Virus record (IMG/VR): IMGVR_UViG_3300022745_000023
Span: 1 to 64,000 of that record
Direction: 5' to 3' (one strand)
DNA length: 64,000 nt
Source: a virus
Shown: in pieces, positions 1 through 64,000 of the stretch
Numbering within the stretch: the stretch's first letter is position 1
How the letters are laid out: every line of letters starts with the position of its first letter
Made by a program: the position numbers and the translations under genes
Notes under the pieces: generated by a model
Told to the model about the DNA's origin: nothing
The model's input: only the letters and a program-made list of their open reading frames with translations
The model's database searches: none

Positions 1-249
1 ACCATTGGGGGGGGCACCATTGGGGGCGGCACCATTGAGGGCGGCACCATTGAGGGCGGCACCATTGAGGGCGGCACCATCTGGGGCGGCACCATCTGGG
101 GCGGCACCATCAGGGGCGGCACCATCTGGGGCGGCACCATTGAGGGCGGCACCATTGAGGGCGGCACCATTGAGGGCGGCACCATCAGGGGCGGCACCAT
201 CTGGGGCGGCACCATCAGGGGCGGCACCATTGAGGGCGGCACCATCAAG
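1..249 (+). repeat. 15-bp tandem repeat ACCATYNRGGGCGGC, 16 full copies plus a partial copy
   Basis: Directly visible, 4 units per 60-nt line. Confidence 0.97.
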
Positions 250-480
250 TCCTCTGCGGACTACGGTGCTTTCGTTCAGGTCGGTTCCGAAGCCGGCATG
301 TTGACATGGTGGCGCGAAGAAGACGGCTCGATTGTTGTCTCGCGCGGCTGTTTTAAGGGGACGCTTGACCAGTTCGAGGCGGCTGTCCAAAAAACTCACG
401 GCGATAGCAGGATCGGGCAGGAATATGCCTTGTTGATCCAGTTTATCCGTATGCGCTCCGCTGTTCTGACGGAGGGCTAA
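1..480 (+). CDS. 5'-truncated pentapeptide-repeat (TIxGG)n phage protein with conserved C-terminal GCFxGT..F...V.KTHG domain
   Basis: Frame +1 is open from base 1: TIGGG TIEGG TIWGG TIRGG... and runs into the 298..480 ORF. Confidence 0.8.
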   Translation, partial: TIGGGTIGGGTIEGGTIEGGTIEGGTIWGGTIWGGTIRGGTIWGGTIEGGTIEGGTIEGGTIRGGTIWGGTIRGGTIEGGTIKSSADYGAFVQVGSEAGMLTWWREEDGSIVVSRGCFKGTLDQFEAAVQKTHGDSRIGQEYALLIQFIRMRSAVLTEG

Positions 481-524
481 TTCATTCGGTGGGAAATTAG
501 TCCATGATCCGCTGACCGGGAAAA

Positions 525-564
525 GAAATGCCGCGCTTTCCATATTGGATCGCGCGGCATTTTC
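525..564. terminator. Intrinsic terminator, possibly bidirectional
   Basis: AAATGCCGCGC / GCGCGGCATTT stem with A and T tracts on each side. Confidence 0.75.
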
Positions 565-580
565 ATACCTTATGGGTAAA
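564..580. promoter_or_regulatory. Putative repressor operator (TTTACC-N5-GGTAAA family)
   Basis: CATACC-TTATG-GGTAAA upstream of the early operon. Confidence 0.6.
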
Positions 581-658
581 CTTTCCTGTTGCGGTGATGT
601 GTAGATTGTCTTATTGGAGGGGCAAGGGCGATGCCCCTCTCTAGGCAAGGACCGCGAA

Positions 659-886
659 ATGCTCACTGTTCCCGAACTCCCTCATAACTGCAACTCTTGG
701 ATCATCGCCAAGGATGGTGAAGCCGTTCTTGAAACGTGGTCGCGCAAGGTGGTTGAAAACGCTGCCTGCGCGGCAAGGCCCGGCGTTGAAATCTTCACCG
801 CTGACCAGTGGCTTGCCCACGTAAATGCTGCCGAATACGAAGCCACGTTTTCCAGCCGCCGCGAATTTCCCAGCATGGAGTATTAA
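659..886 (+). CDS. Hypothetical early protein
   Basis: ATG at 659 after AAGGA; first gene of the operon. Confidence 0.6.
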   Translation: MLTVPELPHNCNSWIIAKDGEAVLETWSRKVVENAACAARPGVEIFTADQWLAHVNAAEYEATFSSRREFPSMEY

Positions 887-889
887 TCC

Positions 890-1090
890 ATGAGCCGCAA
901 AACTCGCCCTGTCTGCACCTGCTCCGCGCATCAACTGGCGCAGGTGGGGTGTGATTGCGAGGCCGACCCGTTCTTCTGGAATGCGGACGGCTCGCCCAAC
1001 GCCAATGATTCAAACCCAATGTTCCAGCGGATGAAGGAACAGTTTCACGGCATGTTTGCCGTCACCGATGCCCTTTGCAAGCAAGGATAA
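890..1090 (+). CDS. Hypothetical Cys-rich small protein
   Basis: GGAG RBS, operon packing. Confidence 0.55.
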   Translation: MSRKTRPVCTCSAHQLAQVGCDCEADPFFWNADGSPNANDSNPMFQRMKEQFHGMFAVTDALCKQG

Positions 1091-1095
1091 GAGAT

Positions 1096-1317
1096 ATGGC
1101 CACTTTCAACGCCAAGGAAATCGCCACCATTGAAATTGCGCTGATTGGCTGGATCGTTCGCTGCCGGAATGTGGCGCGGGATATGCGTAAGATGGCCGAA
1201 GAGCATCCTGATATGGCTGAAAAATGCTATGCCAACGTTGCCGCTTCCGACGCTCTTCGCGCAGACGCAGAAGCTGTCATGAATGCCATCGCATTTGAAT
1301 GCGGGGAGAAGGCGTGA
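1096..1317 (+). CDS. Hypothetical protein
   Basis: ATG at 1096 with purine-rich RBS. Confidence 0.6.
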   Translation: MATFNAKEIATIEIALIGWIVRCRNVARDMRKMAEEHPDMAEKCYANVAASDALRADAEAVMNAIAFECGEKA

Positions 1318-1475
1318 AGGACCGTATAACACCTCTCGCGCTTGCGTGGGAACTGGCACGCCTTCACTTCGCTGGTTGGCGCAGTAGGCCCGGCTATTCC
1401 GTTACCGCGCGCGAAAGTGATGGCTCGATCTACATTGCTATGTGGCTTGATCCGGTTGAAACAAGGAAAGACTGA
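1314..1475 (+). CDS. 53-aa hypothetical protein (not in the ORF track)
   Basis: GTGA overlap with the upstream stop, TGATG overlap with the MTase start, GGAG RBS. Confidence 0.6.
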   Translation: MKDRITPLALAWELARLHFAGWRSRPGYSVTARESDGSIYIAMWLDPVETRKD

Positions 1476-2926
1476 TGACCGAATCAACCGCACTCGCCAC
1501 GCTGGCCAACATTGATGATCTGGTGGCCGGGCGCAACAAGTCGGTGGGCCTCTGGATGAAGGCGTTCGACGACTTTCACGCCACCGCCAAGGAAGCGGCT
1601 GGCTGCTCCATCGGCGGGAATATCTCGTTTCATGTGCCGTCCAGTAGCCGCTATGACAACGGCGATCTGGCGCAAGCGTTTGCCAGTGGCAAGCGTGAAG
1701 ACTTTGTTCGCATCGTCGCGGAGGAAGTGGATCGGCGCTGCTGGCAGGGCCTCATGACGCAGCTTGGCTTTGACCAACTGCTCGACCGGCAGGCGCGCGA
1801 AGAGTTCCGGCAAAGCCTCAATGGGACGCCGCCGTTGTTCTCGGTCGATAACTGCGCGGCCACGTTTGGAGATATTTGGCTAAAGCGCCGCGAAATCTAT
1901 CTGCGCGGCATTGCCAATATTTTCATGGCGATGGACCGGCGCTTTCGCTCGCATGATGCCTTCGCCATCGGCAATCGGCTGATTATCGAGAATGCGCTGA
2001 ACATCGACGGGTGGTGGCACGACTATAACCGGCGCGACTCGCTGCATGATGTTGAGCGCACGTTCCGTGAACTAGATGGCAAGCTGCCCCTCTCGAACGA
2101 TCTGCACGCGAATTATGAGCGCCGACGCCATTGGGTGCCCGACATGCGCGATTGGGGCGTGGTCAAGCGTGTCTCGTGGCTGCTGGTCAACAAGACCCCG
2201 ACGCCGTTCGTCATGGAAACCGACTATTTTCGGGTCCGCGTGTTCGGCAACGGCAATATCCACCTGTGGTTCAAGCGCAAGGATCTGCTCGCGCAGGTGA
2301 ACGCGCTGCTGCTGGAATATTACAAGCCGCTTGAGGGTGATATGGGGGAAGGGCCGGATTATGAATCCGCGCCGCGTCCGCACGCCACCCCGGCAAAGAA
2401 TTTCGGCGCGTTCTTCTCGTCGCAGGAAGTAGCCGACCGCGTGATTGATCTGGCCTGCATCCGTAAGGGCGATCTGGTGCTTGAGCCGTCCGCTGGCTCC
2501 GGGGTTCTGGCCGACGCGGCGCGCGAAAAGGGCGCAACCGTGCATTGCGTTGAGGTGCAGGAGCAATGGGCCGCCGTGTTGGAAAGTAAGGGGCATTCTG
2601 TGCGCCGGGCCGACTTCTTCGATGTGTCTCCAACGCCGGTCTATGACCGGATCGTGATGAATCCGCCCTTTGATCGAGGCCGCGATTGCGACCATGTGAT
2701 GCAGGCATACAAGTTCCTCAAGCCGGGCGGGACGCTGGTTGCTGTCATGTCGGCCCGCGCCGAATATGCGACCGATGGGCGGCATAAGGCGCTCCACGAC
2801 CTGATTAAGCAGGCGCGCGGCAAGTGGGCCTCCCCCAACTGGTACACGCTGCCCGAGCGCTCGTTCGCGCACGCCGGGACCAACGTCAACACGGTCATGC
2901 TGCGAATCGAGAAGCCTCATGCTTGA
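1475..2926 (+). CDS. DUF4942-type class I SAM-dependent DNA adenine methyltransferase
   Basis: VLEPSAGSG (motif I), IVMNPPF (motif IV); N-terminal domain ending RVFGNGNIHLWF. Confidence 0.88.
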   Translation: MTESTALATLANIDDLVAGRNKSVGLWMKAFDDFHATAKEAAGCSIGGNISFHVPSSSRYDNGDLAQAFASGKREDFVRIVAEEVDRRCWQGLMTQLGFDQLLDRQAREEFRQSLNGTPPLFSVDNCAATFGDIWLKRREIYLRGIANIFMAMDRRFRSHDAFAIGNRLIIENALNIDGWWHDYNRRDSLHDVERTFRELDGKLPLSNDLHANYERRRHWVPDMRDWGVVKRVSWLLVNKTPTPFVMETDYFRVRVFGNGNIHLWFKRKDLLAQVNALLLEYYKPLEGDMGEGPDYESAPRPHATPAKNFGAFFSSQEVADRVIDLACIRKGDLVLEPSAGSGVLADAAREKGATVHCVEVQEQWAAVLESKGHSVRRADFFDVSPTPVYDRIVMNPPFDRGRDCDHVMQAYKFLKPGGTLVAVMSARAEYATDGRHKALHDLIKQARGKWASPNWYTLPERSFAHAGTNVNTVMLRIEKPHA

Positions 2927-3167
2927 ACTTGATCTGAAAATCAGCCTTCACCTTCGCCGCCTTCGCAAGCGCGAGTTACATGATGACGGGCCGTGCTGGC
3001 ATGGGATAGCCAGCATCCGGCAGGCGGCGGGCCTGCCCAAGACCAAGGAAGGGAAGGCCGCTGCACGCGCCGCGCTCGACCGATTGATTGCCGCTGGCCA
3101 TGTTAAGCGCGCCATCGAAGGCAACGGTCATTACATGGTGGTCGGCCCGGATTACATCATGGTTTGA
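2919..3167 (+). CDS. Small winged-helix-like protein
   Basis: AALDRLIAAGHV pattern; overlaps MTase stop. Confidence 0.55.
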   Translation: MLELDLKISLHLRRLRKRELHDDGPCWHGIASIRQAAGLPKTKEGKAAARAALDRLIAAGHVKRAIEGNGHYMVVGPDYIMV

Positions 3168-3234
3168 TCTGGAATTGCCGACGCGAAGGGATTTAAGGGC
3201 TTGCACGAGGGCCGCCGATAGGGCATAGCTGTTT

Positions 3235-3299
3235 CTGTCGTCAGACAGTCCCTCTCCTTGGGTCGCGGAAGCCCTCGGTGTCACAGCCGGGGGCTTTTT
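3235..3299 (+). ncRNA. Candidate ~65-nt small regulatory RNA with an anti-Shine-Dalgarno seed
   Basis: TTGCAC-17-CATAGC promoter (3201-3229), 5' hairpin CTGTC-GTCA-GACAG, seed CCCTCTCCTTGGGT, terminator 3269-3299. Confidence 0.55.
3269..3299 (+). terminator. Intrinsic terminator
   Basis: AAGCCCTCGG-loop-CCGGGGGCTTTTT. Confidence 0.8.
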
Positions 3300-3312
3300 C
3301 TCAAGGATGATC

Positions 3313-3402
3313 GGGCGGGTGGCCGAGTGATTTAAGGTAGCGGTCTTGAAAACCGCCGTGGGCTTACGTCCACCGTGGGTTTGAATCCCACCCCGCCCGC
3401 CA
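3313..3402 (+). tRNA. trnS: tRNA-Ser(TGA)
   Basis: GGGCGGG/CCCGCCC acceptor, GCGGT-CTTGAAA-ACCGC anticodon arm, long variable arm, G73 plus encoded CCA. Confidence 0.95.
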
Positions 3403-3443
3403 ATTCTCATTTTGAAAAAAATGCGCCGCCTGCGAAATTGCGC

Positions 3444-3472
3444 TTGCAATGTAGGAACGATGTTCCTAAAAG
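3444..3472 (+). promoter_or_regulatory. Sigma70-like promoter with a perfect 17-bp palindromic operator
   Basis: TTGCAA-17-TAAAAG; TAGGAAC-GAT-GTTCCTA at 3452-3468. Confidence 0.75.
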
Positions 3473-3516
3473 GGCGCTACAAGGTGCGATGCACCGCCTC
3501 ACGAAGGAAGATCGAA

Positions 3517-3870
3517 ATGACCACTTACACCATCCTCGATACTGACGGCTCCGTCCTCGAACGCGGCGTTACTCTCGCGGAAGCCGCCGATGCCATCATG
3601 ACCAGCGATAGCTGCGAATGGGTCATTCGCATGGGGGAACCCGGCTACTACACCGCGTGGGGCCGGCAGCAAGTGGCCAATCGCTCGTGGGAACCCACCA
3701 TCTTCACGGCTTATAACGCCGACAGTGAGGATGCCGCTTGCGACGCCATCTACACGCAGATCGTCAATCACCTGCGTATGCCCTGTCACTGCGAGGCCAT
3801 GACCGATGCGGATTATGACGAGATGATGGCGCAGGTGGCTATCGACAACGGCGAAGGCGATGAGGATTGA
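3517..3870 (+). CDS. Small highly acidic protein (candidate anti-defence protein)
   Basis: 117 aa, 23 D/E versus 5 R and 0 K; AAGGAAG RBS. Confidence 0.75.
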   Translation: MTTYTILDTDGSVLERGVTLAEAADAIMTSDSCEWVIRMGEPGYYTAWGRQQVANRSWEPTIFTAYNADSEDAACDAIYTQIVNHLRMPCHCEAMTDADYDEMMAQVAIDNGEGDED

Positions 3871-3873
3871 GCC

Positions 3874-4206
3874 ATGACCAACATCACCCACACGCCAGCG
3901 CCTTGGAATGCTTTTGGCGTCGTCAAGTGCTGCTCCATGTGTGATGGCGAGGGTGTCATTGCCTCGCACCGCCGCCCCACCATCGACGATCCGTTTCCCC
4001 AAGATGACTGCGAATGCGGCTTGGGGAAGCATGAAGCCGAATGCGAGGTGTGCGGCTTCAATCAGGTCACTGCCGGCGCTGATTGCCTTGTCTGCGACAT
4101 GGTGGCGAACCTGCATGACCACGAGGTTCGCGCCCTGAATGTAGATGCCTTCACCAAGGCCTTGACGGTCGCCGTGGCCGCCGCCCGCGCTCAAATAGCC
4201 AAATGA
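3874..4206 (+). CDS. Cys-rich Zn-finger-like protein
   Basis: CSMC, CEC, CEVC, CLVC motifs. Confidence 0.7.
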   Translation: MTNITHTPAPWNAFGVVKCCSMCDGEGVIASHRRPTIDDPFPQDDCECGLGKHEAECEVCGFNQVTAGADCLVCDMVANLHDHEVRALNVDAFTKALTVAVAAARAQIAK

Positions 4207-4260
4207 TCCGACAGCGCCCGCGCTTTCGCGGCGCGGTCCACACAACAAGGGAAAGAGTCA

Positions 4261-4569
4261 ATGGAAAACATGAAGCACACGCCGGGGCCTTGGCGGCTCA
4301 ACGCCGGCAATGAAACAGAAATTATGTCCGCGCGTCGTAACGTGGCCCGCGCTCATTGCGGGGCGATGACCGGTATCCGGGTCGACGAGGCCGAGGCCAA
4401 CGCCCGCCTAATCGCCGCCGCGCCCGACTTGCTGGCGGCTTGTGAGGCGCTTTTGCAAAGCGTCGCCTATGCCATCGCCGCGCAGGATGCGCCAGCGCAA
4501 TCCACCATGCGCGCTAATCTGGCCAATGCGCTCGCCGCCATCGCCAAAGCCAAGGGGGCGGTGCTGTGA
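4261..4569 (+). CDS. Conserved phage protein (KHTPGPW...ANARLIAAAPDLL family)
   Basis: Widespread phage motif. Confidence 0.85.
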   Translation: MENMKHTPGPWRLNAGNETEIMSARRNVARAHCGAMTGIRVDEAEANARLIAAAPDLLAACEALLQSVAYAIAAQDAPAQSTMRANLANALAAIAKAKGAVL

Positions 4570-4700
4570 CCGGCCCCCGCCGTATGACGCGCGACGAATG
4601 GTTCGGCCTCGCCTGCGTTGTCCTCATGGCCATCACGCCGCCCCTCGTGGGCTGGGCGTTCGGCCACCCGCAACCCAAGCACATGGAGGCTGCACGATGA
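4566..4700 (+). CDS. 44-aa single-TM protein (not in the ORF track)
   Basis: GTGA and ATGA overlaps with both neighbours; WFGLACVVLMAITPPLVGWAF. Confidence 0.6.
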   Translation: MTGPRRMTRDEWFGLACVVLMAITPPLVGWAFGHPQPKHMEAAR

Positions 4701-4906
4701 CGCCTGCCACTATCGCCGCAATTCGCAAGAAGGCCGGGTTTTCGCAGTCCAAACTCGCCGCAATGCTGGGCCTGTCTGATAGCCGCACCGTTCGGCATTG
4801 GGAGAACGGGACGCGGGAGATTAGCGGCCCCGCCTCGATCCTCATGGAAATGCTGGATCGCGGGGAAATCCCGGCGCGCTATCTGATCGGTGGAGGTGAA
4901 GTTTAA
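4697..4906 (+). CDS. XRE-family HTH regulator (Aca-like position)
   Basis: IRKKAGFSQSKLAAMLG..RTVRHWENG; GGAGG RBS; last gene of the operon. Confidence 0.88.
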   Translation: MTPATIAAIRKKAGFSQSKLAAMLGLSDSRTVRHWENGTREISGPASILMEMLDRGEIPARYLIGGGEV

Positions 4907-4920
4907 CTTCCCCCGGCTTG

Positions 4921-4943
4921 GTCGTGACTGCACCTTACGGGCA
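4921..4943 (+). promoter_or_regulatory. Late promoter GTCGTGAC-N3-A-N3-T; +1 on the ATG
   Basis: Motif starts 22 nt before ATG 4943. Confidence 0.8.
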
Positions 4944-7900
4944 TGGATCAGTGCCCGGTAACAATGGAGCCAGTCGGCTCCAATTCTGTCTCTGCCGCGC
5001 TCGCAAGTTCGGGCTGTGAGTGGCGATATGTTCCCTTCGACCGCGAAGGCTGGGAAGGCCAGTTCCCAAACGCCTCGGTATCAACGCCTCTGGGGGAAGT
5101 GGAGATTGCCCCGGAGCGCATTGAAATGCCGGACGTTGGCCTGTCCCTGATCGGCCTGATCCGCCCTGTTCTCGAAAACCCCACCTATGCGGTAAAGCGT
5201 GACAATTCACTCGCGTTTCACCGCCCGGTGATCGGAACCGAGGGGGAAGTAAGGGGCTACGCCACCGTCAACATTCACCCCGATAGGGTGCGTGTCTATG
5301 TGGCGGAACAGCCCGAGGACTTCGACCTGCTCTCGCCCGACGCCACCGGCTCTATGGTGGCCGATGAAGATGGTGATGGCCGGGCCACCTTCAAGTCGTT
5401 CATCTACCGGCATGGGGGTAACGGGGATAACGCTCTGGGGGGTAACTCGGGCGGGGGTAACGAACCTATTGTTGCCGTTACCTCCTTCGACGTCGCCGTA
5501 ACCCTGCTGGGAATTGGCGGCGATCTGCTCAAAGCGGATCACGGCCCCATCCCCGCCGACGCGCGCTGGATCACGGTCCACCCCAACGGGGAGGGAAGCA
5601 AGGGACAGCCCATCCTCGTCGTGCCCGCTGGCGACAAATCCGGCACCTTCCGCGTGATCGGCGGCGCGGGCGGCAAACTCAACATGATGAAGCTGCGCGG
5701 AGTGAAGTCCGAGGCGGATTACAAGGCCGAGTTCGGCGCGCGCGCAAAGGCAAGGCGCGTCTCCAAGAAGGAGCAAGCCCGAAAGGACAAGGAGCTTGGA
5801 ATCGACAAAGCCAAGGCCGAAGCCCGCGATGCCATCCGCAAGCAGCGTACCGAAGCGCAGAAAGCATTCATCAAAACCGTGGCCGAGGCTATGGGGTGGG
5901 GTGATGATGATCTGAAAATGCAGACGAACGGCCTTTCGGAAACGGCGGTAAAAAAGGCGGAAGCGGCGCATCACGCTGATTTGTTGGCAAAAGCCAAGGC
6001 GGCGATTGAGACGCAGCGCAAGATCCTTGTGACTGATTTAGACAAGCGGCTCGCGGCTGGGCTGGGAACGGTCCCGCTCGATGCGCCTATGTCTGAACTG
6101 TCGGTGCAGGATTTGGACCCTGTTCGCATTCCTGATTCGTCGGGGGTTTCGCCTGATTTCAAGGCGCGGGCGGAGGCGAACGGCCTGACGCCTGAAAAGC
6201 TGGATTCTGAACAGGCCAAGGTGCAGGCGCAGGAGGCGGGGGAAGCCCCGGACCCGGCGAAGGCATTGGAGCGCGGGAAGGTGGCCGAGGCGATCCGCAA
6301 GGAGGTAGCCAAGGCGCTGCCAAAGCCTGACCTGCAAGTCTCGATTGCGGATGCCAAGAAGGCGGTGGCGCTTATCAAGGCGCGCAAGCAGCTTCTTGCG
6401 CTGGAAAAGGCGGCGCGGGAGGCGAATGCGGAGGTGGATGCCTCGACTGTCGAGCCGAAGGCCTATGTTCTGAAAGTCTCGGAAACTGGCGATGATGAAG
6501 TGGCGGCGCAGGTGGTTGATGATCTGCGGACGGCGCGCGCGGCGGCGTTTCTGGCTGGCGTGGAAGGGGCTGGCGGTGAAAACGAGGTCCAGCCGCATAT
6601 CAGCGCCGGGGCTTACAACGCGATCAACGCGCTCTCGCAAATCACTGGTGGCGCTTCGCTGATTGATCGGTCTGTCGTTGATGTGCTTGGGGTGGCCGGC
6701 GCCGCGCAAGTGGTGGCAAACCGGCTGCACGCGGAATACGGGGGCGACGCGCAGAAGGTAGCGGCTGGGCTTGCTGAATATCATGTGGCCAGCGCGCCGG
6801 AGGATCAGAAGGCGGCGCTCGATCAGGCCAAGGAATTGCAGGATGAGGCGGCGAAGATCGAAGTGGACGAGGCCAACTCGACCGCTGACTTGGCTGTCGC
6901 ATCGGCCCTGAACCGCAAGCGGCTCGAATATCTGGCCGACGCGCGCAAGGTGCTGGGGCAAACCCTCGGCCATATGGAGGCGAATGCCTCGCTTATCGCG
7001 GCGCTGGAAGCTGGCCCGCGCGATGGCCTTGAGGTGTCTCTCGGGCGAACGCCTCTTGAGTCGGCCATCAAGCAGCTTTGGGCCATCGGCTTGACCGATG
7101 ATGATTACTCGATTGAGCGCATCGACGGGAATGTTTTCGCCAAGGTCAATGCGGATGGCATGGCCAAGCTGGCCGCCCCGGTGGACAAGGAAAACCTTGA
7201 GCGGGTGAACCGCAACCTCGGCATCATGCAAGGCGATCAGGACGAAGATGATTGGCTTCCCGCTGGATTCGCCCGTAGGCCCGATCTGGGGCTTGATCTG
7301 AAACCGGGTGTGGCTCCGGGCCTGTCCGTGCCGTTTGACGCCTCTGCGCCCGATCTGGCGGCTTCTCTGCGCGCCTATATCGGCTCTCGCACCGCCGATG
7401 GCGACCGGGCGGCTGATGTGCTGTCCGATGTGCAGTCTGCATCCTTTTTCCAAAAGGTCGGGCCGGGGCGCGCCAAGGAATACATGGCCGCGCTGAATGC
7501 GGTGATCCCGACCAAGAACGGCAAGAGCCTCACGCGCGTTGAAGAACTGGCCCCGGTGTTCGACGGGTATGCCGATGAGTTTGTGCAATCCAAGTGGGGC
7601 GGCACGCGCTCGACGCTGAACAAGCAATCCTTCGAGCCGGATGCCATCGCACAAGAGGCGCTGCACCGCGCTCTGTCCGATGAACCGGCTGGGACGCTGG
7701 CTTATAAGCCGATTGGGGAACTGTCGCCCAAGGACCGGCACGCGCTGCGCGATTGGTTCTATCGAAACATTGCCAAGGAATCGCCTGAACAGGCCGAATT
7801 GCGCGCGCACGCCGAAAAGCTGGCCGAGCAGGAGCCGGAAAAGTTCACGACCGATATGTTCGGGGACACCACAGCCAACCCGGCGTGGAACGATTGGAAA

Positions 7901-10024
7901 GCCGAATACGACGCAGCGCAGGGCAAGGTCAATGACGCCTCCCTCGACTGGAACCGCTATAGCAAGATGCTGCGTGGCAATGTCCGGGCGCTGGAAACCG
8001 TGCAAGACCTGATCCGCTCGCGCGTCTCGGAAAACTTCGCCAAGCATCACAACACGCTTCGCCCGAATGCCGCGCTCAAGGTCGGCACAACCGTTGTGCG
8101 GAACAACCTCAACCATCTGTCGGCCACGGACCCGGTGGAGCGGGAAAAGCGCCTGTCGATGGAGCGAAGCCTCATTGACGGCCTGCGCGCGCGCATCAAG
8201 GGCAAATATGCGGGTGGGTCTGTCGCGGACAAGATCGAGGCTACCAAGGCTTATGAGGCCGCGTTCAATCAGGCACAAATGGGATTCTTCGCCTCCGATG
8301 ATCTGTTCGGCGGGGAAGGGGGCGAGAAGCCTCTGGGCGGGGATGAGCGCCGCACCATCGGCCATGCCGCCGAAAACATGATCGGCAAGATGATGGGTGT
8401 GGTCGGGGGGCAGTTCAAGCCGGGCCAGCCGGTGAAGCTGTTCAACCCGTCTATGTCCGGCAAGGGCGTGAACCGTCAGCGCGCGATCAAGATGATCGGG
8501 CAGAACAAGCGCGTGATCCTCGCGGCGGGGGTCGGTAGTGGCAAGACCGGGATGATGATGGGCGCGTTCTCAGACCTGCACTCCAAGGGGCAGGCCAAGA
8601 AGGGCTTGTTTGTCGTGCCGTCCATTGTGCAGGGGCAGTTCGGCGCGGAGGCGCTGCGCTTCCTCGAACCCGGCAAGTTCAAATGGCACGCTGAACCGGG
8701 CGCGTCGTATCAAGAGCGGCTGGCCGCGTACAAAGACCCGGACACCCATTTTTCGGTGGTGACGCACCAGTCGTTTCGTGACGATGTGCTTCGCATGGCG
8801 GTTGACGCGGGTATGGGGAAGTCGCCCGAGGCGGTGGCCGACGCGCTGGCGGGCATGGATGATGCCGGGCAGGCTAAGTTCGTCAAGTCGGTGCTGGATC
8901 ATCACGGCGTGGCCTTCGACTTCACGGCGGCGGATGAGGCCCACAACCTGCTGGACCGGGAAGGCAAGGAAGACTCGCGCATGTCGAACGTGATCGGCGG
9001 CGTGACGGCCAATGCTCCCTATTACGTCCATGCCTCCGGCGACCCGGTGAAGAATGACGCCTCCGAAGCCTTTTCGCTGCTGCAAAAGATGGACCCGGCC
9101 CGGTATAACGACCGGGGCGCGTTCATGCGGCGCTATGGCGGCGACACGCTGGCGGCGAAGGAGGGCCTGCAACGTGAACTGGCACGCCATCAATTTTCGT
9201 TCTCGCTCTCGCCTGATGTGAAGGTGGATCGTTCCGAGGTGTCGATCAAGCCGTCTGATGCTCAACAAGCCGCTCTGGCAACGCTGGAAAAGCAGGCGGC
9301 GGCGCTCCGTATCGCCAAGATGACGGGCAAGGTCGATGTGGACGCGGCTAAGGCTCTGTCGCCTCACCTATTCGAGGGCGCCGATGAAGGCCAGCATGAA
9401 GCCATCGCGCGCAAGGTCGCGGATTCGGTCGGCATTATCAAGCAATCGGCCTACCGGCGCATTCTCGACGCGCATCCGGCGGCGGCAAAGCTGTCGCACG
9501 TTGCCGAGGCGGCGGCGGCGCGCAAGGGCAAGCCCGGCGTGGTGTTCGCGCACTCGCTGGAAGCTGTTGAAGCAATCCGCAAGCGGCTGGAAGCGGATGG
9601 CCATCGGGTGACGACGCTCACCGGCAAGGACTCGTCTGGCGATAAGGCCGACAAGATCCGCGCGTTCAACCCGGATAAGGGTGAAGCCAAGGCCGACATT
9701 ATCGTCTGCTCTGATGCTGGCGCGACTGGCGCGAACCTGCAATCTGGCCGATGGCTGGTGCAATACGACACGCCCGATACCGCGATGGTTCACGCTCAAA
9801 GGGCGGGCCGCATCAACCGCATCGGGCAAAAGAACGCGCTGGAATTGATCGACCTCGTTTCGGATCATCCATCCGATGCGCGCGCCCGGCGCCGGCTGGC
9901 GAACAAATACGACCTGCGCGAACTTCTCACCTCGCCGCTCGATGGGCTTGATGACACGCCCCTTGCTTATGCGCTAAAGCAGGCTGGATTCGGGCAGTCG
10001 AAACAACAGGCATCGCTTTTCTAA
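4943..10024 (+). CDS. Large polyvalent protein with C-terminal SNF2/SF2 helicase; probable head cargo
   Basis: AAGVGSGKT, AADEAH, ASGDP, DAGATGANLQ, QRAGRINRIGQ; N-terminal TPLGEV..IRPVLENP (PBECR-like). Confidence 0.88.
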   Translation: MDQCPVTMEPVGSNSVSAALASSGCEWRYVPFDREGWEGQFPNASVSTPLGEVEIAPERIEMPDVGLSLIGLIRPVLENPTYAVKRDNSLAFHRPVIGTEGEVRGYATVNIHPDRVRVYVAEQPEDFDLLSPDATGSMVADEDGDGRATFKSFIYRHGGNGDNALGGNSGGGNEPIVAVTSFDVAVTLLGIGGDLLKADHGPIPADARWITVHPNGEGSKGQPILVVPAGDKSGTFRVIGGAGGKLNMMKLRGVKSEADYKAEFGARAKARRVSKKEQARKDKELGIDKAKAEARDAIRKQRTEAQKAFIKTVAEAMGWGDDDLKMQTNGLSETAVKKAEAAHHADLLAKAKAAIETQRKILVTDLDKRLAAGLGTVPLDAPMSELSVQDLDPVRIPDSSGVSPDFKARAEANGLTPEKLDSEQAKVQAQEAGEAPDPAKALERGKVAEAIRKEVAKALPKPDLQVSIADAKKAVALIKARKQLLALEKAAREANAEVDASTVEPKAYVLKVSETGDDEVAAQVVDDLRTARAAAFLAGVEGAGGENEVQPHISAGAYNAINALSQITGGASLIDRSVVDVLGVAGAAQVVANRLHAEYGGDAQKVAAGLAEYHVASAPEDQKAALDQAKELQDEAAKIEVDEANSTADLAVASALNRKRLEYLADARKVLGQTLGHMEANASLIAALEAGPRDGLEVSLGRTPLESAIKQLWAIGLTDDDYSIERIDGNVFAKVNADGMAKLAAPVDKENLERVNRNLGIMQGDQDEDDWLPAGFARRPDLGLDLKPGVAPGLSVPFDASAPDLAASLRAYIGSRTADGDRAADVLSDVQSASFFQKVGPGRAKEYMAALNAVIPTKNGKSLTRVEELAPVFDGYADEFVQSKWGGTRSTLNKQSFEPDAIAQEALHRALSDEPAGTLAYKPIGELSPKDRHALRDWFYRNIAKESPEQAELRAHAEKLAEQEPEKFTTDMFGDTTANPAWNDWKAEYDAAQGKVNDASLDWNRYSKMLRGNVRALETVQDLIRSRVSENFAKHHNTLRPNAALKVGTTVVRNNLNHLSATDPVEREKRLSMERSLIDGLRARIKGKYAGGSVADKIEATKAYEAAFNQAQMGFFASDDLFGGEGGEKPLGGDERRTIGHAAENMIGKMMGVVGGQFKPGQPVKLFNPSMSGKGVNRQRAIKMIGQNKRVILAAGVGSGKTGMMMGAFSDLHSKGQAKKGLFVVPSIVQGQFGAEALRFLEPGKFKWHAEPGASYQERLAAYKDPDTHFSVVTHQSFRDDVLRMAVDAGMGKSPEAVADALAGMDDAGQAKFVKSVLDHHGVAFDFTAADEAHNLLDREGKEDSRMSNVIGGVTANAPYYVHASGDPVKNDASEAFSLLQKMDPARYNDRGAFMRRYGGDTLAAKEGLQRELARHQFSFSLSPDVKVDRSEVSIKPSDAQQAALATLEKQAAALRIAKMTGKVDVDAAKALSPHLFEGADEGQHEAIARKVADSVGIIKQSAYRRILDAHPAAAKLSHVAEAAAARKGKPGVVFAHSLEAVEAIRKRLEADGHRVTTLTGKDSSGDKADKIRAFNPDKGEAKADIIVCSDAGATGANLQSGRWLVQYDTPDTAMVHAQRAGRINRIGQKNALELIDLVSDHPSDARARRRLANKYDLRELLTSPLDGLDDTPLAYALKQAGFGQSKQQASLF

Positions 10025-10029
10025 GGGGA

Positions 10030-10236
10030 ATGAAAATGGCACGACAAAAGGTGGTTGAAGCAACTGATCCGGTGGAGCCGGAAAATACCGCCGATGAACT
10101 GGTGGCGCAGCCGGTCGACGCGACTGTGGACCCGGTGAGGATGGAAAAGATACAGCGCCTCTATGCGCTGGCCAATGACCCGGACCAGCAAGAAGCGTTC
10201 TTCGCGCTGCGCGATGAACTGAACGCCTCGGCATGA
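10030..10236 (+). CDS. Small acidic protein co-transcribed with the helicase
   Basis: RBS, operon packing. Confidence 0.6.
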   Translation: MKMARQKVVEATDPVEPENTADELVAQPVDATVDPVRMEKIQRLYALANDPDQQEAFFALRDELNASA

Positions 10237-10466
10237 ACGAGGACGGTATCCGCCGCCTGCTGGGCGAGAACGCGGCTCACACGCGCCGCGCACTCGCTCA
10301 TGGGGATAAGCTGCGCTCTGCCTGCTCCGAGGCCATGGGTGGGGCGCAGGGGCGCATTGCTGGACTGAATCCGGGCGAGGTGTTTATGGATGATGTCAAG
10401 GCTGCGGATTACCAGCGCGCCTTGATGGAACGGGGCTGGCTCTCTACGGCCCTTTCAGGCCGATGA
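10233..10466 (+). CDS. Hypothetical protein
   Basis: ATGA overlap. Confidence 0.6.
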   Translation: MNEDGIRRLLGENAAHTRRALAHGDKLRSACSEAMGGAQGRIAGLNPGEVFMDDVKAADYQRALMERGWLSTALSGR

Positions 10467-10775
10467 TTGCTGGGCGCGGTCGCGCATGTTGAGGCGCACG
10501 ATTTCGTGGACGACCTTGGCCGGGTAGCGCGGGCGCAGCCGAATGTATTCGGCCCTTGCGATGGGGTCTTCGGCATAAAACACCGGACGCCCGGTGCTGA
10601 ATCTCTGCTGAACCCGCTTCGGCAACGCCGTCTTCTGCGTCTCCCTCTTGAGTATCTTGCTGATTCGATTCAGTGAAACGCCATGCTTCGCCGCCAGTTC
10701 CTTCAAGGTCGATCCGGCGTTGTATTCCAACAGGATTTCGTGGTTCCTTTCAGTTTTGGCGTTCTTTTGTGGCAC
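10455..10775 (-). CDS. Mor/sigma-region-4-like HTH protein
   Basis: RNHEILLEYNAGSTLKELAAKHGVSLNRISKIL. Confidence 0.7.
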   Translation of the reverse strand: MPQKNAKTERNHEILLEYNAGSTLKELAAKHGVSLNRISKILKRETQKTALPKRVQQRFSTGRPVFYAEDPIARAEYIRLRPRYPAKVVHEIVRLNMRDRAQQSSA

Positions 10776-11244
10776 GGCTTTGCTCCTTTAGGCTGGCGGT
10801 GAACTTGGCCATCTTCGCTTCGTGATGCTCTTGAATCAAGCGTGATGCTTCGGCGGCTCCCTGCTTCCTCATGAGGTCTTTATACATTTCTCGGTATTCG
10901 CGCGGGATATGGGCCAGCCTGTTCTCAACACGAGTCGCTGCCTGCTTCTTCCGCACATCTGGCGCGAGGGACTTGGGGACGCCGATTTCCCAAAGGCGCA
11001 GTTCCTTGGCTGTGATCGCGGACGCAGCGCGCCTTTCGGGTGTGCGATTCAATGCGGCAAGCCGTTCCCTTTGGCGCTCCTTGTGCGCCGGGTTGGTGTC
11101 ATAAGTCTTTTGGATTCCGGCTGTGCGACGGGCCTGAATTTCAGGATCGGTCTTTGAGCATGGCCGGCAAAGTCCGCTTTTGCTGCCGTAGGATATGGAG
11201 CCATTGCACTTGCGGCAACTAGCGTTCTTTTGCCTTCTTGCCAT
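10750..11244 (-). CDS. Basic Zn-finger/NUMOD3-like DNA-binding protein
   Basis: CRKC..CRPC then basic helical repeats; start MARRQK. Confidence 0.6.
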   Translation of the reverse strand: MARRQKNASCRKCNGSISYGSKSGLCRPCSKTDPEIQARRTAGIQKTYDTNPAHKERQRERLAALNRTPERRAASAITAKELRLWEIGVPKSLAPDVRKKQAATRVENRLAHIPREYREMYKDLMRKQGAAEASRLIQEHHEAKMAKFTASLKEQSRATKERQN

Positions 11245-11275
11245 TTCCCTCGTCTCGTTTGATTTGGTAGGGCGC

Positions 11276-11305
11276 AAAAAGGGCCGACCTGATGGCCGAC
11301 CCTTT
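11276..11305 (-). terminator. Intrinsic terminator
   Basis: Minus strand AAAGGGTCGGCC-ATCA-GGTCGGCCCTTTTT. Confidence 0.75.
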
Positions 11306-11343
11306 CCGTTCAAACCCTCGGCCATAAGCCGTGATTTCGAGTT

Positions 11344-11559
11344 TCAGGCTACGCGCCAGAGCCGGTATCCGCCTTCGACGACGCGGATGGTGAACTTCAT
11401 GCCGTGCCTATTGCCGAATTGCGCTGATGCGTTTTTCACCCGTTTATCCTGACAAAAGAAGCTGTCACCGACCTTCATGTCGGGAAAGGGGTACTTAAGA
11501 CGCGGAATGGGAATTTCAATATTGCTTTCGATGGTAAACACATCTGCTCTCCTTGCCAT
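11344..11559 (-). CDS. Small conserved phage protein (KYPFxxMxVGDSF...RxWR family)
   Basis: Motif; own promoter and terminator; start may be GTG at 11541. Confidence 0.8.
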   Translation of the reverse strand: MARRADVFTIESNIEIPIPRLKYPFPDMKVGDSFFCQDKRVKNASAQFGNRHGMKFTIRVVEGGYRLWRVA

Positions 11560-11569
11560 GTGTTTAACT

Positions 11570-11598
11570 GTGCTAGATTTGTAGGTTCATTCTGTCAA
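11570..11598 (-). promoter_or_regulatory. Sigma70-like promoter
   Basis: TTGACA-17-TAGCAC on the minus strand. Confidence 0.6.
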
Positions 11599-11675
11599 CA
11601 GGTATGTTCCAACTCAAGAGGGAGGTGGGCTAATTGCCTCCCCCTATAAAAATCCCCATTTATGCAAATGATCGG

Positions 11676-11873
11676 TCAATTGGAATATCGACGGGCCAAC
11701 GCCTCGCCGGCTGGCGTCATGCGCCAGCGGGAGTTGTGGCGCTCGACAAGGCCGCGCTTGGCCAGCGCCACAAATGATGCGTCGTTTTTCGACGCTAGGC
11801 TGGTGCCAAGGACAACCAGCCGAAGCAGGGCATGGATTTGCGGCTGACGCGGCAGGCGAGTCGCGTTAGTCAT
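11676..11873 (-). CDS. Small winged-helix-like protein
   Basis: ALAKRGLVE..WRMTPAG. Confidence 0.6.
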   Translation of the reverse strand: MTNATRLPRQPQIHALLRLVVLGTSLASKNDASFVALAKRGLVERHNSRWRMTPAGEALARRYSN

Positions 11874-12270
11874 CGGCGCTCCCGATCTGGGCGAGGGTTT
11901 GCCCGGCGATAATTCCGGCGTTCCACGCGTTGTATGTCGCTGTGATCCGCTTCAAAGCCTCCCGCGCCACGGCCAGCTTTTCTTCTGCCTCGACTGCGCG
12001 CTTGAGGTGCGTTGCTGCTGCCTCGCGCGATGCCCCGCAAACAGCGCAGGGATTGTTTTCGAGTGCAGGGTGACCTTCACAGGCGACACAGGTCACCTTC
12101 TCAACCGGTGCACTCTGGTGGTCAGCAAGGGCTGCGATGGCGGCTTGGGCTTCGGGAATGAACCACCTCCAATCCTGCCCAAGTCTGGCGTTTTTGGATG
12201 CTGCATCAATCGCCCGCGCCACCTTCTCAACCGACTCCGGCGTTGTGGTGTTATTGCTCATGGCGGTCAT
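11866..12270 (-). CDS. Hypothetical early protein
   Basis: EKVARAI motif, CxxC pairs, overlapping starts and stops. Confidence 0.65.
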   Translation of the reverse strand: MTAMSNNTTTPESVEKVARAIDAASKNARLGQDWRWFIPEAQAAIAALADHQSAPVEKVTCVACEGHPALENNPCAVCGASREAAATHLKRAVEAEEKLAVAREALKRITATYNAWNAGIIAGQTLAQIGSADD

Positions 12271-12395
12271 CTCCACCCCCTAAAATCCCACATCATGATG
12301 ATGAAAAACACGCCAAAGACTGCCAGCGCGAGAACGCCCAAGCCCAGCACACCAGCTAGAATGTAAAGAAAACATGTGGGTATCGTGATGGTCAT
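12267..12395 (-). CDS. 42-aa single-TM protein (not in the ORF track)
   Basis: MTITIPTCFLYILAGVLGLGVLALAVFGVFFIIMMWDFRGWR; ATGA overlaps at both ends. Confidence 0.65.
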   Translation of the reverse strand: MTITIPTCFLYILAGVLGLGVLALAVFGVFFIIMMWDFRGWR

Positions 12396-12619
12396 GACTT
12401 CGGCTCCTGTTGGGTGGGGCGGTAGGCGATGATGCGGTTATAAGGATCGCACTCCCACGACCACGAATTCATTTGGTCGTTTTCTTCCCATCCCGTCCAG
12501 AAACCGGCTTCCGCCGCGCTCCAACCGCCATCTGCGTACAAGACCGTTACCTCCTGATCCAGTGGTACTGGGCACGGACCGCCATCATGCGGCACAAAAC
12601 CTTCTGGCAGCGAGGTCAT
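12392..12619 (-). CDS. Conserved small phage protein (HDGGPCPV...IIAYR)
   Basis: Motif common in phage early regions. Confidence 0.75.
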   Translation of the reverse strand: MTSLPEGFVPHDGGPCPVPLDQEVTVLYADGGWSAAEAGFWTGWEENDQMNSWSWECDPYNRIIAYRPTQQEPKS

Positions 12620-13029
12620 TGGCTGGGTTCCTCTTCAACGGTGGGCTGGTCAACCCACTCCGGCGTCGTGCTGTATGCTAACGCAGTTGGCGTCGGCAGT
12701 AGATCGCGATGGCGCTGAAACCAGTCGGAGAGAACTGCCTGCAAGTCATCTGTGGCAGTTTTCACGCGCTCTTTTTCGTTTGGCCCAACGAAACCGGGAA
12801 ACCCGTCTTCGTACCAAAGTTCATCACAGCTATCGATCCATTGGTCTATTACCGCATCCGCATCAGGAGCCTGCCATTCGTGCAATCCTGCGCGCACGAT
12901 GCAAAACGGATCACCGCCTTGATCGTGACGGCCTTCCTTGATGGCATCCTCGCGGGTGGCAAATGGGCCGCCTATGTTCATGTATTCTTCGCTGGTGCCT
13001 GCCCACCAGTCGTTGGTTGTCTCAGTCAT
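12616..13029 (-). CDS. Acidic conserved phage protein
   Basis: GPFATREDAIKEG; D/E/W-rich. Confidence 0.75.
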   Translation of the reverse strand: MTETTNDWWAGTSEEYMNIGGPFATREDAIKEGRHDQGGDPFCIVRAGLHEWQAPDADAVIDQWIDSCDELWYEDGFPGFVGPNEKERVKTATDDLQAVLSDWFQRHRDLLPTPTALAYSTTPEWVDQPTVEEEPSQ

Positions 13030-13316
13030 TGGCTGGCCCCTTTCGGATTATAAAATTTCCGTAGACCGCAAGTGCAGGGCGAATGATCGAGATAATCCAG
13101 ATCGTTTGCATCGCACCCAGTATCGTGCTCGACGTATCGCATTAATCCTTCGATCATTTCAGCTGCCTCGCGGCCATCGGTGTTTGCATCAACTTCTTGG
13201 CTATACGTTCCACCTTCCCGACCAAGGAACCCAACGGTGTCCTCGTAGACGGTTGTTTCAATATGCGTTGCCCGCAGCCGCTCCAGTAGCGGAAGTTTCG
13301 GGTTCCAGCGCGTCAT
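13026..13316 (-). CDS. Hypothetical protein
   Basis: Start MTRWNPK; H..C..CTCG. Confidence 0.6.
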   Translation of the reverse strand: MTRWNPKLPLLERLRATHIETTVYEDTVGFLGREGGTYSQEVDANTDGREAAEMIEGLMRYVEHDTGCDANDLDYLDHSPCTCGLRKFYNPKGASQ

Positions 13317-13570
13317 TCCCCCATCCCCTTCATGATCTGCTCGACAGAGAGATCGCGGATACGTTCGACGGCATCCGGCCCGTGGTAAGAGCCACCAGCA
13401 GTAACTGCACACACCTCAATCGCCGCCCTGATAGCGGCCTCTTGGTGTTTAGCCATGACTCCCAAGATAGCTTTCACATCGGCGCGGTGCTGCTCGCGGT
13501 TAGCGCAGCCGCAAATCCGGTCGGCTAGAGCTTCGGCGTCTGCCCGCATTTTAGGTGTAACCTCAACCAT
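13313..13570 (-). CDS. Hypothetical protein
   Basis: GGAGG RBS, overlap coupling. Confidence 0.6.
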   Translation of the reverse strand: MVEVTPKMRADAEALADRICGCANREQHRADVKAILGVMAKHQEAAIRAAIEVCAVTAGGSYHGPDAVERIRDLSVEQIMKGMGE

Positions 13571-13766
13571 GGCCGGCCTCCAATTCGCCAAGAGGCACCA
13601 TCTTTACGCCGGGGAGCCTAAATAGATTGATCGGACCATCCGAAAGGGCATGGATATAGCCAATCAGCATGTCCATGCGAACTTGCGGAAGGGAGACTCC
13701 GAAATAATCGCCGCCGTCAACCTGCATGACGATCTGCACAATCTTGAGCGAAGGGGAATCAACCAT
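13563..13766 (-). CDS. Hypothetical protein
   Basis: Start MVDSPSL after GGAGG. Confidence 0.55.
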   Translation of the reverse strand: MVDSPSLKIVQIVMQVDGGDYFGVSLPQVRMDMLIGYIHALSDGPINLFRLPGVKMVPLGELEAGHG

Positions 13767-14169
13767 GGCCGACCTCCTGCTTGGCGAGGAAGGCTGCGGC
13801 ATACTCGCGGGCTTCGGCGATCCCTGCATACTCTTCGCACCAGCCGCACGGCGGCGCGACATGACAGGAGTAATTGCGATCTGGCGGCTCGCTCATTTCC
13901 ATGAGAAAATTCACAGCTTCCACCGCCTCTGCCAGCCTCGCCTTGGTGGCGGTGAGTTGGGCGCGGAGGGTGTCAGCCTCAACTTCAAGCCTTACAATTT
14001 CCCGCGCATGAGTGTCCGCCTTTTCGAGCAACAACATGCCGATGCGGTCTTTTTCCGCCACCGCCTCCGCCAGTTTGCGGGTCAGGTTTTCGATGGCGGT
14101 GACGGCTTCACGCGATAGTGTATTGCGCTCCCGGCACAACCGCCCCACCAGTTCGCTGTAATCAGTCAT
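13759..14169 (-). CDS. Coiled-coil hypothetical protein with C-terminal CH..PPC..C motif
   Basis: ORF, overlap coupling. Confidence 0.65.
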   Translation of the reverse strand: MTDYSELVGRLCRERNTLSREAVTAIENLTRKLAEAVAEKDRIGMLLLEKADTHAREIVRLEVEADTLRAQLTATKARLAEAVEAVNFLMEMSEPPDRNYSCHVAPPCGWCEEYAGIAEAREYAAAFLAKQEVGHG

Positions 14170-14425
14170 GGTTAGTGCCTCCGAAACAAATTCTTCCAGA
14201 GCGAGGGTTTTCCGCGCCGCAAACTTTGCATTTCAAGGTGTGGATCTCGCCGTTACCTGCCTTAATTTCACGTGGGCAACCAGCTTCACCAGCGCCCCAA
14301 AAGACATGCTTGCGGGCTATAAGAGCCTCGATGCGTTTGGCTGTTTCTGATACTGATAAATCAACATAACGGCAGAACGCCAGTTCAATCATTAGCGCGT
14401 CATGTATTGCGGTGGCGTCAGTCAT
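14162..14425 (-). CDS. Hypothetical protein (GEIHTLKCKVCG)
   Basis: ORF, overlap coupling. Confidence 0.65.
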   Translation of the reverse strand: MTDATAIHDALMIELAFCRYVDLSVSETAKRIEALIARKHVFWGAGEAGCPREIKAGNGEIHTLKCKVCGAENPRSGRICFGGTNHD

Positions 14426-14828
14426 GGTCTGGGCCTTTCCCCTTCAATTTGACGGTGACGCCGCTGCCGGTAAGGCTCTCGATCAGGTCGAACGCGGCTT
14501 CTCGCGCATCGCGAAGCTGGTGCGGCTTGAAAAGGTTCTGGCGCATCAGCGCTTCGGCAAGATGATCGACCGGCGTGACCGGCTCGCTGCCAAGGATGAA
14601 CTTGCGTAGCTTCGAGAAGTTGCCAGCACCGCCGTTCAACTCCTTCTCGTATTGCTCGACGGCCTCACTTACCTCCATCACGAAAGCCCGGAAGGCTTCG
14701 CGCATGGATGGATTGCCGGGGGTGAAGTCGCCAGCTTCCCAATAGGCAACCCCTCCCTCCTTCGCATGGGCAAGGTTGGAGAGGTTCGCGCACACTTGCG
14801 CGGCAATAGCATCCTTGCCCATGGTCAT
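14418..14828 (-). CDS. Hypothetical protein
   Basis: AAGGAG RBS. Confidence 0.65.
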   Translation of the reverse strand: MTMGKDAIAAQVCANLSNLAHAKEGGVAYWEAGDFTPGNPSMREAFRAFVMEVSEAVEQYEKELNGGAGNFSKLRKFILGSEPVTPVDHLAEALMRQNLFKPHQLRDAREAAFDLIESLTGSGVTVKLKGKGPDHD

Positions 14829-14977
14829 TGGCGTTCTCCTTGGAGGGTGGCAGTCATATCTTTAGCTTCCGCCCAAGTCTTTCCGTCAGCGCGGCGAAGC
14901 GGCCAAACGCTATCGCTCGAAACCCGATATGGCTTGCCGGTGGGCTGGCGCCCAACGACGCGTTGCGTTGCACTCAT
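14825..14977 (-). CDS. 50-aa hypothetical protein
   Basis: ATGA overlaps, GGAGG RBS. Confidence 0.5.
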   Translation of the reverse strand: MSATQRVVGRQPTGKPYRVSSDSVWPLRRADGKTWAEAKDMTATLQGERQ

Positions 14978-15576
14978 GATGCGTTGATCCTCCGCAAGAG
15001 GGCTTCGATCTTTTCGGCTATAACGGCATTCCGACTGGCCTTGGCTGCACCATCTGCCGTATCTTTGGCCCGGTGCAGGGCCTCGTAGTTCCGAAAGGTG
15101 GTGGCGCATTCGGTCATGAGTTCAATCGCGTCTCGCTCTGCATTGGGATCGCAATTCCATGCCCCGACCTTCTGGCGTTGTTTGGCGCGCTCGACCATCA
15201 TGGAAGTGGCAGTTTGGTATGCCTGTCGTGCAAAAACATCGGAAGGCATAGACCTATCGGTTTGCGCGATAAGCCCGGTCAAGGCCGCCGCCGCAAACTT
15301 GTCCAGCAAGTCAAACTCGGCCTTCTCGATCAACTGCGCCATAGCCGCGCTTTCGTGGCGAAGGCTCTGCTCTGCCTCAATGACACGGTCGGCCAGCTTG
15401 TCGGCAGACTTTTTGCTGGTTTTGATGGCGCAAGCCAAGCACTGCGCTGCATACTTGGACACGCCGAACATGTGCTCCGAGCAAGAGCCGCAAACCCCCG
15501 TATAGCCCCCCGGCGCATACCCCGCCAAAGGCCATTCAACGCCTTCAAGGCTTGCCGCATTTTTCTGTTCGATCAC
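14974..15576 (-). CDS. Mosaic hypothetical early protein
   Basis: GYAPGGY..C..C..CLAC and DKFAAAALTGL motifs. Confidence 0.7.
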   Translation of the reverse strand: MIEQKNAASLEGVEWPLAGYAPGGYTGVCGSCSEHMFGVSKYAAQCLACAIKTSKKSADKLADRVIEAEQSLRHESAAMAQLIEKAEFDLLDKFAAAALTGLIAQTDRSMPSDVFARQAYQTATSMMVERAKQRQKVGAWNCDPNAERDAIELMTECATTFRNYEALHRAKDTADGAAKASRNAVIAEKIEALLRRINAS

Positions 15577-16028
15577 TTGCCGCTCTCCGTGTTGCTGGCG
15601 CTAAGGGTGTGGGTCGCCTGAATGATCGGTTCGGCGCAAAGGGCGAGAAGCACAAGCGAGCCGGCGAGGATCACCAAGGGCAGAACCTTGTATTTGAAGA
15701 CCCGGCCAAGGGTCGGAAGCGGGGCGGCGCATTCCGTGCAGGCGGAAAAACCGGAATCATCCTCGGGCATGATCGGCTCATCGCGGCGCGGCGTGGCCAA
15801 ATCGACCATCGCAGGGCTGAAAGCCTCGGCCTCGATTTCGTTGTTGCTGGCGCTTCTAGCCTTTGCGCTAAGGTCGGTCATAGCGTCCACGATTCGACGC
15901 ACGGTGCGGCGGCTGATCCCGCAATCAAGCGCGATCTGACTGATGGAGTCGCCGTACTTATGGCAAAGCAAGACGGTAGCGTCGAGTTCAGCCTTGCTAT
16001 CGAACTTTCCCGTTGTGGTATTGGCCAT
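15573..16028 (-). CDS. N-terminal HTH plus C-terminal TM protein; first gene of the leftward early operon
   Basis: SISQIALDCGISRRTVRRIV; VLPLVILAGSLVLLALCA. Confidence 0.7.
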   Translation of the reverse strand: MANTTTGKFDSKAELDATVLLCHKYGDSISQIALDCGISRRTVRRIVDAMTDLSAKARSASNNEIEAEAFSPAMVDLATPRRDEPIMPEDDSGFSACTECAAPLPTLGRVFKYKVLPLVILAGSLVLLALCAEPIIQATHTLSASNTESGK

Positions 16029-16054
16029 TTGATTGTCTCCTTGGTTTCGGGGCC

Positions 16055-16083
16055 GTTTTACCTAACGGGTAAAGCAATGTCTA
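16055..16083 (-). promoter_or_regulatory. Early promoter with overlapping 17-bp operator
   Basis: TAGACA-17-TAAAAC; TTTACC-TAACG-GGTAAA at 16057-16073. Confidence 0.75.
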
Positions 16084-16133
16084 CATAAAAATAGCTCTGG
16101 TTGTCGATTCAGCATTCCTTTTGCCTCAAGGTA

Positions 16134-16156
16134 GTCGTGACAAAAGAATGCGAGCA
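16134..16156 (+). promoter_or_regulatory. Late promoter; +1 on the ATG
   Basis: GTCGTGAC-AAA-A-GAA-T, 22 nt before ATG 16156. Confidence 0.8.
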
Positions 16157-17055
16157 TGAATTTGACGCTGGCCCCTGATGATGAGGTTTCGCTGCTGGAT
16201 CGCGTTCCCGCGTTCCTGTCAGTGTCGGACCTGCTGAAAGCTACTCCGGTGACGGAGGGGGATAACCGCTTCGTGTATTTCGAGGCGTCGAATGAGTCTG
16301 TGGATCAGCAAGGCGAAGTGGTGCTCGCCAAGGCCCTTGCGGAGTCCGCCGCCTATTACCTGCAATTCGGCAACCTCGACATTGACCACTACACCCAGAT
16401 TGGCGCGAAGCTGGGCATTCCCAATTACGAACTGTTCGAGATTGGCCGTCCTATCGATGTTCGCTTGGATCGTGGCTCGACCTTCGTAAAGGCGCAGGTC
16501 TATCGTGGCGAAGGGCCGGCTGCTGAACAGGCCAACGGCTTTTGGTCGTCGGTAACGGACCTCTCGCCGCCTAAGCGCTGGTTCCCGTCTGTGGGTGGCA
16601 AGGTTATCTCCAAGGCCATCACCATTGACCCGGCCACCAAGGCGAAGCGCGCCATTATCGAAAAGGTGCGCTGGTCGAATGTCGGCCTGTCGCGTATGCC
16701 GGTTAATGCGAATTTGGCGACCGTTTCAACGGTCCCGTTCGGCGCCCTGACCAAGTCGCTGTGCGCCGAGGGCTTTGATTTCGCGAAAGCGATGGAGGCC
16801 GGTTACGGCACAGACGCGGCAACGCTGTCAGGTGCGGGCGCGCTGCGCCGGCAGTCGCTTGAGCCGAACCTGCTTTCGTATTGGGATTTTCGGGATGGCC
16901 TCGCGGACCTGATCCGCAAGGGCAAGGTCAGTGGGGGAAAGCCTGCTGAATTGGTAAGGGTCGCTCAAGACCACTTCGGCATGTCTCCCGACATTGCCGC
17001 TGCCTCGGTTGAGCGGTTTTTGAGCGATCTTTCGCAACACAGGAGGAAGCAATGA
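16156..17055 (+). CDS. Prohead (capsid maturation) protease
   Basis: EASNESVDQQGE, DIDH, SVGG, PVN motifs; position before scaffold and capsid. Confidence 0.82.
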   Translation: MNLTLAPDDEVSLLDRVPAFLSVSDLLKATPVTEGDNRFVYFEASNESVDQQGEVVLAKALAESAAYYLQFGNLDIDHYTQIGAKLGIPNYELFEIGRPIDVRLDRGSTFVKAQVYRGEGPAAEQANGFWSSVTDLSPPKRWFPSVGGKVISKAITIDPATKAKRAIIEKVRWSNVGLSRMPVNANLATVSTVPFGALTKSLCAEGFDFAKAMEAGYGTDAATLSGAGALRRQSLEPNLLSYWDFRDGLADLIRKGKVSGGKPAELVRVAQDHFGMSPDIAAASVERFLSDLSQHRRKQ

Positions 17056-17702
17056 GTTTTGAGAAGCTGCTGGCGGATTTGGATGCCCTGCATGACTTGC
17101 AGAAGTCCGATCCTGCCGCCGATCTGGGCACGGACGGCAATGATGATGACGCTGGCATCGCGGCTGCGGCTGCTGATGGCGATGATGACCGCTCGGGCGA
17201 AGGTGATGGCGAAGGCGACGCCGGTAATGGCGAAGGCGAAGGTGAGGGCGAAGGTGAAGGCGACAAGGGCAGCATGGCCAAGTCGTTTTCGTTCACGCTG
17301 GAAAATGGCGAAGAAATCGACGCCATCGACGGCACCGAACTGGTGAAGTCGCTGATCGACCGCCTCGACGCCAGCGAAAGCCAGACGCAAAAGGCCATGG
17401 GTTCGATGCTCGACCTCATGAAGTCCATGAGCGCCGAAATCAAGGCGCAGCGCAGCGAAATCGCCCGCATCGGCGCTGCTGGTCGCGGTCGCAAGACTGT
17501 CGTCTCGGTGGCCGAGAAGCCCCAAGCGACCACGCTTGCGAAGTCGGAGCCGGCTGGCCTTTCCGGGCAGGAGTTTATGGCCAAGGCTCTTGACGCGCAG
17601 AAGGTCGGCAAGATCACCGGCCTTGATGTGGCGCGCGCCGAGGCCTCGCTTCTCAAGGGCCTTCCCGTCAATCCCAGCATTGTCAGCCGCGTGCTGTCGT
17701 AA
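17052..17702 (+). CDS. Scaffolding protein
   Basis: Acidic (GE)n tract, coiled coil, repeated hydrophobic-x-K-[SA] sites; lies between protease and capsid. Confidence 0.75.
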   Translation: MSFEKLLADLDALHDLQKSDPAADLGTDGNDDDAGIAAAAADGDDDRSGEGDGEGDAGNGEGEGEGEGEGDKGSMAKSFSFTLENGEEIDAIDGTELVKSLIDRLDASESQTQKAMGSMLDLMKSMSAEIKAQRSEIARIGAAGRGRKTVVSVAEKPQATTLAKSEPAGLSGQEFMAKALDAQKVGKITGLDVARAEASLLKGLPVNPSIVSRVLS

Positions 17703-17737
17703 GCGCATCCACAGCCTCTTTTTGAAGGAAAAAGACC

Positions 17738-19189
17738 ATGTTGAATCCGAATATGTTGCCGAATGCGCTGGGCGGCCAGACCGTGACCGGCGAAATGTCG
17801 ATGGCCGAAGTGGGCGAACTGCAAAAGGCGATGGAGGCCGGCTACGGCTCGGACGTCTCGCAGTTGACCGGCGCGGGCGCGCTTCGCATCCAGTCGCTCG
17901 AAAAGACGATGCTCTCGACCATTCAGGAGAACAAGCACTTTGCTCTGTTCAACGAACTGGCCAAGACCAACGCGACGGCGACCGTCGATGAATGGACCGA
18001 ACAGTCGGGCATCGGTGGCTTCCTCGGTGGCTCGACCAACACCGAAACCGGCACGATCCAGAACGCGCAGGGGCAATACAACCGCCGGGTCGGCATGGTG
18101 AAGTTCCTGATGACTCGCCGTGAAATCAGCTTCGTGGCGACGTTGCAGAATGCCATCGTTGAGGCGGAAGCCGTGGAAGCGCAGAACGGCGCTTTGCAGC
18201 TTCTCACCGATGCCGAGTTCCTGTGCTTCGAGGGCGACTCGACCGTGGTCCCCACCGAATTTGACGGCATTGCCACGCAGATCGAAACGCTGAACGGCGG
18301 TGACCACATCATCGACGCGGGCGGCCTGCCGCTGAACAGCATCGATATGGTGGACCGGGCGGCGGCGCAGATTGCCGGCTTCGGCAACTTCGGTACGCCG
18401 ACGCACATTTTCACCAGCCAGCTTGTCCAGTCGGACTTCAACACCAATCTCGACCCGGCTTTCCGCGTTGCGCTGACCGGCCAGTCGAATGAAGTCGCTC
18501 TGGGCGCTCCGGTGAAGGGTATCAGCACTTCGTGGGGCGATATCAAGAACGTCCCCGATGTGTTCATTCGCGATGAGCGCCAGATGATGCCGTTCGAGGT
18601 CGATTACCCGGCTGTCGCCGCCGCCAATGCCTCCATGGCTCCGGCCAGCGTCACCACGGCGCACGGCTCCGATGCCGCCTCGAAGTTCGCTGCCGGTCAG
18701 GCTGGCAACTACTACTATGCCGTGGCGTCGGTTAGCGCCGCCGGCCAGTCGCCTGTTGTGGTGACCGGGCAGGTGGCCGTGTCGGCTGGCGACAAGGTCA
18801 CGCTGACCATCACCAAGTCGGCTGTGTCGAGTGAAACGGGCTATGCGATCTATCGCGGTCGCCTGAATGGCACCAATGACCTCACTGACCTGCGTTTGGT
18901 CTGCCGTATCCCGCGCAACTTCGGCGGCAACACCACGACCTATGTGGATTACAACCGCAAGATCCCCGGCACGACCAAGGCGTACATCATGAACATGGCG
19001 CCGGGCGCGCAGGCGATCACATGGCGCCAAATGCTCCCGATGACCAAGTTCCCGCTGTACCCGACTGCTTCGGCTGTCGTGCCGTGGGCGCAGCTTCTTT
19101 TCGGCTACCTCCGCATCGGCAAGCGCAAGCACCACGTGGTGATCGAAAATGTCGTCGCGTCAGGTCAAAGCTGGAAGCCCTTCGGGTGA
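17738..19189 (+). CDS. Major capsid protein (Herelleviridae/Twort-like type)
   Basis: KA..AGYG.D....GAGALR.QSL N-arm, EFLCFEGDS, EFDGI. Confidence 0.9.
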   Translation: MLNPNMLPNALGGQTVTGEMSMAEVGELQKAMEAGYGSDVSQLTGAGALRIQSLEKTMLSTIQENKHFALFNELAKTNATATVDEWTEQSGIGGFLGGSTNTETGTIQNAQGQYNRRVGMVKFLMTRREISFVATLQNAIVEAEAVEAQNGALQLLTDAEFLCFEGDSTVVPTEFDGIATQIETLNGGDHIIDAGGLPLNSIDMVDRAAAQIAGFGNFGTPTHIFTSQLVQSDFNTNLDPAFRVALTGQSNEVALGAPVKGISTSWGDIKNVPDVFIRDERQMMPFEVDYPAVAAANASMAPASVTTAHGSDAASKFAAGQAGNYYYAVASVSAAGQSPVVVTGQVAVSAGDKVTLTITKSAVSSETGYAIYRGRLNGTNDLTDLRLVCRIPRNFGGNTTTYVDYNRKIPGTTKAYIMNMAPGAQAITWRQMLPMTKFPLYPTASAVVPWAQLLFGYLRIGKRKHHVVIENVVASGQSWKPFG

Positions 19190-19205
19190 TCTGCTAAAAC
19201 GGTTT

Positions 19206-19286
19206 AAGGGATAGCGTCGGCTTAATTACCCGATGCGACAAGGGCGGCGAATCCCACGCCGCCCTTCCCTTATGTGAAGTGGGGTT
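19206..19286 (+). ncRNA. Structured 5' leader (three-way junction plus possible pseudoknot) of the homing endonuclease gene
   Basis: P1 19206-11/19266-71, P2 19214-20/19230-36, P3 19241-49/19257-65; loop complementary to 19279-86. Confidence 0.5.
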
Positions 19287-19301
19287 CCGGGGGATCGGAA
19301 C

Positions 19302-20231
19302 ATGAAGCAAGCAAGAAAAAAGTGGACCTTTGAGGAAATCGCTGCTGAGGCGGCGAAGTTCGATTCTAGGGCTGCATTCGCTAGTGAAAGCAACAGGGCC
19401 TACAACGCGGCTTGGAGGCAAGGCATCCTCGACCAAGTGTGCGGTCACATGGAAGTCTCTCCGATCTATTCCCAAAAGCGATGGGATCGAGAGTCCGTCT
19501 TTGCCGAGGCTTTGAAGTTCAATAGCCGTGCTGAGTTCAAGCGCGAGAATAGCGGCGCTTACTGCTTTGCGATCAACAACGGCTTTCTCGATGCCTGTTG
19601 TAAGCACATGAACGAAGGGCAAATCTGGAAAAAGGACCGGATTCTAAAGGTCGCCAAACAATTCCGCAATCCAGCGTCATTTAAAAAATCGTATCCGGGG
19701 GCGTACAAGGCAGCCCGTTTACTTGGCATTCTTGATGAATCCTGCGCCCACATGTCCAAGAAGCGCGAATGGACCAAGGAGGAAGTTCTCAGGACTGCGC
19801 GCGGGTACGACACGATATCAAAGTTCAAAATGGCTGTTAATGGCGCATATAAGCATGCGCTCAACAACGGGTATGCGGATGAGGTATTCGCCCACATGGA
19901 TGGGGGCGAGGGAGGCTTTTCACCAACAAAGCCCGCGCTGCTTTACTCCCTGAAAGTGACGCTTCCTGACGGGGGTAAACTTTTCAAGGTTGGGATCACA
20001 GGTCGTGACACTAGCCTAAGAATTGTCGGGATGGGTGCCTATCCGGGCGTCCGCATCACTATCTTGCGGGAGGTCTGCTTCAATAAGGGCCGTGATGCTA
20101 GGGCGATGGAGAAAGCGATCCACGTGAAGTTCCGAGATAGCAAGTATCGGGGTGAGCCTGTAATGAAGAATGGCAACACTGAACTTTTCACGGAAAACGT
20201 TCTCGATCTTTTCCGCTTAATGGAGGTTTGA
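19302..20231 (+). CDS. Free-standing homing-endonuclease-like protein (helical repeats plus GIY-YIG/T5orf172-like domain)
   Basis: Four KW....A..F...F....GAY..A repeats; LY..K..FKVGIT..R..E..H..NGNTELF; lower GC. Confidence 0.8.
   Translation: MKQARKKWTFEEIAAEAAKFDSRAAFASESNRAYNAAWRQGILDQVCGHMEVSPIYSQKRWDRESVFAEALKFNSRAEFKRENSGAYCFAINNGFLDACCKHMNEGQIWKKDRILKVAKQFRNPASFKKSYPGAYKAARLLGILDESCAHMSKKREWTKEEVLRTARGYDTISKFKMAVNGAYKHALNNGYADEVFAHMDGGEGGFSPTKPALLYSLKVTLPDGGKLFKVGITGRDTSLRIVGMGAYPGVRITILREVCFNKGRDARAMEKAIHVKFRDSKYRGEPVMKNGNTELFTENVLDLFRLMEV
20002..20024 (+). promoter_or_regulatory. Late-promoter motif inside the endonuclease gene
   Basis: GTCGTGAC-ACT-A-GCC-T. Confidence 0.5.
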
Positions 20232-20537
20232 ATGCCCCTTTCGACTAAAGTTCTCCGCCGCCTTGCCGTCGCTCTCGGCAACAAGGCTGCTGCGGACGCC
20301 ATCGCCGCCGCAATCGACGCGCAGGGTTCCGGCCCGGCTGCCAAGGTTACGGCCATCGGCACCACTGCGGCCCTTCCTGCTGCTGCCTGTGCCGGTGGTG
20401 CAACGCCTGCCGCAACCGACGTCAACACGGCCATCAACACCGTCACGGCTGCTGCCGAAGCCCGCCTCGATGGTGTCGAAGGCAAGGTGGACGCGATCAT
20501 CGCTGCCCTCAAGGGCGCGAACCTGATGACGTCGTAA
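20232..20537 (+). CDS. Head fibre/decoration-like protein
   Basis: Ala-rich, ends KVDAIIAALKGANLM. Confidence 0.7.
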   Translation: MPLSTKVLRRLAVALGNKAAADAIAAAIDAQGSGPAAKVTAIGTTAALPAAACAGGATPAATDVNTAINTVTAAAEARLDGVEGKVDAIIAALKGANLMTS

Positions 20538-20566
20538 CGGCGGCGTCTGACTGCTGAAATGTATCT

Positions 20567-20596
20567 CCGGGGAAGCCAGCCTTCCCCGGTTCTTTT
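20567..20596 (+). terminator. Intrinsic terminator
   Basis: CCGGGGAAG-CCAGC-CTTCCCCGG-TTCTTTT. Confidence 0.75.
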
Positions 20597-20612
20597 ATGG
20601 GGAGAAAAACCA

Positions 20613-20942
20613 ATGCCCTACGTCATTTGCTCCATTCGCACCGCTGTCGAAGCCGCTCCGCTCACGATCAGCGACATTGCTTTCGAGCGCGACGGTGAGG
20701 TCATCGTCTCGGTCGATCCGGTCGATGATGTCGAAGCAGAGCGCTTTGCGTCGATTCCCGGCTATGAACTGTCGGACGTGAAGCCTTCTGATGCGCCCGA
20801 AACGCCTGCCGAAAAGCCTGCCGAAAAGCGCCGTGGCGGTCGCCCGCCGAGGAATCCCGCTGCCACCGAAGCCGGGTCGAATGAGGGCGAGAACGCTGGC
20901 GAAGGTTCGGAAAAGCAGCCCGAAGGTAGCGAGCAGGTGTAA
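20613..20942 (+). CDS. Small head-associated hypothetical protein
   Basis: GGAG RBS, start MPYVIC. Confidence 0.7.
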   Translation: MPYVICSIRTAVEAAPLTISDIAFERDGEVIVSVDPVDDVEAERFASIPGYELSDVKPSDAPETPAEKPAEKRRGGRPPRNPAATEAGSNEGENAGEGSEKQPEGSEQV

Positions 20943-20970
20943 GCCTTTCCGTCTCATCTTTCTTCTCTGG

Positions 20971-21019
20971 GGTCGTGACACCACCATGCCGTTGATGGCT
21001 GGGGTGTCACGGCCTTTTT
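20971..21019 (+). terminator. Terminator hairpin whose 5' arm contains a late promoter (20972)
   Basis: GGTCGTGACACC...GGTGTCACGGCC-TTTTT. Confidence 0.65.
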
Positions 21020-21037
21020 GTAGGGCAAGGTCTAAAG

Positions 21038-21781
21038 ATGAGCTTTTTGAGCAGGATTTTCGCCGCCGTCAGGGACCAGATTATTTGGGCTGGGTTCGAC
21101 TTGCAGCGCCCGGACGGGGCTGCCGCTCAGGCGGTTGTTCTGATCGACCCAAGCACCAATGACGCTTATTCGGCGGCAAGTTCCGCGCAGAACAAGAACC
21201 GCTTGGCGGTTGCCACGTCTTACGTGGTCGTCACGAACTTTCTTGGCGCTGCTGCCGGGGACGTTCTGACCTGCACGCAGATCATCGATGCGTCGGGCGA
21301 TACGCCGACCACGCTTGCGACCGTCTGGCGCAATCAGACCACGAACCTCGATCTCGCCAACGCTCCGGACGCGGCGAACATTCAGGTACTGGGCTCGGGC
21401 GCTATCACTGACGCGCAGCTTCGCGCCTCGGCGGTTCCCGTGACCATCACTTCTGCTGCCGAGGTTGAGGTCAAAAATGACGGCGGTTCTCCGCTGCCCG
21501 TTCTGTCCGTTTCGCTCAATTACACCGACAAGTCGGTATCGGCGCTTTCCAGTGCGCAGGCTGCCGGGACAAGCGCAGTGATCGGCGTCAACGCGGCACG
21601 CAAGGCGGTGGTGTTCAACCCTCCCGTTGACTGCACGCTGTCCATTGGGAGCGGCGTGGCGACCGGCATTCCGCTCTACGCGAACATCCCCAACGTCTTT
21701 GTCGGCCCCGAGTGCCCGTCGAACGCCCTGTTTATCGCTGGCCTGTCTGCGGGCCAGTCTGTCGTGATCTGGGAGGCTTGA
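21038..21781 (+). CDS. Virion structural protein (beta-rich)
   Basis: Late operon; A/T/V-rich. Confidence 0.7.
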   Translation: MSFLSRIFAAVRDQIIWAGFDLQRPDGAAAQAVVLIDPSTNDAYSAASSAQNKNRLAVATSYVVVTNFLGAAAGDVLTCTQIIDASGDTPTTLATVWRNQTTNLDLANAPDAANIQVLGSGAITDAQLRASAVPVTITSAAEVEVKNDGGSPLPVLSVSLNYTDKSVSALSSAQAAGTSAVIGVNAARKAVVFNPPVDCTLSIGSGVATGIPLYANIPNVFVGPECPSNALFIAGLSAGQSVVIWEA

Positions 21782-21784
21782 GCA

Positions 21785-24700
21785 ATGTCGATCCGCAATT
21801 TTGCTGCTGCGATCCGCGCTCAGAAAGTCGCCGCTGATGCATCTTCTGCTGCGGCTTCTTCTGCTGCCACTGCCGCTGGTGCTGCCACCGCCGCCACGCA
21901 GGCCAAGAATGATTCACTGACTGCCTCGCAAGCTGCTGCTACCAGTGCCACAAATGCCTCTGCCAGTGCGTCGACGGCAGCAACCAGCGCCACTAGTGCC
22001 AGCGCCAGCGCGGGCAATGCCTCTGCCAGTGCGACCGCAGCAAGCGGCAGCGCAACCAGCGCCGCTAACTCCGCCGCCACTGCCACCACACAGGCGACAA
22101 ACGCATCGTCCAGCGCCACAAACGCCGCTACCAGTGGGACTAATGCGGCTGCCAGCGCGACAACCGCAACCACGCAAGCAACTAGCGCGGCGACTAGCGC
22201 AACCAACGCAGCGACCAGCGCTACCACTGCCACCACGCAAGCGACCAACGCCGCCACCAGTGCCACAAATGCCGCAACCAGCGCCGCACAGGCCCTGCAA
22301 GCAGCCACGCAGTCGCAGGGCTTTGCCAACACGCTCAACACCAACCCGACTGTTCTGCCGTTTGAAGTGACCGCGATCAGCGGCGGCGTCGGCACTGGCA
22401 CTGGCGGCACGGACGGTACTTATAACCTTGGCGTCACGGGTGGTCCTGCGGGATTTCAGGCCACGGTTATGATCAGTGGCGGCAAGATCGCTTCCTACGC
22501 CATCATCAATCCCGGCATTTCGGCCAGCAACACTGCGCCTACGCTTTCGCTTTCGGGCGTGACGGGCCTGACCGGTGCGACCACGCCGACCGCAACCGTG
22601 GGCACGATCCCGGTCAACCGCGTATTCACCGCGCCCGATGCGACCGGCACCTATGAACTGGCATGGATCAACAACGCCGGATCGCTTTCGCAGTTTCCGA
22701 CGACCGGGACGCAATTCCAGAAGTATTACAAAGCTTCAATTGACGCGCTTTTTTCCAATCTGAACAGCACGGAAACGATTGGGCGTTCTGTCAACCCGAT
22801 TTCCGGTTTTTCAACGACGACTGGCACTTATGCTTTTGCCAATGCCATCGCGCTAAACGGCACGATCACGGCCATCCGTGTTTACGGCTTTGGTTCGGGC
22901 ACGATTAAGGTGCGCCGCTTCACACTTTCCGGCACGACGATGACGCAAGTCGGCAGCGACACGAATGTAGCGATTTCTGTCGGGCTGAACACGTATTCTG
23001 TCAACATCGCGGTCAATGCTGGGGAGTATATCGGCTTTTATACCCCTGCAAGCTGCATTGGGTATACCAGTACCACCGGAGACAGCGGCGGATATTATTT
23101 CAGTTCCTCCGACAGCACAAGCTACAATGATACGTCTGGTCCGCGCACTGCGGCTCGGCTTGAAATCGGGTTTGACCTGACTGAACCCTACGTCACAAAA
23201 ACCCGCATTCAGGGCATTGAGAGCAATGTCACCACAGCTCAAGCAGGCGCAACCAGTGCTAACGCAGGGCTTGGCGATCTAGGCAATGCGTCTTCGATCA
23301 CGGTCGAAGACCACGCAGCGACGACGCAGTTTGCTAGCACCGCATTTGGGGGCTGGTCTGGCGCGGTGCTGCTTTCAAGCGCGGCGGTCGGAACGGTTAT
23401 CAAGCGAATTGGGTTTGACAACTTTTACGTTGATGCAACTGCCACCAAGGTCAATCTGAAAATTTACTTGCGGCCTGATGCGGAAACAAACGCACCGCCA
23501 ACCAACTGCACGCTCGTGTTCAGTCAAGATTACGCGTTGGCCGCGCTCGGGCTAACTGCCGGGTCAACAAACCGCCAAACGATCCTTTGCCAGTTTCCGT
23601 CTAATTTCACCAAAACGGCAGGCTATCACCTAGCGTTTGAGTTGCAAGCGCAGAACGGAAGTAGCGCCAAGGTTGCCTCGTCGATTGGTTATCTGTCAGA
23701 TACCACTTCCACAGCTTCAGAACGTGGTTGGTATTACGGCACGACCAGTACCAGCACTTACACGGCAATTGCATCGCCTAACCGAATTGCGGTTCGCGTT
23801 GCTCGCGATGGTTACGTGCCGTTCAATAAAACGGACCTTCTCGCTTCGGCCAGTTCAACTGTAACGGTTTCGGGCAATCAGGTCACGGTATCCGGCACGC
23901 TTCGCAAGAACGGTGTGGATTACCCCTATTCTGGCACGACAACGCTAACACTCGCCGCTTCTGGCACTGAGCGCATGGACAAGCTGGTTTTGGCACGGTC
24001 CACGCTGGCCCTCAGCGCGGTTGCCGGCAGTCAGCGCACGGCGCAATTGGACTCGCTTGAATGGCAGGGCGCAACCCCGGCTGATAGCATTGTTGTCGCT
24101 CGCGCAAGGGTGGGCAATACGAATGTCCAAGCCGCAAGCTGCGCCAACTTCCGGGGTCTGATCAAGGTCGGAACCGAGGGCGAAATGGCCATGCAGATCG
24201 ACCGCAACAGGCGTATCCTGCGCGGTCTGATCGGTAAGGCAACGCGCGGGGGAACAATCAAGCTGGGCGGATACGGCGACAGTATCACTGCAATCCAATC
24301 GTCAACCCCGCCCTATACCGCGAACGGCACCATGCGGGATCGCGGCCTGACGTTCTTGGCAAATTATCCTGCCGACACTCAGGCTTTGCTCACGCTGTAC
24401 GACACCGGAGACGGTGCTGGCGCGGTTCACACCCGGCTTGGCTGGAACTGGATCATCAAGTCCGCGCTTGAAAAGCTAGGTGGCACGGTCACGTACAACA
24501 ACTATGGCATCGGCGGGACGACCAGCCAAAATACGACAGACAACGGTTTGTATGCGTCTCGGATTGCGGTTCCGCTGGCTGATGCGCTCGATGTGGTAGT
24601 GATCGCATTTGGCATGAATGAACGGGGCCAGTCCTACACTTACGCAAACATCGTCAACATGATTGGCCAGTTTCAGGCGGTGGGCACGGCCTGCATTGTC

Positions 24701-24964
24701 ATGGGATGCACGAGGCCCAACGCCAACCAGTCGGTGTCAGCTTGGCGCTACACCAATGATGCGCTTGAAACTGCGGCGATGGATGCTGGCGCGGCATACG
24801 TTTCGACTGTGGCCATTTCCGACGACCGTAATCTCGGTGGGATCGGTGTGCCCGCCGAAGCTCTTGCCTCTGCCAATACGATCAGCGGCGGCAACAACCA
24901 CCCCGGCATCTATGAACTAACCCAATACGGCAACTCTGCTGTGATCCAGTTGGGCTTGGTCTGA
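21785..24964 (+). CDS. Virion fibre/appendage protein with A/T/S coiled stalk and C-terminal SGNH hydrolase
   Basis: ATTATTQATNAATS repeats; GDSIT, NYGIGG, FGMNE, NHP blocks. Confidence 0.8.
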   Translation: MSIRNFAAAIRAQKVAADASSAAASSAATAAGAATAATQAKNDSLTASQAAATSATNASASASTAATSATSASASAGNASASATAASGSATSAANSAATATTQATNASSSATNAATSGTNAAASATTATTQATSAATSATNAATSATTATTQATNAATSATNAATSAAQALQAATQSQGFANTLNTNPTVLPFEVTAISGGVGTGTGGTDGTYNLGVTGGPAGFQATVMISGGKIASYAIINPGISASNTAPTLSLSGVTGLTGATTPTATVGTIPVNRVFTAPDATGTYELAWINNAGSLSQFPTTGTQFQKYYKASIDALFSNLNSTETIGRSVNPISGFSTTTGTYAFANAIALNGTITAIRVYGFGSGTIKVRRFTLSGTTMTQVGSDTNVAISVGLNTYSVNIAVNAGEYIGFYTPASCIGYTSTTGDSGGYYFSSSDSTSYNDTSGPRTAARLEIGFDLTEPYVTKTRIQGIESNVTTAQAGATSANAGLGDLGNASSITVEDHAATTQFASTAFGGWSGAVLLSSAAVGTVIKRIGFDNFYVDATATKVNLKIYLRPDAETNAPPTNCTLVFSQDYALAALGLTAGSTNRQTILCQFPSNFTKTAGYHLAFELQAQNGSSAKVASSIGYLSDTTSTASERGWYYGTTSTSTYTAIASPNRIAVRVARDGYVPFNKTDLLASASSTVTVSGNQVTVSGTLRKNGVDYPYSGTTTLTLAASGTERMDKLVLARSTLALSAVAGSQRTAQLDSLEWQGATPADSIVVARARVGNTNVQAASCANFRGLIKVGTEGEMAMQIDRNRRILRGLIGKATRGGTIKLGGYGDSITAIQSSTPPYTANGTMRDRGLTFLANYPADTQALLTLYDTGDGAGAVHTRLGWNWIIKSALEKLGGTVTYNNYGIGGTTSQNTTDNGLYASRIAVPLADALDVVVIAFGMNERGQSYTYANIVNMIGQFQAVGTACIVMGCTRPNANQSVSAWRYTNDALETAAMDAGAAYVSTVAISDDRNLGGIGVPAEALASANTISGGNNHPGIYELTQYGNSAVIQLGLV

Positions 24965-25061
24965 TGAACGCGCCCAACCACATAGACCCGAGCCGCGACA
25001 TGGGGCGTATGGAGGCCGGTCGTGTTGCTGGTGGCTTGATGATTAGGGTTGTCACTTCTCA

Positions 25062-25107
25062 GTCGTGATGGAACATTCCGGTCACCAACTGCACGGTGAC
25101 CGGAATG
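25062..25107 (+). promoter_or_regulatory. Late promoter (GTCGTGAT variant) plus perfect 13-bp hairpin over the ATG
   Basis: CATTCCGGTCACC / GGTGACCGGAATG. Confidence 0.72.
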
Positions 25108-25881
25108 CCACTTCCCACTAGCACTTCCCTGTTTTCTCGCACTGCGGATGTCGCGGCACTCCGAGCCCGTCTTGCGCCGATTCCTTACGTCTCGGTCGAC
25201 GCAATGTCGGACGACGAATTGTGGGCGAATCTTGTTGCGGCGGAGGCGGAGGCCTCCCGTGCGCTGCGCGTGCTGTTCGAGCCGACCGTCGTCATCCCGG
25301 AGGATGCGCCGCAGTCCGAGATTGACGCGCTGGTCGCGTCGAACACCAAGTTCATGCAGGAATCGCCCTACGACTACGACCCGTCCGATTGGACGATGGA
25401 CGTGTGGGGCTTCATCTTGCTTCGGCAAAAGCCGGTGATCAGCGTGGACTCGATGAAGTTCACCTATCCGACTCCGGCAAGTGACGTCCTCATCGTGCCG
25501 AGCAACTGGATTCGCCTCGACAAGAAGTATGGGCACCTGCGCGTCGTCCCGACCGGGACGCTGATGGGCATGGGGCCGCTGTCGTCCTATCTGCTGCAGG
25601 CGATGTCGTCTGGCCGAATCATCCCGAACATGGTCCACATTCGCTATACGGCGGGCCTCTCGAACGTGGCCGAGGATTGGCCCGATCTGGTGTCGCTGGT
25701 GAAGCGCATGGCGTCGATGAAGATTCTCAAGCAAGCGTTTGTGCCGCAATCCGGCTCGATTTCGGCGGATGGCCTGTCGCAATCATCCAGCCTTGACCTC
25801 GAAAAAATGCAGGACGCCATCGACAAGGATCTGAATGATCTGCGCGATTCGATCCATGGCGTTCGCCTCGGGGTGTTTTGA
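25105..25881 (+). CDS. Head-tail adaptor/neck protein
   Basis: IRYTAG, S.SISADGLSQS; position. Confidence 0.7.
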   Translation: MPLPTSTSLFSRTADVAALRARLAPIPYVSVDAMSDDELWANLVAAEAEASRALRVLFEPTVVIPEDAPQSEIDALVASNTKFMQESPYDYDPSDWTMDVWGFILLRQKPVISVDSMKFTYPTPASDVLIVPSNWIRLDKKYGHLRVVPTGTLMGMGPLSSYLLQAMSSGRIIPNMVHIRYTAGLSNVAEDWPDLVSLVKRMASMKILKQAFVPQSGSISADGLSQSSSLDLEKMQDAIDKDLNDLRDSIHGVRLGVF

Positions 25882-26510
25882 TGCAGTTGTCCCCGGCCCG
25901 CTTTAACGCGCACCTCGCCAAAATGGGGCAGTCCTTTTCGTGGCGTCGCGGTTACGCCTGCCCCTGCATCAATCCCTCGTCTGGCCAGCCCAAGGCGAAT
26001 TGCCGCCAGTGCAAGGGCAAGGGGCGCCTGTGGGGTGATGCGTCGGATGGCTGGGCCGGCGTTGTCAGCCAAAGCCGCCTGCGGAACTATGCCGCGTTCG
26101 GTATCTGGGACGCGGATGACATTCTCCTGTCGATCCCTTCCGATTCGCCGCTCTATGCCATGGGGCAATTCGACCGCATTGAAGCGATGAACCGCACGGA
26201 GCCGTTCTCGATTAATTTCGTGCGCGGCCTGAATGATTTGGTGCGCTTCGATGTGGTGTCGCTGAATCGCGCCTTCTATCTGGACGCGGGCGAGAACATC
26301 GTGGAATTGCCGCTGCCGACCATCAACCCCAACGGCACGATCACTTGGGCGGCGGGCGGGCCGCCGGCACAAGCAACATTCTCCCTCACTGGTCGTCGCC
26401 ATCCCTCCTATTACTGCTATATGGAGTTGCCGACCGACCGCCCGATCCATTCGGGGGCGCTGCTCCCGCGCAAGGTTGTCCTGCGCCGCTTCGATCTTTT
26501 CGGCAAATGA
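25878..26510 (+). CDS. Neck/head-closure protein with Zn-finger
   Basis: ACPC...CRQCKGKG. Confidence 0.7.
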   Translation: MMQLSPARFNAHLAKMGQSFSWRRGYACPCINPSSGQPKANCRQCKGKGRLWGDASDGWAGVVSQSRLRNYAAFGIWDADDILLSIPSDSPLYAMGQFDRIEAMNRTEPFSINFVRGLNDLVRFDVVSLNRAFYLDAGENIVELPLPTINPNGTITWAAGGPPAQATFSLTGRRHPSYYCYMELPTDRPIHSGALLPRKVVLRRFDLFGK

Positions 26511-27358
26511 GCGACTACAAGCTATCTGTTGACCTCGGCCCGCTGCTGGGTGCGAACTCCGCCATTGCGGAGGCGATTTTCCCGCTCGTCAGTCAGGCAG
26601 TTGAAGCTGTGGCCGAGGAAGGCGCGTTCCGCTGGAAGCAGGCCATCATGAAGGCGAAGCTATGGCAGGGCGAAAAGGCGCCCTATGTCGAGTCGATTTC
26701 ATGGAAGATGGTCAACCCGTTTGAGGCGGAAATTTCCACCGACTACAAGCTGGCTGGTGAAATTGAGACGGGCCGCCCGGCCAAAGACCTCAAGAAGATG
26801 CTGCTCACCTCCAAGAAGGTGCGCGTCACAAAGAGCGGCACTCGCTACCTCATTATTCCGTTCCGCCACAACACGCCGGGGAATGATGCGCTTGCCCCGG
26901 CGATGCCGGATGGCGTCTATTCCGCTGCAAAGGCGCTCTCGCCGTCCTATGTCGTGGGGAGCGGGCTTCGGGTGTCTGGGCAGGCTAACCCGTCCCTGTT
27001 GGCGCGGTGGTCGAAGGTTGGAGCAAGCCGTGTGGCGCGCGGAGCTGGGCCGGCTGGGATGCTGGTCCATCAAGCCAAATATGCGTGGGGCGACCGCCTG
27101 CCCGCCGGGATGGCCCCGAAATTGAAGCCCCACCACAAGACGGACCCCTACGCGGGGATGGTGCGCTTCGATACCTCTGCGGGCAAGGCCAAGTCCTCGT
27201 CATATCTCATATTTCGCGTCATGTCCGAGAAATCGTCTGGCTGGATCGTCGGCCCGCGCCCCGGCCTGTATCTGGCGAAAGAGGTTGCGGACAGCCTCCA
27301 AGGCGTTCTGGATGAAGCCGTGGGGCAGGCTGTCACACTAAAGGCGCTTCGACTCTAA
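26507..27358 (+). CDS. Neck/tail completion protein
   Basis: YLIIPFRH, FRVMSEKSSGW; ATGA overlap. Confidence 0.65.
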   Translation: MSDYKLSVDLGPLLGANSAIAEAIFPLVSQAVEAVAEEGAFRWKQAIMKAKLWQGEKAPYVESISWKMVNPFEAEISTDYKLAGEIETGRPAKDLKKMLLTSKKVRVTKSGTRYLIIPFRHNTPGNDALAPAMPDGVYSAAKALSPSYVVGSGLRVSGQANPSLLARWSKVGASRVARGAGPAGMLVHQAKYAWGDRLPAGMAPKLKPHHKTDPYAGMVRFDTSAGKAKSSSYLIFRVMSEKSSGWIVGPRPGLYLAKEVADSLQGVLDEAVGQAVTLKALRL

Positions 27359-27360
27359 AG

Positions 27361-27400
27361 GTCGTGACAGAAGAATGTGGACCATGATTTTGATGGTCCA
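27361..27400 (+). promoter_or_regulatory. Late promoter plus hairpin over the ATG
   Basis: GTCGTGAC-AGA-A-GAA-T; ATG at +23; TGGACCAT/ATGGTCCA. Confidence 0.75.
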
Positions 27401-28220
27401 GCCTCTTGCTTCGGGCAACGCTCTGCGGGTGATTATGGCCCCGCCGACCAGTGCGACGCGCATCCGTCTTTTGCGTAAGAGCGCATTGCCCTTTTCTGGG
27501 TTTGATGACTCGGACGCGGTTCTGATCGCGGATGGCATGGACAAGGCCGTCACGGATTACGCCGGCCTGCTTAATGGGGAAGCCGTCTGGTACGGCGCCT
27601 TCTATTTGATCGGGGGCGAATGGGTCGCCGCTACCCCAAAGCAGGGGACGCCAAGCGCTACCTTCGTGGATATCGGCCCGAATGTGCTCTCCATTGTGCG
27701 GGACCGCCTTGAACTCGGCTTGAAGGTCTATGTGGATCGCGGCGTTCTGGTGCATGAGCGCGGCTTCATCCCAACGATGGTCGCCTCTCCGCAAGTCGAG
27801 GAAGCGCCGCTTCCGCTGGTGACGGTCCATCTTGCGAATGATGCGCCGGATATGCGCGCTGTTGGCGAGGTGGTCGGAAGCGATGTATTCGATCCGGTGT
27901 CGGGCAAGTGGCTGTCGTTCGAGGGCGGTATCAGCAAGACCGACCTGACGATTGTTGCTTGGAGCCTCAATTCGGATGAGCGCATCACTTTGCGCGAGTG
28001 CATTGGCGCCATCCTGCGCGCGAACTTCCCGGTATTCGACTATGCCGGCCTTCTGCTGGTGTCGTGGAACTGCACCGATATGGAGGACTTCGAGCGATAT
28101 CAGGTTCCGATGTATCAGGTGGTCTACCAATTTTCTTGCTACGCGCCATCGGCAATTTCAGCGCCAAGCGATGCAATCAGCGAAGTCACAGTAACCAACT
28201 TGGGGAATCAAAATGGCTAA
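27384..28220 (+). CDS. Tail terminator-like protein
   Basis: Position before the sheath; PLVTVHL. Confidence 0.6.
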   Translation: MILMVQPLASGNALRVIMAPPTSATRIRLLRKSALPFSGFDDSDAVLIADGMDKAVTDYAGLLNGEAVWYGAFYLIGGEWVAATPKQGTPSATFVDIGPNVLSIVRDRLELGLKVYVDRGVLVHERGFIPTMVASPQVEEAPLPLVTVHLANDAPDMRAVGEVVGSDVFDPVSGKWLSFEGGISKTDLTIVAWSLNSDERITLRECIGAILRANFPVFDYAGLLLVSWNCTDMEDFERYQVPMYQVVYQFSCYAPSAISAPSDAISEVTVTNLGNQNG

Positions 28221-28473
28221 GGCACCTACCTCTCTTGACGATCAAACCGATGCTTCGGCTCTCGATGCTTCGGCTCCTGACGCACCGACTCCCGATGCGC
28301 CGGATGCGTTTCCCCTCGCCATCGACGAGTTCTGCGCTCGCCTGTCCGTCTCCGACCGGCGCGTTGAACTGATTGGCGCTTTTCATGCGGTCGAAAAGGC
28401 TGCCGGGCGCATCAAGGATCTCGAATCCGCTTTCGCTGAACGCTTCGCTGCGTTCGTCAATCAGCCCGCGTAA
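28213..28473 (+). CDS. Small pre-sheath protein
   Basis: ORF, synteny. Confidence 0.65.
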   Translation: MAKAPTSLDDQTDASALDASAPDAPTPDAPDAFPLAIDEFCARLSVSDRRVELIGAFHAVEKAAGRIKDLESAFAERFAAFVNQPA

Positions 28474-28488
28474 TGGGAGGTTAAACCA

Positions 28489-30201
28489 ATGGCTGTTTTC
28501 TTCAACGGTCGGCTGTGGACCAGCCCGGCCACCATGTCCAAGGTCGATGATTCGGCCATGTATAACGCCAATGCCAGCACTGGCAATGTGCTGGCCATCA
28601 TTGGCAAGTCGTCGGGTGGCAAGCCCTTTTCTGCCTTGCACTTCGGATCGCCCGATGAAGCCAAGGCCGCTGGCATCGACGGCGAATCGCTCAAGGCAAT
28701 TGCGCTGGCGTTCGATCCCTCGCCGCAGGTGCCCGGTCCCTCGGAAGTCGTGTTCATCCGTGTCAATCCGGCTGTGCAGGCAGCGCTTGCGCTCAAGGAT
28801 GCTGCGAATGCGACGGTCATCAATCTGACCAGCACGGACTACGGCCTGCGCACCAACCAAATCAAGGTCAAGATCGAAGCTGGTTCCACGACCGGAAAGA
28901 AGGTCACTACCGCGCTCGGCAACGACTACTATTCCGCCGACAATGTGGCGCGTAACGCCTTCTCGATCCAGTATTCGGGCGCAGCGACCACCGCCAACAT
29001 CAGCGTGTCAAACTCCGCCGTCACGCTTGTTGCTGATGCGGCGACCACGGTCATCGACCTCAATGCTTTCCAGACCATCGGGCAGGTGGTGGACCGCATC
29101 AATGCGGTGGCTGGCTTCGCCGCCTCGGTTCTGGATGGCAACTCGGAAAAGCCTGCCCTGAACGGCCTTGACTCGTTGCAGGCCGTGGACTGCAAGAGCG
29201 CCGCCGTCACGGTCACGGCAAACTTGCAAGCCATCATCGACTGGCTGAACAGTGCGGGCGAGGGTTTTGTCACCGCTGCGCGCCCGGCCAATGTCGGCAC
29301 GCTGCCGGTAAATGCCCCCTATACCTATCTGGCCGGTGGGTCTGATGGCACGGTGACCAACACCGAATGGCAGAGCGCGTTCGATGTGCTGCAAACGGTC
29401 GATGTGCAATGGCTCGTCCCCATTTCGGCCAGCCCTTCGATCTGGGCCATGGCTGACACTCATGCCAGCTACATGAGCAACATCGGGCGGATGGAGCGCC
29501 GGGTGATCGTTGGTGATGCGACCGGCGTGACCGATGATGCAGCGATTGCGGCAGCGAAGCTGCTGAACAGCGACCGCACCTCGTACACGCATCTTGGCAT
29601 CTACGACTACGACGCCAACGGCAAGCTGACGCTCTACCCGGCCTATCTGGCGGCGGCGGCGATTGCTGGCGGCTTTGCCGGTTCCAACCCCGGCACGCCG
29701 ATGACCAACAAGGCGCTCAAGATCCGTGGCATCGAGCGCAACTTGCGCAACCCGACCGACACCGACCGGCTTATCAACGGCGGCGTTCTCTGCATCGAGA
29801 ACACCGCCAAGGGCTTCAAGGTCGTGAAGTCGATCACCACTTGGCTCGTCAACCAGAATTACAACCGCGTCGAGGTTTCGACCGGCGTTGCGACCGACTA
29901 TGTGTCGCGTAGCGTCCGCGACAAGCTGGATGATCTGCGCGGGGCCAAGGGCAGCCCGACGCTGCTGTCGGAAGCGGTCAGCCGCACCGATACGATCCTC
30001 AAGGAATTGGCCAAGAGCGAGGCGCAGGGCGGTATGGGCGTGATTGTTGGTGATGCCACCAACCCGGCCTACAAGAACATCACCGCCACGCTTTCCGGTG
30101 ATGTGGTGACTGTTTCGTTCGAGTGCAGTCCGGTGATCCCGGCTAACTATATCGCCGTCACCATCCACACCGTTCCCTATTCGGGGTCTGCCTCGGCCTG
30201 A
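28489..30201 (+). CDS. Tail sheath protein
   Basis: 570 aa; LAGGSDG, L..GV..IE, PVIPANYI. Confidence 0.92.
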   Translation: MAVFFNGRLWTSPATMSKVDDSAMYNANASTGNVLAIIGKSSGGKPFSALHFGSPDEAKAAGIDGESLKAIALAFDPSPQVPGPSEVVFIRVNPAVQAALALKDAANATVINLTSTDYGLRTNQIKVKIEAGSTTGKKVTTALGNDYYSADNVARNAFSIQYSGAATTANISVSNSAVTLVADAATTVIDLNAFQTIGQVVDRINAVAGFAASVLDGNSEKPALNGLDSLQAVDCKSAAVTVTANLQAIIDWLNSAGEGFVTAARPANVGTLPVNAPYTYLAGGSDGTVTNTEWQSAFDVLQTVDVQWLVPISASPSIWAMADTHASYMSNIGRMERRVIVGDATGVTDDAAIAAAKLLNSDRTSYTHLGIYDYDANGKLTLYPAYLAAAAIAGGFAGSNPGTPMTNKALKIRGIERNLRNPTDTDRLINGGVLCIENTAKGFKVVKSITTWLVNQNYNRVEVSTGVATDYVSRSVRDKLDDLRGAKGSPTLLSEAVSRTDTILKELAKSEAQGGMGVIVGDATNPAYKNITATLSGDVVTVSFECSPVIPANYIAVTIHTVPYSGSASA

Positions 30202-30222
30202 TTTCGCCGCTGGCCTGTAAGG

Positions 30223-30258
30223 AAGGGGGTCGCGCTTTGGTGCGGCCCCTTTTCGTTT
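30223..30258 (+). terminator. Intrinsic terminator after the sheath
   Basis: AAGGGGGTCGC..GCGGCCCCTTTT. Confidence 0.8.
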
Positions 30259-30262
30259 GCAA

Positions 30263-30285
30263 GTCGTGACTGCAATCTTTGGGCA
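30263..30285 (+). promoter_or_regulatory. Late promoter for tube/lysis genes
   Basis: GTCGTGAC-TGC-A-ATC-T, A at +22, directly after the terminator. Confidence 0.8.
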
Positions 30286-30313
30286 TCGCATTTTCTCAAA
30301 CCGCGAGGTTCAA

Positions 30314-30739
30314 ATGGCATCTACCAATCTCAAGACGCGCAGCGGCAACCGCGTCGTGGTGTCGTTCGATGGCAAGCAGATTGGCCTTGTCCAGTCCGTT
30401 CGCATGAACGATGACTATGGCCCGGAACCGGCTTCCGGCATCGGGGACATTCATGTTCAGGAATACGTGCCGACCATGGCGCGGCATTCGCTTTCGGTGT
30501 CCAGCATGGTCCTCTTTGTCGGCGCAATGCGCGAGGCCGGGCTGACTGCTGAAAACGGCGATGCTGTCCTGCAAGGGCTTGTTTTCGACATTACCGTTTT
30601 CTCGAAGGATGACGGCTCACAACTTCGCAAGTACGTCGGCTGCTCCTATGCGTCCGGCGATGTGGAAGTGAATAAGCACGCAATCATCATGGCGAACGGC
30701 CAGTTCAACGCGCTCGATGTGAGCGGCACCGGCCTGTAA
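30314..30739 (+). CDS. Tail tube protein
   Basis: 141 aa after the sheath; GAGG RBS. Confidence 0.85.
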   Translation: MASTNLKTRSGNRVVVSFDGKQIGLVQSVRMNDDYGPEPASGIGDIHVQEYVPTMARHSLSVSSMVLFVGAMREAGLTAENGDAVLQGLVFDITVFSKDDGSQLRKYVGCSYASGDVEVNKHAIIMANGQFNALDVSGTGL

Positions 30740-30746
30740 GGAGGGC

Positions 30747-31085
30747 GTGATGCTCGATAAGATCAAGGCCTACCTTTCGGCGCTGTTTGGCCTCCGGCGC
30801 GGCTGGCTGGCGGATTTCCGTCTTTGGATTCTCGCCGTTCCCGCCCTGTTCGTTCTGTCCATTGACACGCCGGTCATGGACACGCTGCTGTATTCGCTCA
30901 CGGCGATGCTGGTGGTGGTGGCTTTGGCGCATGTGATGCGCCGGATTCTCTTTCACTACATCGACCTTGAAGTGGTGTTCGACAAGGCTACCGAATCGCC
31001 GCAAGGCGCTGGTTTGGTGTTCCTCGGCATCTGCTTGGTGATTTTGGCGTTTGTCCTTGGGACCGCGCTCTGGATCGCCAAATGA
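30747..31085 (+). CDS. Holin (3 TM)
   Basis: Three hydrophobic segments, precedes the endolysin. Confidence 0.75.
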   Translation: MMLDKIKAYLSALFGLRRGWLADFRLWILAVPALFVLSIDTPVMDTLLYSLTAMLVVVALAHVMRRILFHYIDLEVVFDKATESPQGAGLVFLGICLVILAFVLGTALWIAK

Positions 31086-31690
31086 TTCCGGCGCTGGCCA
31101 AGGTTTACATTCCTCTCTTGGGGTCGGTCACGGCAGCGCTGTGGCCGACCATGCCTGACAGGCCGACGCTGGCGGCGCAGATTGAGCAAGAAACGTGCGC
31201 CTCGTTGACCAGCAAAAAGTGCTGGAACCCCAAGGCTGAACTCAAAACCTCGCGGGAATACGGCTTCGGCCTCGGCCAACTCACGGTAACGCCGCAATTC
31301 AACAATTTCAAGGCGGCGAAGGGCTGGGATCGCTCCCTTGCCGGTTGGGAGTGGTCTGATCGGTTCGACCCGGCGATGCAGCTTCGCGCGCTGGTGGCCT
31401 ACGACCGCAATCTCTATTTGCAGGTGAAGTTTGCTGCGACGCCGGAGGATCGGCTGGCGTTCACCTTCTCTGCCTACAACGGCGGCCTAGGCGGTGTCTT
31501 GAAAGACCGGCGCATGTGCGCCGCAATCAAGGGCTGCAATCCGAATGTCTGGTTTGGGCATGTCGAGCGGCACTCGTTCCGCTCCAAGACTGCCGTCAAG
31601 GGATATGGCCAGTCCTTTTTCGATGTGAATCGTGGCTATGTCCGCAACATCATGGTCATCAGGGCCGTGAAGTATAGGGGGCTTCTGTGA
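31082..31690 (+). CDS. Endolysin, SLT-family lytic transglycosylase
   Basis: QIEQET, GLGQ, AYNGG. Confidence 0.9.
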   Translation: MIPALAKVYIPLLGSVTAALWPTMPDRPTLAAQIEQETCASLTSKKCWNPKAELKTSREYGFGLGQLTVTPQFNNFKAAKGWDRSLAGWEWSDRFDPAMQLRALVAYDRNLYLQVKFAATPEDRLAFTFSAYNGGLGGVLKDRRMCAAIKGCNPNVWFGHVERHSFRSKTAVKGYGQSFFDVNRGYVRNIMVIRAVKYRGLL

Positions 31691-32211
31691 CTGGTCCTTC
31701 GCACGGCGTATCTCGCAAGATTTCCGAGTTCATCAACTACCCCGATCATGCCGCGCGCACTACATCGGCGGAATTTTCGCGCAACCGGCGCCAATTGCTG
31801 GTCAAGCTGGATTTGCCCTGCTTCATCTGCCAGAGCCGCGACCATCGGGAAGTGCATCACCTGATCGAGTGGAGCCTGTTTCCGGCCATCGATACGGAAA
31901 AGATGCTCGACACGCTGCATCTTTTTGACCCCTACGGCTTCACTCACCAAATGGGCGAGAAGCCCATTGAATCCCCCGACGACATTCGCAACCTGCTCGT
32001 TCTGTGCGGCCATTGTGAGGTGGATGGGACGCCGGTTCCCGGCGGCCATCATCGCGGGATCAATGCGGGCATCCATGAATTGACGTTCCCGATCTGGATC
32101 GCACAGCGATGCGCCAAGGATGGCATGTCGATCACGAAGGCGATTTTGCATGTGCAGGATCTTGACGCTGTTCTGCGCGGCGGTCGGAAGCCTCAACCGA
32201 AAAAGGAGTGA
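31687..32211 (+). CDS. HNH-like (His-Me finger) protein inside the lysis cassette
   Basis: CFIC..EVHH..NLLVLC..HHRG. Confidence 0.65.
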   Translation: MTGPSHGVSRKISEFINYPDHAARTTSAEFSRNRRQLLVKLDLPCFICQSRDHREVHHLIEWSLFPAIDTEKMLDTLHLFDPYGFTHQMGEKPIESPDDIRNLLVLCGHCEVDGTPVPGGHHRGINAGIHELTFPIWIAQRCAKDGMSITKAILHVQDLDAVLRGGRKPQPKKE

Positions 32212-32215
32212 TTGA

Positions 32216-32809
32216 ATGTTCGGGAACCTTTTGCGTTTTGTTGGAGGCCAGTCATTTTTGTCTGGCTTTACGCTTTGGGTGGCGCTTGGCATTGCGATTT
32301 CGTCGTTCGGCGCGGGCTGGACTGTGCGCGGCTGGCGCGCGGATGCGAAAGAGGCCAAGGCTGAAACCAAGGCCGTCACGCAAACGCTGGTGCGCCAGCA
32401 AGCCGGGGACGCTGTCATCGCCAAGGCCGATGTGGAAAACCGGCAAATCGTTTATCGGTACGTCACGCGGTGGCGCACCATTGACGCCGCATCTGCTGCG
32501 GTGAAGGAGGAAGCACGCGATGCTGAAAATCAAGCTGCCGTTTCTGGTGCTCCCGTTGTCGGCCTGTCTCCTGAATGGGTGCGCCTCTACAACGCCGCCC
32601 TCCGCCCCGGTGGTGGTGAAAATCAGGGCGCCGGAGGAACTGTTGGCCCGGCCAGCGGAGCCGATCAGCCTGCCGCCGACGCGCCGACCGAATGGGACGT
32701 CCTCTCGAACCACATCGAAAACGCAAAACGCTGGTCAGAATGCCGCGCCCAACTCAACGCATTGATTGATGTAGAGAAAGGTGGCCAGACTGGCGTCGTG
32801 ACTCCATAA
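32216..32809 (+). CDS. Rz: i-spanin (Rz-like)
   Basis: N-terminal TM, periplasmic helical domain. Confidence 0.78.
   Translation: MFGNLLRFVGGQSFLSGFTLWVALGIAISSFGAGWTVRGWRADAKEAKAETKAVTQTLVRQQAGDAVIAKADVENRQIVYRYVTRWRTIDAASAAVKEEARDAENQAAVSGAPVVGLSPEWVRLYNAALRPGGGENQGAGGTVGPASGADQPAADAPTEWDVLSNHIENAKRWSECRAQLNALIDVEKGGQTGVVTP
32520..32765 (+). CDS. Rz1: o-spanin lipoprotein embedded in Rz (+1 frame)
   Basis: Signal peptide with LLNG-C lipobox, Pro-rich; AGGAGG RBS. Confidence 0.8.
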   Translation: MLKIKLPFLVLPLSACLLNGCASTTPPSAPVVVKIRAPEELLARPAEPISLPPTRRPNGTSSRTTSKTQNAGQNAAPNSTH

Positions 32810-32851
32810 ACCGTGCTTGCGGGCATTTGGCTGATGGGGGACTGTTGAGGG

Positions 32852-33307
32852 ATGGATCGCGTGGCTGAAATTAAGGAAGCGGTAGAAAGTGCGAAGGCTC
32901 AAGCGGCCTTGGAAGCGGCGATCAATTCGCTGACTGGCGAGGTCAAACGCCTCACCATCACGGTTGACGAAAACAACCGGCGACTTGAGCGCGTTTCCGT
33001 TCTCGAAGCGAATCACGACACTCAAAGCAATGCGCTTGGCCGTGCCTTTGATGAGATTGAAGAACTTCGCAAAGACGTCGAAGGAGAAATCTCTGAAATC
33101 CGGCGCGAGGTGGGGGCTGCGAGGTCTGAAAACGCCACCGAACACAAGGGCTATGACCGCTACATTTGGGTCTGCATCGGATTCGCATCGGCCATCTCAA
33201 TCATGTGGTCCATCCTCGGCTATCGCCTGAATCAGGCTCTTGACCAGCACCAGTCCACCATTGCGCGCATGGAGGCCTACATGGACGCGAATGTGGGGAA
33301 GAAGTAA
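32852..33307 (+). CDS. Coiled-coil protein with C-terminal TM (XhlA/holin-accessory-like)
   Basis: Heptads followed by YIWVCIGFASAISIMWSILG. Confidence 0.6.
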   Translation: MDRVAEIKEAVESAKAQAALEAAINSLTGEVKRLTITVDENNRRLERVSVLEANHDTQSNALGRAFDEIEELRKDVEGEISEIRREVGAARSENATEHKGYDRYIWVCIGFASAISIMWSILGYRLNQALDQHQSTIARMEAYMDANVGKK

Positions 33308-33528
33308 TGGATCGGCAATCTGATGATGTTGACGCCGCCGCTGATCTGGCGGCGCGTGAGCGGGAAACGATGATTGCCCGCGCTCGTAGCAAGATTGGCT
33401 CTTGCGAACTTACCCCATCTGGCGAATGCCATTGGTGCGGCGCCGATGTTTCCAAGCCCCGTCTGTTCTGCGATAGCAATTGCGCGAAATCGTGGCAGGA
33501 ATTTGAGCGTCGGAAAAGCCGGCGCTAA
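33307..33528 (+). CDS. TraR/DksA-like C4 Zn-finger protein
   Basis: D..D.A N-terminal helix; CHWC..FCDSNC. Confidence 0.65.
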   Translation: MDRQSDDVDAAADLAARERETMIARARSKIGSCELTPSGECHWCGADVSKPRLFCDSNCAKSWQEFERRKSRR

Positions 33529-33539
33529 AGGAGAAGAAA

Positions 33540-33893
33540 ATGCGGCAACTGCGTGAAACCGATTTTTTTGTGCCCCTGCCCGAAGTGGGCACTTTTCGTT
33601 TTGGCCGTCGCACGTTTGGCGACCGGCTGGCCATCCGGGCTGAATACCTGCGTCTGGTCAAGGAGCATGGGGATGAAGACCCCGATCTGTCGCTCTTTGC
33701 CGGCATGATCGCAACGCATTCGGTCCTCTGTGTTGAGGCCCCGGATGGCTGGTCGGATCTGGCCGCTCTCGAACTCAACGAGGACACCGACGCCAAGGTG
33801 TTTGAACTGTACCGGGAGTTGAAGGATAAGGAGGACTCCTTTCGCAAAGGAGTCACCAAAAGCGGCGAAGGTGAAGGGCCGGGAACTTCATGA
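33540..33893 (+). CDS. Tail assembly chaperone (G)
   Basis: Two genes upstream of the tape measure. Confidence 0.75.
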   Translation: MRQLRETDFFVPLPEVGTFRFGRRTFGDRLAIRAEYLRLVKEHGDEDPDLSLFAGMIATHSVLCVEAPDGWSDLAALELNEDTDAKVFELYRELKDKEDSFRKGVTKSGEGEGPGTS

Positions 33894-34119
33894 CACCTAT
33901 GCCTTCTGGTTCCGCCGAAAATACAACTTGCCCCCGAATGATCCTCGCTTTCTCGAACTAACGCCGGAGGACGTTGAGGCGGAATATTGGGCGCATTACT
34001 ACGCCGAAAATTCCGGCAAGGGCGAGGAATATGAAGATGATGACCTCGATGTTGCGGCAATCATGGAAAGCCTTGCCGCTGGTTCTGCTGATGATTGGGA
34101 GGAAGTAATCAATGGTTGA
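33841..34119 (+). CDS. Tail assembly chaperone extension (T), probably reached by +1 frameshift
   Basis: +1 frame open from TCC TTT CGC; WFRRKYNLPPNDPRFL. Confidence 0.65.
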   Translation, partial: FAKESPKAAKVKGRELHDTYAFWFRRKYNLPPNDPRFLELTPEDVEAEYWAHYYAENSGKGEEYEDDDLDVAAIMESLAAGSADDWEEVING

Positions 34120-37100
34120 CCCCAAAATCCGCATTTCCGCTGATGTATCGGCAGTCGAGGCCGCGCTTAAGAAGGTGAATGATGCTGCGCGGCAGGTAAA
34201 CCAAACGCTCCTTGATGCTGGCCCCGGCGCAGCACAGGCGGGCATGGAAGAACTTGGCAGCTCGGCATCCGAACTGGTCGATTCGCTCGATGATGTGAAG
34301 GAATCCGGGGAAGCGGTCAGCAAGATCGACTTCGGTGCGGTGGCGAAGGCTTTGGCTAACGCTGAAAAGGTCGCCGCCGCGCTCGAAAAGGCGTTGAAGT
34401 CGATTGGTAAGACCACGGCGATTCCCGCTGCGGTGAAGGATGCCAAGGCCCTTTCTGACGGGCTGGAACGCGCGGCCAAAGCGCAACGTCTTTTGGCACA
34501 AGATGGTGTCCATCTTTCTCGCCAGCAATCGGAAGAAGCAAAGCGCCAGTTTGACCGCTGGCGCACCTCTGGCGCGCGCGGCACTTCGCGCCTGCGCGGG
34601 CAGGAATTTGACGACTGGCTCTCCGGGGGCTGGCGCAATTATTCGATGAACGAATCCGAGGCCCGCCGCCAGCGCGCCCGCGTGCTGCAATCCATCGGCG
34701 TGAATATGCCGGGTGGGGGTGGTGGATCTGGCGGCAGTGGGGCTGGTGGTGGGATGTCTGCTGGCCGTGGCCGCTGGGGTGCGATTGCTGGGGCTGTCGG
34801 CGGCGCCATGGGGTCGATGCTCCAAGGTGGCGATGGCGGGATGCTGTCGGCGGCGGGGGGCGGCCTTGGCTCTTTGATCGGGGCTGGCGCTGGCGCGGTG
34901 TTCGGTGGCCCTGTGGGCGCTGCTGTCGGCCTTTTTGCGGGCAAGCTGCTGGGTGGCGCAGGATCGGCACTCGATGCCGCTGTGGGCCGCGTTGTTGAGC
35001 AAAACTCCGGCCTGACTGACCTTCGTCATTCGCTCGGCGCAACTGTCACCGATTTCGACACGCTGCGCGAATCGCTGATGTATTTCACCGACAAGCTGGG
35101 CGTGACCGGGCAAGAATCAGTCCGTCTGGCGCAGGCTTTTTCGAGCGCGGCTGGCAAGACCATCGCCGCCGCCGATTTGAGCAAAAGTGTCGGTGGCAGT
35201 GTCGCATTTGCGCGTGGCTACGGCTTGGACCCGGCGCTTGCCACTCAATTTTTTGGCTCGATGCGCCATTTCGGCGTGTCGAATAATGCCGAAGGCGACA
35301 AGCGCCTTGCGCTGTTGATTGGCGAGGCTATCGGCAAAAGCGGCATGAATGCCAAGATGGGCGACTTCATGACGGCGCTGCAATCCTATGTCGAAACGCA
35401 GAGCCGGACTTCCCTGACGCAGGCCAATACCTCGGCCTATGCCTCGTTCATGTCGTCGATGACGGGCCTGAATTTGACCGGCCTCAAGGGCGATCCTCAA
35501 ACGGCCATGTCGGCTATGGGGGCTGCGGACGCGGCGCTTCGGCAAGGCGGTGCATTCGGTGAAGCATCAAAGATGTTCACGCTGGGCATGTACCAGCGAA
35601 TGCTCCCCGGCTTTAACGTGTTCGGCATGGGCTTCCTGAACGATCAGGGCGCGTTTGGCACGGTGGGGCGGGCTTTTGGTGATGAATCCCCGGCTATGGC
35701 TATGGCGCGCGCTATGGGGGACCGCCGCACGCAAGCGCAACTCAAGCGTTGGGCTGGGGCCGGTGGTTCTGGCCAGTCGATGCTCGCATTGCAGATGCGC
35801 TCTCTTGAAAGCCGCTATGGCTCTGGCGGCGCGTTGGTGCTGAATCAGGCGATTCAGGGCCACTTAGGGGTCAACGCCGATCAGGCGGCGGCTCTCTATA
35901 CCGCATACAAGTCCGACAAGGGGCTGGGCGGGCTGTCCAAGACGCTTGGCGCTGCGGGCATCGACATTGGCAAGGTCGATGCGGGCCGGGTGGCCGCGCT
36001 GGCGCAAGTGGCTGGGATGGATCGTGCCGGCATTCGCGGTGAAGCATCCCGCCTGCTCAACTCTGGCCAACTCAACGAGGGTGAGCGCGGCAAGCTGAAC
36101 GCGGCATTGCAGGCTGGAAAGGATGACGATCTAAAAAAGATGGTCCTCAACCTGACTGCCCTGCACGATACGACGCGCGACTCCGGGCAGGCCATGCGTG
36201 AACAGCAAGCGAATATGGCCCGCTATCTTGAACAGATTGTGACCGTTGGCATTCCCTATATTCAAATGATTAAGGAAGGCATCACGGCGCTTGCACAGAA
36301 AATAGCGCCAGATTCAAATTTTGCCAAGAATGCAGCGCGTGAAGAAAATCTTATTAAGGCAAAAATTGCTGATACTTCTTTGCAAAAAGATTTTGACAAT
36401 ATTCAGGCCATGCCTGATGGGGCGGCGAAGAGTGCAGAAATTAATCGATACAACTACAATCTTGGATTGCGGCAAAAAATGCCGGATGCAGCCCCATCTT
36501 CTTTGCAAATGCTTGATAAGAATGGCAACACTTTTACGATAAGGGATGGTGGATCAAGCAAGGGCGCGCTTTTTAATGACTATGAATGGTTCAAGAGTAA
36601 GGGCGTGCCTGACCACATTGCCAAGGCTGTTGCTGCGGGCATCTATGCGGAAGGCGGCGGCCTAGGCTATGCCAGAAATGGTGCATTTGGGATTGGCCAA
36701 TTGCGCGGAGATCGATTGCAGCGCGCATTTGCTCGTTATGGCAAAGACCCGACGCGGGATAAGCTGACGCGCGATGAACAACGAGAATATATACTGTGGG
36801 AACTGCAAGGCGGTGATCCCGGTGGTGCCTCGGTCATGTCCTCTCGTAACGAGGAAGAGGCGGTTTCCAATTATGTCGGGCAAACCAATCCTGACGGGAA
36901 AACGGGCTGGGGGTTCATGCGCCCAGCGGCGGGGCGTGAGCGCAAAGGTGATCTGAATCGCGCAACGGAAGCTCTTATCTCTCTTAGGAAGTCGCCTAGT
37001 CAGGAAGCCTTTGAAAAGGCGCATAGCCATACGTCGCAAGACGGCAAGATTCCCAAAGCACACCGACCGCTCATGCTGCAACCGGGCGCAGAAGCGTATA

Positions 37101-37234
37101 CCGGAGCGTGGCCGGCTTCGCATCAGGTGGTTGAGCATCGCGTTACCGTCCTCGACGCGAACGGCACGCCGCATTACAACTCCACGACGCAAACGCGAAT
37201 CGGCCATCCGGTTCCTGCTGGGGTGTCGCACTGA
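34112..37234 (+). CDS. Tape measure protein with C-terminal phage-tail-lysozyme domain
   Basis: 1040 aa A/G-rich; GIYAEGG..GAFGIGQ..Q..YILWEL. Confidence 0.88.
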   Translation: MVDPKIRISADVSAVEAALKKVNDAARQVNQTLLDAGPGAAQAGMEELGSSASELVDSLDDVKESGEAVSKIDFGAVAKALANAEKVAAALEKALKSIGKTTAIPAAVKDAKALSDGLERAAKAQRLLAQDGVHLSRQQSEEAKRQFDRWRTSGARGTSRLRGQEFDDWLSGGWRNYSMNESEARRQRARVLQSIGVNMPGGGGGSGGSGAGGGMSAGRGRWGAIAGAVGGAMGSMLQGGDGGMLSAAGGGLGSLIGAGAGAVFGGPVGAAVGLFAGKLLGGAGSALDAAVGRVVEQNSGLTDLRHSLGATVTDFDTLRESLMYFTDKLGVTGQESVRLAQAFSSAAGKTIAAADLSKSVGGSVAFARGYGLDPALATQFFGSMRHFGVSNNAEGDKRLALLIGEAIGKSGMNAKMGDFMTALQSYVETQSRTSLTQANTSAYASFMSSMTGLNLTGLKGDPQTAMSAMGAADAALRQGGAFGEASKMFTLGMYQRMLPGFNVFGMGFLNDQGAFGTVGRAFGDESPAMAMARAMGDRRTQAQLKRWAGAGGSGQSMLALQMRSLESRYGSGGALVLNQAIQGHLGVNADQAAALYTAYKSDKGLGGLSKTLGAAGIDIGKVDAGRVAALAQVAGMDRAGIRGEASRLLNSGQLNEGERGKLNAALQAGKDDDLKKMVLNLTALHDTTRDSGQAMREQQANMARYLEQIVTVGIPYIQMIKEGITALAQKIAPDSNFAKNAAREENLIKAKIADTSLQKDFDNIQAMPDGAAKSAEINRYNYNLGLRQKMPDAAPSSLQMLDKNGNTFTIRDGGSSKGALFNDYEWFKSKGVPDHIAKAVAAGIYAEGGGLGYARNGAFGIGQLRGDRLQRAFARYGKDPTRDKLTRDEQREYILWELQGGDPGGASVMSSRNEEEAVSNYVGQTNPDGKTGWGFMRPAAGRERKGDLNRATEALISLRKSPSQEAFEKAHSHTSQDGKIPKAHRPLMLQPGAEAYTGAWPASHQVVEHRVTVLDANGTPHYNSTTQTRIGHPVPAGVSH

Positions 37235-38706
37235 TGAAGGTCTTTCAGCCGCAAGTTTCGGTCAAGCTGGTGAAGGCTATCCGGCGCGACAAAAGTGGCG
37301 GCATTGTGCCGGGAACGGCGGTGGCCTCGCGCTACCAAAATCTGGCATCCATCGACCTCACTAATTTCTTGGGAGACAACGGCAGCGTTCAGACTTCAAA
37401 GTCCGTGCGCGAACCGGCTGGCGGCTTCACGATCACATTGGCCGATAAGCGGCATCCCCAAATGCTCGACACGCTGTACGCGCTGATTGAGCCTATGGAT
37501 ATGGTTGAAATTCGGTTTTGCCGTGACCCGTCCTCCTACAAGCAACCGGACCTTTGGCCACCGATCATCATGCGCGGGCTGGTGACAACCGTTTCGCGTT
37601 CGGAAGCAATTCCGGGTGGGCGCCCGACCCGCTCTATCACGATTGCGGGGCAGGACTTTGGCAAGATCCTGCAAACCATCCAGATTTACTATCTCTACAA
37701 CTCGGTGGTTGGCGATAACGTGCTGCACGAGTTCGCCTTTTTCCAGAAATATGCCTCGGCCAGTTCGGCCAAGATCAAATCGGCCAATGAGTTTGTGACC
37801 GAAGTGGTGTCGAACGTCATCAACCCTTACCTATCGCGCCTGACTGCGCTGGCGGATGGGAGCGCGGTATCTGCGAAGGTCATCAATGCGTGGACGCCGG
37901 TTGTCTCGATTGCCGGCGCGCTGACGCCGGATGCGGTCTGTTCGATGAACAACATCTCGCTGCACTCTTTCCTGTCCACCCTGCTTGATGTGGGGCCGTT
38001 CAACGAATTGTTTGTCGAAGATGCTACCGATGGCATCAACTTGGTAGTGCGCCCGGCCCCGTTTATGGACGTTGCCGGGAACCTCATCCAAGGCGAAATG
38101 CCTGCGGTCAATTCGATCACGGACAAGGAAGCCCTGTCGCTGTCGCTCTCGCGTTCTGACCAAGGCGTTGCCAACTATTTCTGGGTTTCAAACTCGCGCT
38201 TTGCCTTCATGGGCAATGAGGACCAGAAAGCGTGGGCATCGACTGGCTCCCCGGATTCGTATCTCAAGTTCGACTATCTCAATTCGCAAAGCGCCTATTA
38301 CGGGTTCCGCAAAATGGAGGTCGAATCGGTTTTGGTTGATCCGGGCTATGGGAGCATAGACGCCCAAACCAAGGATCAACTTCCTGCCCAGAACAGTAAA
38401 ATGACCGATTGGTTGTCGGAGCGGCGGCGCATTTTGGCCGAATCCAACAAGGACAACGTGATCTTCGAGTTTGGGCAAATGCAGGTGCGCGGCGATGAGC
38501 GCATCAAGGCCGGAACCTACCTGCGCTTGAACCGTGCAAACGGGGTCACTTCGCAGTTCTATGTGCCGCAAGTGAATCATAGCTACACGCCGTTCCAAGG
38601 CTTCTTGACCAACCTGACGCTGGAACGCGGAACTTCCTTCATTGAGCGCGCGAAAGCTGGTAATCCGCAATACCTGCTTGAGGTAAATGCGAAGGGGATT
38701 TCTTGA
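37234..38706 (+). CDS. Baseplate hub protein
   Basis: Follows the TMP; GDERIKAG..V.H..T...LERG. Confidence 0.75.
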   Translation: MKVFQPQVSVKLVKAIRRDKSGGIVPGTAVASRYQNLASIDLTNFLGDNGSVQTSKSVREPAGGFTITLADKRHPQMLDTLYALIEPMDMVEIRFCRDPSSYKQPDLWPPIIMRGLVTTVSRSEAIPGGRPTRSITIAGQDFGKILQTIQIYYLYNSVVGDNVLHEFAFFQKYASASSAKIKSANEFVTEVVSNVINPYLSRLTALADGSAVSAKVINAWTPVVSIAGALTPDAVCSMNNISLHSFLSTLLDVGPFNELFVEDATDGINLVVRPAPFMDVAGNLIQGEMPAVNSITDKEALSLSLSRSDQGVANYFWVSNSRFAFMGNEDQKAWASTGSPDSYLKFDYLNSQSAYYGFRKMEVESVLVDPGYGSIDAQTKDQLPAQNSKMTDWLSERRRILAESNKDNVIFEFGQMQVRGDERIKAGTYLRLNRANGVTSQFYVPQVNHSYTPFQGFLTNLTLERGTSFIERAKAGNPQYLLEVNAKGIS

Positions 38707-39431
38707 TGCTGAAAATGGCGCGCGTCGTCGGCGTCCATCCTGAATCGCATTCGGTCGATGTGGTCATCATGGATGACGGTCGCCGGCATTCTGGCGTCAA
38801 GGTGCTTTGTGAGATGGCGGCTGGCGATTTCGGTTCATCTGGCCTTGCTGATCCGACCAATACCGGGTTCGACGCGCAAAATTCCGGCGAGCGCGATATT
38901 TACGCGGCGGTGGCGTGGATGGGGTATACGCCGGTTGTGCTTGGGTTCGTTCCCCCTAGCGTCTCGCAAATGATGTTCCCTGAAAAGAGCCGGCGCATCC
39001 ATCGGTTCCCGTCTGATGTTTACCTTTCGGTCGATCCCGATGGCAATGCCGAACTGTTCCACCCATCGGGGGCCTATGTTCGCATCGGGACCGATTCCGC
39101 GCATGAGGATCTGTCTGGGAAGGATTACAACAAGATTTGGGCCATCAAGCGCAACACGGACAAGGCGGTCCATATCCATATCGCGCAGGCGGGCGGGGCG
39201 GCCACGCTCAACATCGCGCCTGACGGCTCGATTGCGATTCACTCGGCGGCAACGCTGGCCATTGATGCGGCGAATGGGACTTCGATCACAACGCCGACCT
39301 TGACGCTCAATGGGAACCTGCAACTTAACGGCGGGGCCACGGTGACCGATGATGTGGTGGCCAATGGCATTAGCTTGGTCAATCATGACCATACCGACCC
39401 GCAAGGCGGAAAGACCGGCAAGCCGAGTTGA
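38703..39431 (+). CDS. Baseplate spike (gpV-like)
   Basis: OB-fold N-terminus, beta-helix, C-terminal HxH (NHDH). Confidence 0.85.
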   Translation: MMLKMARVVGVHPESHSVDVVIMDDGRRHSGVKVLCEMAAGDFGSSGLADPTNTGFDAQNSGERDIYAAVAWMGYTPVVLGFVPPSVSQMMFPEKSRRIHRFPSDVYLSVDPDGNAELFHPSGAYVRIGTDSAHEDLSGKDYNKIWAIKRNTDKAVHIHIAQAGGAATLNIAPDGSIAIHSAATLAIDAANGTSITTPTLTLNGNLQLNGGATVTDDVVANGISLVNHDHTDPQGGKTGKPS

Positions 39432-39440
39432 TTAAGGCTG

Positions 39441-39463
39441 GTCGTGACTGCAATGTGCCGTCA
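39441..39463 (+). promoter_or_regulatory. Late promoter; +1 on the ATG
   Basis: GTCGTGAC-TGC-A-ATG-T, 22 nt before ATG 39463. Confidence 0.8.
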
Positions 39464-40626
39464 TGGCACCTCCTTCCCAAAAAGGCGACGTTCGCCCGAT
39501 TAGCTTTGTCCTGCATGACATGGCGCGCGGCACCGCGCCGGTCGAGGTTCCGCTTGTCATTCGCCCGGAGGATTTGACCCGCACCGATACGTCTCGGCTT
39601 TCTGTCGTGCAAACGCTGGGTGGCGCTTGGGCTGACAGCTTCGGCCCCGGCATCCCCATGATCCAAATTGCCGGTCATACGGGTTGGGGGGCTGGCGACC
39701 GGCCCGATGGGCTGGCCGAGTTTCAAAAGCTGTATTCAACGGTATTCGATCAATGGCACAAGCTGCGCGCCAAGGCGGTGGAAGCCGGCCATGATCCTGA
39801 CAAGGTTCGCCTGATTTTTGCGGATGCGCTGGACGACTTCACTTGGGTTGTGGCTCCGCAAAACTTCATCCTCAAGCGCAATCGCTCGCGCCCCTTGCTG
39901 GCGCAATATCAAATCAACCTGTCGTTTATCTCGGACGATGTGGCTGAAACGAAGCAAGCCCTTGCGGCGCTCAAGGCGGCGAAATCGAACGCGCTGTCGG
40001 TGTCCGTGAAGCAAACGGCTCTCGAATCGCTGGCTGCATCGATCAAGAAAATCACAAGCGCAATCAACGCGAAAATCTCTAACTTCCTTGGGCCGCTGAA
40101 AAATGGTGTGGCTTCCTTGATGAAGCTGACAAGCACCGCTTTGAAGGCGGTCAACTCCATCCTGACTTCGGTGACAAGCGTTGCTCGAACTGTTGCTAAT
40201 GCCGTTATTGGCATAGCGACTGGCTTGGCGCGCGTGGCGGCAAATGTCTCGCAAATGGTGCATTCGATCATCGCTCTGCCCATGGCGATCAAAGCGCAGT
40301 TCATGCGCGTTGCCTCGGCGTTCGAGAATGTGTTCTGCATCCTGTCGAACATTTTTTCGCCGCGCAAGATGCTGCCGAATTATTCGGACCTCTATGGTGC
40401 CTCGCTCTGCTCGTCCACCAGCGGGGGAAGCGCTATTTCGCCCTACGACACGACCAATCCATTCCCTGATCTGGTGCCGTTGAGCAAGCCGCCTGTGTCG
40501 GTGTCGAGCGATGCAAGCGCTTCTCTCTCCAAGCTGGCGCAAGCCGATCCCGCGCTGGCCCCTATGTCGTCCACTGAACTTTCGGCGCACCTCGACGCGG
40601 TGAATAAGGGAGTCGTTTTGGCGTGA
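39463..40626 (+). CDS. Tail tube initiator-like baseplate protein
   Basis: QTLGGAWADSFG..I.IAG.TG; helical C-terminus. Confidence 0.65.
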   Translation: MAPPSQKGDVRPISFVLHDMARGTAPVEVPLVIRPEDLTRTDTSRLSVVQTLGGAWADSFGPGIPMIQIAGHTGWGAGDRPDGLAEFQKLYSTVFDQWHKLRAKAVEAGHDPDKVRLIFADALDDFTWVVAPQNFILKRNRSRPLLAQYQINLSFISDDVAETKQALAALKAAKSNALSVSVKQTALESLAASIKKITSAINAKISNFLGPLKNGVASLMKLTSTALKAVNSILTSVTSVARTVANAVIGIATGLARVAANVSQMVHSIIALPMAIKAQFMRVASAFENVFCILSNIFSPRKMLPNYSDLYGASLCSSTSGGSAISPYDTTNPFPDLVPLSKPPVSVSSDASASLSKLAQADPALAPMSSTELSAHLDAVNKGVVLA

Positions 40627-41222
40627 ACGAGGACTATGCCCCTAACGTCCGGTATGCCGAGGTCGCCTATGGCGATGACTTGCGCGCGATTGCGCTGCGC
40701 GAGTTGGGGGATGCGTCTTACTGGCTTGACCTGATCGTCCTCAATGGCCTGCGCCCACCGTATATTGCCGCCTCGGCATCCAGCGGCGTTCTGGCCTATG
40801 GCGACCAAATTGCCATCCCGTCGCCTTCCTCGCTCGTCTCTGCTGACACCGATCCCGCATATGTCTATGGGGCAGACCTGTTGGTTCAAAACCGCCGCCT
40901 CGTTGTTGATGGTGGCGATCTGATGCTTGTCTCCGGCGTTGCTAATCTGACGCAAGCCCTCTCGCATCACATCATCACCGAAAAGCAAGAACTGGCTTTT
41001 CATCCCGAGTTCGGCTGCTGGGTGCGGTCAATGATTGGCAATGGAAATAGCCCTTCATCTTCTCAACTCGCAGCGTTCTATGTCAAATCGGCCCTGCTGG
41101 AAGATGAGCGTGTGGATACTGTTCCGTATTGCTCCGCTGTTGTTCTGGGCGATCAAATCAAAGTCAACGCGACCGTAGTTCCGATCACCGGAAAGCCTCT
41201 CGACCTGCAATTGGTGGTGTGA
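40623..41222 (+). CDS. LysM/gpX plus gp25/gpW-like baseplate protein
   Basis: GDDLRAIALRELGD..W..L..LN; HPEFG, LLEDERV. Confidence 0.8.
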   Translation: MNEDYAPNVRYAEVAYGDDLRAIALRELGDASYWLDLIVLNGLRPPYIAASASSGVLAYGDQIAIPSPSSLVSADTDPAYVYGADLLVQNRRLVVDGGDLMLVSGVANLTQALSHHIITEKQELAFHPEFGCWVRSMIGNGNSPSSSQLAAFYVKSALLEDERVDTVPYCSAVVLGDQIKVNATVVPITGKPLDLQLVV

Positions 41223-41223
41223 A

Positions 41224-42327
41224 ATGTTCCAGCTTAAAGATTTCGCCTCAATCACCGCTTCGATGATTAACCGGGCGAAAGCAACCCAGAAGAAAGTGAC
41301 CGATTTCAATGTCGGCTCGGTCGTTCGCACCATTCTGGAATCGTCGGCCATTGAAATTGAAGAACTGTATCAGCGCATGTTTGCCGGGATCATGGATGCG
41401 ATCCCGGTGGCGATCTACCGGGGTTTCAACTTCGCCATCTTGGAACCGACGAAAGCGCGCGGCGTTGTCGTGGTCAACTTCGCTGGTCCGATTGTCGATC
41501 CGTTCACGGTCCCTGCGGGAACGATCTTTACCGCGCCGGGCACGGGCCTGCGCTATTTGTCGGAAGCCGCAACCACCGCGATTGTCGGCTCGACGTCGCT
41601 GTCCATGATCGTTGACGCAGCAGACACCGGCTCGATCTACAACACCGATGCGAACACGATCACCACGGTGTCCGGGTTTTCGTTTCCAATCGGCGCGGTC
41701 ATCGGAAATACGCCGATCACGTCGGGCTCGGACGGTGAAACCGAAGCCGAGCGCATGTCGCGCTTTGCGGCCTACATTCAGTCGATTGCGCGCGGGACGG
41801 TGCCGTCTGTGGAGTATGCCGCTTCCACCGCCGTGGTCCGCGACCCGGCGGGCAGTGTGGTCGAGTACGTATCGCGCGTGGCGTCCTCCGAAGTTCCGGG
41901 CCGCATCGACGTCTACATCTATGGCTCGGGCGGTATCGCCAGCAGCGCCCTGATCGCGGATGCGCAAAGAATTATCGACGGCTATTTTGACTCCGTTCAG
42001 CAGGCGTTCGTGCCGGGCTATCGGCCTGCCGGGGTGGATGCGCTGGTTTCTCCAATGTTCGAAGAACCCTACAACCTGACGGTCACAGTCGCGCTGGTGA
42101 CGGGCTATTCGTTTACCACCGACCTGAAAAACGCCGTCATCACGGCGGTGGATGGAGTGATCAACAGCGTGGTGGCTGGCAAAACCTTGTATGTGGAGGA
42201 CTTGTCTGCGGCGGTTCTGTCTGTCCCCGGAATCCGTTCTGTCCGCCTGAGCGCGACGGAGAATCACTTGTGCCCGGCCAATGTCGTCCTTACTCCGGGG
42301 ACGATCTTGGTCCAGCTTGAGGTGTGA
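41224..42327 (+). CDS. Baseplate J-like wedge protein
   Basis: DFNVGSVVRT, GSDGETEAER..R, RGT. Confidence 0.9.
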   Translation: MFQLKDFASITASMINRAKATQKKVTDFNVGSVVRTILESSAIEIEELYQRMFAGIMDAIPVAIYRGFNFAILEPTKARGVVVVNFAGPIVDPFTVPAGTIFTAPGTGLRYLSEAATTAIVGSTSLSMIVDAADTGSIYNTDANTITTVSGFSFPIGAVIGNTPITSGSDGETEAERMSRFAAYIQSIARGTVPSVEYAASTAVVRDPAGSVVEYVSRVASSEVPGRIDVYIYGSGGIASSALIADAQRIIDGYFDSVQQAFVPGYRPAGVDALVSPMFEEPYNLTVTVALVTGYSFTTDLKNAVITAVDGVINSVVAGKTLYVEDLSAAVLSVPGIRSVRLSATENHLCPANVVLTPGTILVQLEV

Positions 42328-42330
42328 TCG

Positions 42331-43455
42331 ATGCTCGATGTTCGGGAGCGCCTTGCGAGTCACCTCTACCGAAGCGGACTGGACACCGATTCGGATAGCG
42401 TTCCCGCGCTGGGAATCGATTTCAACAACGTTTTGTGGTGGAAAGACACCACTCTTAATTGGTCCGTCGATGGCCGCAGCCTGACGCTTTATCCGGGGGC
42501 GACGTTTGAGCGGGTCTATCCGCTCACCGGCACGCTCGGTGAACTGGCGGCGCAACTCACCGCAGACGGGTTCGATGTTTTGTCGCTGAATCCCGACCTT
42601 GTGAACTTGTCTGCGGGGATTCTGCTCAATCCTGATCGCAACAAAAAGCAGCCCGCTGGTCGCCCGATCCACGCCTTCCAGTCGGACTTGTGGGCGCTTT
42701 TGGATGCCTATGGCGTGGAGATCACCGACGCCGAGGTAAACGTCGAGCAGGCGATCCAGCAGTTGTATCTGCAAACCGCCGAGAGCGACATTCTCGATTT
42801 CTGGGGCGAGTTCTTTGCCGTCACGCGCAAAAACGGCGAAGTTGATGACAACTATCGCGCACGGATGATTGCCGAGGTCTTTCAGCCTCGCTCGAACGCG
42901 ATTGCGATCCAGAACGCAATTAAATCGCAGACCGGGTTCGACGTGACGATCCGCGAGCCGTGGCGCGAGTTGTTCCTACTCAATCAATCGGCGCTGTCGG
43001 ATCAGGACCATTTTCAGGACGGTTCGTTCTTCACGTGGAACGTGCTGCAGCCCATTTACCATTCAAGCCTTTCGGTTGCTGAGCGCGCAGCGGTCATCGA
43101 CATCATCAACCGCAATCGACCGGCTGGCTGCGTTCTGCTGGGTGAGCTTGCGCAGCCGCCTGCATCGTTTGCCTCGACTCACTTTGGGGTTGGCTTGCTG
43201 TCGAGCATCACCGCCCACTATTACATCGGCTGGCTGCATTTCGAGCCGGGCGTGGTCAGTTCGTCGCTGGCGCTTTCGGACTACTCCCCGGACGTTGCGG
43301 CTCCGTTTGTCTGGACGCAACAGGGCAACCTTGAGTTTATTTTTGGCTCTGCTCCGCTGGGCCTGTTTGTGCCATATAGCTGGTCCGGTGGTTGGGATGA
43401 CAGGACTTGGAACAAGGGTTTTGTTTCGACGGTCGTGACACAACAATCGGTCTAG
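42331..43455 (+). CDS. Baseplate wedge (gpI-like)
   Basis: LDFWGEFF..R..GE.DD.YRAR, RPAG. Confidence 0.8.
   Translation: MLDVRERLASHLYRSGLDTDSDSVPALGIDFNNVLWWKDTTLNWSVDGRSLTLYPGATFERVYPLTGTLGELAAQLTADGFDVLSLNPDLVNLSAGILLNPDRNKKQPAGRPIHAFQSDLWALLDAYGVEITDAEVNVEQAIQQLYLQTAESDILDFWGEFFAVTRKNGEVDDNYRARMIAEVFQPRSNAIAIQNAIKSQTGFDVTIREPWRELFLLNQSALSDQDHFQDGSFFTWNVLQPIYHSSLSVAERAAVIDIINRNRPAGCVLLGELAQPPASFASTHFGVGLLSSITAHYYIGWLHFEPGVVSSSLALSDYSPDVAAPFVWTQQGNLEFIFGSAPLGLFVPYSWSGGWDDRTWNKGFVSTVVTQQSV
43432..43454 (+). promoter_or_regulatory. Late promoter
   Basis: GTCGTGAC-ACA-A-CAA-T, A at +22. Confidence 0.72.
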
Positions 43456-43472
43456 TCTGAGCGAGGTTTTCT

Positions 43473-43955
43473 ATGTCGATCTTTGTGCAATCTGCTTCGG
43501 CTGCTGTCGCTCAGGCGATCAAGACCGCTGGCGTCTGGGTGGCTTGGGGCAATGGCTCCACCTCGTGGGATTCGGCTCCTGTGGAAGCGCCCACGACGGC
43601 CACCGCGCTGGTTGCCGAGTCGGGTCGCCGCCGGGCTTCGCTCATTCAGTTTGTGCAGTCTGATCCGGCGGGCTCAATCATCGTTCCGCAGGGCTCTTTT
43701 TCCGTTTCTTCCGTACCGACGTCGACGCTCTACGTTCGCTGCAATTTTGCGAACACCGATGCCGTTGGTCAGGCCATCCGCGAGGGGGGCGTATTCATCG
43801 GCACGACGCTCCAACCGTCTGTTCCGGTTGGTCAGGACTATTTCGCCCCCAGCGACCTGCTGGACCCCGGTGTGATGTTGTTGTTGGAGCGGTTCGCGAA
43901 GATCACGCGGACGGCTGATTTCAGCGTCTCTCTCGAATTTGTCATGACTCTGTGA
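43473..43955 (+). CDS. Baseplate/fibre-attachment protein (P1-like)
   Basis: AWGNG...W, IREGGVF. Confidence 0.7.
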   Translation: MSIFVQSASAAVAQAIKTAGVWVAWGNGSTSWDSAPVEAPTTATALVAESGRRRASLIQFVQSDPAGSIIVPQGSFSVSSVPTSTLYVRCNFANTDAVGQAIREGGVFIGTTLQPSVPVGQDYFAPSDLLDPGVMLLLERFAKITRTADFSVSLEFVMTL

Positions 43956-43962
43956 GGCCCTG

Positions 43963-46900
43963 ATGACGGACTATCCTGCTGGCTACTACAGCCGCTTTGA
44001 CCCGAACAAGAATTACGAGCGGCACCTGTTCCGGGCCGGATACGTTCTGCAGAGCGCGGAACTCAACGAACTCCAAGAGAGTTCGCTGAACCGCATGCAG
44101 GGGATTTCGGATTCGTTGTTCAAGGATGGCAGCATCATCCGCGACTGCGTGGTAGTGGTGGACCCGACGACCGGCGCGACCACCTGCAATTCGGGTGCGA
44201 TCTATCTGCGCGGCGCGGTGCGTGGCATCCCCCCGCAGACGTTCACCATTCCGGTGGTCGGCACCATTGCGATTGGCATCCGTCTGATTGAGACGGTCGT
44301 CACCGAAACCGACGACCCGGACCTCAAAGACCCTGCGGTGGGCCTGCGCAACTATGCCCGTGCGGGGGCTGCGCGTTTGAAGCTGGAGCCTCAGTGGGGC
44401 TGGGATGGCGACGGATCGACGGCTGACTTCTTCCCCGTCTACACGGTCGATGGAGGCATTCTTCGCCCCAAGGAAGCGCCGCCGCAGATCGACTCGGTGA
44501 CGCAGGCGATTGCCCGGTACGACCGAGACTCGTCGGGCGGGACGTATGTCGTCGCTGGCCTGAACTGCCAAATCCTGCCCGATGACGGGTCAAATCAGGT
44601 CTATTCGATCAGCGACGGCAGCGCTCGCGTGCGCGGCAATGGTGTGACGCTGAGCACTTCGCGTCGCGTCGTGATCGACCCGGCCCCGGACCTGCGGTAC
44701 GTGGAGACGGAACCGCATCTGTCGAGCGGAACGTCATCGCAGCGCGTCAACTTGAACCTCTATCCGGTCAAAAACGTGGTGCTGGCGACGATCACCGCGC
44801 AGAAGACTGTAACGCTGACCCACGGGGCTTATTCCGGGGCGTCTGACGTTCTTCCCGATGCTTCGGTCCTCTCGATTGTCTCTGTCACGCAGGGAGCAAC
44901 GACTTACGCGGCGACGACCGATTATCTGCTGACCGGCAACTCGGTTGATTGGTCCCCAGCGGGTGCTGAGCCTGCCACAGGCTCGACCTATTCGGTCACC
45001 TACAACTACATCACCTCAGTGACCCCGGACAGCGTGGATGCGTCCGGGCTGTACGTGACCGGCGCTCTTGCGGGCACGTTGATCCTCGTGTCGTACAACC
45101 AGTTCATGCCGCGCATCGACCGCATCTGCTTGGCCGACGACGGACAAGTGGTGTTCATCAAGGGGGTGTCGGCCAACGCGAATCCGATGGCCCCGATGGT
45201 CCCGGATTCGCTGCTGCCTTTGGCGACGATCACCCAGACTTGGGACGCGAATCGCTCGATTGACAATGACGGCGTGCGCGTGGTCCCGATGAAGGACTTG
45301 GCCGCGATCAATGCGCGGATCGACCACGTGCTTGGGCTGGTAGCCCAGCAGGGGCTGGAGTCGAACGTCCACAGCCGTGAAGCCAATGCGCTCAAGGGCC
45401 TGTTCACCGACCCGTTTCTTGATGATAGCCAGCGTGACGCCGGGATTGCGCAGACTGCTGCGATCTACAACGGCGTGCTGGCGCTGCCGATTACCGTCTC
45501 GGCAAGCGATTGCGATTCCCGTTCGCCGGGCACCGCTTCGACGATGGCCTCCAGCACCGAGGCAGTTGTCTCGCAAATCCTGCGCAGCAACTCCAAGAAG
45601 GTAAACCCCTACATGGCGTTCGCCCCGCTTCCGGCGGTGGCAACGCTCGATCCGTCGCTGGATCGCTGGGTCAACATCAACACGGTGTGGTCCAGCCCGA
45701 TCACTCGCTTGATTGCCGGGGCGTGGACTTGGTTCAACCGCTCGAACCTGCTGGCGACTGTCTCCAGTCTCCCGTCGATGTTCCTGCGCAGCCGCACGAT
45801 CAATTTCTCGCTGACCAATTTTGCGCCGAACGAGCCGATCTCGACAATCACGTTCGACGGAATCACCCTGTTGACGGCGGCTTACACGGCAGACGCTTCT
45901 GGCGCGGTTTCCGGATCGTTTACGATTCCTGCGAACGTGCCGGTCGGCTCGAAACTAGTTGTGTTCAATGGCGCGTATGGCACCACTGCATCGGCCACCT
46001 ACGTCGGGCAGGGGATCGACCAGATCACCACTCGCACGGTGGTCACGCAGCTTGCTCCGCGTTTCATTGACCCGCTGGCGGAAACCTTCACGCTTCCATC
46101 GTCGCGGCAGGTCAAGGCAATCGGCCTGTGGTTTACAGCCAAGGGGACGAAGCCCGTTGAGGTCCAGATTCGGGAAACCAGCAATGGCGTTCCGACCCAG
46201 ACCGTTCTCACCTCGGCCCGGCTGGCTGCGTCCGCCATCAGCCTGAGCGACGAAACGATCTTCACCTTCTCGAACCCGGTGTTCCTGCAGGGCGGCGTCG
46301 AATACGCGATGGTCGTGCTCACCGATGATGCCACGACCGCTTGCGCGACTGCGGTTCTGGGCGAGTTCGACAACGTCAACCACAAGTGGGTGACGGAGCA
46401 GCCTTACCAGATTGGCGTGCTGCTTTCCTCGTCGAACGCCTCGACGTGGACCGCTCACCAAGCCGAGGATTTGACGTTCCGCATCTACGCGGCAACCTTC
46501 ACCGAAACCACCAAGACGGTGTCGCTCGGAACGGTCGCGGTGACCGGGGCTACGGACCTGTCGATCCGCGCCAACGTCGAAAACCCGTCGAGCGCGACCG
46601 ACTGCACGTTCCTGCTGCAGCTTCCCGATGGCTCGACGCAGCGCGTGGTGGCCGATCAGGTAGTGCAGCTTGCGTCTCCGGTGACCGGCAACGTCACCGT
46701 GTCCGCCGAGTTGAAGGGGACCACTTCTGCCGCGCCGATTTTGCACCGCGACGTGCAGTTGGTGTGGGGCGTCATCAGTTCCACCGGCTCTTACGTTTCG
46801 CGTGCGATTCCGGGCGGCACCAGCGTCAAGCTGAGGGTCATTATCGAAGTGCTGCTTCCGGGCTCGTCCTCGATTGCAGTGTCTGGCAAGGGCACGACCG

Positions 46901-47076
46901 ATGGTTCTTGGACGGCGCTATCGCAGACCGCTTCGCAGATCATGCAGGACGGCTGGGTCGAGTTGACCTATGAATCGGCCTTGCTCACCAAGACGCTGTT
47001 CCAAGCCAAAATCGACCTGAGTGGTTCGTCGCAGTATCGCCCGCAGGCGCGCAACCTGCGCGTGCTGGTCGTCTGA
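43963..47076 (+). CDS. DUF4815-type baseplate wedge/fibre protein
   Basis: FRAGYVLQSAELNELQ, DPLAETF. Confidence 0.85.
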   Translation: MTDYPAGYYSRFDPNKNYERHLFRAGYVLQSAELNELQESSLNRMQGISDSLFKDGSIIRDCVVVVDPTTGATTCNSGAIYLRGAVRGIPPQTFTIPVVGTIAIGIRLIETVVTETDDPDLKDPAVGLRNYARAGAARLKLEPQWGWDGDGSTADFFPVYTVDGGILRPKEAPPQIDSVTQAIARYDRDSSGGTYVVAGLNCQILPDDGSNQVYSISDGSARVRGNGVTLSTSRRVVIDPAPDLRYVETEPHLSSGTSSQRVNLNLYPVKNVVLATITAQKTVTLTHGAYSGASDVLPDASVLSIVSVTQGATTYAATTDYLLTGNSVDWSPAGAEPATGSTYSVTYNYITSVTPDSVDASGLYVTGALAGTLILVSYNQFMPRIDRICLADDGQVVFIKGVSANANPMAPMVPDSLLPLATITQTWDANRSIDNDGVRVVPMKDLAAINARIDHVLGLVAQQGLESNVHSREANALKGLFTDPFLDDSQRDAGIAQTAAIYNGVLALPITVSASDCDSRSPGTASTMASSTEAVVSQILRSNSKKVNPYMAFAPLPAVATLDPSLDRWVNINTVWSSPITRLIAGAWTWFNRSNLLATVSSLPSMFLRSRTINFSLTNFAPNEPISTITFDGITLLTAAYTADASGAVSGSFTIPANVPVGSKLVVFNGAYGTTASATYVGQGIDQITTRTVVTQLAPRFIDPLAETFTLPSSRQVKAIGLWFTAKGTKPVEVQIRETSNGVPTQTVLTSARLAASAISLSDETIFTFSNPVFLQGGVEYAMVVLTDDATTACATAVLGEFDNVNHKWVTEQPYQIGVLLSSSNASTWTAHQAEDLTFRIYAATFTETTKTVSLGTVAVTGATDLSIRANVENPSSATDCTFLLQLPDGSTQRVVADQVVQLASPVTGNVTVSAELKGTTSAAPILHRDVQLVWGVISSTGSYVSRAIPGGTSVKLRVIIEVLLPGSSSIAVSGKGTTDGSWTALSQTASQIMQDGWVELTYESALLTKTLFQAKIDLSGSSQYRPQARNLRVLVV

Positions 47077-47094
47077 CCGGAGGAGTAATGGTCA

Positions 47095-47898
47095 ATGATC
47101 GACAACAAGACGACGAACTTCGCTATCCCGCTTCCTAACGCCGGGAATAATTTGTCGGATGACGTGCTTCGTCTTGTTGCCGGGCTAACGCTGGTCGACA
47201 CGCTGCTGCTGGCGCGTCCGACGACCACTGCTGTGAATGCCGCGATCTCAAGCGCGGTGGCATCGCTGGTGAACTCGTCCCCCGCTGCTCTGGACACGCT
47301 GTCCGAACTGGCGGCGGCGCTGGGCAACGACGCGAACTTTGCCACCACGGTGACCAACGCGCTGGCCGCAAAGCTGGACAAGTCGGGCGGAACGATGACT
47401 GGCGTCATCACGTTCGCTTCTGCCCAGCGGGTCGCAGCGGCCATCGTGACCGGCCTCGCTGCGGTCGCGACTTCCGGTGCCTATGCCGACCTGTCTGGGA
47501 AGCCCACGCTTCCGTCCGGTGCGATTGTCGGGACGACCGACAGCCAGACCGTGACCAACAAGCGCGTCACCCCGCGCGCACTAACGACCGGATCGAACTC
47601 GATAATCACGCCGACTGGCGATAATGCGGATCAATTCATTCTGAGTGGTCTGGCGGTGGCGGCGAGCATAGCGGTTCCATCCGGCATTCCCACCGATGGG
47701 CAGCGCTTGATGTTGCGCATCAAGGACGACGGAACCTCGCGGGCGCTCACTTGGACGACTTCGTCGGGCGGCTATCGGGCCATGAGCGGGGTTTCCCTTC
47801 CTGCCGCAACGACGGCAGGAAAGTGGACCTATATCGGCTGCATCTGGAATGCGGCGGATTCGTTCTGGGACGTCGTCGGCGTCATCACGCAGCCGTAA
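47095..47898 (+). CDS. Tail fibre protein
   Basis: PAALDTLSELAAALGNDANFATT, LDKSGGTMTG, ATSGAYADLSGKP. Confidence 0.88.
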   Translation: MIDNKTTNFAIPLPNAGNNLSDDVLRLVAGLTLVDTLLLARPTTTAVNAAISSAVASLVNSSPAALDTLSELAAALGNDANFATTVTNALAAKLDKSGGTMTGVITFASAQRVAAAIVTGLAAVATSGAYADLSGKPTLPSGAIVGTTDSQTVTNKRVTPRALTTGSNSIITPTGDNADQFILSGLAVAASIAVPSGIPTDGQRLMLRIKDDGTSRALTWTTSSGGYRAMSGVSLPAATTAGKWTYIGCIWNAADSFWDVVGVITQP

Positions 47899-47912
47899 CG
47901 TGGAGGTGATTT

Positions 47913-48104
47913 GTGGCTGATCCTGTCGAGGCACGGTGCGCGGTTGTCCAGTCTGCGGACAATGTCGTGGTCAACATCATCGTTGCGCTTCCTTCTGACC
48001 CTGTGCCGGATGGCTGCTTTCTGGTCGAAGTGATGAACGGGCAGGACTGCAACATGGGCTGGGTCTATGACGGTGCGAACTTCGTCGCGCCGAGTGCTGG
48101 CTGA
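47913..48104 (+). CDS. Small fibre-associated protein
   Basis: VVNIIV...GWVYDG..F..P. Confidence 0.7.
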   Translation: MADPVEARCAVVQSADNVVVNIIVALPSDPVPDGCFLVEVMNGQDCNMGWVYDGANFVAPSAG

Positions 48105-50020
48105 TGGCGACCAAGACCGTCCTCCTGACGTCCGGGACGGCATGGCCAGTTCCCTTCGACCTTGACCCGGCTGGGAGCTTCACTGTCACCTGCATCGGCG
48201 GCGGTGCGGGCGGTGGCGGCGTTGCGGGCGGTGGCGGTGGCGGCGGCGGATGGTCGCGCTCGCAAATTTCGCTCAATGGCCTGACTCCCGGTTCTTCGGT
48301 CTGCTATTACGCAATTGGCGGCGGCGGCGGCGCGGGCAACTCTGTCTCAAACGGCGGTAGCGGCGGCGATACGTGGTTCAACAAGTCTGCAAATACCGCG
48401 CCTTCGTTTACGACTGATGGCGCGGTGGCGCGTGGTGGCACTGGTGGCAACACAACAGTTGGTGTTGGTGGCGCTGGTGGCAATGCGGCTTCTGGTGTTG
48501 GCCAAATTAAGTCGAGTGGTGGTAGCGGCGGTAACGCGAGCGGCGGCGGCGGCGCTGCTGGCAGCATTCTTGGAAATGGCGGTAGTGGCTCTGCTGGGGC
48601 TGGTGCATCCTTTAACGCAGGTTCAGGCGGTGGCGGCGTTGGCGGCAATGGTTTTGTGTTTGCGGACCAATATACCGGCGGCAACGGTGGCCTAACCTTT
48701 TCTGGCGCTGCTGGCGGTGCTGGTTCCGCAAGCGGGTCTGGCGGAGCCGGTGCAAATGGTGGCGGCGGCGCGGGCGGCGGTTACGATTCCGTTTCGGACT
48801 TTTCGTATCCGGGTGGCAATGGCGGCAGCGGAACTGACACGCTTCTGTCCACTGGCGCTTATGTCGGGTCTGGCGGCGGCGGTGGCGGTGGTGCTGGGGC
48901 AGGGGATGGCGGCGCTGCTGGCGGTAATGGCGGCTTGTACGGCGGCGGCGGCGGCGGCGGCGGCTGGAGCAGTGCCAGTGGCGGTGCTGGTGCGCAAGGC
49001 GCGATCATCATCACTTACACGGTGCGCACGCTCAAGACGATCATCCTGACGTCTGGCACAACGTGGACGCTTCCTCCCGATATTGACACGCAGTCGCTGG
49101 CTTCCGTCACCTGCATCGGCGGCGGCGGTGGCGGTGCGCGCCGCGCTGATGGTTCAAGTGGCGCGAACGGTGCTGGTGGTGGCGGCGCTTTTGCGCAGTC
49201 TCTTGTTTCGCTCAGCGGCATGACGCCGGGCTCGTCGTCCTGCTACATCAACGTCGGTGCGGGCGGTGCTGGGGCATCTGTTTCAAACGGTTCCGGTGGC
49301 AACGGCGGCGACACGTGGTTCAACAAGAGCGCGAACGCTGCCCCGATTTCGTCCACAAACGGTGCTTTGGCAAGGGCCGGTAATGGCGCATCGGGAACGA
49401 CTGGCGGGTTCGGTGGGTTGTCCTCGACGAGCGTCGGGACCACCGTCTATTCCGGGGGTTCTGGCGGCACAGGTCAGACCACAGGCACAGGTTCTGGCGG
49501 CGCTGGCGGCGGTTCTGCTGCATCGTTGCGCGGTGTTGGCAGCGCGGGTGCTGCGGTTGTTTCTCGTGCGCGCGGTTACGGAAGTGGTGGCGGCGGTGTC
49601 GGCGGTGCTGGTTTTTCTGGTGGCAGCAGCGGTGGCAACGGGGGGCTAACCTATAAGGGCGCGGCTGGCGGCGTTGGCGCAACCGTTGATGCGGCGGTTG
49701 GCGGTTCCGGGGCGGACGGCGGCGGCGGCGGCGGCGGCGGCGGCGCATCTGGCACGGGTGGCGCAGGCGGCACGGGTGGCGCTGGTACTGAGTTCACCCT
49801 GACTGCGGGCGGCACGGCTGGTGCAGGCGGCGGAGGGGGCGGCGGAGGTGGCTCCAGCACCCTTGGCGGCGCTGGTGGCTCCGGTGGCCTGTACGGTGCT
49901 GGTGGGGCGTCTGGCGGCGGTTCTGGCTCGATTTCCGGCAATGGCGGGAACGGCGCGCAGGGGGTGATCATCATTCAGTACGCAGCGCTTGTTCCAACCG
50001 GGCTGCTCCTGATGTTCTGA
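48104..50020 (+). CDS. Glycine-rich adhesin-like protein with two tandem modules
   Basis: KT..LTSGT.W..P..VTCIGGG...GAQG.IIITY occurs twice. Confidence 0.82.
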   Translation: MATKTVLLTSGTAWPVPFDLDPAGSFTVTCIGGGAGGGGVAGGGGGGGGWSRSQISLNGLTPGSSVCYYAIGGGGGAGNSVSNGGSGGDTWFNKSANTAPSFTTDGAVARGGTGGNTTVGVGGAGGNAASGVGQIKSSGGSGGNASGGGGAAGSILGNGGSGSAGAGASFNAGSGGGGVGGNGFVFADQYTGGNGGLTFSGAAGGAGSASGSGGAGANGGGGAGGGYDSVSDFSYPGGNGGSGTDTLLSTGAYVGSGGGGGGGAGAGDGGAAGGNGGLYGGGGGGGGWSSASGGAGAQGAIIITYTVRTLKTIILTSGTTWTLPPDIDTQSLASVTCIGGGGGGARRADGSSGANGAGGGGAFAQSLVSLSGMTPGSSSCYINVGAGGAGASVSNGSGGNGGDTWFNKSANAAPISSTNGALARAGNGASGTTGGFGGLSSTSVGTTVYSGGSGGTGQTTGTGSGGAGGGSAASLRGVGSAGAAVVSRARGYGSGGGGVGGAGFSGGSSGGNGGLTYKGAAGGVGATVDAAVGGSGADGGGGGGGGGASGTGGAGGTGGAGTEFTLTAGGTAGAGGGGGGGGGSSTLGGAGGSGGLYGAGGASGGGSGSISGNGGNGAQGVIIIQYAALVPTGLLLMF

Positions 50021-50035
50021 TACCATCGCCGTCGC

Positions 50036-50110
50036 GGCGCGATGGCAGAATGGCTCATGCACTGGATTGCAAATCCAGCTATCTCGGTTCGATTCCGGGT
50101 CGCGCCTCCA
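50036..50110 (+). tRNA. trnC: tRNA-Cys(GCA)
   Basis: GGCGCGA/TCGCGCC acceptor, CTGGA-TTGCAAA-TCCAG, GGTTCGATTCC, U73 plus CCA. Confidence 0.96.
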
Positions 50111-50167
50111 AGCCGGGATGGTTGACCGGGCGGTTTATCCGCCGAAACCCGCGCCAATCCTCACTCT

Positions 50168-50190
50168 CGAACGGATTGCAAATCGTTTCG
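50168..50190. other. Candidate attP core: second copy of the tRNA-Cys anticodon arm
   Basis: GGATTGCAAATC at 50173-50184 is identical to 50064-50075, inside an imperfect inverted repeat, upstream of int. Confidence 0.5.
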
Positions 50191-50338
50191 TTTCCCTGAA
50201 TAAACCACATTATTGCGGCCTACAGCGTCATTTCTGAACCTGCGGGCTATAGCTTTCCGCGTTTCACAACCTGTAAAATCCTACCGGGGCGGTCAAAACC
50301 GCTCGTGGGGCGTTACTCTTGTGGGATAAGGAACTGAC

Positions 50339-51445
50339 ATGGCAACGTGGCGGCAACGATTAAGCGGTTCTTATGAGTTCACGGTGAAGCGCAAGGGCCT
50401 GTTGCCCAAGCCCTTGTCGCTGACCTTCGATGATCTGGAAAAGGGCAAGGAATACTGCGCCAAGCTGGAAGCGATGCTCGACAAGGGAATAATCCCGCCG
50501 GAGTTTGCGGTGAAGGCGGTGGGGTCGGTTGACCAGCTTGTAGATAAATGGGGCGATGAAGCGCCAATCTCGGAATCTGACCGCCATATGCTGCTGGCGC
50601 TCGCAGCGCGCGTTAAGGGCGCCTCTCTGGCCGATGTGGACTATCGCTGGTGTGAGGACTGGATTTCGGCCATGAAGCGCGTGGACCGGCTCTCTCCGTC
50701 CACCATCAGGCATTACGTGGGCGTTCTGGCCCGGTGCTTCGATTGGGGTGGCAAGCGCCACCCGGAACTGGCTGTGAATCCCCTTCGGATGCTCCCCAAG
50801 GGCTATTCCTCCTATACCTCGGCAGACGTAAAGGAGGCTGGGATTGAGCGCGATGATGTGGAGCGCGACCGGCGGCTGGAAGATGGTGAAGAAGATCGGA
50901 TTCGCGCCGTGCTGGCCGGGCAAAGCAAGACGCGGCAGCCGCCGCCGGGGTTCGCCCGCCGGGCGGAACTGGCCTTCATGTTTGACCTCGCTCTGGAAAC
51001 GGCCATGCGGATGCGGGAAATTTTCACGCTGACTGTCGATCAGATTGATCTTGAGAAGCGGACGATTTTTCTCGACCGAACCAAGAACGGGGATAAGCGC
51101 GCGGTGCCTATGAGTTCCGTTGTGCGCGCGCTGGCCCCTGCCTATCTTGCGCGAATCCCGCCCGGCGGGCGGGCCTTTCCCTCGATCTGGGATGGCGATC
51201 TGGCGGTGAAGGCTCTCAAGTCAACATCGACCCGCATTTCGTCACAATGGACGCGCATCTTCGATACCGCCGGTTGTGATGGCTTGAACTTTCACGACCT
51301 GCGCCATGAGGCTACAAGCCGCTTGTTCGAGCGAACGACTCTCGATCCGGTGTCGATCAGCCGGATCACAGGCCACAAAGACCCGCGTGTCCTGCGCCGA
51401 TACACAAACCTGCGCGGAAGCGATCTATCAGACCGGCTTTGGTGA
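50339..51445 (+). CDS. int: Tyrosine integrase
   Basis: TAMR..E, TKNG, FHDLRH, ITGH, RY. Confidence 0.96.
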   Translation: MATWRQRLSGSYEFTVKRKGLLPKPLSLTFDDLEKGKEYCAKLEAMLDKGIIPPEFAVKAVGSVDQLVDKWGDEAPISESDRHMLLALAARVKGASLADVDYRWCEDWISAMKRVDRLSPSTIRHYVGVLARCFDWGGKRHPELAVNPLRMLPKGYSSYTSADVKEAGIERDDVERDRRLEDGEEDRIRAVLAGQSKTRQPPPGFARRAELAFMFDLALETAMRMREIFTLTVDQIDLEKRTIFLDRTKNGDKRAVPMSSVVRALAPAYLARIPPGGRAFPSIWDGDLAVKALKSTSTRISSQWTRIFDTAGCDGLNFHDLRHEATSRLFERTTLDPVSISRITGHKDPRVLRRYTNLRGSDLSDRLW

Positions 51446-51460
51446 TCGTCTGGTAACAAC

Positions 51461-51491
51461 AAGGCCCCTTGATGATCGTCAAGGGCCTTTT
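51461..51491. terminator. Terminator between the convergent int and xis genes
   Basis: AAGGCCCCTTGA..TCAAGGGCCTTTT. Confidence 0.75.
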
Positions 51492-51499
51492 CGCTTACA

Positions 51500-51763
51500 T
51501 CAAACCAGTGCCGGCAGCTTGCGGCGCGCTCGGCCCGGCTTGTTGGCGATGATGCGGCGCGCGGCTTGCGCGGCGGTAATTCGGTTATCGAGGTAGCGGG
51601 CAACATCGCTTTCGCGGAATACCCAGCCCCGGCCTACCTTGCAGGCGGGGAGGTCGCCCTCCCGCGCCAGCTTGGCAACAAATCCGGGGCTGGCGATTAG
51701 CCTTTGCGCTGCCTCTCGCAGCGTCAAGGTTCGCAGCCCCGGCGCATCATCATGCCGTGCCAT
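51500..51763 (-). CDS. xis: Excisionase-family HTH protein
   Basis: LTLREAAQRL..G.LPACKVGRGWVFRESDV. Confidence 0.82.
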   Translation of the reverse strand: MARHDDAPGLRTLTLREAAQRLIASPGFVAKLAREGDLPACKVGRGWVFRESDVARYLDNRITAAQAARRIIANKPGRARRKLPALV

Positions 51764-52016
51764 GATCCTGCACATCGCCGGCATGGGCGGTGGTGGATTC
51801 AATGACGTTATCGCGAAATTTGAATGCCTTGAATTTCTTCCGCATGTCCTTGAGGCGCGCGATTTCCGCCTTGGACAGTTCATCGAATTTGCGCTTGGCT
51901 GCGCGCAGGCCCTTGAAAACAGAGACATTGAGTTCGGGGCTTTTGGAATAGAAGCCGGTTTTCTGTTCTTCGGTGGTGATGCCGGTCGCAATATCGACTC
52001 GATAGTAGATCGTCAT
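51750..52016 (-). CDS. Hypothetical basic protein
   Basis: AAGGAG RBS, start MTIYYR. Confidence 0.65.
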   Translation of the reverse strand: MTIYYRVDIATGITTEEQKTGFYSKSPELNVSVFKGLRAAKRKFDELSKAEIARLKDMRKKFKAFKFRDNVIESTTAHAGDVQDHGTA

Positions 52017-52026
52017 GAATCGCTCC

Positions 52027-52479
52027 TTACTTGCCGGTGCTGCCGAAACCGCCTTCGCCGCGCGCGGTCGAGGACAGTTCTTCGGATTCAATGAAGGCCA
52101 CTTGCTGGACCGGGATGACCATCGCCTGCGCGATGCGCTCGCCGCTTGCGATGGGTTGGCCATGCGACGCATCGCAGGTCAGCTTGACCATCACCTCGCC
52201 GCGAAAATCACTGTCGATCACGCCGACGCAGTTGGCGAGCCGGAGGCCATGCTTGTAGGCGTGCCCGCTGCGGCCAAAAACAAGCATCACATGGCCATCG
52301 GGAACCTCGAAGGCGAGGCCGGTGCGGAACAGCCCGGTATTCGGGGCGGCCCGATTGGCGCCGGCAATGAAAATGCCTTCGATGGCGTGCAGGTCGAAAC
52401 ACGCTGCCCCCGGCGTGGCATAGACGGGCATCTTGGCGTCGGGGTGAAGGCGCTTCACCTTGAGGGGCAGATTACCCAT
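52027..52479 (-). CDS. dut: dUTPase
   Basis: ACFDL, GRSG, GVIDSDFRGE, RIAQ, RGEGGFGSTG. Confidence 0.97.
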   Translation of the reverse strand: MGNLPLKVKRLHPDAKMPVYATPGAACFDLHAIEGIFIAGANRAAPNTGLFRTGLAFEVPDGHVMLVFGRSGHAYKHGLRLANCVGVIDSDFRGEVMVKLTCDASHGQPIASGERIAQAMVIPVQQVAFIESEELSSTARGEGGFGSTGK

Positions 52480-52837
52480 TGGCGGCTTCCTCCGCTGCGG
52501 CGCGCTTGGTGGAGACCATTTCCCCCAGCTTGTGCAAGTCGGCGCTGCGCTGCCCTTCAACAATCACATCGCGCAATTCTTCATCGGTCAGGCCGACCGT
52601 AAAGGCTGCGTTCACGGCGTTGCTCAAAAACAATTGCGCGGCGAGTTTGCGCGCGCCCTCATCTTGCAGAAATTCCGTAGCGAAAAAAGTCGCAACCCCG
52701 ATAAGCGCGGGGAACGCATAGGTTGTGCTTTCGCCGCCGATGGCATTGCCAATCAAACCCGCGATACGCACCGTTTCATCCGTCGCTTTCGCAATGACTT
52801 CCGCACTCAATTGCGGCTGCTGATTTTCAGTTTCCAT
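52472..52837 (-). CDS. Hypothetical protein
   Basis: GGAG RBS, start METENQ. Confidence 0.65.
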   Translation of the reverse strand: METENQQPQLSAEVIAKATDETVRIAGLIGNAIGGESTTYAFPALIGVATFFATEFLQDEGARKLAAQLFLSNAVNAAFTVGLTDEELRDVIVEGQRSADLHKLGEMVSTKRAAAEEAANG

Positions 52838-53138
52838 AGGTTTGCTCCAACTTCTGCTTGGTAAGTTCAAGGAGTTCGAGTTCGGTGATGCCGTACTCGC
52901 GCTCGAATGCTCTGCGGCCCATACCGTGAAGGCCGGTGTCGCCGCGATGGTGTTCTGGACAAAGACCGACGACGTCATAGTTACTTGCCCTGCGCCCGAC
53001 GCCAGCCCTTGTTCGCAGATGGTGAATTTCAGCAGGAGTTGCGTCAAACCCAAGGTGGTCGCATAGGGCGCAACCCAAGTCCGCTACTCGCCCCATGTGC
53101 CGCTTTTCTGCTGCGGTGGCACTTCCACGCTTAGACAT
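52827..53138 (-). CDS. Ref-family (recombination enhancement) HNH nuclease
   Basis: GCALC..EIHH..LCPEHHRG..H..FEREYG. Confidence 0.8.
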   Translation of the reverse strand: MSKRGSATAAEKRHMGRVADLGCALCDHLGFDATPAEIHHLRTRAGVGRRASNYDVVGLCPEHHRGDTGLHGMGRRAFEREYGITELELLELTKQKLEQTYGN

Positions 53139-53670
53139 GTCCCCAACTTCTTCCATTTTTTATGCGCGACACCTGCGTCGTGCTGATTCCATACTTTTTG
53201 GCCAGTGCTATCCCTGTTTCATTGCTTTCGCGGATAGCGACTACGTCTCTCTTACCTATTTTGACCATGCGATGCGCTTCGCCATGCAAGTAACGACCAT
53301 GCTCTAGACGGTCACGGTTGTTTTCTGCTTGAGTGCCCCAGCGAAGGTTGTCAGGACGATTGTTGGACGGGTCGCCATCGTTGTGACACGCCTGCTCGCC
53401 ATCCTGCGGCTCCCCCTTAAAAGCTAAAAGAACAAGGCGGGCTATATGGACGTTAAACCGCTGTCGATTTACCCCAAGATGAACAACGAGGTGCCCATAC
53501 TTATCTCCCTTACATGGAGATAAGACCTTTCCCTTGTAGTGCTGTTTGACTACTTTCCCAGCAACGGCGGAAAACTTCTCAACCTCTCTGTCCTTGGAGC
53601 GTATTCGCCCAAAGGATGAAGCCTCATAGTTTTCTCCGTAGCCGGGAATTAGTCTCCATCTTTCGTTCAT
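53131..53670 (-). CDS. NUMOD4-HNH homing endonuclease
   Basis: ERWRLIPGY..YEASSFGRIRS; HNDGDPSNNRPDNLRW..N. Confidence 0.92.
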   Translation of the reverse strand: MNERWRLIPGYGENYEASSFGRIRSKDREVEKFSAVAGKVVKQHYKGKVLSPCKGDKYGHLVVHLGVNRQRFNVHIARLVLLAFKGEPQDGEQACHNDGDPSNNRPDNLRWGTQAENNRDRLEHGRYLHGEAHRMVKIGKRDVVAIRESNETGIALAKKYGISTTQVSRIKNGRSWGHV

Positions 53671-53729
53671 GCAACCAAACCTTGCAAAACAGAATTACGT
53701 GTTTTTTTAAGAGGCCACGCTCCCCTCAA

Positions 53730-54281
53730 TCAAAAGGGAATGTCGTCATCAAGATCATCACCAAATCCGCCGCCGCCCGTCTGGCCCCAGCTTCCACCGC
53801 TGCCACTGGTTTGCCCCCAGCCGCCGCTATCGCGCTGCTGGCTTCCGCCGCCCGACTGGCCGCGTTGGGTGCTGGAACCATAGCCGCCGCGCCCTTCGCT
53901 GCGATCACCGCCGCCGCTTTCATCGCCTTCACGCCGGTCGAGAAGGATCACCTGCCCGCCGAAATTGGCGATGCAGATTTCGGTCGAGTAGCGGTCATTG
54001 CCGCTCTGGTCCTGCCACTTCCGGGTGCGAAGCTGCCCTTCGACAAAAATCTTGCTGCCCTTGCGCGTGTATTTTTCGATGACGCCGATCAAGCCTTCAT
54101 TGAAAATCTGGACCGTGTGCCATTCAGTCTTGCTTTTGCGCTCACCGCTTTGCTTGTCAGTCCAGCTTTCGCTTGTAGCGAGGCGAAGCTGTGCAACCTT
54201 TCCGCCACCCTGAAAGGAGCGGACTTCCGGGTCCGCTCCAAGGTGGCCAATCAGTTGCACTCGATTGAGTGAACCTGCCAT
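53730..54281 (-). CDS. ssb: Single-stranded DNA-binding protein
   Basis: MAGSLNRVQLIG.LG.DPE; DDDIPF tail. Confidence 0.97.
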   Translation of the reverse strand: MAGSLNRVQLIGHLGADPEVRSFQGGGKVAQLRLATSESWTDKQSGERKSKTEWHTVQIFNEGLIGVIEKYTRKGSKIFVEGQLRTRKWQDQSGNDRYSTEICIANFGGQVILLDRREGDESGGGDRSEGRGGYGSSTQRGQSGGGSQQRDSGGWGQTSGSGGSWGQTGGGGFGDDLDDDIPF

Positions 54282-54293
54282 TTTTCTTCCTCC

Positions 54294-54989
54294 TTACGAC
54301 CGGGCCGAAATGCCTTCGACCGGGATAGCCTTGACGCCCGGAATGTTCAGCTTGTCCTTGAGCGCCGTCGCCATCTGATTGAGCGGCTTCATGTCGATCT
54401 GGACGCATTCCCAAAATTCGGGGGTTTCGAGGGCGTGCCGGACAAATTCGGCTTTGTCCACCAATTCCGCACGCCAGCGCGTGGTAGTGGTGATTCCTGC
54501 CAGTTTCGTCTGCTGCTGCACTTCGGGAACCGAGGCGGTGACCATGGTCGCGGCGGTCTGGATGGCGATGGCCCCGGCAATGTCGCCTTCTTTTTCGGCC
54601 TCGGCAGCTTCGGCGGCAAGACGCTGGCGTTCTTCCTCGGCTGCCTTCTCGGCTTCGCGGCGCTTTTCGTCCGCGATGCGCTGCTGTTCGCGGCTGTACG
54701 TAAGCATGGTCCCCTTGAGAGCGGCTTCCGCTTTTTCCAGCGTTTCGAGGGGCTTGCGGAAAAGGTCCATGACCTCTTTCTTTGCCTTGTCCATCGGGCC
54801 GGTGATGGCCTTGCGGCGATCTTCAAGCGTCTTGTATTTGGCCTTGATGGCGCGAAGTTCTTCGCCCGCGATTTCATACATTTCGGGGCTGTCGATGGTG
54901 AACGACTGCGCGGTCGTCAGGATGGGATTCGCTTCCGCTTCAAGCTGTTCTTTCGCGGGAATCTTGGCGATGGCATTAGGAGTCGTCAT
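54294..54989 (-). CDS. Coiled-coil recombination-module protein
   Basis: RKAITGP..KK..DLF..P..LE; IPGV C-terminus. Confidence 0.75.
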   Translation of the reverse strand: MTTPNAIAKIPAKEQLEAEANPILTTAQSFTIDSPEMYEIAGEELRAIKAKYKTLEDRRKAITGPMDKAKKEVMDLFRKPLETLEKAEAALKGTMLTYSREQQRIADEKRREAEKAAEEERQRLAAEAAEAEKEGDIAGAIAIQTAATMVTASVPEVQQQTKLAGITTTTRWRAELVDKAEFVRHALETPEFWECVQIDMKPLNQMATALKDKLNIPGVKAIPVEGISARS

Positions 54990-55609
54990 GCTCTTTCCTT
55001 TACTGCTGGCTCGTAAGCGACCTTGTGGTTGTTGCGGTGCGCCCAATTCATGAGGGTGAGTGCGCTGACAAAGACCGGCCAATCGGTCCTGTCCCTATAG
55101 GTGTGCAGCTTCCACTTGCCGGTGCGGAGAAGCTGCACCGCATAGCGCCCGGTGTGCTTGGGTGCTTTCGGATCACCGGCATGGATAGCCTCGGCATATG
55201 CGGCAGTCTGCATCCCGGTAGTGGGATACATGCTGGCCACCGCCTTAATGTCGATGATGGACAATTCGCCCTGAAAAATTCCAGAACGGTCCAGCGTGCC
55301 GGCATAGCGCAAGTGCGGGTGAAAGACCCGTTGCTCGATCTGGATTGGGACAAAGCCAGTCTTGGCGCGAAAGTCGGCCCATGCGTCGATGTAAGGACGC
55401 AGTTCCGCGCCGACCGAATCCCAATCCAAATCATCCTGATCGTAAAGTTCGCAACCAAGGTGGACGCCGTGGCCGCGCGTCTTTGCATATTCGAGAATGC
55501 TCTCTCGAATGCAGGAAAGGTCAGTCATCATGCCGAGGATCTGGGTCACGGAGGGGACTAAATCCCCCCCATGCCGATACGTATGGCTTGGCTCGTCGAA
55601 AGTAAGCAT
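54986..55609 (-). CDS. PD-(D/E)XK exonuclease
   Basis: PSVTQIL, RG..VH, E..YAGTLD..IDIK, Q..AY. Confidence 0.9.
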   Translation of the reverse strand: MLTFDEPSHTYRHGGDLVPSVTQILGMMTDLSCIRESILEYAKTRGHGVHLGCELYDQDDLDWDSVGAELRPYIDAWADFRAKTGFVPIQIEQRVFHPHLRYAGTLDRSGIFQGELSIIDIKAVASMYPTTGMQTAAYAEAIHAGDPKAPKHTGRYAVQLLRTGKWKLHTYRDRTDWPVFVSALTLMNWAHRNNHKVAYEPAVKERA

Positions 55610-56565
55610 TACTGCGCCTTGACCCAAGCGATGATGCTGTTTGCCGTTGCGGTGTCGATGCCGTCAAGGGTGTCGATGCCAAATTCACTGGCCACCTTTT
55701 CCCAAGCGATCTGCTTTTCCTGCGCCTTGTTGCGGATGAAAGCCAGCATCCCCGGAGAAGCGGGGTCGCCGCCAACAACTTCCCGCTTCTGGGATTCGCC
55801 GCCTGCCTCGTTACGCTCGGCGCTCACCTTTTCGCGCGCGTCGCCTTCGATGACATTGCCGCCGATCTGCATGCCATCGTCCGGCTGGTGCTCAATTTCC
55901 TTAGGCTGATCCTTGGCCTTGCCACGCGCCTTCGGCATGGCAACCGCCTTTTGTTCGCCAACCTCACGAAATTCAGCTTCGACAATCCGCTCGGCCTCGT
56001 CCTGATCGAAGATGCCGGTGAAGCCGAATGCGATGCGGGCGCACTGGATTTCGGCCTTGTGGCGCAGGAAACGCTTGGTATGCGTCTGCCACGGCCCATT
56101 GACCTTGTAAGGGCCTCGGTTCCCGTTGCCCTCGAATGGAGGCCGGTAAACCTCGTCCAGAAATTCGCGGATCACAATCGGACGGCTGCGATCCTTACGA
56201 TAGATCACGCATTCGATCCACTCCGGCGCGTCAACAAGCGCGCCGGGCATACGGATCATGCTTTCGGACTGACGGAACTCGATCCCGTCCATCATCGGGT
56301 GCTCGTTGATGATGCGATTCCAGCCATCGACGCCGACAACAGGCACGATCCCGTTCTTCTTGTCGGGGAAGGCGTAGATTTCCTTCGTCCAAGGATTCAA
56401 GTCATACTGATTGGCGACGACCAGCAAGGCAATCATCTGCGCGTCGGTCACTTCCCTTTCGGACCTGAACGCGGTGTCCTTGAGTGCGTCGATAAGATTG
56501 CTGCCGTCCTCTATGCCAAGCGACTTCGCCAGCTTGGCTGTCAGGGACGTAAGAGCGTTGCTCAT
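55609..56565 (-). CDS. bet: RecT/Bet ssDNA annealing protein
   Basis: LNPWTKEIYAFP, VGVDGW, W..HTKRFLRHKA.IQCARIAFG. Confidence 0.95.
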   Translation of the reverse strand: MSNALTSLTAKLAKSLGIEDGSNLIDALKDTAFRSEREVTDAQMIALLVVANQYDLNPWTKEIYAFPDKKNGIVPVVGVDGWNRIINEHPMMDGIEFRQSESMIRMPGALVDAPEWIECVIYRKDRSRPIVIREFLDEVYRPPFEGNGNRGPYKVNGPWQTHTKRFLRHKAEIQCARIAFGFTGIFDQDEAERIVEAEFREVGEQKAVAMPKARGKAKDQPKEIEHQPDDGMQIGGNVIEGDAREKVSAERNEAGGESQKREVVGGDPASPGMLAFIRNKAQEKQIAWEKVASEFGIDTLDGIDTATANSIIAWVKAQ

Positions 56566-56644
56566 GCGGACTTCCTTCGAGTGCCCTATTTCGCGCTTGT
56601 CGGGCTTCGGGGTGGCGGCGCGTCACCATGTATCTGATGGCTAA

Positions 56645-56673
56645 AGCCTATACCCCGCGAGTAAAGAAGTCCA
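56645..56673 (-). promoter_or_regulatory. Early promoter with overlapping operator
   Basis: TGGACT-17-TAGGCT; TATACC-CCGCG-AGTAAA at 56649-56665. Confidence 0.65.
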
Positions 56674-56721
56674 GCACTTTTGATGCCCTAGGCGCTAAAT
56701 ACGTCAAATCCTAGAAAAGTC

Positions 56722-56738
56722 CTATCCAGTCAGGTAAA
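56722..56738. promoter_or_regulatory. Putative operator
   Basis: CTATCC-AGTCA-GGTAAA overlapping a TAAAAT -10. Confidence 0.5.
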
Positions 56739-56765
56739 ATCCTACCTTTCGTCCGAAGGAACGAT

Positions 56766-57008
56766 GTGAGCAAGACTGATGTGGTAGCCACGCTGGTTGT
56801 CAGCGCGAACGGTGACGGAACGTGCGGCGCCCGTCTGGACGGCACGATCCCTGCGGATCTAGCGATCCCCTTTATGCTGCGTCTGGATCAGGTCGAGATT
56901 GCGCTGATGAAGTTCAGCCAGCCGTTCGACGTCAATGAACTAGGCGAACGCCTATCGGAGGCCAGTGTGCCGATAGAATATTTCGCGGATCGAATTGCGA
57001 ACGGCTAG
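56766..57008 (+). CDS. Hypothetical protein in the immunity region
   Basis: AAGGA RBS, GTG start. Confidence 0.55.
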   Translation: MSKTDVVATLVVSANGDGTCGARLDGTIPADLAIPFMLRLDQVEIALMKFSQPFDVNELGERLSEASVPIEYFADRIANG

Positions 57009-57146
57009 GTAAAGCTGATAGCGCTCGGCTGCATCTGATGAGCAGGTGATGACGGCGCGCACGGTGCCGTCACGGTGGAGCGTAAAAACGGCTCTCGGCT
57101 TCTGGTTAGCCGCGCCGCCGGGTCTTTTGAACGCGATTACTGCCAT
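56952..57146 (-). CDS. Small protein downstream of the repressor
   Basis: GAGG RBS, start MAVIAF. Confidence 0.45.
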   Translation of the reverse strand: MAVIAFKRPGGAANQKPRAVFTLHRDGTVRAVITCSSDAAERYQLYLAVRNSIREIFYRHTGLR

Positions 57147-57543
57147 TGCTTTCCTCGAAGGCAATATCAAATGGCCCAACATCGAAACCGCCGGTCGGCG
57201 GGGTCTGCTGGCAATACGCGGCGATCTGGTGGATCAGCCTGCTTAACTGGTCACGCAAAGGGGCGGGTAGCATCTGCATCGAATAAGCCGCTGCCATGAC
57301 TTCCCCGGCAACGGGCGATCCATGCGCTTGTGCGCCGTCATGAATCGTATCGAGGTAGCCTCGATCTAGGCCAAGTTTGCGCTCAAGTTTGCGCGCGATC
57401 TCATCCCCGATAGCTTTCTTCCCGCTCTTGATCTGGGAAAAATAGCTGGGGTTCATCTCAACCTTTCGACAAAAATCGATGATTTTTCGATGCTTGTCGC
57501 TCAAGGCAAGAAGGTTCTTCAAACGGATTTCGCGCGTCTCCAT
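57106..57543 (-). CDS. cI: CI-like repressor (HTH; no S24 peptidase domain)
   Basis: EIRLKNL..SYFSQI..IG..ARKLE..LGL..GYLD; divergent from cro. Confidence 0.85.
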   Translation of the reverse strand: METREIRLKNLLALSDKHRKIIDFCRKVEMNPSYFSQIKSGKKAIGDEIARKLERKLGLDRGYLDTIHDGAQAHGSPVAGEVMAAAYSMQMLPAPLRDQLSRLIHQIAAYCQQTPPTGGFDVGPFDIAFEESNGSNRVQKTRRRG

Positions 57544-57587
57544 CTCCCCCCCGGTAGCGCGGCCAATTGCTACATTTTGCCACAAAC

Positions 57588-57604
57588 ATTACCGATTGGG
57601 TAAT
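57588..57604. promoter_or_regulatory. Operator in the cI/cro switch
   Basis: ATTACC-GATTG-GGTAAT. Confidence 0.7.
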
Positions 57605-57695
57605 CGCTGCGGAACGGGTTGTCTCAATTTTTTGTGCAATTGACAACATGGGGACGCCCCAAGGTTGCCCTAAGAGATAAATTTCATCGCCTCTC

Positions 57696-57731
57696 TTGCC
57701 CATGGTTACGCTGCAAGGTAAAGTGCACGCA
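57696..57731 (+). promoter_or_regulatory. PR-like promoter; leaderless cro mRNA likely
   Basis: TTGCCC-17-TAAAGT, 6 nt before the ATG, no SD. Confidence 0.6.
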
Positions 57732-57982
57732 TGGGTACGATCAACGACTTCTTCATCAAGCATGGGACCGAAGGGTTCCGTCGCCTCGCAGAGCGGGCCG
57801 GGACCAAGGTGTCCTATCTCCTGCAACTCAACTATATGCCGAGCAAAGTGCCATCCGTTCGGATGGCGCAACGCTTGATCGCCGCCAGCGATGGGGAACT
57901 GACGCTGGAAGGCTTGGCGAATCCCCAAAAGCGCTTGGCGCGCGAGGTCCGGCGGCAACAGGCTGCCGAAGCGCAAGGGTGA
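57731..57982 (+). CDS. cro: Cro-like HTH protein
   Basis: LAERAGTKVSYLLQL..PS..A..L..AS.G.LT. Confidence 0.85.
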   Translation: MGTINDFFIKHGTEGFRRLAERAGTKVSYLLQLNYMPSKVPSVRMAQRLIAASDGELTLEGLANPQKRLAREVRRQQAAEAQG

Positions 57983-58341
57983 ACCGCCGTCTCTATGCCC
58001 TTGGCCGTCTCCCGAAAGGGCAAAAGAACAAGACGGAACAGGCATACGAGGACCAGTACCTCAAGCCGTGCCTGCACGCCGGGGAAATTCTCTGGTATCG
58101 CTTTGAGGGCATCAAGCTAAGGCTGGCGGACAACACCTTTCTGACTGTTGATTACGCCGTCCTTCGCAGGGACGGCCTTTTGGAAATGGTCGATGTGAAG
58201 GGTGGCCCGCGCGTGTTCACCGAGGACGCGCGCGTGAAGATGAAGGTCGCCGCCGAAACCTACCCGTTCATGTTCAGCGTGGTTTATCCGGTTTCCAAGA
58301 AAGATGGCGGCGGGTGGAAGAAGGAGTGCATCGGTGAATAA
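57979..58341 (+). CDS. DUF1064-like PD-(D/E)XK nuclease
   Basis: NKTE..Y, FEGIKLRLA..DY..DVKG..K.K. Confidence 0.85.
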   Translation: MNRRLYALGRLPKGQKNKTEQAYEDQYLKPCLHAGEILWYRFEGIKLRLADNTFLTVDYAVLRRDGLLEMVDVKGGPRVFTEDARVKMKVAAETYPFMFSVVYPVSKKDGGGWKKECIGE

Positions 58342-58380
58342 CTGGTGTCGCATCTGCGTTGACCAGTTGACGCCGCAAAG

Positions 58381-58397
58381 TTTACCTCTCAAATAAA
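58381..58397. promoter_or_regulatory. Putative operator upstream of the replication genes
   Basis: TTTACC-TCTCA-AATAAA. Confidence 0.45.
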
Positions 58398-58400
58398 AAC

Positions 58401-58434
58401 AAAGCCGCGAGGTGCAACCAACACCTCGCGGCTT
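58401..58434. terminator. Strong hairpin (terminator/attenuator)
   Basis: AAGCCGCGAGGTG/CACCTCGCGGCTT. Confidence 0.65.
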
Positions 58435-58460
58435 CTGCTCACCCTCGTCTAAGCAAGGAA

Positions 58461-58829
58461 ATGACGCCAATGAGTGATAAGAACAATAGCGGACAACCTT
58501 GGACAGCGCAAGCCAAAAACCGCCAATTTCCGGGATTTGATGCGCTTGCACCCTCCACCGAACCGCCAGAGGAAAAGAACTGGCGCGCGACTGCGTACAA
58601 GGCCTTTTTAGCCTTCATCAGCGAGCGGTGCGGGCAAACTTTCCTGTGCGAGGATTTTCGTTCATCCCTCCCGGCTAGCTTTCCCCAGCCCAACGATCCG
58701 CGTAAATGGAGCGTGGTCATCATGGATGCCGCGCGTGACGGCCTGATCGTGAAGGCTGGCTATCGCATCACCAAGGGCCTCGGTTCGCACCCCCGCGCGA
58801 TGATGCTGTGGGAGGTTTGTGCGAAATGA
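58461..58829 (+). CDS. Winged-helix-like phage protein
   Basis: F..EDFR..P..DPR.W..AA..G.I...G..SH..W. Confidence 0.7.
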   Translation: MTPMSDKNNSGQPWTAQAKNRQFPGFDALAPSTEPPEEKNWRATAYKAFLAFISERCGQTFLCEDFRSSLPASFPQPNDPRKWSVVIMDAARDGLIVKAGYRITKGLGSHPRAMMLWEVCAK

Positions 58830-59596
58830 ACTATTACGAGAGGCACCTTGGGGATTACGCCAAGGACACGGCGCACCTCTCGGTGATGGAGCATGGTGCG
58901 TACAACCTGCTTCTGGACCGCTATTACGCTACCGAAGCTGGCATCCCTGCATCGCAGGCCCATCGCGTTGCGCGCGCGCGCTCCAAGGAAGAGAAAGAGG
59001 CTGTCGATGTGGTGCTGGAAGAGTTTTTTCAGCTTTCCGATAGCATCTGGATCAACAACCGAGCGGAAACCGAGATTGCCAAATATCGCCGCAAATCCGA
59101 GGCAGCAAAGGAAAACGGGAAGAAAGGCGGAAGGCCAAAAAAGGAACCTATTGCAGAAGCTGGTGCGAACCCAGAAAAAACCCAAGGGTTTCTATCCGCT
59201 TCCAATCAGGAAACCCAAGAGAAAGCTCACCAGACACCAGTAACCAGTAACCAAGATTCCGTTCCTACCGGAACGGGCGCTTCGCAGCCAAAAACGGCTG
59301 ATCCTGCGGAAGTCATTTTTGGGTATGGCGTCCCCTTGCTGGTGAACGCCGGCACGCCCGACCGCAATGCTCGCTCATTTCTCGGTGGGTTGCGTAAAAC
59401 CCATGGCGACAAGGCTGTGGTCGATGCTCTCCGCGAATGCCTCCGCGCCAAGCCCTTGCAGCCCCTCGAATGGCTTGCTGCTGCCCTTCCCCCGAAAGCA
59501 AGGGCTGGCAGTTCCGCAAAAGGTCATCCGGGGCATCGGACCTCGTTCGATGACATTGATTATTCGCGTGGCGTGAACCCGGATGGGAGTTTCTGA
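58826..59596 (+). CDS. DUF1376/YdaU-family replication initiator
   Basis: MNYYERHLGDY.KDT.HLS..EHGAY.LLLD.YY; NGKKGGRP. Confidence 0.9.
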   Translation: MNYYERHLGDYAKDTAHLSVMEHGAYNLLLDRYYATEAGIPASQAHRVARARSKEEKEAVDVVLEEFFQLSDSIWINNRAETEIAKYRRKSEAAKENGKKGGRPKKEPIAEAGANPEKTQGFLSASNQETQEKAHQTPVTSNQDSVPTGTGASQPKTADPAEVIFGYGVPLLVNAGTPDRNARSFLGGLRKTHGDKAVVDALRECLRAKPLQPLEWLAAALPPKARAGSSAKGHPGHRTSFDDIDYSRGVNPDGSF

Positions 59597-59598
59597 CC

Positions 59599-60384
59599 AT
59601 GAATGACCTTTCTTCTCTGATCCACACAACGCCGAACAAGCGCCCCGGCCATTGCGAGAAGCACGGCGAATTTGAAGCTGAAAACTGGATCGGTTCGATC
59701 TGGACTGGTTGCCCTTCCTGCGATGAGGAGGCCAAGCGCGCCAAAGCGGAAGCGGAAGCGCTCAAGCGCAGGGAATCGGATTTGTCCCGCTGGCAATGGC
59801 GCATCCGTGGCTCCGGCATCCCTGACCGTTTCCATGGCAAGGAATTGGATTCGTTTGCCGCTGAAACGCCGGAGCAACAGCGGGCGCTTCGGAGCGCGGT
59901 GCGCTACGCGAATGAGTTTGATGAAGCGATGAAAACGGGTCGCTCCATGATGTTCCTTGGCAAGCCGGGCACCGGCAAGACGCATCTGGCGGCTGGCATC
60001 GGCCAGTGCCTTATTCGCAATGGCCGGAAGGTGATGTTTACGACCGTGATTCGTGCGGTGCGCCGGGTCAAAGATACGTGGTCGAAGGGCGCGCAGGAGA
60101 GCGAAACGGACGCCATTCGCCTGATGGTCGAGCCGGACCTTCTGATCCTTGATGAAGTCGGCGTTCAGTTCGGCAGCGATTTTGAACGCAACATGCTGTT
60201 TGACCTCATTAATGAGCGGTATGAATCGTGCAAGCCTACCTTGATCCTCTCCAACCTGTCCCTTGAAGAGGTTGGGGTGTTTCTCGGTGAACGGATCATG
60301 GACCGCCTGCGCGAGAACGGCGGGCGCTGCGTCCTTTTCTCGTGGGACAGCTATCGCAGGAATGCGGATCAAGGCCGTGGATGA
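59599..60384 (+). CDS. DnaC/IstB-like helicase loader ATPase
   Basis: GKPGTGKTHLA, LLILDE, RY..PT..SN, RIMDRL. Confidence 0.95.
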   Translation: MNDLSSLIHTTPNKRPGHCEKHGEFEAENWIGSIWTGCPSCDEEAKRAKAEAEALKRRESDLSRWQWRIRGSGIPDRFHGKELDSFAAETPEQQRALRSAVRYANEFDEAMKTGRSMMFLGKPGTGKTHLAAGIGQCLIRNGRKVMFTTVIRAVRRVKDTWSKGAQESETDAIRLMVEPDLLILDEVGVQFGSDFERNMLFDLINERYESCKPTLILSNLSLEEVGVFLGERIMDRLRENGGRCVLFSWDSYRRNADQGRG

Positions 60385-60784
60385 TCTGTTCGGATTCAGC
60401 GAAGCCGCCAGTGTGCAGCCCTCTGGGGCTGTGCCGCGCGAAATGATTCCCGGCATCACTTGGGACCATAGGGCCGAAGCGATGTATCAGGACGCCGTGA
60501 AAGAATTGAGGAACAGTTTTGAAGGAAAGTGGTCCAAGCCCAAGTTTGCCGCTGATGTGGATAGGGAAGCGCGCTGGACCGTGGAACTATGGCTGCATCG
60601 CCGGTTCCTGAAAGATCGCGTGATGGATGCGATGAGCGTCCCTGACGATCGGGCCAAGATTGCGCTGGTGGCCGATTGGCGGCGCATGTACGGCAACCCG
60701 CGCACCGAATACCTGATTAAGGTTCTTCGCACGCCCGCGCTCAAGTCCATCGTCATGTCATTTGAAGCGGAGAAAAGCCGGTGA
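60377..60784 (+). CDS. Hypothetical protein
   Basis: GTG start overlapping the ATPase end. Confidence 0.6.
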   Translation: MDDLFGFSEAASVQPSGAVPREMIPGITWDHRAEAMYQDAVKELRNSFEGKWSKPKFAADVDREARWTVELWLHRRFLKDRVMDAMSVPDDRAKIALVADWRRMYGNPRTEYLIKVLRTPALKSIVMSFEAEKSR

Positions 60785-61254
60785 AGTGCATGTTCGCCAA
60801 GGGGCAGGGGAATTGTTTGGTCCCTGCTGATCCGAATGCCGAGAAGTTCATCGCCTCTTTGAAGGCTGGCGGTGGCGCTTGGGTCGAGACGAAAAAGGCT
60901 CGCTCAATCAAGTTTCACCGCCTGTTTTTTTCGCTGTTGCAGCTTGCTTTCGATATGTGGGAGCCGAAGGGCGAAAAGCTGTGGAAAGGTGAGCCTATCC
61001 GTAAGGATTTTGAGCGGTTCAGAGAAGATGTATTGATTTTGGCCTCGCACTACGAGGCGTCATATTGCATTGATGGTTCGGTGAAGCTGCGAGCCAAGTC
61101 GATTTCGTTCGCATCGTGCGATGAGTTTGCCTTCCGTGAAGTTTATGACGCTGTTCTCGATGTGGTTTGGGAAAAGATCCTTCGCGAGGCTAATTTTCGC
61201 TCGAAGGAGGAAGTCAACAATGTAGTCAATCAACTAATGGCGTATGGCGGGTGA
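60781..61254 (+). CDS. DUF1367/NinB-like protein
   Basis: RSIKFHRLFF.LL, KSISFA..DE..F..VY. Confidence 0.85.
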   Translation: MKCMFAKGQGNCLVPADPNAEKFIASLKAGGGAWVETKKARSIKFHRLFFSLLQLAFDMWEPKGEKLWKGEPIRKDFERFREDVLILASHYEASYCIDGSVKLRAKSISFASCDEFAFREVYDAVLDVVWEKILREANFRSKEEVNNVVNQLMAYGG

Positions 61255-61793
61255 TGGTGGAGGTTGTTTACGAGTCAATTAGTGGGGTGCAGGGGCAGTA
61301 TTTTCGCTGCCCTTTTGGCGTCGCCAAACTGCTTTCTACCAAGGCTTGTGCGGGCCTCTATTGCGAAGCCATGTCGCCCAAGGGTTTGCGTGATGGCCTT
61401 CGCATAGCATGTCGTAGCTGCGAGGTCGGCGCTTCTCATGCTGGTGTATCGGTGACAACCGCGTCATCTTCGCGCTTCCTCGGCACCATGACTTGCTCTC
61501 GCTGCCAAAAACAAGCAACCCGGCTCATTCGTAAGTCTCTCTGTGTGGGCTGCTACAACCGCGAAATCGAGTTCCTGAAAGGCCGAAACGCGAAAGGCGG
61601 CAAGCCGATTCACGCGAAGCCTGTAGCCCCTGCATTGATCGCGTGTCAGGTTGGCGAAGAAGTCGCTATGCGGGTTCGCCGGCTAGATCGCGTCACCTCG
61701 CGCATTGAAGCTGTGCTTTCCGTCCTGCGGCTTGAGGACAAATCTGTCTCGTTCGGCTGGATCGGCGCTTCTGTGGTCAAGGGGGATACCTGA
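61251..61793 (+). CDS. Cys-rich Zn-finger protein
   Basis: CRSC, CSRC, LCVGCYNRE. Confidence 0.75.
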   Translation: MMVEVVYESISGVQGQYFRCPFGVAKLLSTKACAGLYCEAMSPKGLRDGLRIACRSCEVGASHAGVSVTTASSSRFLGTMTCSRCQKQATRLIRKSLCVGCYNREIEFLKGRNAKGGKPIHAKPVAPALIACQVGEEVAMRVRRLDRVTSRIEAVLSVLRLEDKSVSFGWIGASVVKGDT

Positions 61794-62164
61794 TGCAGGA
61801 CAGCTTGTTCGATAGCCTCGAAACTGTTCGTGCGCCTGCCAAGCTGCGCCGCAAGCGGATAAGCATGGGGTGGGAGTTCACCGACCATGCCTGCCGCAAC
61901 TGCATGGGGCGCGTGATGCGCCGGGTGAATCTTGATGACACGGTTGTCGTGCGCTGCGCTGAATGCGGTTCCTCGGCTGTCGGGGAACCGGCCTCGCTCT
62001 GCTGGTGCGGCGTGGAAGTGCGGAATCATGGCGCTGCCTTTGAGTGCTTCCGCAATCCCAACATTTCCCTTACAACTCCCCAAGAAGTATTGGTTCGTGA
62101 ACGAAAGGTGGAGCGCAAGCCGCCGCTGGTTCGTGTTGCGGCCCCGGTAAGGAGTCGTGAGTGA
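61793..62164 (+). CDS. Zn-ribbon protein
   Basis: HACRNC, RCAECG, LCWCG. Confidence 0.75.
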   Translation: MQDSLFDSLETVRAPAKLRRKRISMGWEFTDHACRNCMGRVMRRVNLDDTVVVRCAECGSSAVGEPASLCWCGVEVRNHGAAFECFRNPNISLTTPQEVLVRERKVERKPPLVRVAAPVRSRE

Positions 62165-62727
62165 TGACAGGGCAGCGCAAAGCGCCCGTTGATTGGCTTC
62201 GGGCGCGCACGCTTTGGGAGGCCGACCCTACGCTGACTCAAGCAGCGCTCGCCCGGATGCTCAACGTGTCGAAGGTGCAGGTCACTAAGCACGTAAAGGC
62301 GCAGGGCTGGAAAAAGCTGAAAGAGCAACAGGGCGCAGAACAGGTTGTCCGGCAGCGGGCTTACTCGCGCGCCGACGAGCGCGTGGCCGAAGCGGAGCAA
62401 ATGGAAGCTGCCATTTCTGCGCCGCCGCCTGAACACCCCAACGCCCCGGCTATCCCGCCGCCTCCCGCATCTGCCATGGTTGATACGGCGGTCGAAATGC
62501 GCGCCAAGATCCTTGAGCGTCATCGGCGCGAACTGGATGGCGCGCGGGCGCGCGTTTACAAGGCTCTAAAAATCCAAGACGTCAAGGATGCGTTCGATGA
62601 GGCCAAGGTTGCCAAGATCACCTCTGAAACGCTCAAAATCATTCAGGACGCCGAGCGTAAGGCTTGGGGCCTCGACAACGAGGCTAAGCCGGTCAAGCTG
62701 GTCTATGACAAAGAAAGTGAATGGTGA
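62161..62727 (+). CDS. Probable terminase small subunit
   Basis: DW..AR..W HTH..GW; Q.AERKAWGLD; position before packaging genes. Confidence 0.7.
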   Translation: MMTGQRKAPVDWLRARTLWEADPTLTQAALARMLNVSKVQVTKHVKAQGWKKLKEQQGAEQVVRQRAYSRADERVAEAEQMEAAISAPPPEHPNAPAIPPPPASAMVDTAVEMRAKILERHRRELDGARARVYKALKIQDVKDAFDEAKVAKITSETLKIIQDAERKAWGLDNEAKPVKLVYDKESEW

Positions 62728-63434
62728 TGGTTCGCAAGCGCACCATCAAGACGCGAATTTGCGGCATATGCGGAATAGTGGAAAGTGTTCGCTCTGACAA
62801 TTTGGCAGTAAATTGCTCACGCTGTTCCCGTAGGGTGAATGGCGCTATTTCTCTTGAAAAAATTAAGCGCAGAGGCAACGTAGAGCTTACCTGCTCATGT
62901 TGTGAGCAGAGGTTTTTCAGAATAAAGTCCAAAGTAGCGAAGCGCGAAAGCAAGGAAGTTTATTGCTCTGTCCAGTGCAGGAATAAGCATAAGAGCATTG
63001 AGCGCTCATGCTATGAATGTGATGCAAAGTTCCGTGTTGCCGTGTCAACAGCAAGGCAAGGTGCTGCAAGATTTTGCAGCCGGAATTGCTATGAAAAATT
63101 CCTTTGTAGGACCGACCACACACCATATCGCGGATCAGTGTGGAAAAGGATTCGTGGGGAAATAATCAGGTTTAGCGGGTTTTGCGCGATCTGTGGAACG
63201 CGAAAAAACCTGCAAGTTCACCACATCACGCCTTTCCGTCTGAATGCAGATAACTCGTTCAAGAATTTGATTCCTTTGTGCGTTCGCCACCACAAGCATG
63301 TCGAAATGGTGACTGTGGAATGCGAGGCGCAAGGGGTAAGCACAAAAGACATTCTTGGAATTATCGGTCCTATGCTTAGGCGTCGTCAGGCGCGGACCTT
63401 GAAATATATGAAAGGTATTTGGGATGGTCGTTGA
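62721..63434 (+). CDS. HNH endonuclease with Zn-finger repeats
   Basis: YCS..C, FCS..C, CAICG..LQVHHI..NLIPLC..HH; low GC. Confidence 0.88.
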   Translation: MVMVRKRTIKTRICGICGIVESVRSDNLAVNCSRCSRRVNGAISLEKIKRRGNVELTCSCCEQRFFRIKSKVAKRESKEVYCSVQCRNKHKSIERSCYECDAKFRVAVSTARQGAARFCSRNCYEKFLCRTDHTPYRGSVWKRIRGEIIRFSGFCAICGTRKNLQVHHITPFRLNADNSFKNLIPLCVRHHKHVEMVTVECEAQGVSTKDILGIIGPMLRRRQARTLKYMKGIWDGR

Positions 63435-64000
63435 AGTTGTGAGTCAACTGCAAGTTCAGTTGATCGAGGCAAATGCTCTTGTTCCCTATGCTAGGAACTC
63501 TCGCGTCCATTCCCCTCAACAGGTTCAGCAAATCAAAGCCTCAATGCTCGAATGGGGTTGGACTAACCCAATTTTGGCTGATCTTGCCAATGGCAAAGTA
63601 ATTGTTGCTGGCCATGGCAGGTTGATGGCTGCGCAGGAACTTATCAATGAAGGTATCGAAATTCAGCTTCCGGGCGGTTTCGCGCTTCCAAAGGGGAAGG
63701 TTCCCGTTCTTGACTGCGCTGGGTGGACAGAGGCTCAACGCCGCGCATATGTTATCGCTGATAACAAGACGGCTCTGAATAGTTCTTGGGATCTTGAACT
63801 GCTCAAGGTCGAACTGGATGACCTGAAATCGACCGATTTCGACCTGTCGCTTATCGGCTTCTCGCAAGAGGAACTAGATGATCTGTTCGTCACACCATCC
63901 GAAGTGGCTGAGGCCGACCCGGATGAAGCGCCGGAAGTGCCGGAGACGGCATACTCGGTGCGCGGCGATACGTGGCTGTGCGGGCCGCATCGAGTGCGTT
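63424..64000 (+). CDS. ParB/Srx-N domain protein, probably fused to a DNA methyltransferase (3'-truncated; not in the ORF track)
   Basis: LVPYARNSRVHS..Q..S..EWGWTNPI..AGHGRL..IADNK; ends GDTWLCGPHRV. Confidence 0.85.
   Translation, partial: MVVEVVSQLQVQLIEANALVPYARNSRVHSPQQVQQIKASMLEWGWTNPILADLANGKVIVAGHGRLMAAQELINEGIEIQLPGGFALPKGKVPVLDCAGWTEAQRRAYVIADNKTALNSSWDLELLKVELDDLKSTDFDLSLIGFSQEELDDLFVTPSEVAEADPDEAPEVPETAYSVRGDTWLCGPHRVR

What the first reader, a model, noticed from the sequence alone, without database searches (positions are those of the whole stretch)
3444..4906. acr/aca-like autoregulated operon: palindrome-controlled promoter, small orphan proteins, terminal HTH
Seen: a promoter with a perfect TAGGAAC-GAT-GTTCCTA palindrome in its spacer (different from the CI operator), then a very acidic 117-aa protein, a Cys-rich protein, a HTPGPW-family protein, a 44-aa TM peptide and a 69-aa XRE HTH. 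Established: anti-CRISPR operons have this layout, with Aca binding inverted repeats in the promoter. Inference: a new anti-defence cassette, with 3517-3870 as the best DNA-mimic candidate.
Basis: partly seen in the sequence, partly recalled or inferred. Interest (0 to 1): 0.7.

Follow-up and report, generated by a model that had tools for sequence, protein, structure and literature searches.

The report
Self-regulated phage cassette with swappable cargo
This phage carries a small operon built like the anti-CRISPR (acr-aca) operons of other phages: a conserved promoter with a repressor-type palindrome, a conserved hairpin in the mRNA leader, unknown small "cargo" genes, and a final DNA-binding regulator; related phages keep the promoter and regulator but swap the cargo, so the cargo proteins are credible though untested inhibitors of bacterial immunity.

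Summary
Every feature sits at the stated coordinates. The palindrome alone is not above chance: the window has 12 perfect 7-3-7 palindromes. Comparison makes it meaningful.

The 69-aa HTH has relatives in 65 IMG/VR loci, phage Pan3 and one MAG. In 46 of the 65 loci a homologous ~120-nt leader lies upstream. Its order is an A/T tract, -35, a 17-nt spacer palindrome, -10, a 5-bp hairpin about 13 nt later, RBS and ATG.
- 16 of 36 distinct spacers hold a perfect palindrome with arms of 5 or more (about 5% expected).
- The hairpin pairs in 94.7% of cells, and 4 of 5 pairs show compensatory changes.
- Palindrome type follows HTH clade.

Between leader and HTH the cargo turns over almost completely: 60 proteins fall into 49 clusters, and 0 of 49 scanned have a Pfam hit.

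The HTH models as a dimer. It is closest to Aca3 (profile E 3e-8), Aca10 and the DNA-binding domains of HigA2 and MqsA. This matches the architecture published for Aca1, Aca2, Aca10 and Aca12.

Not shown: repression, any anti-defence activity, or DNA mimicry by ORF1. ORF1 and ORF3 are not orphans. The scan has met acr-aca-like cassettes on other DNA before.

The parts
3269..3303 (+). Terminator-like hairpin (AAGCCCTCGG...CCGGGGGCTT) plus T run. It closes the upstream methyltransferase unit and marks the left boundary of the cassette region.
   Evidence: Inverted repeat I6; sequence. Not found by the consensus scan, so weak.
3313..3402 (+). Phage-encoded tRNA-Ser (anticodon TGA), immediately upstream of the cassette promoter. 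Context, not part of the operon.
   Evidence: ARAGORN; Rfam tRNA 54.6 bits.
3405..3443 (+). Conserved upstream block of the leader: A tract GAAAAAAA (3414-3421) followed by TGCGCCGCCTGCGAAATTGCGC. It is homologous to the 'A/T tract + GTGCATTTT' block of related loci. An UP-element-like role is inferred.
   Evidence: nhmmer E 2.7e-25 for 3405-3522; alignment A4.
3444..3449 (+). -35 hexamer TTGCAA.
   Evidence: Sequence. Columns T45, T46 and G47 are invariant or nearly invariant in A4. The strict consensus scan did not call this promoter.
3452..3468 (+). Perfect palindrome TAGGAAC-GAT-GTTCCTA, filling the 17-nt spacer and overlapping the first two bases of the -10. Proposed operator for the HTH dimer.
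   Evidence: unique in the genome. 16 of 36 distinct spacers of related loci have perfect palindromes with arms of 5 or more, against about 5% in controls. It is a compensatory variant of TAGGACC-AAT-GGTCCTA in L059/L045. Palindrome class follows HTH clade.
3467..3472 (+). -10 hexamer TAAAAG. The transcription start is predicted near 3479-3481.
   Evidence: Sequence; aligned with TATAAG/TATATC/TAGAAG of related loci. The start site is inferred.
3483..3495 (+). 5'UTR hairpin or second palindrome GGTGC-GAT-GCACC. It is the window's version of the family consensus GGGGC-AnT-GCCCC, with a compensatory G>T/C>A pair.
   Evidence: the count of structure pairs on A4: 94.7% of cells paired, 4 of 5 pairs with changes on both sides, 0 of 500 shuffles reach it. 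It is the MFE hairpin, but the folding energy alone is not significant (z -0.46).
3503..3510 (+). Ribosome-binding site GAAGGAAG, 6 nt before the ORF1 ATG.
   Evidence: The hairpin-to-ATG distance is 17-23 nt in all 38 leaders.
3517..3870 (+). Cargo 1: acidic 117-aa protein (pI 4.05) of a widespread uncharacterised family.
   Evidence: 14 homologues at 51-91% identity. 368 clusters at E<=0.001 in the profile search. Family pI median 4.4. AF2 pLDDT 89.4, pTM 0.81. No clear fold match. No Pfam/PHROG/PADLOC hit.
3874..4206 (+). Cargo 2: 110-aa Cys-rich protein with an HTPAPW N-terminus and four CxxC-type pairs including CxxCxGxG. Probably a zinc-binding module.
   Evidence: It shares only the first 16 residues with the ORF3 family (hhalign). 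Only weak DnaJ-zinc-finger-like structural leads with TM <= 0.36. No PDB sequence match.
4261..4569 (+). Cargo 3: 102-aa member of the HTPGPW...ANARLIAAAPDLL family (PF27050, phrog_1273). Function unknown.
   Evidence: phrog_1273 at E 4.3e-20. More than 2352 homologues, all tagged PF27050. Alignment A8. No PDB match.
4566..4700 (+). Cargo 4: 44-aa peptide with one hydrophobic helix and a GTG start, translationally coupled on both sides (GTGA, ATGA). A real gene is likely but unproven.
   Evidence: GC3 0.82. Small hydrophobic cargo also occurs in L037 and L033. No homologues were sought.
4697..4906 (+). Terminal 69-aa XRE-type HTH, the proposed autorepressor (Aca-like). The family motif SGP(A/V)S(I/L)LME forms the predicted dimer interface.
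   Evidence: PF01381 at E 1.2e-8. 65 viral loci. Profile against PDB: Aca3 3.1e-8, Aca10 (7xi5) 3.4e-5, Aca2 5e-3. Foldseek: HigA2 C-terminal domain TM 0.76-0.80, MqsA C-terminal domain 0.74-0.77, Aca10 0.69/0.82. Homodimer score 0.55 against best control 0.01.
4943..10024 (+). Neighbour: 1693-aa SF2/SNF2-type helicase (phrog_62), starting 36 nt after the HTH stop. Co-transcription with the cassette is possible but untested.
   Evidence: A terminator-like hairpin at 4965-4982 lies inside its annotated 5' end.

Best explanation
The region 3405-4906 is one self-contained accessory operon of the acr-aca type.

Proposed mechanism:
1. A host-type (sigma-70-like) promoter fires on entry and transcribes four cargo genes and then a small XRE HTH gene.
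2. The HTH accumulates and dimerises.
3. The dimer binds the palindrome that fills the -35/-10 spacer (3452-3468) and shuts the promoter.
4. A conserved 5-bp hairpin or second palindrome at about +4 of the mRNA (3483-3495), 21 nt before the start codon, is either a second operator or an RNA site for the same protein. It would then work like the Aca1/Aca2 RNA motifs, giving translational control or mRNA-end protection.
5. The conserved leader and the conserved HTH gene act as homologous flanks, between which phages exchange unrelated small genes.
6. The cargo most likely acts on the host early in infection, with counter-defence the leading candidate.

Shown:
- Conservation of leader and HTH.
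- Selection for palindromy and for pairing.
- Cargo turnover.
- A predicted dimer.
- Kinship to Aca-type and antitoxin-type HTH domains.

Inferred:
- The transcription start.
- Binding and repression by the HTH.
- Any RNA binding.
- All cargo functions.
For: (1) Spread of the HTH. Relatives lie in 65 IMG/VR loci, in Pseudanabaena phage Pan3 and in a Cellvibrionaceae MAG.

(2) Conserved leader. nhmmer with a 5-sequence seed finds a homologous ~120-nt leader upstream, on the same strand, in 46 of the 65 loci at E <= 2e-4. Six of the loci without a hit are cut by a contig end less than 260 nt upstream. Alignment A4 holds 38 distinct copies.

(3) Spacer palindrome. 16 of 36 distinct spacers carry perfect palindromes with arms of 5 or more. 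The expectation is 5.0% in shuffles and 4.5% in random windows, binomial p about 1e-12. The window's site differs from TAGGACC-AAT-GGTCCTA (L059/L045) by a mirrored double change.

(4) Leader hairpin. 94.7% of cells are paired, 4 of 5 pairs have compensatory changes, the covariation score is 0.176 against 0.053 in shuffles, 0 of 500 shuffles reach it, and all slid controls score lower. Spacing is fixed: 13-14 nt after the -10 in 31 of 38 leaders, and 19-21 nt before the ATG in 32 of 38.

(5) Operator and regulator vary together. Palindrome class changes 6 times on the HTH tree, against a mean of 16.7 and a minimum of 13 in 300 label shuffles.

(6) Cargo turnover. There are 1-2 genes in most loci, with a median length of 65.5 aa. 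Sixty cargo proteins form 49 BLASTP clusters. Of the 49 scanned, none hits Pfam and 2 hit PHROGs of unknown function.

(7) Multi-copy leaders. L027 has four tandem leaders sharing the half-site ATGGGGC/GCCCCAT and an identical hairpin ahead of one HTH gene. L051 has two near-identical leaders. This matches the multi-operon control reported for Aca proteins (PMC13551039, section 22).

(8) HTH homodimer. Score 0.55, best of 3 controls 0.01. That mark was reached by 20 of 30 proteins solved as pairs and 1 of 23 solved as single chains. The runs agree in at least 95% of contacts, and partner pLDDT is at least 81. The interface is residues 24-26 and 43-62, which covers the family's invariant SGPxS motif. 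XRE dimers are common in the PDB, so this pass may reflect likeness to solved structures.

(9) Nearest solved relatives. By profile: Aca3 3.1e-8, then PezA 2.3e-5 and Aca10 3.4e-5. By fold: HigA2 C-terminal domain, C-proteins, MqsA C-terminal domain, Aca2 and Aca10.

(10) Published match. For Aca1/2/10/12 operons the paper reports a DNA inverted repeat overlapping the promoter, a transcription start 10-15 nt downstream, an RNA hairpin directly after the start, and a start codon at a conserved position. It also reports a DEAD/DEAH helicase directly downstream of aca2 (PMC13551039, sections 19, 21, 22).
Against: - No binding, repression or transcription-start data exist.
- The consensus promoter scan did not call this promoter.
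- The window's two palindromes (AGGAAC/GTTCCT and GGTGC/GCACC) share only the GAT centre. One protein binding both is therefore not obvious.
- One HTH clade (L005, L040, L042, L044, L065, L067, L068) has no clear spacer palindrome.
- The hairpin's folding energy is not better than that of shuffles (z -0.46).
- The link between palindrome class and HTH clade may reflect shared descent of closely linked DNA rather than co-adaptation.
- No cargo protein resembles any known Acr or anti-defence family.
- Cargo pI has a median of 8.7, not the acidic bias typical of many Acrs.
- The HTH is not shown to belong to a validated Aca family. The Aca3 match covers only residues 2-37.
- The host and its defence systems are unknown.
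Confidence: 0.6

Rival explanations
1. Ordinary early or 'moron' accessory operon. The HTH is a general phage regulator that does repress this promoter, but the cargo serves other purposes, such as host takeover, superinfection exclusion, lysogeny or replication accessories, rather than counter-defence.
For: - Cargo pI is mostly basic, median 8.7.
- No similarity to any anti-defence family.
- The cassette usually sits at a module boundary just upstream of terS/terL/portal, a classic slot for morons of all kinds.
- An ORF1 relative in L009 lies between the lysis genes and the integrase, without this HTH.
- ORF3's family is very abundant, also in bacterial chromosomes such as Shinella oryzae.
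Against: Extreme turnover of tiny unannotated genes under a conserved autoregulatory frame is the signature by which anti-defence genes have repeatedly been found (PMC9410906, PMC13551039). In this window the cassette is flanked by a DUF4942 methyltransferase and a giant SF2 helicase, both of which are gene types found in counter-defence contexts.
Confidence: 0.25
2. Reverse-order type II toxin-antitoxin module of the HigBA/MqsRA kind. The small upstream gene or genes are toxins, and the HTH is the autorepressing antitoxin.
For: - The HTH's best fold matches are the HigA2 and MqsA DNA-binding domains.
- NCBIfam's MqsA-family model is the best hit, 2.3e-8, though below its cut-off.
- The gene upstream overlaps the HTH start.
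- A palindrome in the promoter is typical of TA autoregulation.
- ORF4 and some other cargo are small hydrophobic peptides.
Against: - The protein consists of the DNA-binding domain only. It aligns to residues 40-92 of the 103-residue HigA2 chain and to positions 65-119 of the 127-position MqsA-family profile, so it has no toxin-neutralising extension.
- 0 of 49 cargo proteins match any toxin family in Pfam.
- The 49 clusters among 60 cargo proteins, and the 1-4 cargo genes per locus, do not fit a cognate toxin-antitoxin pair.
Confidence: 0.07
3. The palindrome and hairpin are not operators. The conserved leader is only a strong promoter with an mRNA-stabilising 5' stem-loop, and the HTH acts elsewhere, for example on late or packaging genes downstream.
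For: - G-U-compatible variants occur in the hairpin (one G-U cell; L035).
- One HTH clade lacks a spacer palindrome.
- The HTH is often directly upstream of packaging genes.
- A weak, palindrome-less copy of the leader lies at 540-660 of the window.
Against: - The spacer is not transcribed from this promoter, yet it is palindromic far above chance, which points to a dimeric DNA binder.
- Palindrome class follows HTH clade.
- Copies within one genome share the same palindrome half-sites (L027, L051).
- In the window the HTH is not next to packaging genes.
Confidence: 0.08

Closest known systems
acr-aca operons with dual DNA/RNA control (Aca1 of phage JBD30; Aca2 of phage ZF40; predicted for Aca10 and Aca12). 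Feussner et al., NAR 2026, PMC13551039; Shehreen et al., NAR 2022, PMC9410906.
   Same: - A strong sigma-70-type promoter with an inverted repeat overlapping it.
- A hairpin starting a few nucleotides after the predicted transcription start and ending about 20 nt before a start codon at a fixed distance.
- One to several small variable genes, then a small HTH gene last.
- Extra copies of the leader in front of neighbouring operons (L027, L051).
- A helicase gene directly after the regulator, as reported for some aca2 operons.
   Different: - The HTH is not a demonstrated member of Aca1-14.
- No cargo gene is a known acr.
- No binding or repression has been measured.
- The hairpin is shorter (5 bp, 3-nt loop) than the ~20-nt Aca1 RNA motif.
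- The window carries four cargo genes, more than any related locus apart from the multi-promoter L027.
Aca3 (Neisseria meningitidis, acrIIC operon; 70 aa, HTH_3; PDB 9vt3)
   Same: - Same size class, same Pfam HTH_3 type and an MqsA-like fold class.
- It is the best solved-structure match to the family profile, E 3.1e-8, about 9 bits above the next hit.
- About 38% identity over 37 N-terminal residues with the window protein (alignment).
   Different: - The match covers only residues 2-37.
- The family-defining C-terminal SGPxSxLMEMLD dimer motif was not aligned to Aca3.
- The single-sequence E-value is only 0.003.
- Associated Acrs, hosts and operator sequence could not be compared.
Aca10 (PDB 7xi5; acrIC7-acrIC6-aca10 of Pseudomonas citronellolis, as named in an earlier scan note and PMC13551039)
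   Same: Foldseek TM 0.69/0.82, rmsd 1.1 A over 52 residues, 35% identity. Profile E 3.4e-5. Aca10 operons are also reported to have a covarying DNA motif plus an RNA hairpin.
   Different: The sequence match is weaker than to Aca3. No shared operator or cargo was shown.
HigA2 and MqsA antitoxin DNA-binding domains (type II TA systems)
   Same: These are the best fold matches: HigA2 C-terminal domain TM 0.76-0.80, rmsd 2.1 A over 64 residues, 30% identity; MqsA C-terminal domain TM 0.74-0.77. Like them, the gene lies downstream of its partner gene, and autorepression through a palindrome is expected.
   Different: It lacks the toxin-neutralising N-terminal part. The upstream genes are not recognisable toxins and differ in nearly every locus.

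Membership tests
acr-aca operon (functional class) | Small gene(s) directly upstream of, and co-oriented with, a small HTH gene in one operon | tested here: met
   ORF1-ORF4 and the HTH are all on the + strand, with gaps of 3, 54, -4 and -4 nt. The same layout occurs in all related loci.
acr-aca operon (functional class) | Inverted repeat overlapping the operon promoter | tested here: met
   Site 3452-3468 in the spacer. Palindromy is enriched across 36 distinct spacers: 44% against about 5%.
acr-aca operon (functional class) | Conserved RNA hairpin directly after the transcription start in the 5'UTR (described for Aca1, Aca2, Aca10, Aca12) | tested here: met
   Site 3483-3495. 94.7% of cells paired, 4 of 5 pairs compensatory, 0 of 500 shuffles. 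The transcription start is predicted only.
acr-aca operon (functional class) | The regulator belongs to a validated Aca family (Aca1-14) | tested here: inconclusive
   Profile against PDB: Aca3 3.1e-8, Aca10 3.4e-5, Aca2 4.7e-3. Aca1 scored 0.04 with the single sequence. No Aca HMM library or family thresholds were available.
acr-aca operon (functional class) | At least one upstream gene is a known or demonstrated anti-CRISPR | tested here: not met
   No Pfam, PHROG, NCBIfam, PADLOC or PDB sequence match to any Acr for the window cargo. 0 of 49 family cargo proteins hit Pfam. Activity itself cannot be tested with these tools.
acr-aca operon (functional class) | The regulator binds the repeat and represses the promoter | not testable with these tools
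   Indirect support only: the dimer prediction and the association of palindrome class with HTH clade.
Aca3 family | Full-length sequence homology to N. meningitidis Aca3 | tested here: inconclusive
   It is the best PDB hit, but only over residues 2-37. Single-sequence E is 0.0031; profile E is 3.1e-8.
XRE/HTH_3 DNA-binding domain (PF01381) | Match above Pfam's gathering score | tested here: met
   35.3 bits against a cut-off of 23. The AF2 model has four helices and pLDDT 88.
Type II TA antitoxin (HigA2/MqsA type) | A toxin-neutralising domain in addition to the HTH domain | tested here: not met
   The 69-aa protein aligns only to the DNA-binding part: residues 40-92 of the 103-residue HigA2 chain, and positions 65-119 of the 127-position MqsA-family model, at 33.9 bits against a cut-off of 61.8.
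Type II TA antitoxin (HigA2/MqsA type) | The upstream gene is a recognisable toxin | tested here: not met
   0 of 49 cargo proteins match Pfam at E <= 0.001. The cargo falls into 49 clusters.
DNA-mimic anti-restriction proteins (Ocr/ArdA type), for ORF1 | Strongly acidic protein | tested here: met
   pI 4.05, net charge -18. Family median pI 4.4, net charge -11.
DNA-mimic anti-restriction proteins (Ocr/ArdA type), for ORF1 | Fold or charge pattern resembling a known DNA mimic | tested here: inconclusive
   No Foldseek match at E <= 0.001 in PDB or BFVD. The best VIA-align Z is 5.4, a dsRBD-like alpha-beta-beta-beta-alpha core; T7 Gp1.2 scores Z 5.1. The surface charge pattern was not analysed.
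PF27050 / phrog_1273 (HTPGPW...ANARLIAAAPDLL proteins), for ORF3 | Profile match over the full length | tested here: met
   phrog_1273 at E 4.3e-20, residues 1-100. PF27050 is precomputed for the window protein and all 120 listed homologues. My Pfam copy gave no hit.

The most novel reading that the evidence does not exclude
This is a previously unrecognised Aca family, a distant relative of Aca3/Aca10 marked by the SGPxSxLMEMLD dimer motif. It would control its operon both at a spacer operator and at a leader RNA hairpin. Its conserved flanks would serve as a recombination scaffold that has captured more than 45 unrelated families of small proteins, so the cargo would be a rich untapped set of new inhibitors of bacterial immunity. 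That set includes the widespread acidic ORF1 family and the very abundant PF27050 family.
Probability: 0.3. Interest if true: 0.72.

Novelty: new member of a known kind. Interest (0 to 1): 0.55.

Why it matters
Conserved Aca-type regulators are the main handle by which new anti-CRISPR and anti-defence proteins have been found. This work defines one such handle in three parts.
- A regulator family with 65 or more phage loci.
- A leader motif about 120 nt long, with a covarying DNA palindrome and an RNA-capable hairpin.
- About 49 families of unknown small proteins sitting in the regulated slot.

If the HTH proves to be an autorepressor, the leader model can be used to mine further regulated operons, including those without the HTH gene, as in L027. 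The cargo list then becomes a ranked candidate set for counter-defence screens. It would also give the first functional context to two widespread families of unknown function: the acidic ORF1 family and PF27050.

Tried and rejected
The long contigs holding ORF1 homologues P0005, P0006, P0010 and P0013 could therefore not be inspected.
- ORF1 relatives were sought in viral contigs three times, with the single protein, A1 and A6, and once in genome contigs. None was found. A3 was too diverse for the tool. The metagenome scan gave only L009 and L010.
- tblastn against the deposited phages found nothing for ORF1 or ORF3. blastn of the region matched only the tRNA.
- Fold searches for ORF1 gave no clear match. 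Foldseek found nothing in PDB or BFVD. VIA-align wide gave Z <= 5.4 (dsRBD-like core, T7 Gp1.2), below the level that means more than a common arrangement. ESM Atlas gave only sub-threshold leads, including a RecT/Rad52-like hit at TM 0.56 on a poor Atlas model.
- ORF2: Atlas gave only weak DnaJ zinc-finger leads, and there was no PDB match.
- Rfam has no family for the leader.
- The consensus promoter/terminator scan did not call the promoter. It found one terminator-like site, inside the helicase 5' end.
- The chance level of the palindrome alone was tested and found unremarkable.
- The idea that the conserved leader is a pac/cos site next to terS was rejected. The reasons are its fixed -35/-10/RBS/ATG spacing, its position far from the packaging genes in this window, and its four tandem copies in L027.
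- A second copy of the leader in this genome was sought. Only a weak, palindrome-less match turned up, at 556-658 (E 0.026).
Full report
**What is there.** The window is the first 64 kb of an 89,634-bp IMG/VR virus record, linear and rated 98% complete.

A methyltransferase unit occupies 1475-3167. It contains a DUF4942 + MTase protein. After it come:
- a terminator-like hairpin with a T run at 3269-3303;
- a phage tRNA-Ser at 3313-3402;
- the region of the finding.

- -35 TTGCAA at 3444-3449.
- The perfect palindrome TAGGAAC-GAT-GTTCCTA at 3452-3468, inside a 17-nt spacer.
- -10 TAAAAG at 3467-3472.
- ORF1 at 3517-3870: 117 aa, pI 4.05.
- ORF2 at 3874-4206: 110 aa, 9 Cys.
- ORF3 at 4261-4569: HTPGPW motif, phrog_1273 at 4e-20.
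- ORF4 at 4566-4700: 44 aa, hydrophobic, with GTGA and ATGA overlaps.
- The HTH at 4697-4906: PF01381 at 1.2e-8.

A 1693-aa SF2 helicase starts 36 nt later.

**Is the palindrome more than chance?** On its own it is not. The window holds 12 perfect 7-3-7 palindromes and 50 with spacers of 0-6 nt. The site is unique in the genome. The consensus promoter scan did not call this promoter. The case therefore rests on comparison.

**Comparative evidence, regulator.** The HTH has few close relatives among predicted proteins. An alignment-based scan nonetheless found 65 viral loci. Relatives also occur in Pseudanabaena phage Pan3 (58.7% identity) and in a Cellvibrionaceae MAG.

**Comparative evidence, leader.** Reading five of these loci showed that the DNA upstream of each mini-operon is itself homologous.
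- An nhmmer profile of those five finds the same ~120-nt leader, same strand, upstream of the HTH in 46 of the 65 loci at E <= 2e-4. Six more match weakly.
- Six of the loci without a hit are cut by a contig end less than 260 nt upstream.
- Thirty-eight distinct copies align (A4) in this order: A/T tract, GTGCATTTT-like block, -35 (TTGAC/TTGCA), spacer, -10 (TATAAG-like), 13-14 nt, hairpin GGGGC-AnT-GCCCC, 19-21 nt, RBS, ATG.

**Selection on the two symmetric elements.**
- *Spacer.* 16 of 36 distinct spacers have a perfect palindrome with arms of 5 or more. The expectation is 5.0% in shuffles and 4.5% in random windows of the same loci, p about 1e-12 without correction for relatedness. Many others miss by one base. 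The sequences differ between clades: GGGCC-AAT-GGCCC, TAGGACC-AAT-GGTCCTA, GGACA-NNN-TGTCC, ATGGGGC-GCGAT-GCCCCAT. The window's site is TAGGACC-AAT-GGTCCTA with a mirrored C>A/G>T double change.
- *Why this points to a protein.* This DNA is not transcribed from the promoter it sits in. Symmetry there therefore points to a dimeric DNA-binding protein.
- *Hairpin.* It is paired in 94.7% of cells. Four of five pairs show changes on both sides. The covariation score is 0.176 against 0.053, 0 of 500 shuffles reach it, and every slid control is lower. The window's version is GGTGC-GAT-GCACC at 3483-3495. It is the MFE structure of the leader, but its energy alone is unremarkable.
- *Association with the regulator.* Palindrome class follows HTH clade: 6 changes on the HTH tree against at least 13 in 300 shuffles. 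Relatedness of linked DNA can produce this without co-adaptation.
- *Exception.* One clade, with RSTIHRWATG in the recognition region, lacks a clear spacer palindrome.

**Cargo.** Between leader and HTH most loci carry one or two genes of 48-168 aa, and the last one usually overlaps the HTH start by ATGA.
- Sixty cargo proteins fall into 49 BLASTP clusters.
- Of the 49 scanned, none hits Pfam and 2 hit PHROGs of unknown function.
- Median pI is 8.7, with a third below 6.
- The window, with four genes over 1175 nt, has the largest cargo, apart from L027.
- L027 has four tandem copies of the leader, each before its own small genes, and one HTH gene at the end. L051 has a second leader after the HTH.
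- In other phages the cassette typically sits just before the packaging genes: three different terS families, terL and portal. Here it lies between a methyltransferase unit and a helicase. It therefore behaves as a movable unit.

**The regulator.**
- The AF2 model (pLDDT 88) is a four-helix XRE domain.
- Foldseek ranks the HigA2 C-terminal domain first (TM 0.76-0.80). Restriction-modification C-proteins, the MqsA C-terminal domain, Aca2 and Aca10 (35% identity over 52 residues) follow.
- By sequence profile the best solved relative is Aca3 (3.1e-8, residues 2-37). It is well ahead of PezA and Aca10.
- The protein is the DNA-binding domain only. It aligns to residues 40-92 of HigA2 and to positions 65-119 of the MqsA-family model.
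- A homodimer prediction scored 0.55 against a best control of 0.01. That mark was reached by 20 of 30 proteins solved as pairs and 1 of 23 solved as single chains. The runs agree in at least 95% of contacts, and partner pLDDT is at least 81.
- The interface is built by the family's invariant SGPxSxLME segment. Such dimers are well represented among solved structures, so the pass may reflect that likeness.

**The window's cargo.**
- *ORF1* is not an orphan. It has 14 close homologues and 368 clusters at 50% identity in a profile search. The family is acidic throughout, with median pI 4.4.
- Its model is confident (pLDDT 89.4, pTM 0.81) but has no clear structural relative. The best resemblance is a dsRBD-like alpha-beta-beta-beta-alpha core at Z <= 5.4.
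- Two relatives with context were found. One lies after another promoter with a 10-3-10 palindrome (L010). The other lies between lysis genes and an integrase (L009). Neither is next to this HTH.
- The DNA-mimic idea is therefore neither supported nor excluded.
- *ORF3* belongs to PF27050/phrog_1273, with more than 2352 homologues.
- *ORF2* shares only the HTPxPW start with that family. It has four CxxC-type pairs.
- *ORF4* was not examined beyond its coding signal.

**Comparison with what is known.** Feussner et al. (NAR 2026, PMC13551039, sections 18-22) describe the following for Aca1, Aca2, Aca10 and Aca12 operons:
- a DNA inverted repeat overlapping the promoter;
- a transcription start 10-15 nt downstream;
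- an RNA hairpin directly after the start;
- a start codon at a conserved position;
- control of neighbouring operons by extra motif copies;
- DEAD/DEAH helicases just downstream of aca2.

Shehreen et al. (PMC9410906) list Aca3 as a 70-aa HTH_3 protein whose closest structure is MqsA. They also note the kinship of several Aca families to HigA2-type antitoxins. The present cassette matches this architecture point by point. What is missing is membership of the regulator in a validated Aca family (inconclusive), any known acr among the cargo (not met), and all functional data.

**Verdict.**
- The acr/aca-like reading is supported for architecture and likely regulation.
- The anti-defence function remains a reasoned guess.
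- I rate it a new member of a known kind.
- Earlier notes of this scan report similar cassettes on other genomes, so the type is recurrent. The value here lies in the well-defined leader motif and the large, diverse cargo set.

Noticed in passing
window 540-661: A weak second copy of the leader (nhmmer E 0.026). It has a GCGGCATTTT block, TTGCGG-17-TATTGG, then the hairpin AGGGGC-N9-GCCCCT, an RBS and an ATG at 659 for a 75-aa ORF with no Pfam hit. It has no spacer palindrome.
   Followed up: partly
window 1-245: A 15-nt tandem repeat (ACCATTGGGGGCGGC), 16.3 copies at 92% matches, at the very left end of the linear virus record. It could be a terminal or packaging-related repeat, or an assembly artefact.
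   Followed up: no
window 1475-2926 and 4943-10024: The cassette is bracketed by a DUF4942 + N6-MTase protein and a 1693-aa SF2/SNF2 helicase (phrog_62). The MTase part of the first protein matches the MTase regions of giant phage proteins of up to 3431-3925 aa, and PADLOC mad2 at 3e-18. Together these look like a split version of the large methyltransferase-helicase proteins of phages and plasmids.
   Followed up: partly
window 4207-4260: A GC-rich hairpin (MFE -17 kcal/mol, z -0.86) in the only real intergenic gap of the operon, between ORF2 and ORF3. Hairpins between genes of acr-aca operons are mentioned in PMC13551039, but this one is unlike the leader hairpin.
   Followed up: partly
window 4965-4992: A terminator-like stem-loop (7 bp, loop 4) followed by ATTCTGTCTCT. 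It lies 22 nt inside the annotated start of the helicase ORF. The true helicase start may therefore be further downstream, and the cassette may terminate here.
   Followed up: no
L027:1-3213: Four tandem copies of the leader sharing the half-site ATGGGGC/GCCCCAT (5-nt centre GCGAT, GCTAT or GTGAT) and an identical hairpin. Each precedes small genes, among them a DUF3489 protein and a zinc-ribbon protein. A single HTH gene sits at the far end. This looks like a multi-operon regulon.
   Followed up: partly
L010:555-600: An ORF1 relative sits behind a different promoter. That promoter is preceded by a perfect 10-3-10 palindrome, GTATATAATT-GGG-AATTATATAC, abutting the -35 TTGACT. ORF1-family genes may thus also be cargo of other repressor-controlled cassettes.
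   Followed up: no
L066:1916-2053 (minus strand): A reversed copy of the leader with a different, imperfect spacer repeat and an altered hairpin. It faces away from the HTH cassette of the same contig.
   Followed up: no

Follow-up and report, generated by a model that had tools for sequence, protein, structure and literature searches.

A 16-bp motif, GTCGTGAY-NN-nAnnnT, recurs on one strand ahead of the virion and packaging operons of a temperate phage of ~90 kb, and is probably a phage-specific, activator-dependent late promoter that lacks a -35 element and often gives leaderless mRNAs. The window analysed was a stretch of 64 000 nucleotides (positions 1 to 64 000 of IMG/VR record IMGVR_UViG_3300022745_000023); the phage genome is 89.6 kb. 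A regulon of late promoters had been proposed in the initial annotation, and strand specificity, placement at the front of operons, conservation in relatives and a peak of ATG codons at the predicted +1, all of them features of the sequence, point to the same reading.

In the window, GTCGTGAC was present in nine copies on the + strand and none on the - strand (1.66 expected; none of 100 shuffled sequences reached nine), and the copies lay exactly where the initial annotation had placed them. The full pattern, GTCGTGAY-N3-A-N3-T, gave nine matches in the window, all on the + strand and including the GTCGTGAT variant at 25062, with A as the 4th and T as the 8th base after the box. With 0.19 matches expected the motif was clearly enriched, and the pattern was found again in related phages. 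Across the whole phage genome there were 12 matches on the + strand and none on the - strand. Further copies of GTCGTGAT, at 21761 and 44668, lack the A and T of the pattern and look incidental. The copy at 32795, previously described as weaker, contains the exact octamer; it is weaker solely in having A instead of T as base 8 past the box, and it is a weak or doubtful promoter. The box copies and predicted promoters are listed here with coordinates and strand.

4921..4936, + strand: predicted late promoter (box GTCGTGAC + TG + CACCTT); predicted +1 at 4943 is the A of the ATG of a 1693-aa virion-type SF2 helicase
16134..16149, + strand: predicted late promoter of the head operon; predicted +1 at 16156 is the ATG of the prohead protease
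20002..20017, + strand: box copy within the 3' part of an inserted T5orf172-type endonuclease ORF (19302-20231); would serve 20232-20942
20972..20987, + strand: predicted late promoter before 21038-21781 and a 1059-aa tail fibre/GDSL lipase gene; predicted +1 near 20994/20995
25062..25077, + strand: predicted late promoter, GTCGTGAT variant, before a tail-fibre-like gene (25096/25204-25881); predicted +1 at 25084 (A)
27361..27376, + strand: predicted late promoter with ATG 27384 at +23 (one-base leader); a 278-aa adaptor-like gene, then the sheath gene
30263..30278, + strand: predicted late promoter before a tube-like virion protein (30314-30739); predicted +1 at 30285 (A)
32795..32810, + strand: exact octamer with the hexamer CATAAA, lacking T at -7; precedes 32852-33307
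39441..39456, + strand: predicted late promoter; predicted +1 at 39463 is the ATG of a 387-aa virion protein (phrog_1011) opening the baseplate block
43432..43447, + strand: predicted late promoter within the final 24 nt of gene 42331-43455; predicted +1 at 43454 (A)
64911, + strand: box copy beyond the window
70481, + strand: box copy beyond the window, with the ATG of the large terminase at +22
76459, + strand: box copy beyond the window, before the portal gene; the only one of the 12 sites with a TAGGGT hexamer

The placement of the 12 full matches was assessed. Ten of them were intergenic and the remaining two lay in the 3' part of the upstream gene. The genes behind the boxes encode the helicase, protease, tail fibre, adaptor-like protein and sheath, tube, baseplate, terminase and portal; the head operon behind the box at 16134 comprises the protease, a scaffold-like protein and the major capsid protein, and the site at 43432 would serve 43473-43955 and a 1037-aa gene. 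None of the 12 boxes was located in the integrase, immunity or replication regions of the genome. Terminators before boxes were enriched in a strict test, though in small number (7/106 compared with 22/2700), and another scan found no clear excess. Consensus sigma-70 promoters showed no excess in the late region, where one was found and 5.1 were expected, and their numbers in the early regions matched chance. At 79768 a box with one mismatch has an ATG at +22; it was dropped, its frame having only three codons.

The architecture of the sites was examined in a logo built from 105 sites in nine genomes. Over the 50 bases upstream of the box this logo was flat, in agreement with the earlier view that the sites share no -35. 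The A at -11 and the T at -7 owe their invariance to the way the sites were selected, while unselected information was found at -9/-8, which are A-rich, and as C-A-T-G at -1 to +3; positions -14/-13 were weakly G and C/G. The gap between the box and the -10 is fixed at 2 bp. TGn was not found at -15 to -13, where an extended -10 would carry it, the TG of the box being located at -18/-17. The dyad GTC-N2-GAC that had been described in the box is broken by a T as 8th base in 28 of the 105 sites, and because of this the symmetry is probably incidental. The base at -12 is mostly C rather than T; this is unusual in a -10 element read by a primary sigma factor and counts against the best explanation.

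With the conserved A and T taken as -11 and -7, RNA polymerase would be expected to start at offset +22 from the start of the motif. Over 106 sites in nine genomes an ATG was present at +22 in 35, at +23 in 12 and at +24 in four, on a background of ~1.7 ATG per other offset (P = 8e-33). In the window, offset +22 was the A of the ATG at 4943, 16156 and 39463 and an A at 25084, 30285 and 43454, and ATG 27384 was at +23, all as first reported. The gene caller found no Shine-Dalgarno (SD) sequence before the listed ATGs, which bears out the earlier remark that they lack a clear one, and in each frame the ATG concerned is the first codon at which translation could begin. No ATG lies nearby at more than half of the sites, which have genes with an ordinary SD 29-60 nt further on; the site at 30263, for example, has a predicted leader of 29 nt with a GAGG SD. 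The sequence shows the motif, its strand bias, placement and conservation and this fixed geometry with start codons; promoter function, the position of the start site and leaderless translation are what we infer. Leaderless genes have been detected in 2/117 alpha-, 9/71 beta- and 15/239 gamma-proteobacterial genomes (PMC3160421), and their rarity in these host classes counts against the leaderless reading.

The box is conserved in relatives whose proteins are only ~50% identical. The 16-mer was found in ten relatives, at 7-17 copies and essentially on one strand: five IMG/VR relatives carried 7-17 copies, almost all on a single strand, and Touem01, PHB04, ST4, Dolphis and fHe-Yen8-01 carried 7-13. 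ECML-606-1 had nine copies of the 16-mer. Among the relatives with the box are cultured phages whose hosts are Pseudomonas, Bordetella, Aeromonas, Yersinia and E. coli. A box with an ATG at +22 to +24 precedes the protease gene in 6/6 IMG/VR and 4/5 cultured relatives, and a box was within range before the protease in all nine genomes and before the portal in eight of nine. The adaptor-like gene has a box in 9/9 relatives, all with a conserved M-I start at +22/+23, and in PHB04 and G002 the homologue of the helicase gene likewise follows a box, with ATG at +22/+23. The orthologue of the 39463 gene is preceded by a box in six of nine relatives, and that of the gene behind the 43432 site in all five relatives having it. 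Morganella phage Mecenats66 is a member of the clade in which the box regulon and the leaderless geometry are absent, and the system is therefore dispensable; the genome paper for Mecenats66 makes no mention of promoters. A megablast search with 24 kb against 50 697 phage records gave no matches.

The phage genome carries an integrase, IMG/VR classes the relative G002 as a provirus, and loci bearing the zinc protein described below, Zn1, were present in 25 bacterial genome records; a protease query against genome contigs found no prophage. Because the phage is temperate, its late promoters cannot be constitutive. In the proposed mechanism, the conserved A and T would be -11 and -7 of a -10 element read by RNA polymerase with the primary sigma factor of the host, while the octamer at -22 to -15 would replace the -35 element and be read by a phage-made factor, either a DNA-binding activator or a protein that rides on the polymerase. 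About 12 virion and packaging operons would be silent in the lysogen and switched on together late in infection. Transcription would start 7 nt past the T, at a base that is the A of an ATG in ~40% of sites, and the first genes of operons (helicase, protease, the 39463 virion protein and the large terminase) would be expressed from leaderless mRNA; the other sites would give short leaders with an ordinary SD. Activator dependence, like the requirement for any such factor, is what we infer from this arrangement.

Two adjoining genes were considered as the source of this factor.

61251..61793, + strand: Zn1, 180 aa, in which eight Cys and one His are invariant and which has an NRE..E..G.NAKG motif; candidate reader/activator
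61793..62164, + strand: Zn2, a 123-aa zinc-ribbon protein that adjoins Zn1 in every relative; candidate partner of Zn1

One Zn1-Zn2 fusion protein was found. The Zn1 family comprised 928 cluster representatives at E <= 0.001, and the Zn1-bearing loci were in records labelled alpha-, beta- and gamma-proteobacterial. Zn1 was assigned to no family in Pfam or PHROG. Its model shows a zinc protein of mixed alpha/beta structure and not a helical sigma-like domain; it gave no Foldseek match at E <= 0.001 and no fold match in the PDB, its best VIA-align Z was 4.1 and confined to the C-terminal alpha/beta part, and in the Atlas it matched only viral clusters without names. Zn1 and Zn2 together are a tentative candidate for the factor that reads the box, and the link between the pair and the box is circumstantial. 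It is possible, though on the doubtful side, that they represent a new type of late-transcription factor, which redirects the primary-sigma polymerase of Proteobacteria to GTCGTGAC at -22 to -15; acting so, the pair would drive a regulon built on leaderless translation in hosts where this is rare. The box is identical wherever it is present, and therefore there is nothing to covary with Zn1. A 53-kb phage with a winged helix-turn-helix (wHTH)-Zn1 fusion has one box and the regulon is absent. Mecenats66 keeps the Zn1/Zn2 pair without the box, an observation that counts against the pair as reader; its Zn1 has NSQG where the motif otherwise reads NAKG.

Other proteins were screened. The winged-helix protein encoded at 62161-62727, which weakly resembles a small terminase, was dropped as an activator: in relatives the box precedes its own gene. 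The single-stranded DNA-binding protein (SSB; 53730-54281) is conserved, yet it is an ordinary SSB. No match to Sigma70_r2 was found in the phage genome at E <= 1 in a search that included positive controls, and the sole r4_2-type HTH, in a 140-aa protein (88761-89183), is absent from relatives. A search for a polymerase with PF00940 gave no match, as did its positive control. No polymerase match was found among the proteins of at least 350 aa scanned in PHROGs or Pfam, a scan that left out four tail/baseplate ORFs (34112-37234, 37234-38706, 41224-42327 and 42331-43455). The scanned proteins with named functions were the helicase, tail fibre, sheath, terminase, portal, methyltransferase-like proteins, integrase and polymerase clamp; those lacking a functional name (43963-47076, 73220-74299 and 78300-79844) did not match a polymerase either. 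A literature search that covered the isolate names and the one genome paper carrying them found no account of a box reader, and searching full texts for the motif itself gave nothing but irrelevant matches.

The same promoters might instead be read as whole 16-mers by a polymerase whose specificity subunit has been replaced or remodelled by the phage, as with T4 gp55/gp33 or MotA/AsiA, with no host sigma-70 reading of the -10 and no free activator on the box. The absence of a -35, a box that abuts the -10 at a fixed 2-bp gap, the C rather than T at -12, an octamer invariant across hosts in three proteobacterial classes and the availability of a conserved pair of small proteins with unknown fold are all consistent with this. 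However, A at -11, T at -7 and A-rich -9/-8 are the signature of sigma-70-family region 2, to which the sites conform; a phage-encoded sigma region 2 was not detected, and the alpha/beta zinc model of Zn1 is not sigma-like. A remodelled polymerase is considered unlikely. It is very unlikely that the box is an operator, with promoters that have only a -10 being intrinsically active and a phage repressor on GTCGTGAC keeping them off in the lysogen. The phage is temperate, the box overlaps the core promoter and GTC-N2-GAC has weak dyad symmetry, but the dyad is broken in 27% of sites, no clade-conserved repressor turned up in the core genes, and a -10 that conserves just A and T, has C at -12 and lacks both a -35 and TGn is unlikely to be active alone.

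A role in RNA, as a processing site or as a signal for translation located 14 nt ahead of the AUG in longer transcripts that begin elsewhere, would account for the strand specificity and for the fixed distance to an ATG in ~45% of sites. The larger part of the sites, with SD-led genes at 29-60 nt, does not fit it, the conserved positions correspond to a -10 element rather than to an anti-SD, the octamer is unable to form a stable hairpin, and 5' ends have been mapped in the related geometry of Lalka27a (below); this reading is highly improbable. The phage also encodes several DNA methyltransferase-like domains, which could be taken to favour a signal in the DNA with no part in transcription (a target of methylation or restriction, a signal for packaging or replication, or the scar of a mobile element). 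Yet the octamer is non-palindromic and confined to one strand, and its position at the front of operons, its retention before orthologous genes and its fixed register to start codons make such a signal improbable in the extreme.

The preferred reading, activator-dependent late promoters, was compared with known systems. Late promoters of P1 (LPhot, LPpac and others) combine a -10 with a short element near -22 in place of a -35 and use one phage activator, Lpa (PMC10695390). Promoters of the P1 class also depend on the host protein SspA. The analogy with P1 drawn in the initial annotation holds for the mode of action: this phage's sites have a -10 without a -35, and P1 likewise has about a dozen late promoters in a temperate myovirus of roughly 90 kb. 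It does not extend to membership of the P1 class, from which the sites differ in the box, in the spacing to the -10 and in the absence of an Lpa homologue (tblastn of P1 Lpa against the genome and eight relatives, best E 2.4). In P1 the element is a 9-bp repeat (AAGTTACTT, ATGTGACTT) separated from the -10 by 4-9 bp, whereas here the octamer GTCGTGAY is at a fixed 2 bp, and in neither of two P1 late promoters examined was a start codon at the predicted +1. T4 late promoters (TATAAATA; gp55, gp33 and clamp) also consist of a -10 only and depend on a specificity factor supplied by the phage, but a gp55-like sigma region 2 was not detected here and the sequence of the element differs. The leaderless mRNA of lambda PRM/cI is translatable in E. 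coli; in lambda this concerns a single leaderless gene, here a predicted regulon.

If this reading is correct, widespread temperate myoviruses of ~90 kb run their whole late programme off one compact 16-bp promoter, and ~40% of first late genes would be translated from leaderless mRNA in bacteria where leaderless genes are uncommon. The motif would then provide a clean rule for annotating the promoters and true start codons of this group, a compact and probably tight off/on promoter-factor pair for synthetic biology, and a tractable system for studying a factor that replaces the -35 contact from a site beside the -10. One freshwater metatranscriptome with 7% of the sampled words yielded four short contigs, three at or close to full identity (245, 190 and 253 nt) and one a partial match of 36 nt, which were uninformative on starts.

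The late promoters of Thermus phage Lalka27a are the nearest tested analogue. There are 16, giving mostly leaderless transcripts with no phage polymerase or sigma factor; for half of them sRNA-seq mapped the start 6 nt beyond the -10, a large virion helicase is present, the authors infer a phage factor, and phage YS40 has the same leaderless habit (bioRxiv 10.64898/2026.04.20.719267). The likeness lies in a distinct -10, the lack of a -35 and a conserved upstream position, and the geometry recurs here as the ATG at +22 in 35 of 106 sites, the start being predicted here and mapped there. Lalka27a has a TAGGGT hexamer and a C at -25 within a GACC-like word, whereas the present phage has GTCGTGAC at -22 to -15 and the logo for its clade (105 sites) shows no information at -25. 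Leaderless mRNA is the norm in Thermus, unlike in Proteobacteria. Lalka27a contained no copy of the box with the full pattern and no Zn1 homologue. TAGGGT-N6-ATG is recurrent in the Lalka27a genome. The two phages are related in their structural modules, the Lalka27a capsid protein being 37% identical to that of this phage.

The octamer GTCGTGAC (general form GTCGTGAY) was found nine times on the + strand of the window and not at all on the - strand (1.66 copies expected), and the full pattern GTCGTGAY-N3-A-N3-T also occurred nine times in the window against an expectation of 0.19. The whole IMG/VR virus record of 89,634 bp, of which the window covers the first 64 kb and which is 98% complete by CheckV, carried 12 full-pattern sites on the + strand and none on the - strand. 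The motif described in the initial annotation was confirmed, and every box coordinate and offset (counted from the first base of the box) proved correct on recheck.

The phage possesses sheath, tube-like and baseplate genes and is a myovirus. The features referred to below are as follows:

4943-10024, SF2 helicase, 1693 aa
16156-17055, prohead protease
17738-19189, major capsid protein
28489-30201, sheath
30314-30739, tube-like protein
39463, start of the baseplate block
50384-51445, integrase
61251-61793 (+), Zn1, zinc protein of 180 aa
61793-62164 (+), Zn2, zinc ribbon protein of 123 aa
64956-68663, multidomain protein, 1249 aa (beyond the window)
70503-73094, large terminase (beyond the window)
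76504-78297, portal (beyond the window)

Ten of the 12 sites in the genome were intergenic, one lay inside the final 24 nt of a gene and one within an endonuclease ORF inserted 3' of the capsid gene; virion or packaging genes were located downstream of every site. No copy of the box was present in the leftward block (10-16 kb), in the integrase/immunity region or among the replication and recombination genes. The ORF that contains box 20002 (19302-20231) is of the T5orf172/endonuclease type with low GC3, and separates the capsid gene from the next head genes. None of the relatives has a homologue of it, and it probably represents the insertion of a homing endonuclease.

The nearest cultured phages, with capsid proteins 44-50% identical, were Pseudomonas phages Touem01, Dolphis and Jeremy, Bordetella PHB04, Aeromonas ST4, Yersinia fHe-Yen8-01, Morganella Mecenats66, Escherichia ECML-606-1 and Enterobacter phiT5282EW, followed by the Thermus phages Lalka and phiMa (37-39%). 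A motif search in related phages, as the initial annotation had proposed, located the box in both uncultured and cultured relatives. All six IMG/VR contigs identified through the protease (50-68% identical) contained GTCGTGAC-N3-A-N3-T, each time with the ATG of the protease gene 22-24 nt past the box start, and five of these records had 7-17 copies apiece, essentially on one strand. Copies were also essentially one-stranded in Touem01 (13), PHB04 (10+1), ST4 (8), Dolphis (12), fHe-Yen8-01 (7) and ECML-606-1 (9). The position of the box was kept before the protease and the adaptor-like gene in 9/9 genomes, before the portal in 8/9, before the baseplate gene in 6/9 and before gene 43473 in all five genomes having that gene. 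The full pattern was absent from the Thermus phages Lalka27a and phiMa.

A logo was built from 105 sites in nine genomes. The 50 nt upstream of the box were uninformative and a -35 is thus absent, in agreement with the initial observation that none was shared. Taking the conserved A and T as -11 and -7 would place the octamer at -22 to -15. At positions outside the selection, -14 to -12 preferred G, C/G and C, -9 and -8 were rich in A, and -1 to +3 read C-A-T-G. The eighth base of the box was T in 27% of sites, which disrupts the GTC-N2-GAC dyad previously proposed, so this symmetry is probably incidental.

Among 106 sites in nine genomes, an ATG was located at +22 from the box start in 35, at +23 in 12 and at +24 in four, against a background of ~1.7 at other offsets (P = 8e-33), and in 33 sites the +22 ATG opened a reading frame of 50 codons or more. 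All four +22 ATGs of this genome (4943, 16156, 39463 and 70503) are the first possible start of their frame, and the +23 ATG (27384) has an M-I start kept in every relative. The remaining sites had leaders of 23-60 nt, with an SD-like word visible in two (30263 and 64911). Such a pattern would be expected if the motif set the transcription start, predicted at +22, with the start codon sometimes upon it; it would not be expected of an RNA signal coupled to the start codon. From the placement and conservation of the box, the ATG offsets and the lack of a -35 we infer, as the initial annotation did, late promoters that depend on a factor, do without a -35 and give leaderless messages.

The phage is temperate, as indicated by its own integrase, a relative (G002) classed as a provirus and Zn1-bearing loci in 25 bacterial genome records, so the default state of twelve promoters that precede lethal late genes must be off. 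Little activity is to be expected from an unaided -10 in which just two bases are fixed, position -12 is C and a -35 is lacking. It is economical to suppose that the octamer would be read by an activator or a polymerase-bound factor; control by a repressor is possible, but would need weak promoters to be active without help. Sigma-70 consensus promoters were not enriched in the late region, and neither a sigma region 2 nor an Lpa homologue was detected in the phage. No T7-type polymerase was matched, in a search whose control likewise failed; among scanned proteins of at least 350 aa, four large tail/baseplate ORFs being left out, the named ones were assigned elsewhere and none matched a polymerase.

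The P1 late promoters, of which there are 11, each with a short repeat bound by Lpa (PMC10695390), are the right functional analogy, as originally suggested; box, spacing and activator all differ, so this is not a member of the P1 family. Of the systems that have been tested, Thermus phage Lalka27a comes closest, with sixteen late promoters (TAGGGT and C at -25), sRNA-seq 5' ends 6 nt past the -10 for half of them, mostly leaderless transcripts and no phage polymerase or sigma, from which its authors infer a phage factor (bioRxiv 10.64898/2026.04.20.719267). Its genome contains a recurrent TAGGGT-N6-ATG with a GACC-like word ~15 nt upstream. The -10-to-ATG geometry is that of the present phage, whereas the upstream element and hexamer are not, and Lalka27a is without Zn1. 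The promoters proposed here would be of a kind already known, in a new variant. Leaderless genes were detected in 5/5 Deinococcus-Thermus genomes (average ~39% of genes) but in only 2/117 alpha-, 9/71 beta- and 15/239 gamma-proteobacterial genomes (PMC3160421), a contrast that makes the predicted leaderless habit of this clade notable.

Genes conserved across the clade were all structural or packaging genes, bar an ordinary SSB and the adjoining Zn1 and Zn2, and this pair is a tentative candidate for the reader of the box, which we hold to be possible and somewhat on the improbable side. Zn1 has invariant C19, C32, C53, C56 and H62, a C81/C84/C97/C100 ribbon, the motif NRE..E..G.NAKG..P and a confidently predicted fold (pLDDT 89.5), with no PDB match and no Pfam or PHROG family; Zn2 adjoins it in almost every relative tested. 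In favour of the link, Zn1 was limited to this clade among 50,697 phage records, a full box lay within 10 kb in at least 17 of the 25 bacterial loci that carry a Zn1 homologue, a box in Cupriavidus ulmosensis lies 22 nt upstream of Zn1's own ATG, and one representative of the family (P0136) is a Zn1-Zn2 fusion. Seven further representatives (P0049, P0082, P0083, P0086, P0105, P0109 and P0111) have a ~70-aa extension N-terminal to the Zn1 domain, with a winged-helix match below the Pfam threshold in two and the other five alike by eye. In this genome the pair closes the recombination (NinB) block, right before late-type genes; lambdoid phages keep Q in a similar position. Against the link, co-occurrence inside one clade is no independent evidence, Mecenats66 has Zn1 and Zn2 yet no box regulon or leaderless geometry, and a 53-kb phage whose Zn1 is fused to a winged helix has a single box and lacks a regulon. 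Mecenats66 Zn1 does read NSQG instead of NAKG, and the third residue of this motif is K or R in every genome with the box, though Mecenats66 is a single case.

In C. ulmosensis (L081:9950-10010; also loci L084 and L085) a second, divergent box lies 18 bp upstream of the first, the two being directly upstream of a short Zn1 homologue with its ATG at +22. An element of another kind could be regulating itself here. In Mecenats66 (L093-L097) a hairpin and T run precede several late genes, ending at an SD-like G run and ATG.

A 140-aa protein at 88761-89183, outside the window and missing from relatives, has an N-terminal sigma-70 region 4.2-type HTH (30 bits, above the cut-off); a weaker match of this type lies in 15573-16028 (-), divergent from the protease promoter. 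At the 25062 promoter, both the -10 and the predicted start (25084) are overlapped by a perfect inverted repeat of 12 bp (25074-25107; CATTCCGGTCAC, 10 nt, GTGACCGGAATG). The left arm of the repeat is upstream of that start, so the repeat resembles a DNA operator more than an RNA hairpin. A terminator-like hairpin and T run occupy 20997-21023, beginning 3 nt downstream of the start predicted for promoter 20972; they may act as an attenuator, or the transcript may be very short and end ahead of gene 21038.

The very large late protein of 1693 aa, with its SF2 helicase domain C-terminal, resembles the 'large virionic helicase' of Lalka27a, and the late 1249-aa protein includes a methyltransferase-like segment, its counterpart in Dolphis carrying the annotation ADP-ribosyltransferase; each is probably a polyvalent protein that is injected. 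A freshwater metatranscriptome library (2018) contained contigs that match window 28229-28473, 28625-28814 and 31576-31829 completely or almost completely, which places this phage, or one nearly identical to it, in that sample, either as RNA or as carried-over DNA.

Follow-up and report, generated by a model that had tools for sequence, protein, structure and literature searches.

The five inverted repeats that lie across predicted transcription starts in this phage genome are, in our reading (to which we give a probability of roughly 0.6), of three different kinds: a stem at 25074-25107 that would unmask a translation start in RNA made from its own promoter, a terminator at 20971-21019 that contains a promoter, and three short stems at leaderless starts (4935-4961, 27378-27400 and 39455-39469) that are incidental. 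The window, i.e., the whole stretch of 64,000 nt that was analysed, is the left 64 kb of an uncultured ~90-kb myovirus resembling phages PHB04 and Dolphis, and all features described here lie on its + strand. All five repeats cited in a first-pass annotation of this DNA were found where it had placed them, with the sequences as written. From the sequences, folding energies, conserved promoter geometry and family-level enrichment we infer the +1 sites, the read-through RNAs and the effects on translation and termination.

The promoter class shared by the phage family

Each of the five repeats sits at a promoter of a class, GTCGTGAC-N3-A-N3-T, that is common to the phage family and is found upstream of the structural genes and of some others. 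The box GTCGTGAC occupies -22 to -15 and is followed by a minimal -10 element (A at -11, T at -7) and a G+C-rich discriminator; the predicted +1 is an A located 23 nt from the first G of the box (base 23 or 24). This model was derived independently of the first-pass annotation, and all +1 positions are predicted from promoter geometry. The heptamer GTCGTGA has a strong coding-strand bias in the phage genome and in ten relatives (45-68% GC), and 84 of its 110 unique copies carry both A12 and T16. Of those 84, 57 have an A at position 23, and C/A is the commonest pair at positions 22 and 23; promoters that bear a leader have a pyrimidine at 22 in 38/56 cases and a purine at 23 in 37/56. Terminator T-runs directly precede many of the boxes. 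In 47 of 105 non-redundant promoters, +1 coincides exactly with the ATG of an ORF that has 50 codons or more, a count that includes one erroneous call (20995, discussed below). Leaderless transcription is familiar from the Thermus phages YS40 and Lalka27a, in which most transcripts begin with the first base (A or G) of the start codon and the late promoters have a distinct consensus (bioRxiv 10.64898/2026.04.20.719267). The predicted layout at ATGs 4943, 27384 and 39463 is similar, whereas the cultured relatives here grow on Bordetella and Pseudomonas, and ~45% of promoters are leaderless, as judged from predicted 5' ends.

Several searches set this promoter class in context. No match to sigma70 region 2 (PF04542) was found in the phage genome, a full-text literature search for the motif GTCGTGAC returned unrelated primer sequences only, and a literature search for PHB04 or Phabquatrovirus found no transcription study. 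The public sequencing runs listed for positions 20501-30500 of the window were two DNA metagenome runs, of which one is probably the source sample, and no RNA run. Megablast against phage records found no close relative, and relatives in IMG/VR have a sheath protein of at most 67% amino-acid identity.

Under the promoter model the predicted +1 falls between the two arms at all five repeats (25084 at 25074, 27384 at 27378, 4943 at 4935, 39463 at 39455 and 20994/5 at 20971), as the first-pass annotation had it. RNA begun at +1 would keep 3, 2 and 1 nt of the 5' arm at 25074, 27378 and 4935, respectively, and none of it at 39455 and 20971. Local folding energies, for windows that were picked after the fact, are -25.9 kcal/mol at 25074 (z -7.1), -12.3 at 27378 (z -3.7), -13.0 at 4935 (z -2.7), -7.6 at 39455 (z -2.7) and -36.4 at 20971 (z -5.9). 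For a random cut in the genome, the chance of removing 5 or more perfect pairs of a local hairpin is 10%, of removing 6 or more 3% and of removing 8 or more 0.3%; against this background only the 25074 stem (10 pairs lost) and the 20971 terminator are individually outstanding, while none of the stems at 4935 and 39455 (5 pairs lost each) and 27378 (6 pairs) is remarkable by itself. Collectively, 4 of 12 promoters of the phage genome lose at least 5 pairs, as compared to 1.2 expected (p = 0.03), and 3 of the 10 hairpin-type repeats of at least 10 nt in the window are at these promoters.

A candidate unmasking stem at a tail-fibre-family gene

The promoter at 25062-25084 (box GTCGTGAT, 25062-25069; A(-11) at 25073, T(-7) at 25077, predicted +1 A25084) fits the family model in its form GTCGTGA(C/T)-N3-A-N3-T, with an A at position 23 that is preceded by C. 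Overlapping it is a hairpin in which CATTCCGGTCACC (25074-25086) and GGTGACCGGAATG (25095-25107) form a perfect 13-bp stem around an 8-nt loop. The 5' arm begins at the end of the -10 hexamer, spans the discriminator and takes in the first 3 transcribed nucleotides, and the 3' arm contains the Shine-Dalgarno (SD) sequence GGTGA (25095-25099), an alternative GTG start (25096) and the ATG (25105) of a tail-fibre-family gene (25105-25881). Opening the start region is calculated to cost 19.3 kcal/mol in read-through RNA and 11.1 kcal/mol in RNA begun at +1, as compared to 11.4 kcal/mol with swapped upstream sequences, and the removal of 10 stem pairs by truncation at 25084 has a background rate of 0.07%. 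The ~11 kcal/mol that remain in the +1 RNA are unremarkable downstream pairing (z -0.3); the predicted gain is ~8 kcal/mol and not all-or-none.

Phage T4 has a hairpin and late-promoter arrangement of this sort at gene soc, as at e and I-TevI. At gene e and I-TevI, the ribosome binding site is sequestered by a stem in long (early or middle) transcripts, and the DNA for the 5' strand of the stem contains the late promoter; RNA made from that promoter does not include the strand and is translated (PMC3014915). All of the corresponding sequence features are present at 25074-25107, including a stable stem that involves the SD and AUG in the longer transcript and a 5' arm made of -10 and discriminator, and we regard it as a putative promoter-dependent unmasking element of the T4 e/I-TevI type, a likeness that the first-pass annotation had recognized. 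In read-through RNA from the co-oriented upstream gene (1059 aa; no stem plus T run was seen in 24965-25061), the 13-bp stem would sequester both the SD (GGUGA) and the start codon of the tail-fibre gene, and in RNA from 25084 the two would be free of that stem because only 3 nt of its 5' arm are kept. There are differences from T4: the promoter is GTCGTGAC-N3-A-N3-T rather than TATAAATA, the phage belongs to another lineage, the gene is of the tail-fibre family and not a lysis or homing gene, and instead of a few special genes the device would concern ~1/5 of the SD-led promoters in this phage family.

Most orthologues lack the 25062 promoter; in these the homologue makes up the C-terminal portion of a longer gene. 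When metagenomes were scanned for close relatives with the 25105 protein, identity was at most 49%. The orthologous stand-alone tail-fibre gene in another phage of the family (L026) has an SD-discriminator stem of unrelated sequence, and gp001 of PHB04 has an independent SD-discriminator pairing.

The same tendency is seen in the SD-led promoters of the family as a class (n = 47), where opening the start costs a mean of 10.07 kcal/mol in read-through RNA, 6.08 in +1 RNA and 7.86 with swapped upstream sequences (p = 5.5e-4), i.e., a mean release of 3.99 kcal/mol on truncation at +1. In the excess stems, the region around the translation start pairs with the -10 and discriminator of its own promoter, and the excess of straddling stems peaks at +1 to +8. 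Since ordinary internal genes are masked about as much (9.6 kcal/mol) as promoter-proximal starts in read-through RNA (10.1 kcal/mol), two sets of control genes cut at a matched pseudo +1 were added; their release was 0.95 (n = 90) and 0.75 kcal/mol (n = 150, intergenic), which showed that the release is specific to the real (predicted) +1 sites. The average effect is thus an unusually open +1 RNA and not an unusually closed read-through RNA. A release of at least 8 kcal/mol was found at 9 of 47 promoters, as against 2/90 and 2/150 controls (Fisher p = 4.9e-5); the nine belong to as many different genes, spread over five phages, and in eight of them a separate terminator upstream is lacking. 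The gain at SD-led promoters was 2.83 kcal/mol where an upstream terminator was missing and 0.6 where there was one; in the leaderless class this prediction was reversed, and the overall difference is not significant.

Short stems at predicted leaderless starts

At the remaining three start-codon sites the predicted +1 is the first base of the ATG, which stands at promoter position 23 or 24 and is the first start of its ORF. The promoter and helicase start at 4921-4961 (box 4921-4928, A 4932, T 4936) have their predicted +1 at A4943, the first ATG of a 1693-aa helicase ORF, with a bulged stem formed by TTACGGGCA (4935-4943) and TGCCCgGTAA (4952-4961). At 27361-27400 (box 27361-27368, A 27372, T 27376), the predicted +1 A27384 is the ATG of a gene at 27384-28220, a start that is backed by the N-termini of orthologues (M-I-x-x...P-L-A-x-G-N-A-L-R), and a perfect 8-bp stem is formed by TGGACCAT (27378-27385) and ATGGTCCA (27393-27400). 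At 39441-39469 (box 39441-39448, A 39452, T 39456), the predicted +1 A39463 is the ATG of the tail-tube-initiator gene, with a 5-bp stem, GTGCC (39455-39459) with GGCAC (39465-39469), and an alternative 8-bp pairing, including two G.U pairs, of the box itself with GUCAUGGC (39460-39467). No GGAG-like SD element was seen before any of the three ATGs, the 22 nt upstream being the promoter itself.

Masking of these starts in read-through RNA is 4.0 kcal/mol at 4935, 4.0 at 27378 and 4.4 at 39455, as compared to 3.5, 2.9 and 3.7 with swapped upstream sequences. For the leaderless class as a whole it is 4.27 kcal/mol, which differs little from random ATGs (4.03, p = 0.49) and exceeds swapped upstream sequences (3.33, p = 0.04). 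The stable stem that sequesters the start at T4 e and I-TevI has no counterpart at these sites, where masking is at chance level, and the proposals that hairpins are used systematically for such control, and that one of them keeps the helicase silent in read-through RNA, are not borne out at three of the four start-codon cases. The three stems look like chance, and we consider them incidental. Any promoter dependence at leaderless genes would come from the difference between a 5'-terminal AUG and an internal SD-less AUG, not from hairpins.

The helicases of PHB04 and a further relative (G001) likewise start at the predicted +1 and have unrelated 5-6-bp stems around the ATG, with z ~0 for the stem window in PHB04. 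Across 14 orthologues the 27378 stem shows no conservation (p = 0.10), and the test for stem conservation in the protease orthologue group gave nothing (p = 0.54). In the tube-initiator orthologues (n = 9), pairing between the discriminator and codons 3-6 is stronger than with swapped partners (p = 0.004), this phage ranking third of the nine; because of this co-variation the word incidental may be too strong for every leaderless site.

Three other promoters in the window, taken for comparison, are without a perfect stem of this kind. The leaderless promoter at 16134-16156, which serves the head maturation protease (ATG 16156), has no straddling pairs; the region just upstream appears from the ORF list to be minus-strand coding, and for that reason little + strand read-through would be expected there. 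No straddling pairs are found at the SD-led promoter at 30263-30316 (29-nt leader, SD, tail-tube ATG at 30314), which is directly 3' of a terminator-like hairpin with a T run, and no perfect ones at the promoter at 43432-43475 (19-nt leader, ATG 43473).

A promoter within a predicted terminator, and the weighing of alternatives

At 20971-21019 the promoter box forms part of a predicted terminator, much as the first-pass annotation described it. A 12-bp stem with one G.U pair is formed by GGTCGTGACACC (20971-20982) and GGTGTCACGGCC (21003-21014) and is followed directly by TTTTT (21015-21019); the box GTCGTGAC (20972-20979) lies in the 5' arm, A(-11) is at 20983 and T(-7) at 20987, and the predicted +1 (20994/5) falls in the loop. 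The stem is extended by an inner helix, and its G+C-richness and U tract are those of intrinsic (Rho-independent) terminators; unlike ordinary ones, it has a promoter box for a 5' arm and a predicted start in its loop, and we know of no named class for a terminator of this construction. With this layout it should stop incoming polymerase and spare RNA started within it: upstream transcripts would end at 20971-21019, and in RNA begun in the loop the stem could not form and transcription would continue into the gene at 21038-21781 (third-position GC, GC3, 0.75). An automatic call of ATG 20995 as a leaderless start was rejected as wrong, the 56-codon frame having a non-coding GC3 of 0.45 and the real gene starting at 21038. 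Similar layouts were seen by eye at 17347 and 42264 in two relatives (G002 and G003, respectively) and at 23642 in Dolphis, ahead of its baseplate J gene. A simple terminator scanner caught only the inner part of the 20971 structure because of its loop limit of 8 nt, and a consensus terminator scan was not discriminating (28 found, 21.8 expected).

These observations bear on other explanations of the repeats. One possible, though doubtful, account is that the stems mainly serve the upstream transcript, as terminator, 3'-end stabiliser or processing site, with SD masking as a by-product of compactness. The U-tract stems across +1 at 20971-21019 and in G002, G003 and Dolphis agree with it, as does the concentration of the strongest stems where a separate upstream terminator is missing (8/9), and in a leader of 16-40 nt there is hardly room for a 3' arm past +1 that does not overlap the SD. 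However, the 13-bp stem and most of the strong cases have no U tract, box-less intergenic controls do not have comparable stems at matched positions (2/150), and the 5' arms draw on positions that are free in the promoter and, in several unrelated genes, are complementary to the SD itself (GGAGG, GGUGA); such a role is, moreover, compatible with unmasking, and neither function excludes the other. It is distinctly unlikely that hairpins across +1 silence start codons systematically at all promoters, the leaderless ones included, and thereby set timing and stoichiometry. Perfect stems of at least 5 bp do straddle +1 at 16 of 72 promoters (background ~10%, p = 0.002), with the positional peak at +1 to +8 noted above; the leaderless excess over swapped sequences is marginal (p = 0.03-0.04), the tube-initiator orthologues co-vary, at least 7 of 8 bases can pair with the box at 13/47 leaderless starts (8.6% of all ATGs), and each of three helicase orthologues has a small stem around its ATG. 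Against this, masking of leaderless AUGs does not exceed that of random ATGs, the sites 4935, 27378 and 39455 equal their own swapped controls, conservation is missing from two of the three orthologue groups, ~80% of promoters are without such a stem, and an SD-less internal AUG would be expected to be poorly used regardless.

We think it very unlikely that all of the stems, the 13-bp stem included, are functionless, by chance or as a recombination remnant at a tail-fibre mosaic junction. Three of the five are indeed at chance level, the 25062 promoter and its stem lie at a breakpoint in gene architecture that sets this phage apart from most relatives, and the perfection of the 25074 stem, which has no covariation support, fits a recent origin. 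But a loss of at least 10 pairs at a given position has a background of ~7e-4, the family excess holds against three kinds of control (p = 5e-5 to 5e-7), and the orthologous stand-alone gene in L026 has an analogous stem of unrelated sequence. That the 13-bp palindrome is instead a DNA operator for a dimeric repressor, covering -10 to +24 of the 25062 promoter, seems extremely improbable: a perfect inverted repeat over +1 is in the usual place for one, yet the 13-mer half-site has no further copy in the window at up to 2 mismatches, 9-mer matches are about as frequent as in controls and lie in coding DNA, the straddling stems of other promoters are unrelated in sequence, and 13-bp arms set 8 bp apart would be unusually long.

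If the reading of three kinds of element, with the 25074 stem as an unmasking device, is confirmed, the T4 device would have a separate origin in a myovirus lineage unrelated to T4, with a different class of promoter and at ~1/5 of the SD-led promoters of the family; together with leaderless starts and promoter-in-terminator elements, it would explain separate expression units in a tight, one-directional genome. A broader and rather doubtful extension is that the variable positions of the promoter (spacer, -10 and discriminator), and sometimes the box GTCGTGAC, have been tuned gene by gene as anti-SD, anti-AUG or terminator arms, such that each late cistron is expressed only from RNA of its own promoter; this would amount to genome-wide transcript-of-origin control in which one promoter class combines leaderless starts, SD unmasking and self-exempt terminators. 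PHB04 and Dolphis carry the same elements, which makes the idea directly testable in cultured phages. For annotators, the promoter can serve to locate start codons in this family, with the ATG at position 23 or 24, and this is where GenBank CDS starts lie in both PHB04 (host Bordetella bronchiseptica) and Dolphis (host Pseudomonas putida).

The phage and its promoter class

The window spans bases 1-64000 of an IMG/VR virus record of 89.6 kb (CheckV completeness 98%) and encodes a contractile-tail phage, for which sheath, tube initiator, baseplate J, DUF4815 protein, head maturation protease, SF2 helicase (1693 aa) and integrase genes were identified. Its nearest relatives in culture are Bordetella phage PHB04 (Phabquatrovirus; sheath 63.5% identical in amino acids) and, among Pseudomonas phages, Dolphis, Jeremy and Touem01. 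The full stretch is present in a public run labelled freshwater metagenome, probably the sample it came from, and a nucleotide search for the window returned no near-identical record. No RNA run containing its sequence was found among public sequencing runs, and a literature search found no transcription study for the PHB04/Dolphis phage group.

The five inverted repeats to which the first-pass annotation drew attention are all present in the sequence, and the promoter box GTCGTGA(C/T) sits just 5' of each. The heptamer is strongly coding-strand biased in this genome and ten relatives (GC 45% to 68%), and 84 of its 110 unique coding-strand copies in six complete genomes have A and T at positions 12 and 16, respectively, counted from the first G of the box. 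Because terminator T-runs directly precede many boxes, the box is taken to act as a DNA signal rather than an RNA signal, and with A12 and T16 taken as -11 and -7, +1 falls at position 23. This position is A in 57 of the 84, usually after a C, and leadered promoters retain the pyrimidine-purine preference at 22/23. Of 105 non-redundant promoters, 47 have their predicted +1 exactly at the ATG of an ORF with 50 or more codons (one of these 47 leaderless calls, 20995, is false), and GenBank CDS starts fall at position 23 or 24 for the PHB04 protease, gp005 and helicase and for the Dolphis portal, gp6 and protease. The +1 positions are predictions from promoter geometry, yet well-supported ones. 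A one-mismatch box, TTCGTGAC, directly follows a terminator at the helicase gene of the relative G001 (L035, ~27830-27857), with A12, T16 and an ATG at position 23; since such boxes occur, exact-match promoter counts are lower bounds.

Two ORFs matching the Sigma70 region 4-type helix-turn-helix (PF08281) are tentative candidates for the factor recognising the GTCGTGAC box, one outside the window (G000:C1:88767-88901 of this phage, plus strand; 30 bits, over the cut-off) and a weaker one at 15894-15968 on the minus strand (13.8 bits); Sigma70 region 2 had no match anywhere in the genome. A further feature of 17 of the 84 promoters, seen at window 16148-16159 and in many relatives, is an ATG at positions 15-17, the end of the -10 hexamer, with the real ATG 8 nt after it, often as ATGnnnnnATGA. 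In read-through RNA, that is, RNA started upstream, this ATG would open a mini-ORF of 3 codons, its UGA overlapping the real AUG, possibly a termination-reinitiation site missing from RNA started at +1.

Stems across the predicted transcription start

With z-scores that refer to folding windows picked after the fact, local minimum free energies are -25.9 kcal/mol at 25070-25111 (z -7.1), -12.3 at 27374-27404 (z -3.7), -13.0 at 4931-4965 (z -2.7), -7.6 at 39451-39473 (z -2.7) and -36.4 at 20965-21026 (z -5.9). The statement that +1 RNA is without the 5' arm is borne out under the promoter model, which was derived independently of the first-pass annotation, 0-3 nt of the arm being kept: 3 of 13 for the repeat at 25074-25107 (box 25062, predicted +1 25084), 2 of 8 at 27378-27400 (box 27361, +1 27384), 1 of 9 at 4935-4961 (box 4921, +1 4943), 0 of 5 at 39455-39469 (box 39441, +1 39463) and 0 at 20971-21019 (box 20972), where +1, at 20994/5, lies in a terminator loop. 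The five sites nevertheless differ in kind, comprising leaderless starts, an SD-led start and a terminator. The genes upstream have their stop codons 20-110 nt ahead of the 5' arms, so that terminating ribosomes should leave the stems closed.

Chance was gauged by truncation at random positions in five of these genomes, counting the perfect local-hairpin pairs lost; at least 5, 6, 8 and 10 pairs are lost at 10.4%, 3.2%, 0.29% and 0.07% of positions. The window sites lose 10 (25084), 6 (27384), 5 (4943) and 5 (39463), and among these four start-codon sites only 25084 is remarkable on its own. Collectively, at least 5 pairs are lost at 4 of the 12 promoters of this genome, against 1.2 expected (p = 0.03), and at 16 of 72 non-redundant promoters (p = 0.002); at 3 of the 72 the loss reaches 8 or more, with p = 0.001 relative to the genome as a whole and p = 0.013 relative to the surroundings of gene starts. 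This enrichment depends on position, at about 0.2 for offsets between 0 and +8 as compared with 0.06-0.10 elsewhere.

The gene at 25105 has a 21-nt leader, and its SD, GGUGA (25095-25099), and AUG both lie inside the 3' arm. Among the relatives compared, it is promoter-proximal only in this phage and in the relative L026; in the others a longer tail-fibre gene contains the homologue as its C-terminal part, or the homologue lies directly behind the previous gene. The 258-aa product of 25105-25881 belongs to phrog_772 and matches the C-terminal ~255 aa of an upstream-extending reading frame in several relatives; in this phage the gene stands alone under its own promoter, behind a 1059-aa protein with a GDSL lipase/esterase domain, and tblastn gave no match to that larger protein in the relatives. 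From such comparisons the tail-fibre locus (21785-25881) looks remodelled. The 13-bp palindrome was also considered as a DNA operator, a reading that found no support, its half-site being unique in the window. Just one other perfect 13-bp inverted repeat exists in the window, AAGCCGCGAGGTG / CACCTCGCGGCTT at 58402-58434; an A run precedes it on the plus strand, which makes it look like an intrinsic terminator of the minus strand, and it has no link to any GTCGTGAC promoter.

The cost of opening translation starts

The cost of opening the start-codon region (positions -13 to +5, or from the AUG to +5 where the start is leaderless) was compared between read-through RNA including 60 nt 5' of +1, +1 RNA, and chimeras carrying another promoter's upstream part; energies are from thermodynamic folding of 120-nt pieces, in which co-transcriptional folding and ribosome traffic are ignored. 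This comparison of long and +1 transcripts, proposed in the first-pass annotation, favours its idea in the SD-led class (n = 47), where opening costs 10.07 kcal/mol in read-through RNA, 6.08 in +1 RNA and 7.86 in swapped RNA (native over swapped, p = 5.5e-4); for leaderless promoters (n = 47) the values are 4.27, 1.15 and 3.33 (p = 0.04). Among the window promoters only 25062 and 20972 stand out, the former at 19.3 against 11.4 kcal/mol swapped, above every swap. Native and swapped costs are 4.0 and 2.9 at 27361, 4.4 and 3.7 at 39441, and 4.0 and 3.5 at 4921, so the proposal that a hairpin keeps the helicase silent in read-through RNA is not supported.

The swap test alone is insufficient because ordinary SD-led genes are masked by 9.65 kcal/mol, like promoter-proximal genes in read-through RNA, and control genes were therefore cut at artificial +1 sites chosen to match the leader lengths. 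The gene calls behind both control sets are crude. Real promoters release 3.99 kcal/mol, as compared with 0.95 for 90 operon-internal genes (native-over-swapped gain -0.03, that is, none) and 0.75 for 150 genes preceded by 47 nt or more of same-strand non-coding sequence and by no box (p = 7.5e-6 and 4.8e-7, respectively). A release of at least 8 kcal/mol is found at 9 of 47 promoters and at 2 of 90 and 2 of 150 controls (Fisher p = 4.9e-5). These nine cases are nine different genes in five phages; the promoter's non-conserved positions form the 5' arm, and the SD (GGAGG, GAGGUGA, AGGGG and others) lies within the 3' arm. Further examples of SD masking are the stand-alone orthologue of the 25105 gene in L026 and PHB04 gp001. 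At promoter 64911 (G000:C1:64904-64977, outside the window), a long stem joins the box region GGGGCGGUCGUGAC to downstream codons 3-8 and encloses +1, SD and AUG, the start costing 11.3 kcal/mol to open in read-through RNA and 4.7 in +1 RNA.

At 4943, 27384 and 39463 the start codon is the predicted +1 itself and has no SD, since the promoter itself occupies the 22 nt before it; for 27384 and 39463 the start is confirmed by the N-termini of orthologues. Leaderless AUGs are masked in read-through RNA by 4.27 kcal/mol, and 188 random ATGs of the same genomes by 4.03 (p = 0.49). Conservation was assessed by swapping discriminators among orthologous leaderless promoters: native pairing is stronger in the tube-initiator group that includes 39463 (n = 9; -10.7 vs -8.8 kcal/mol, permutation p = 0.004), mainly through two phages, this phage ranking third of nine, and the covariation sought in homologues was neither significant in the 27384 group (n = 14, p = 0.10) nor present in the protease group (n = 9, p = 0.54). 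A homologue of the helicase N-terminus is absent from most relatives. The helicase genes of PHB04, G001 and G005 each begin at +1, two of the three carry unrelated 5-6-bp stems around the ATG, and the PHB04 helicase window is no more stable than shuffled sequence.

Three proposed devices sharing a promoter class

The reading we prefer, at a probability of roughly 0.6, is that three devices share this promoter class: SD unmasking, a promoter within a terminator, and leaderless starts. At 25074, and at roughly a fifth of the family's SD-led promoters, the promoter would unmask SD and AUG together; the terminator at 20971 would stop incoming RNA, while RNA begun in its own loop could not fold it; and any promoter dependence of the leaderless starts would come from the 5'-terminal AUG, their small stems adding nothing measurable in the folding model. 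The main rival, which we consider unlikely, is that the role of the stems lies in the transcript arriving from upstream, which they would terminate, stabilise or provide with processing sites, and that they cover the SD merely for lack of space. Eight of the nine strong-release cases have no separate upstream terminator, and a role in the upstream transcript is compatible with SD unmasking.

On this model the initial observation was accurate and its interpretation appears right for one start-codon case and the terminator: start codons are predicted to be masked at 25074 but, at 4943, 27384 and 39463, no more than random ATGs, and the idea is supported as a family trend among SD-led genes and not in the leaderless class. 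Control of stoichiometry, also claimed, is not supported. Promoter-dependent unmasking of a translation start is known from T4 e and I-TevI (PMC3014915), which the 25074 element would resemble in mechanism; the device would then occur in another lineage of phages and on a promoter class new to it.

At 20971-21019 the box does form the 5' arm of a predicted terminator, a 12-bp stem with one G.U followed by T5. The gene served is 21038-21781 (GC3 0.75); the ATG at 20995, which is position 24 counted from the box at 20972, begins a frame of 56 codons (20995-21162) that overlaps this gene and has non-coding composition (GC3 0.45), so that an ATG placed at +1 need not be a start codon. By eye, the automatic detector having missed such cases so that no frequency is given, +1 also lies inside a stem followed by a T run at G002 17347 and G003 42264, and the same layout occurs upstream of Dolphis baseplate J.

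In 13 of the 47 leaderless promoters the box GUCGUGAC can form pairs, G.U included, at 7 or more of its 8 bases with the sequence from -3 to +5 about the start, of type GUCAUGAC or GUCAUGGC, as just 8.6% of all ATGs could (p = 1e-4). At 39463 (39441-39467) all 8 bases pair, and other such starts are G002 86708, G004 40877, G005 34911 and L008 407; the cause could be a sequence preference at the site of transcription initiation and not selection for pairing.
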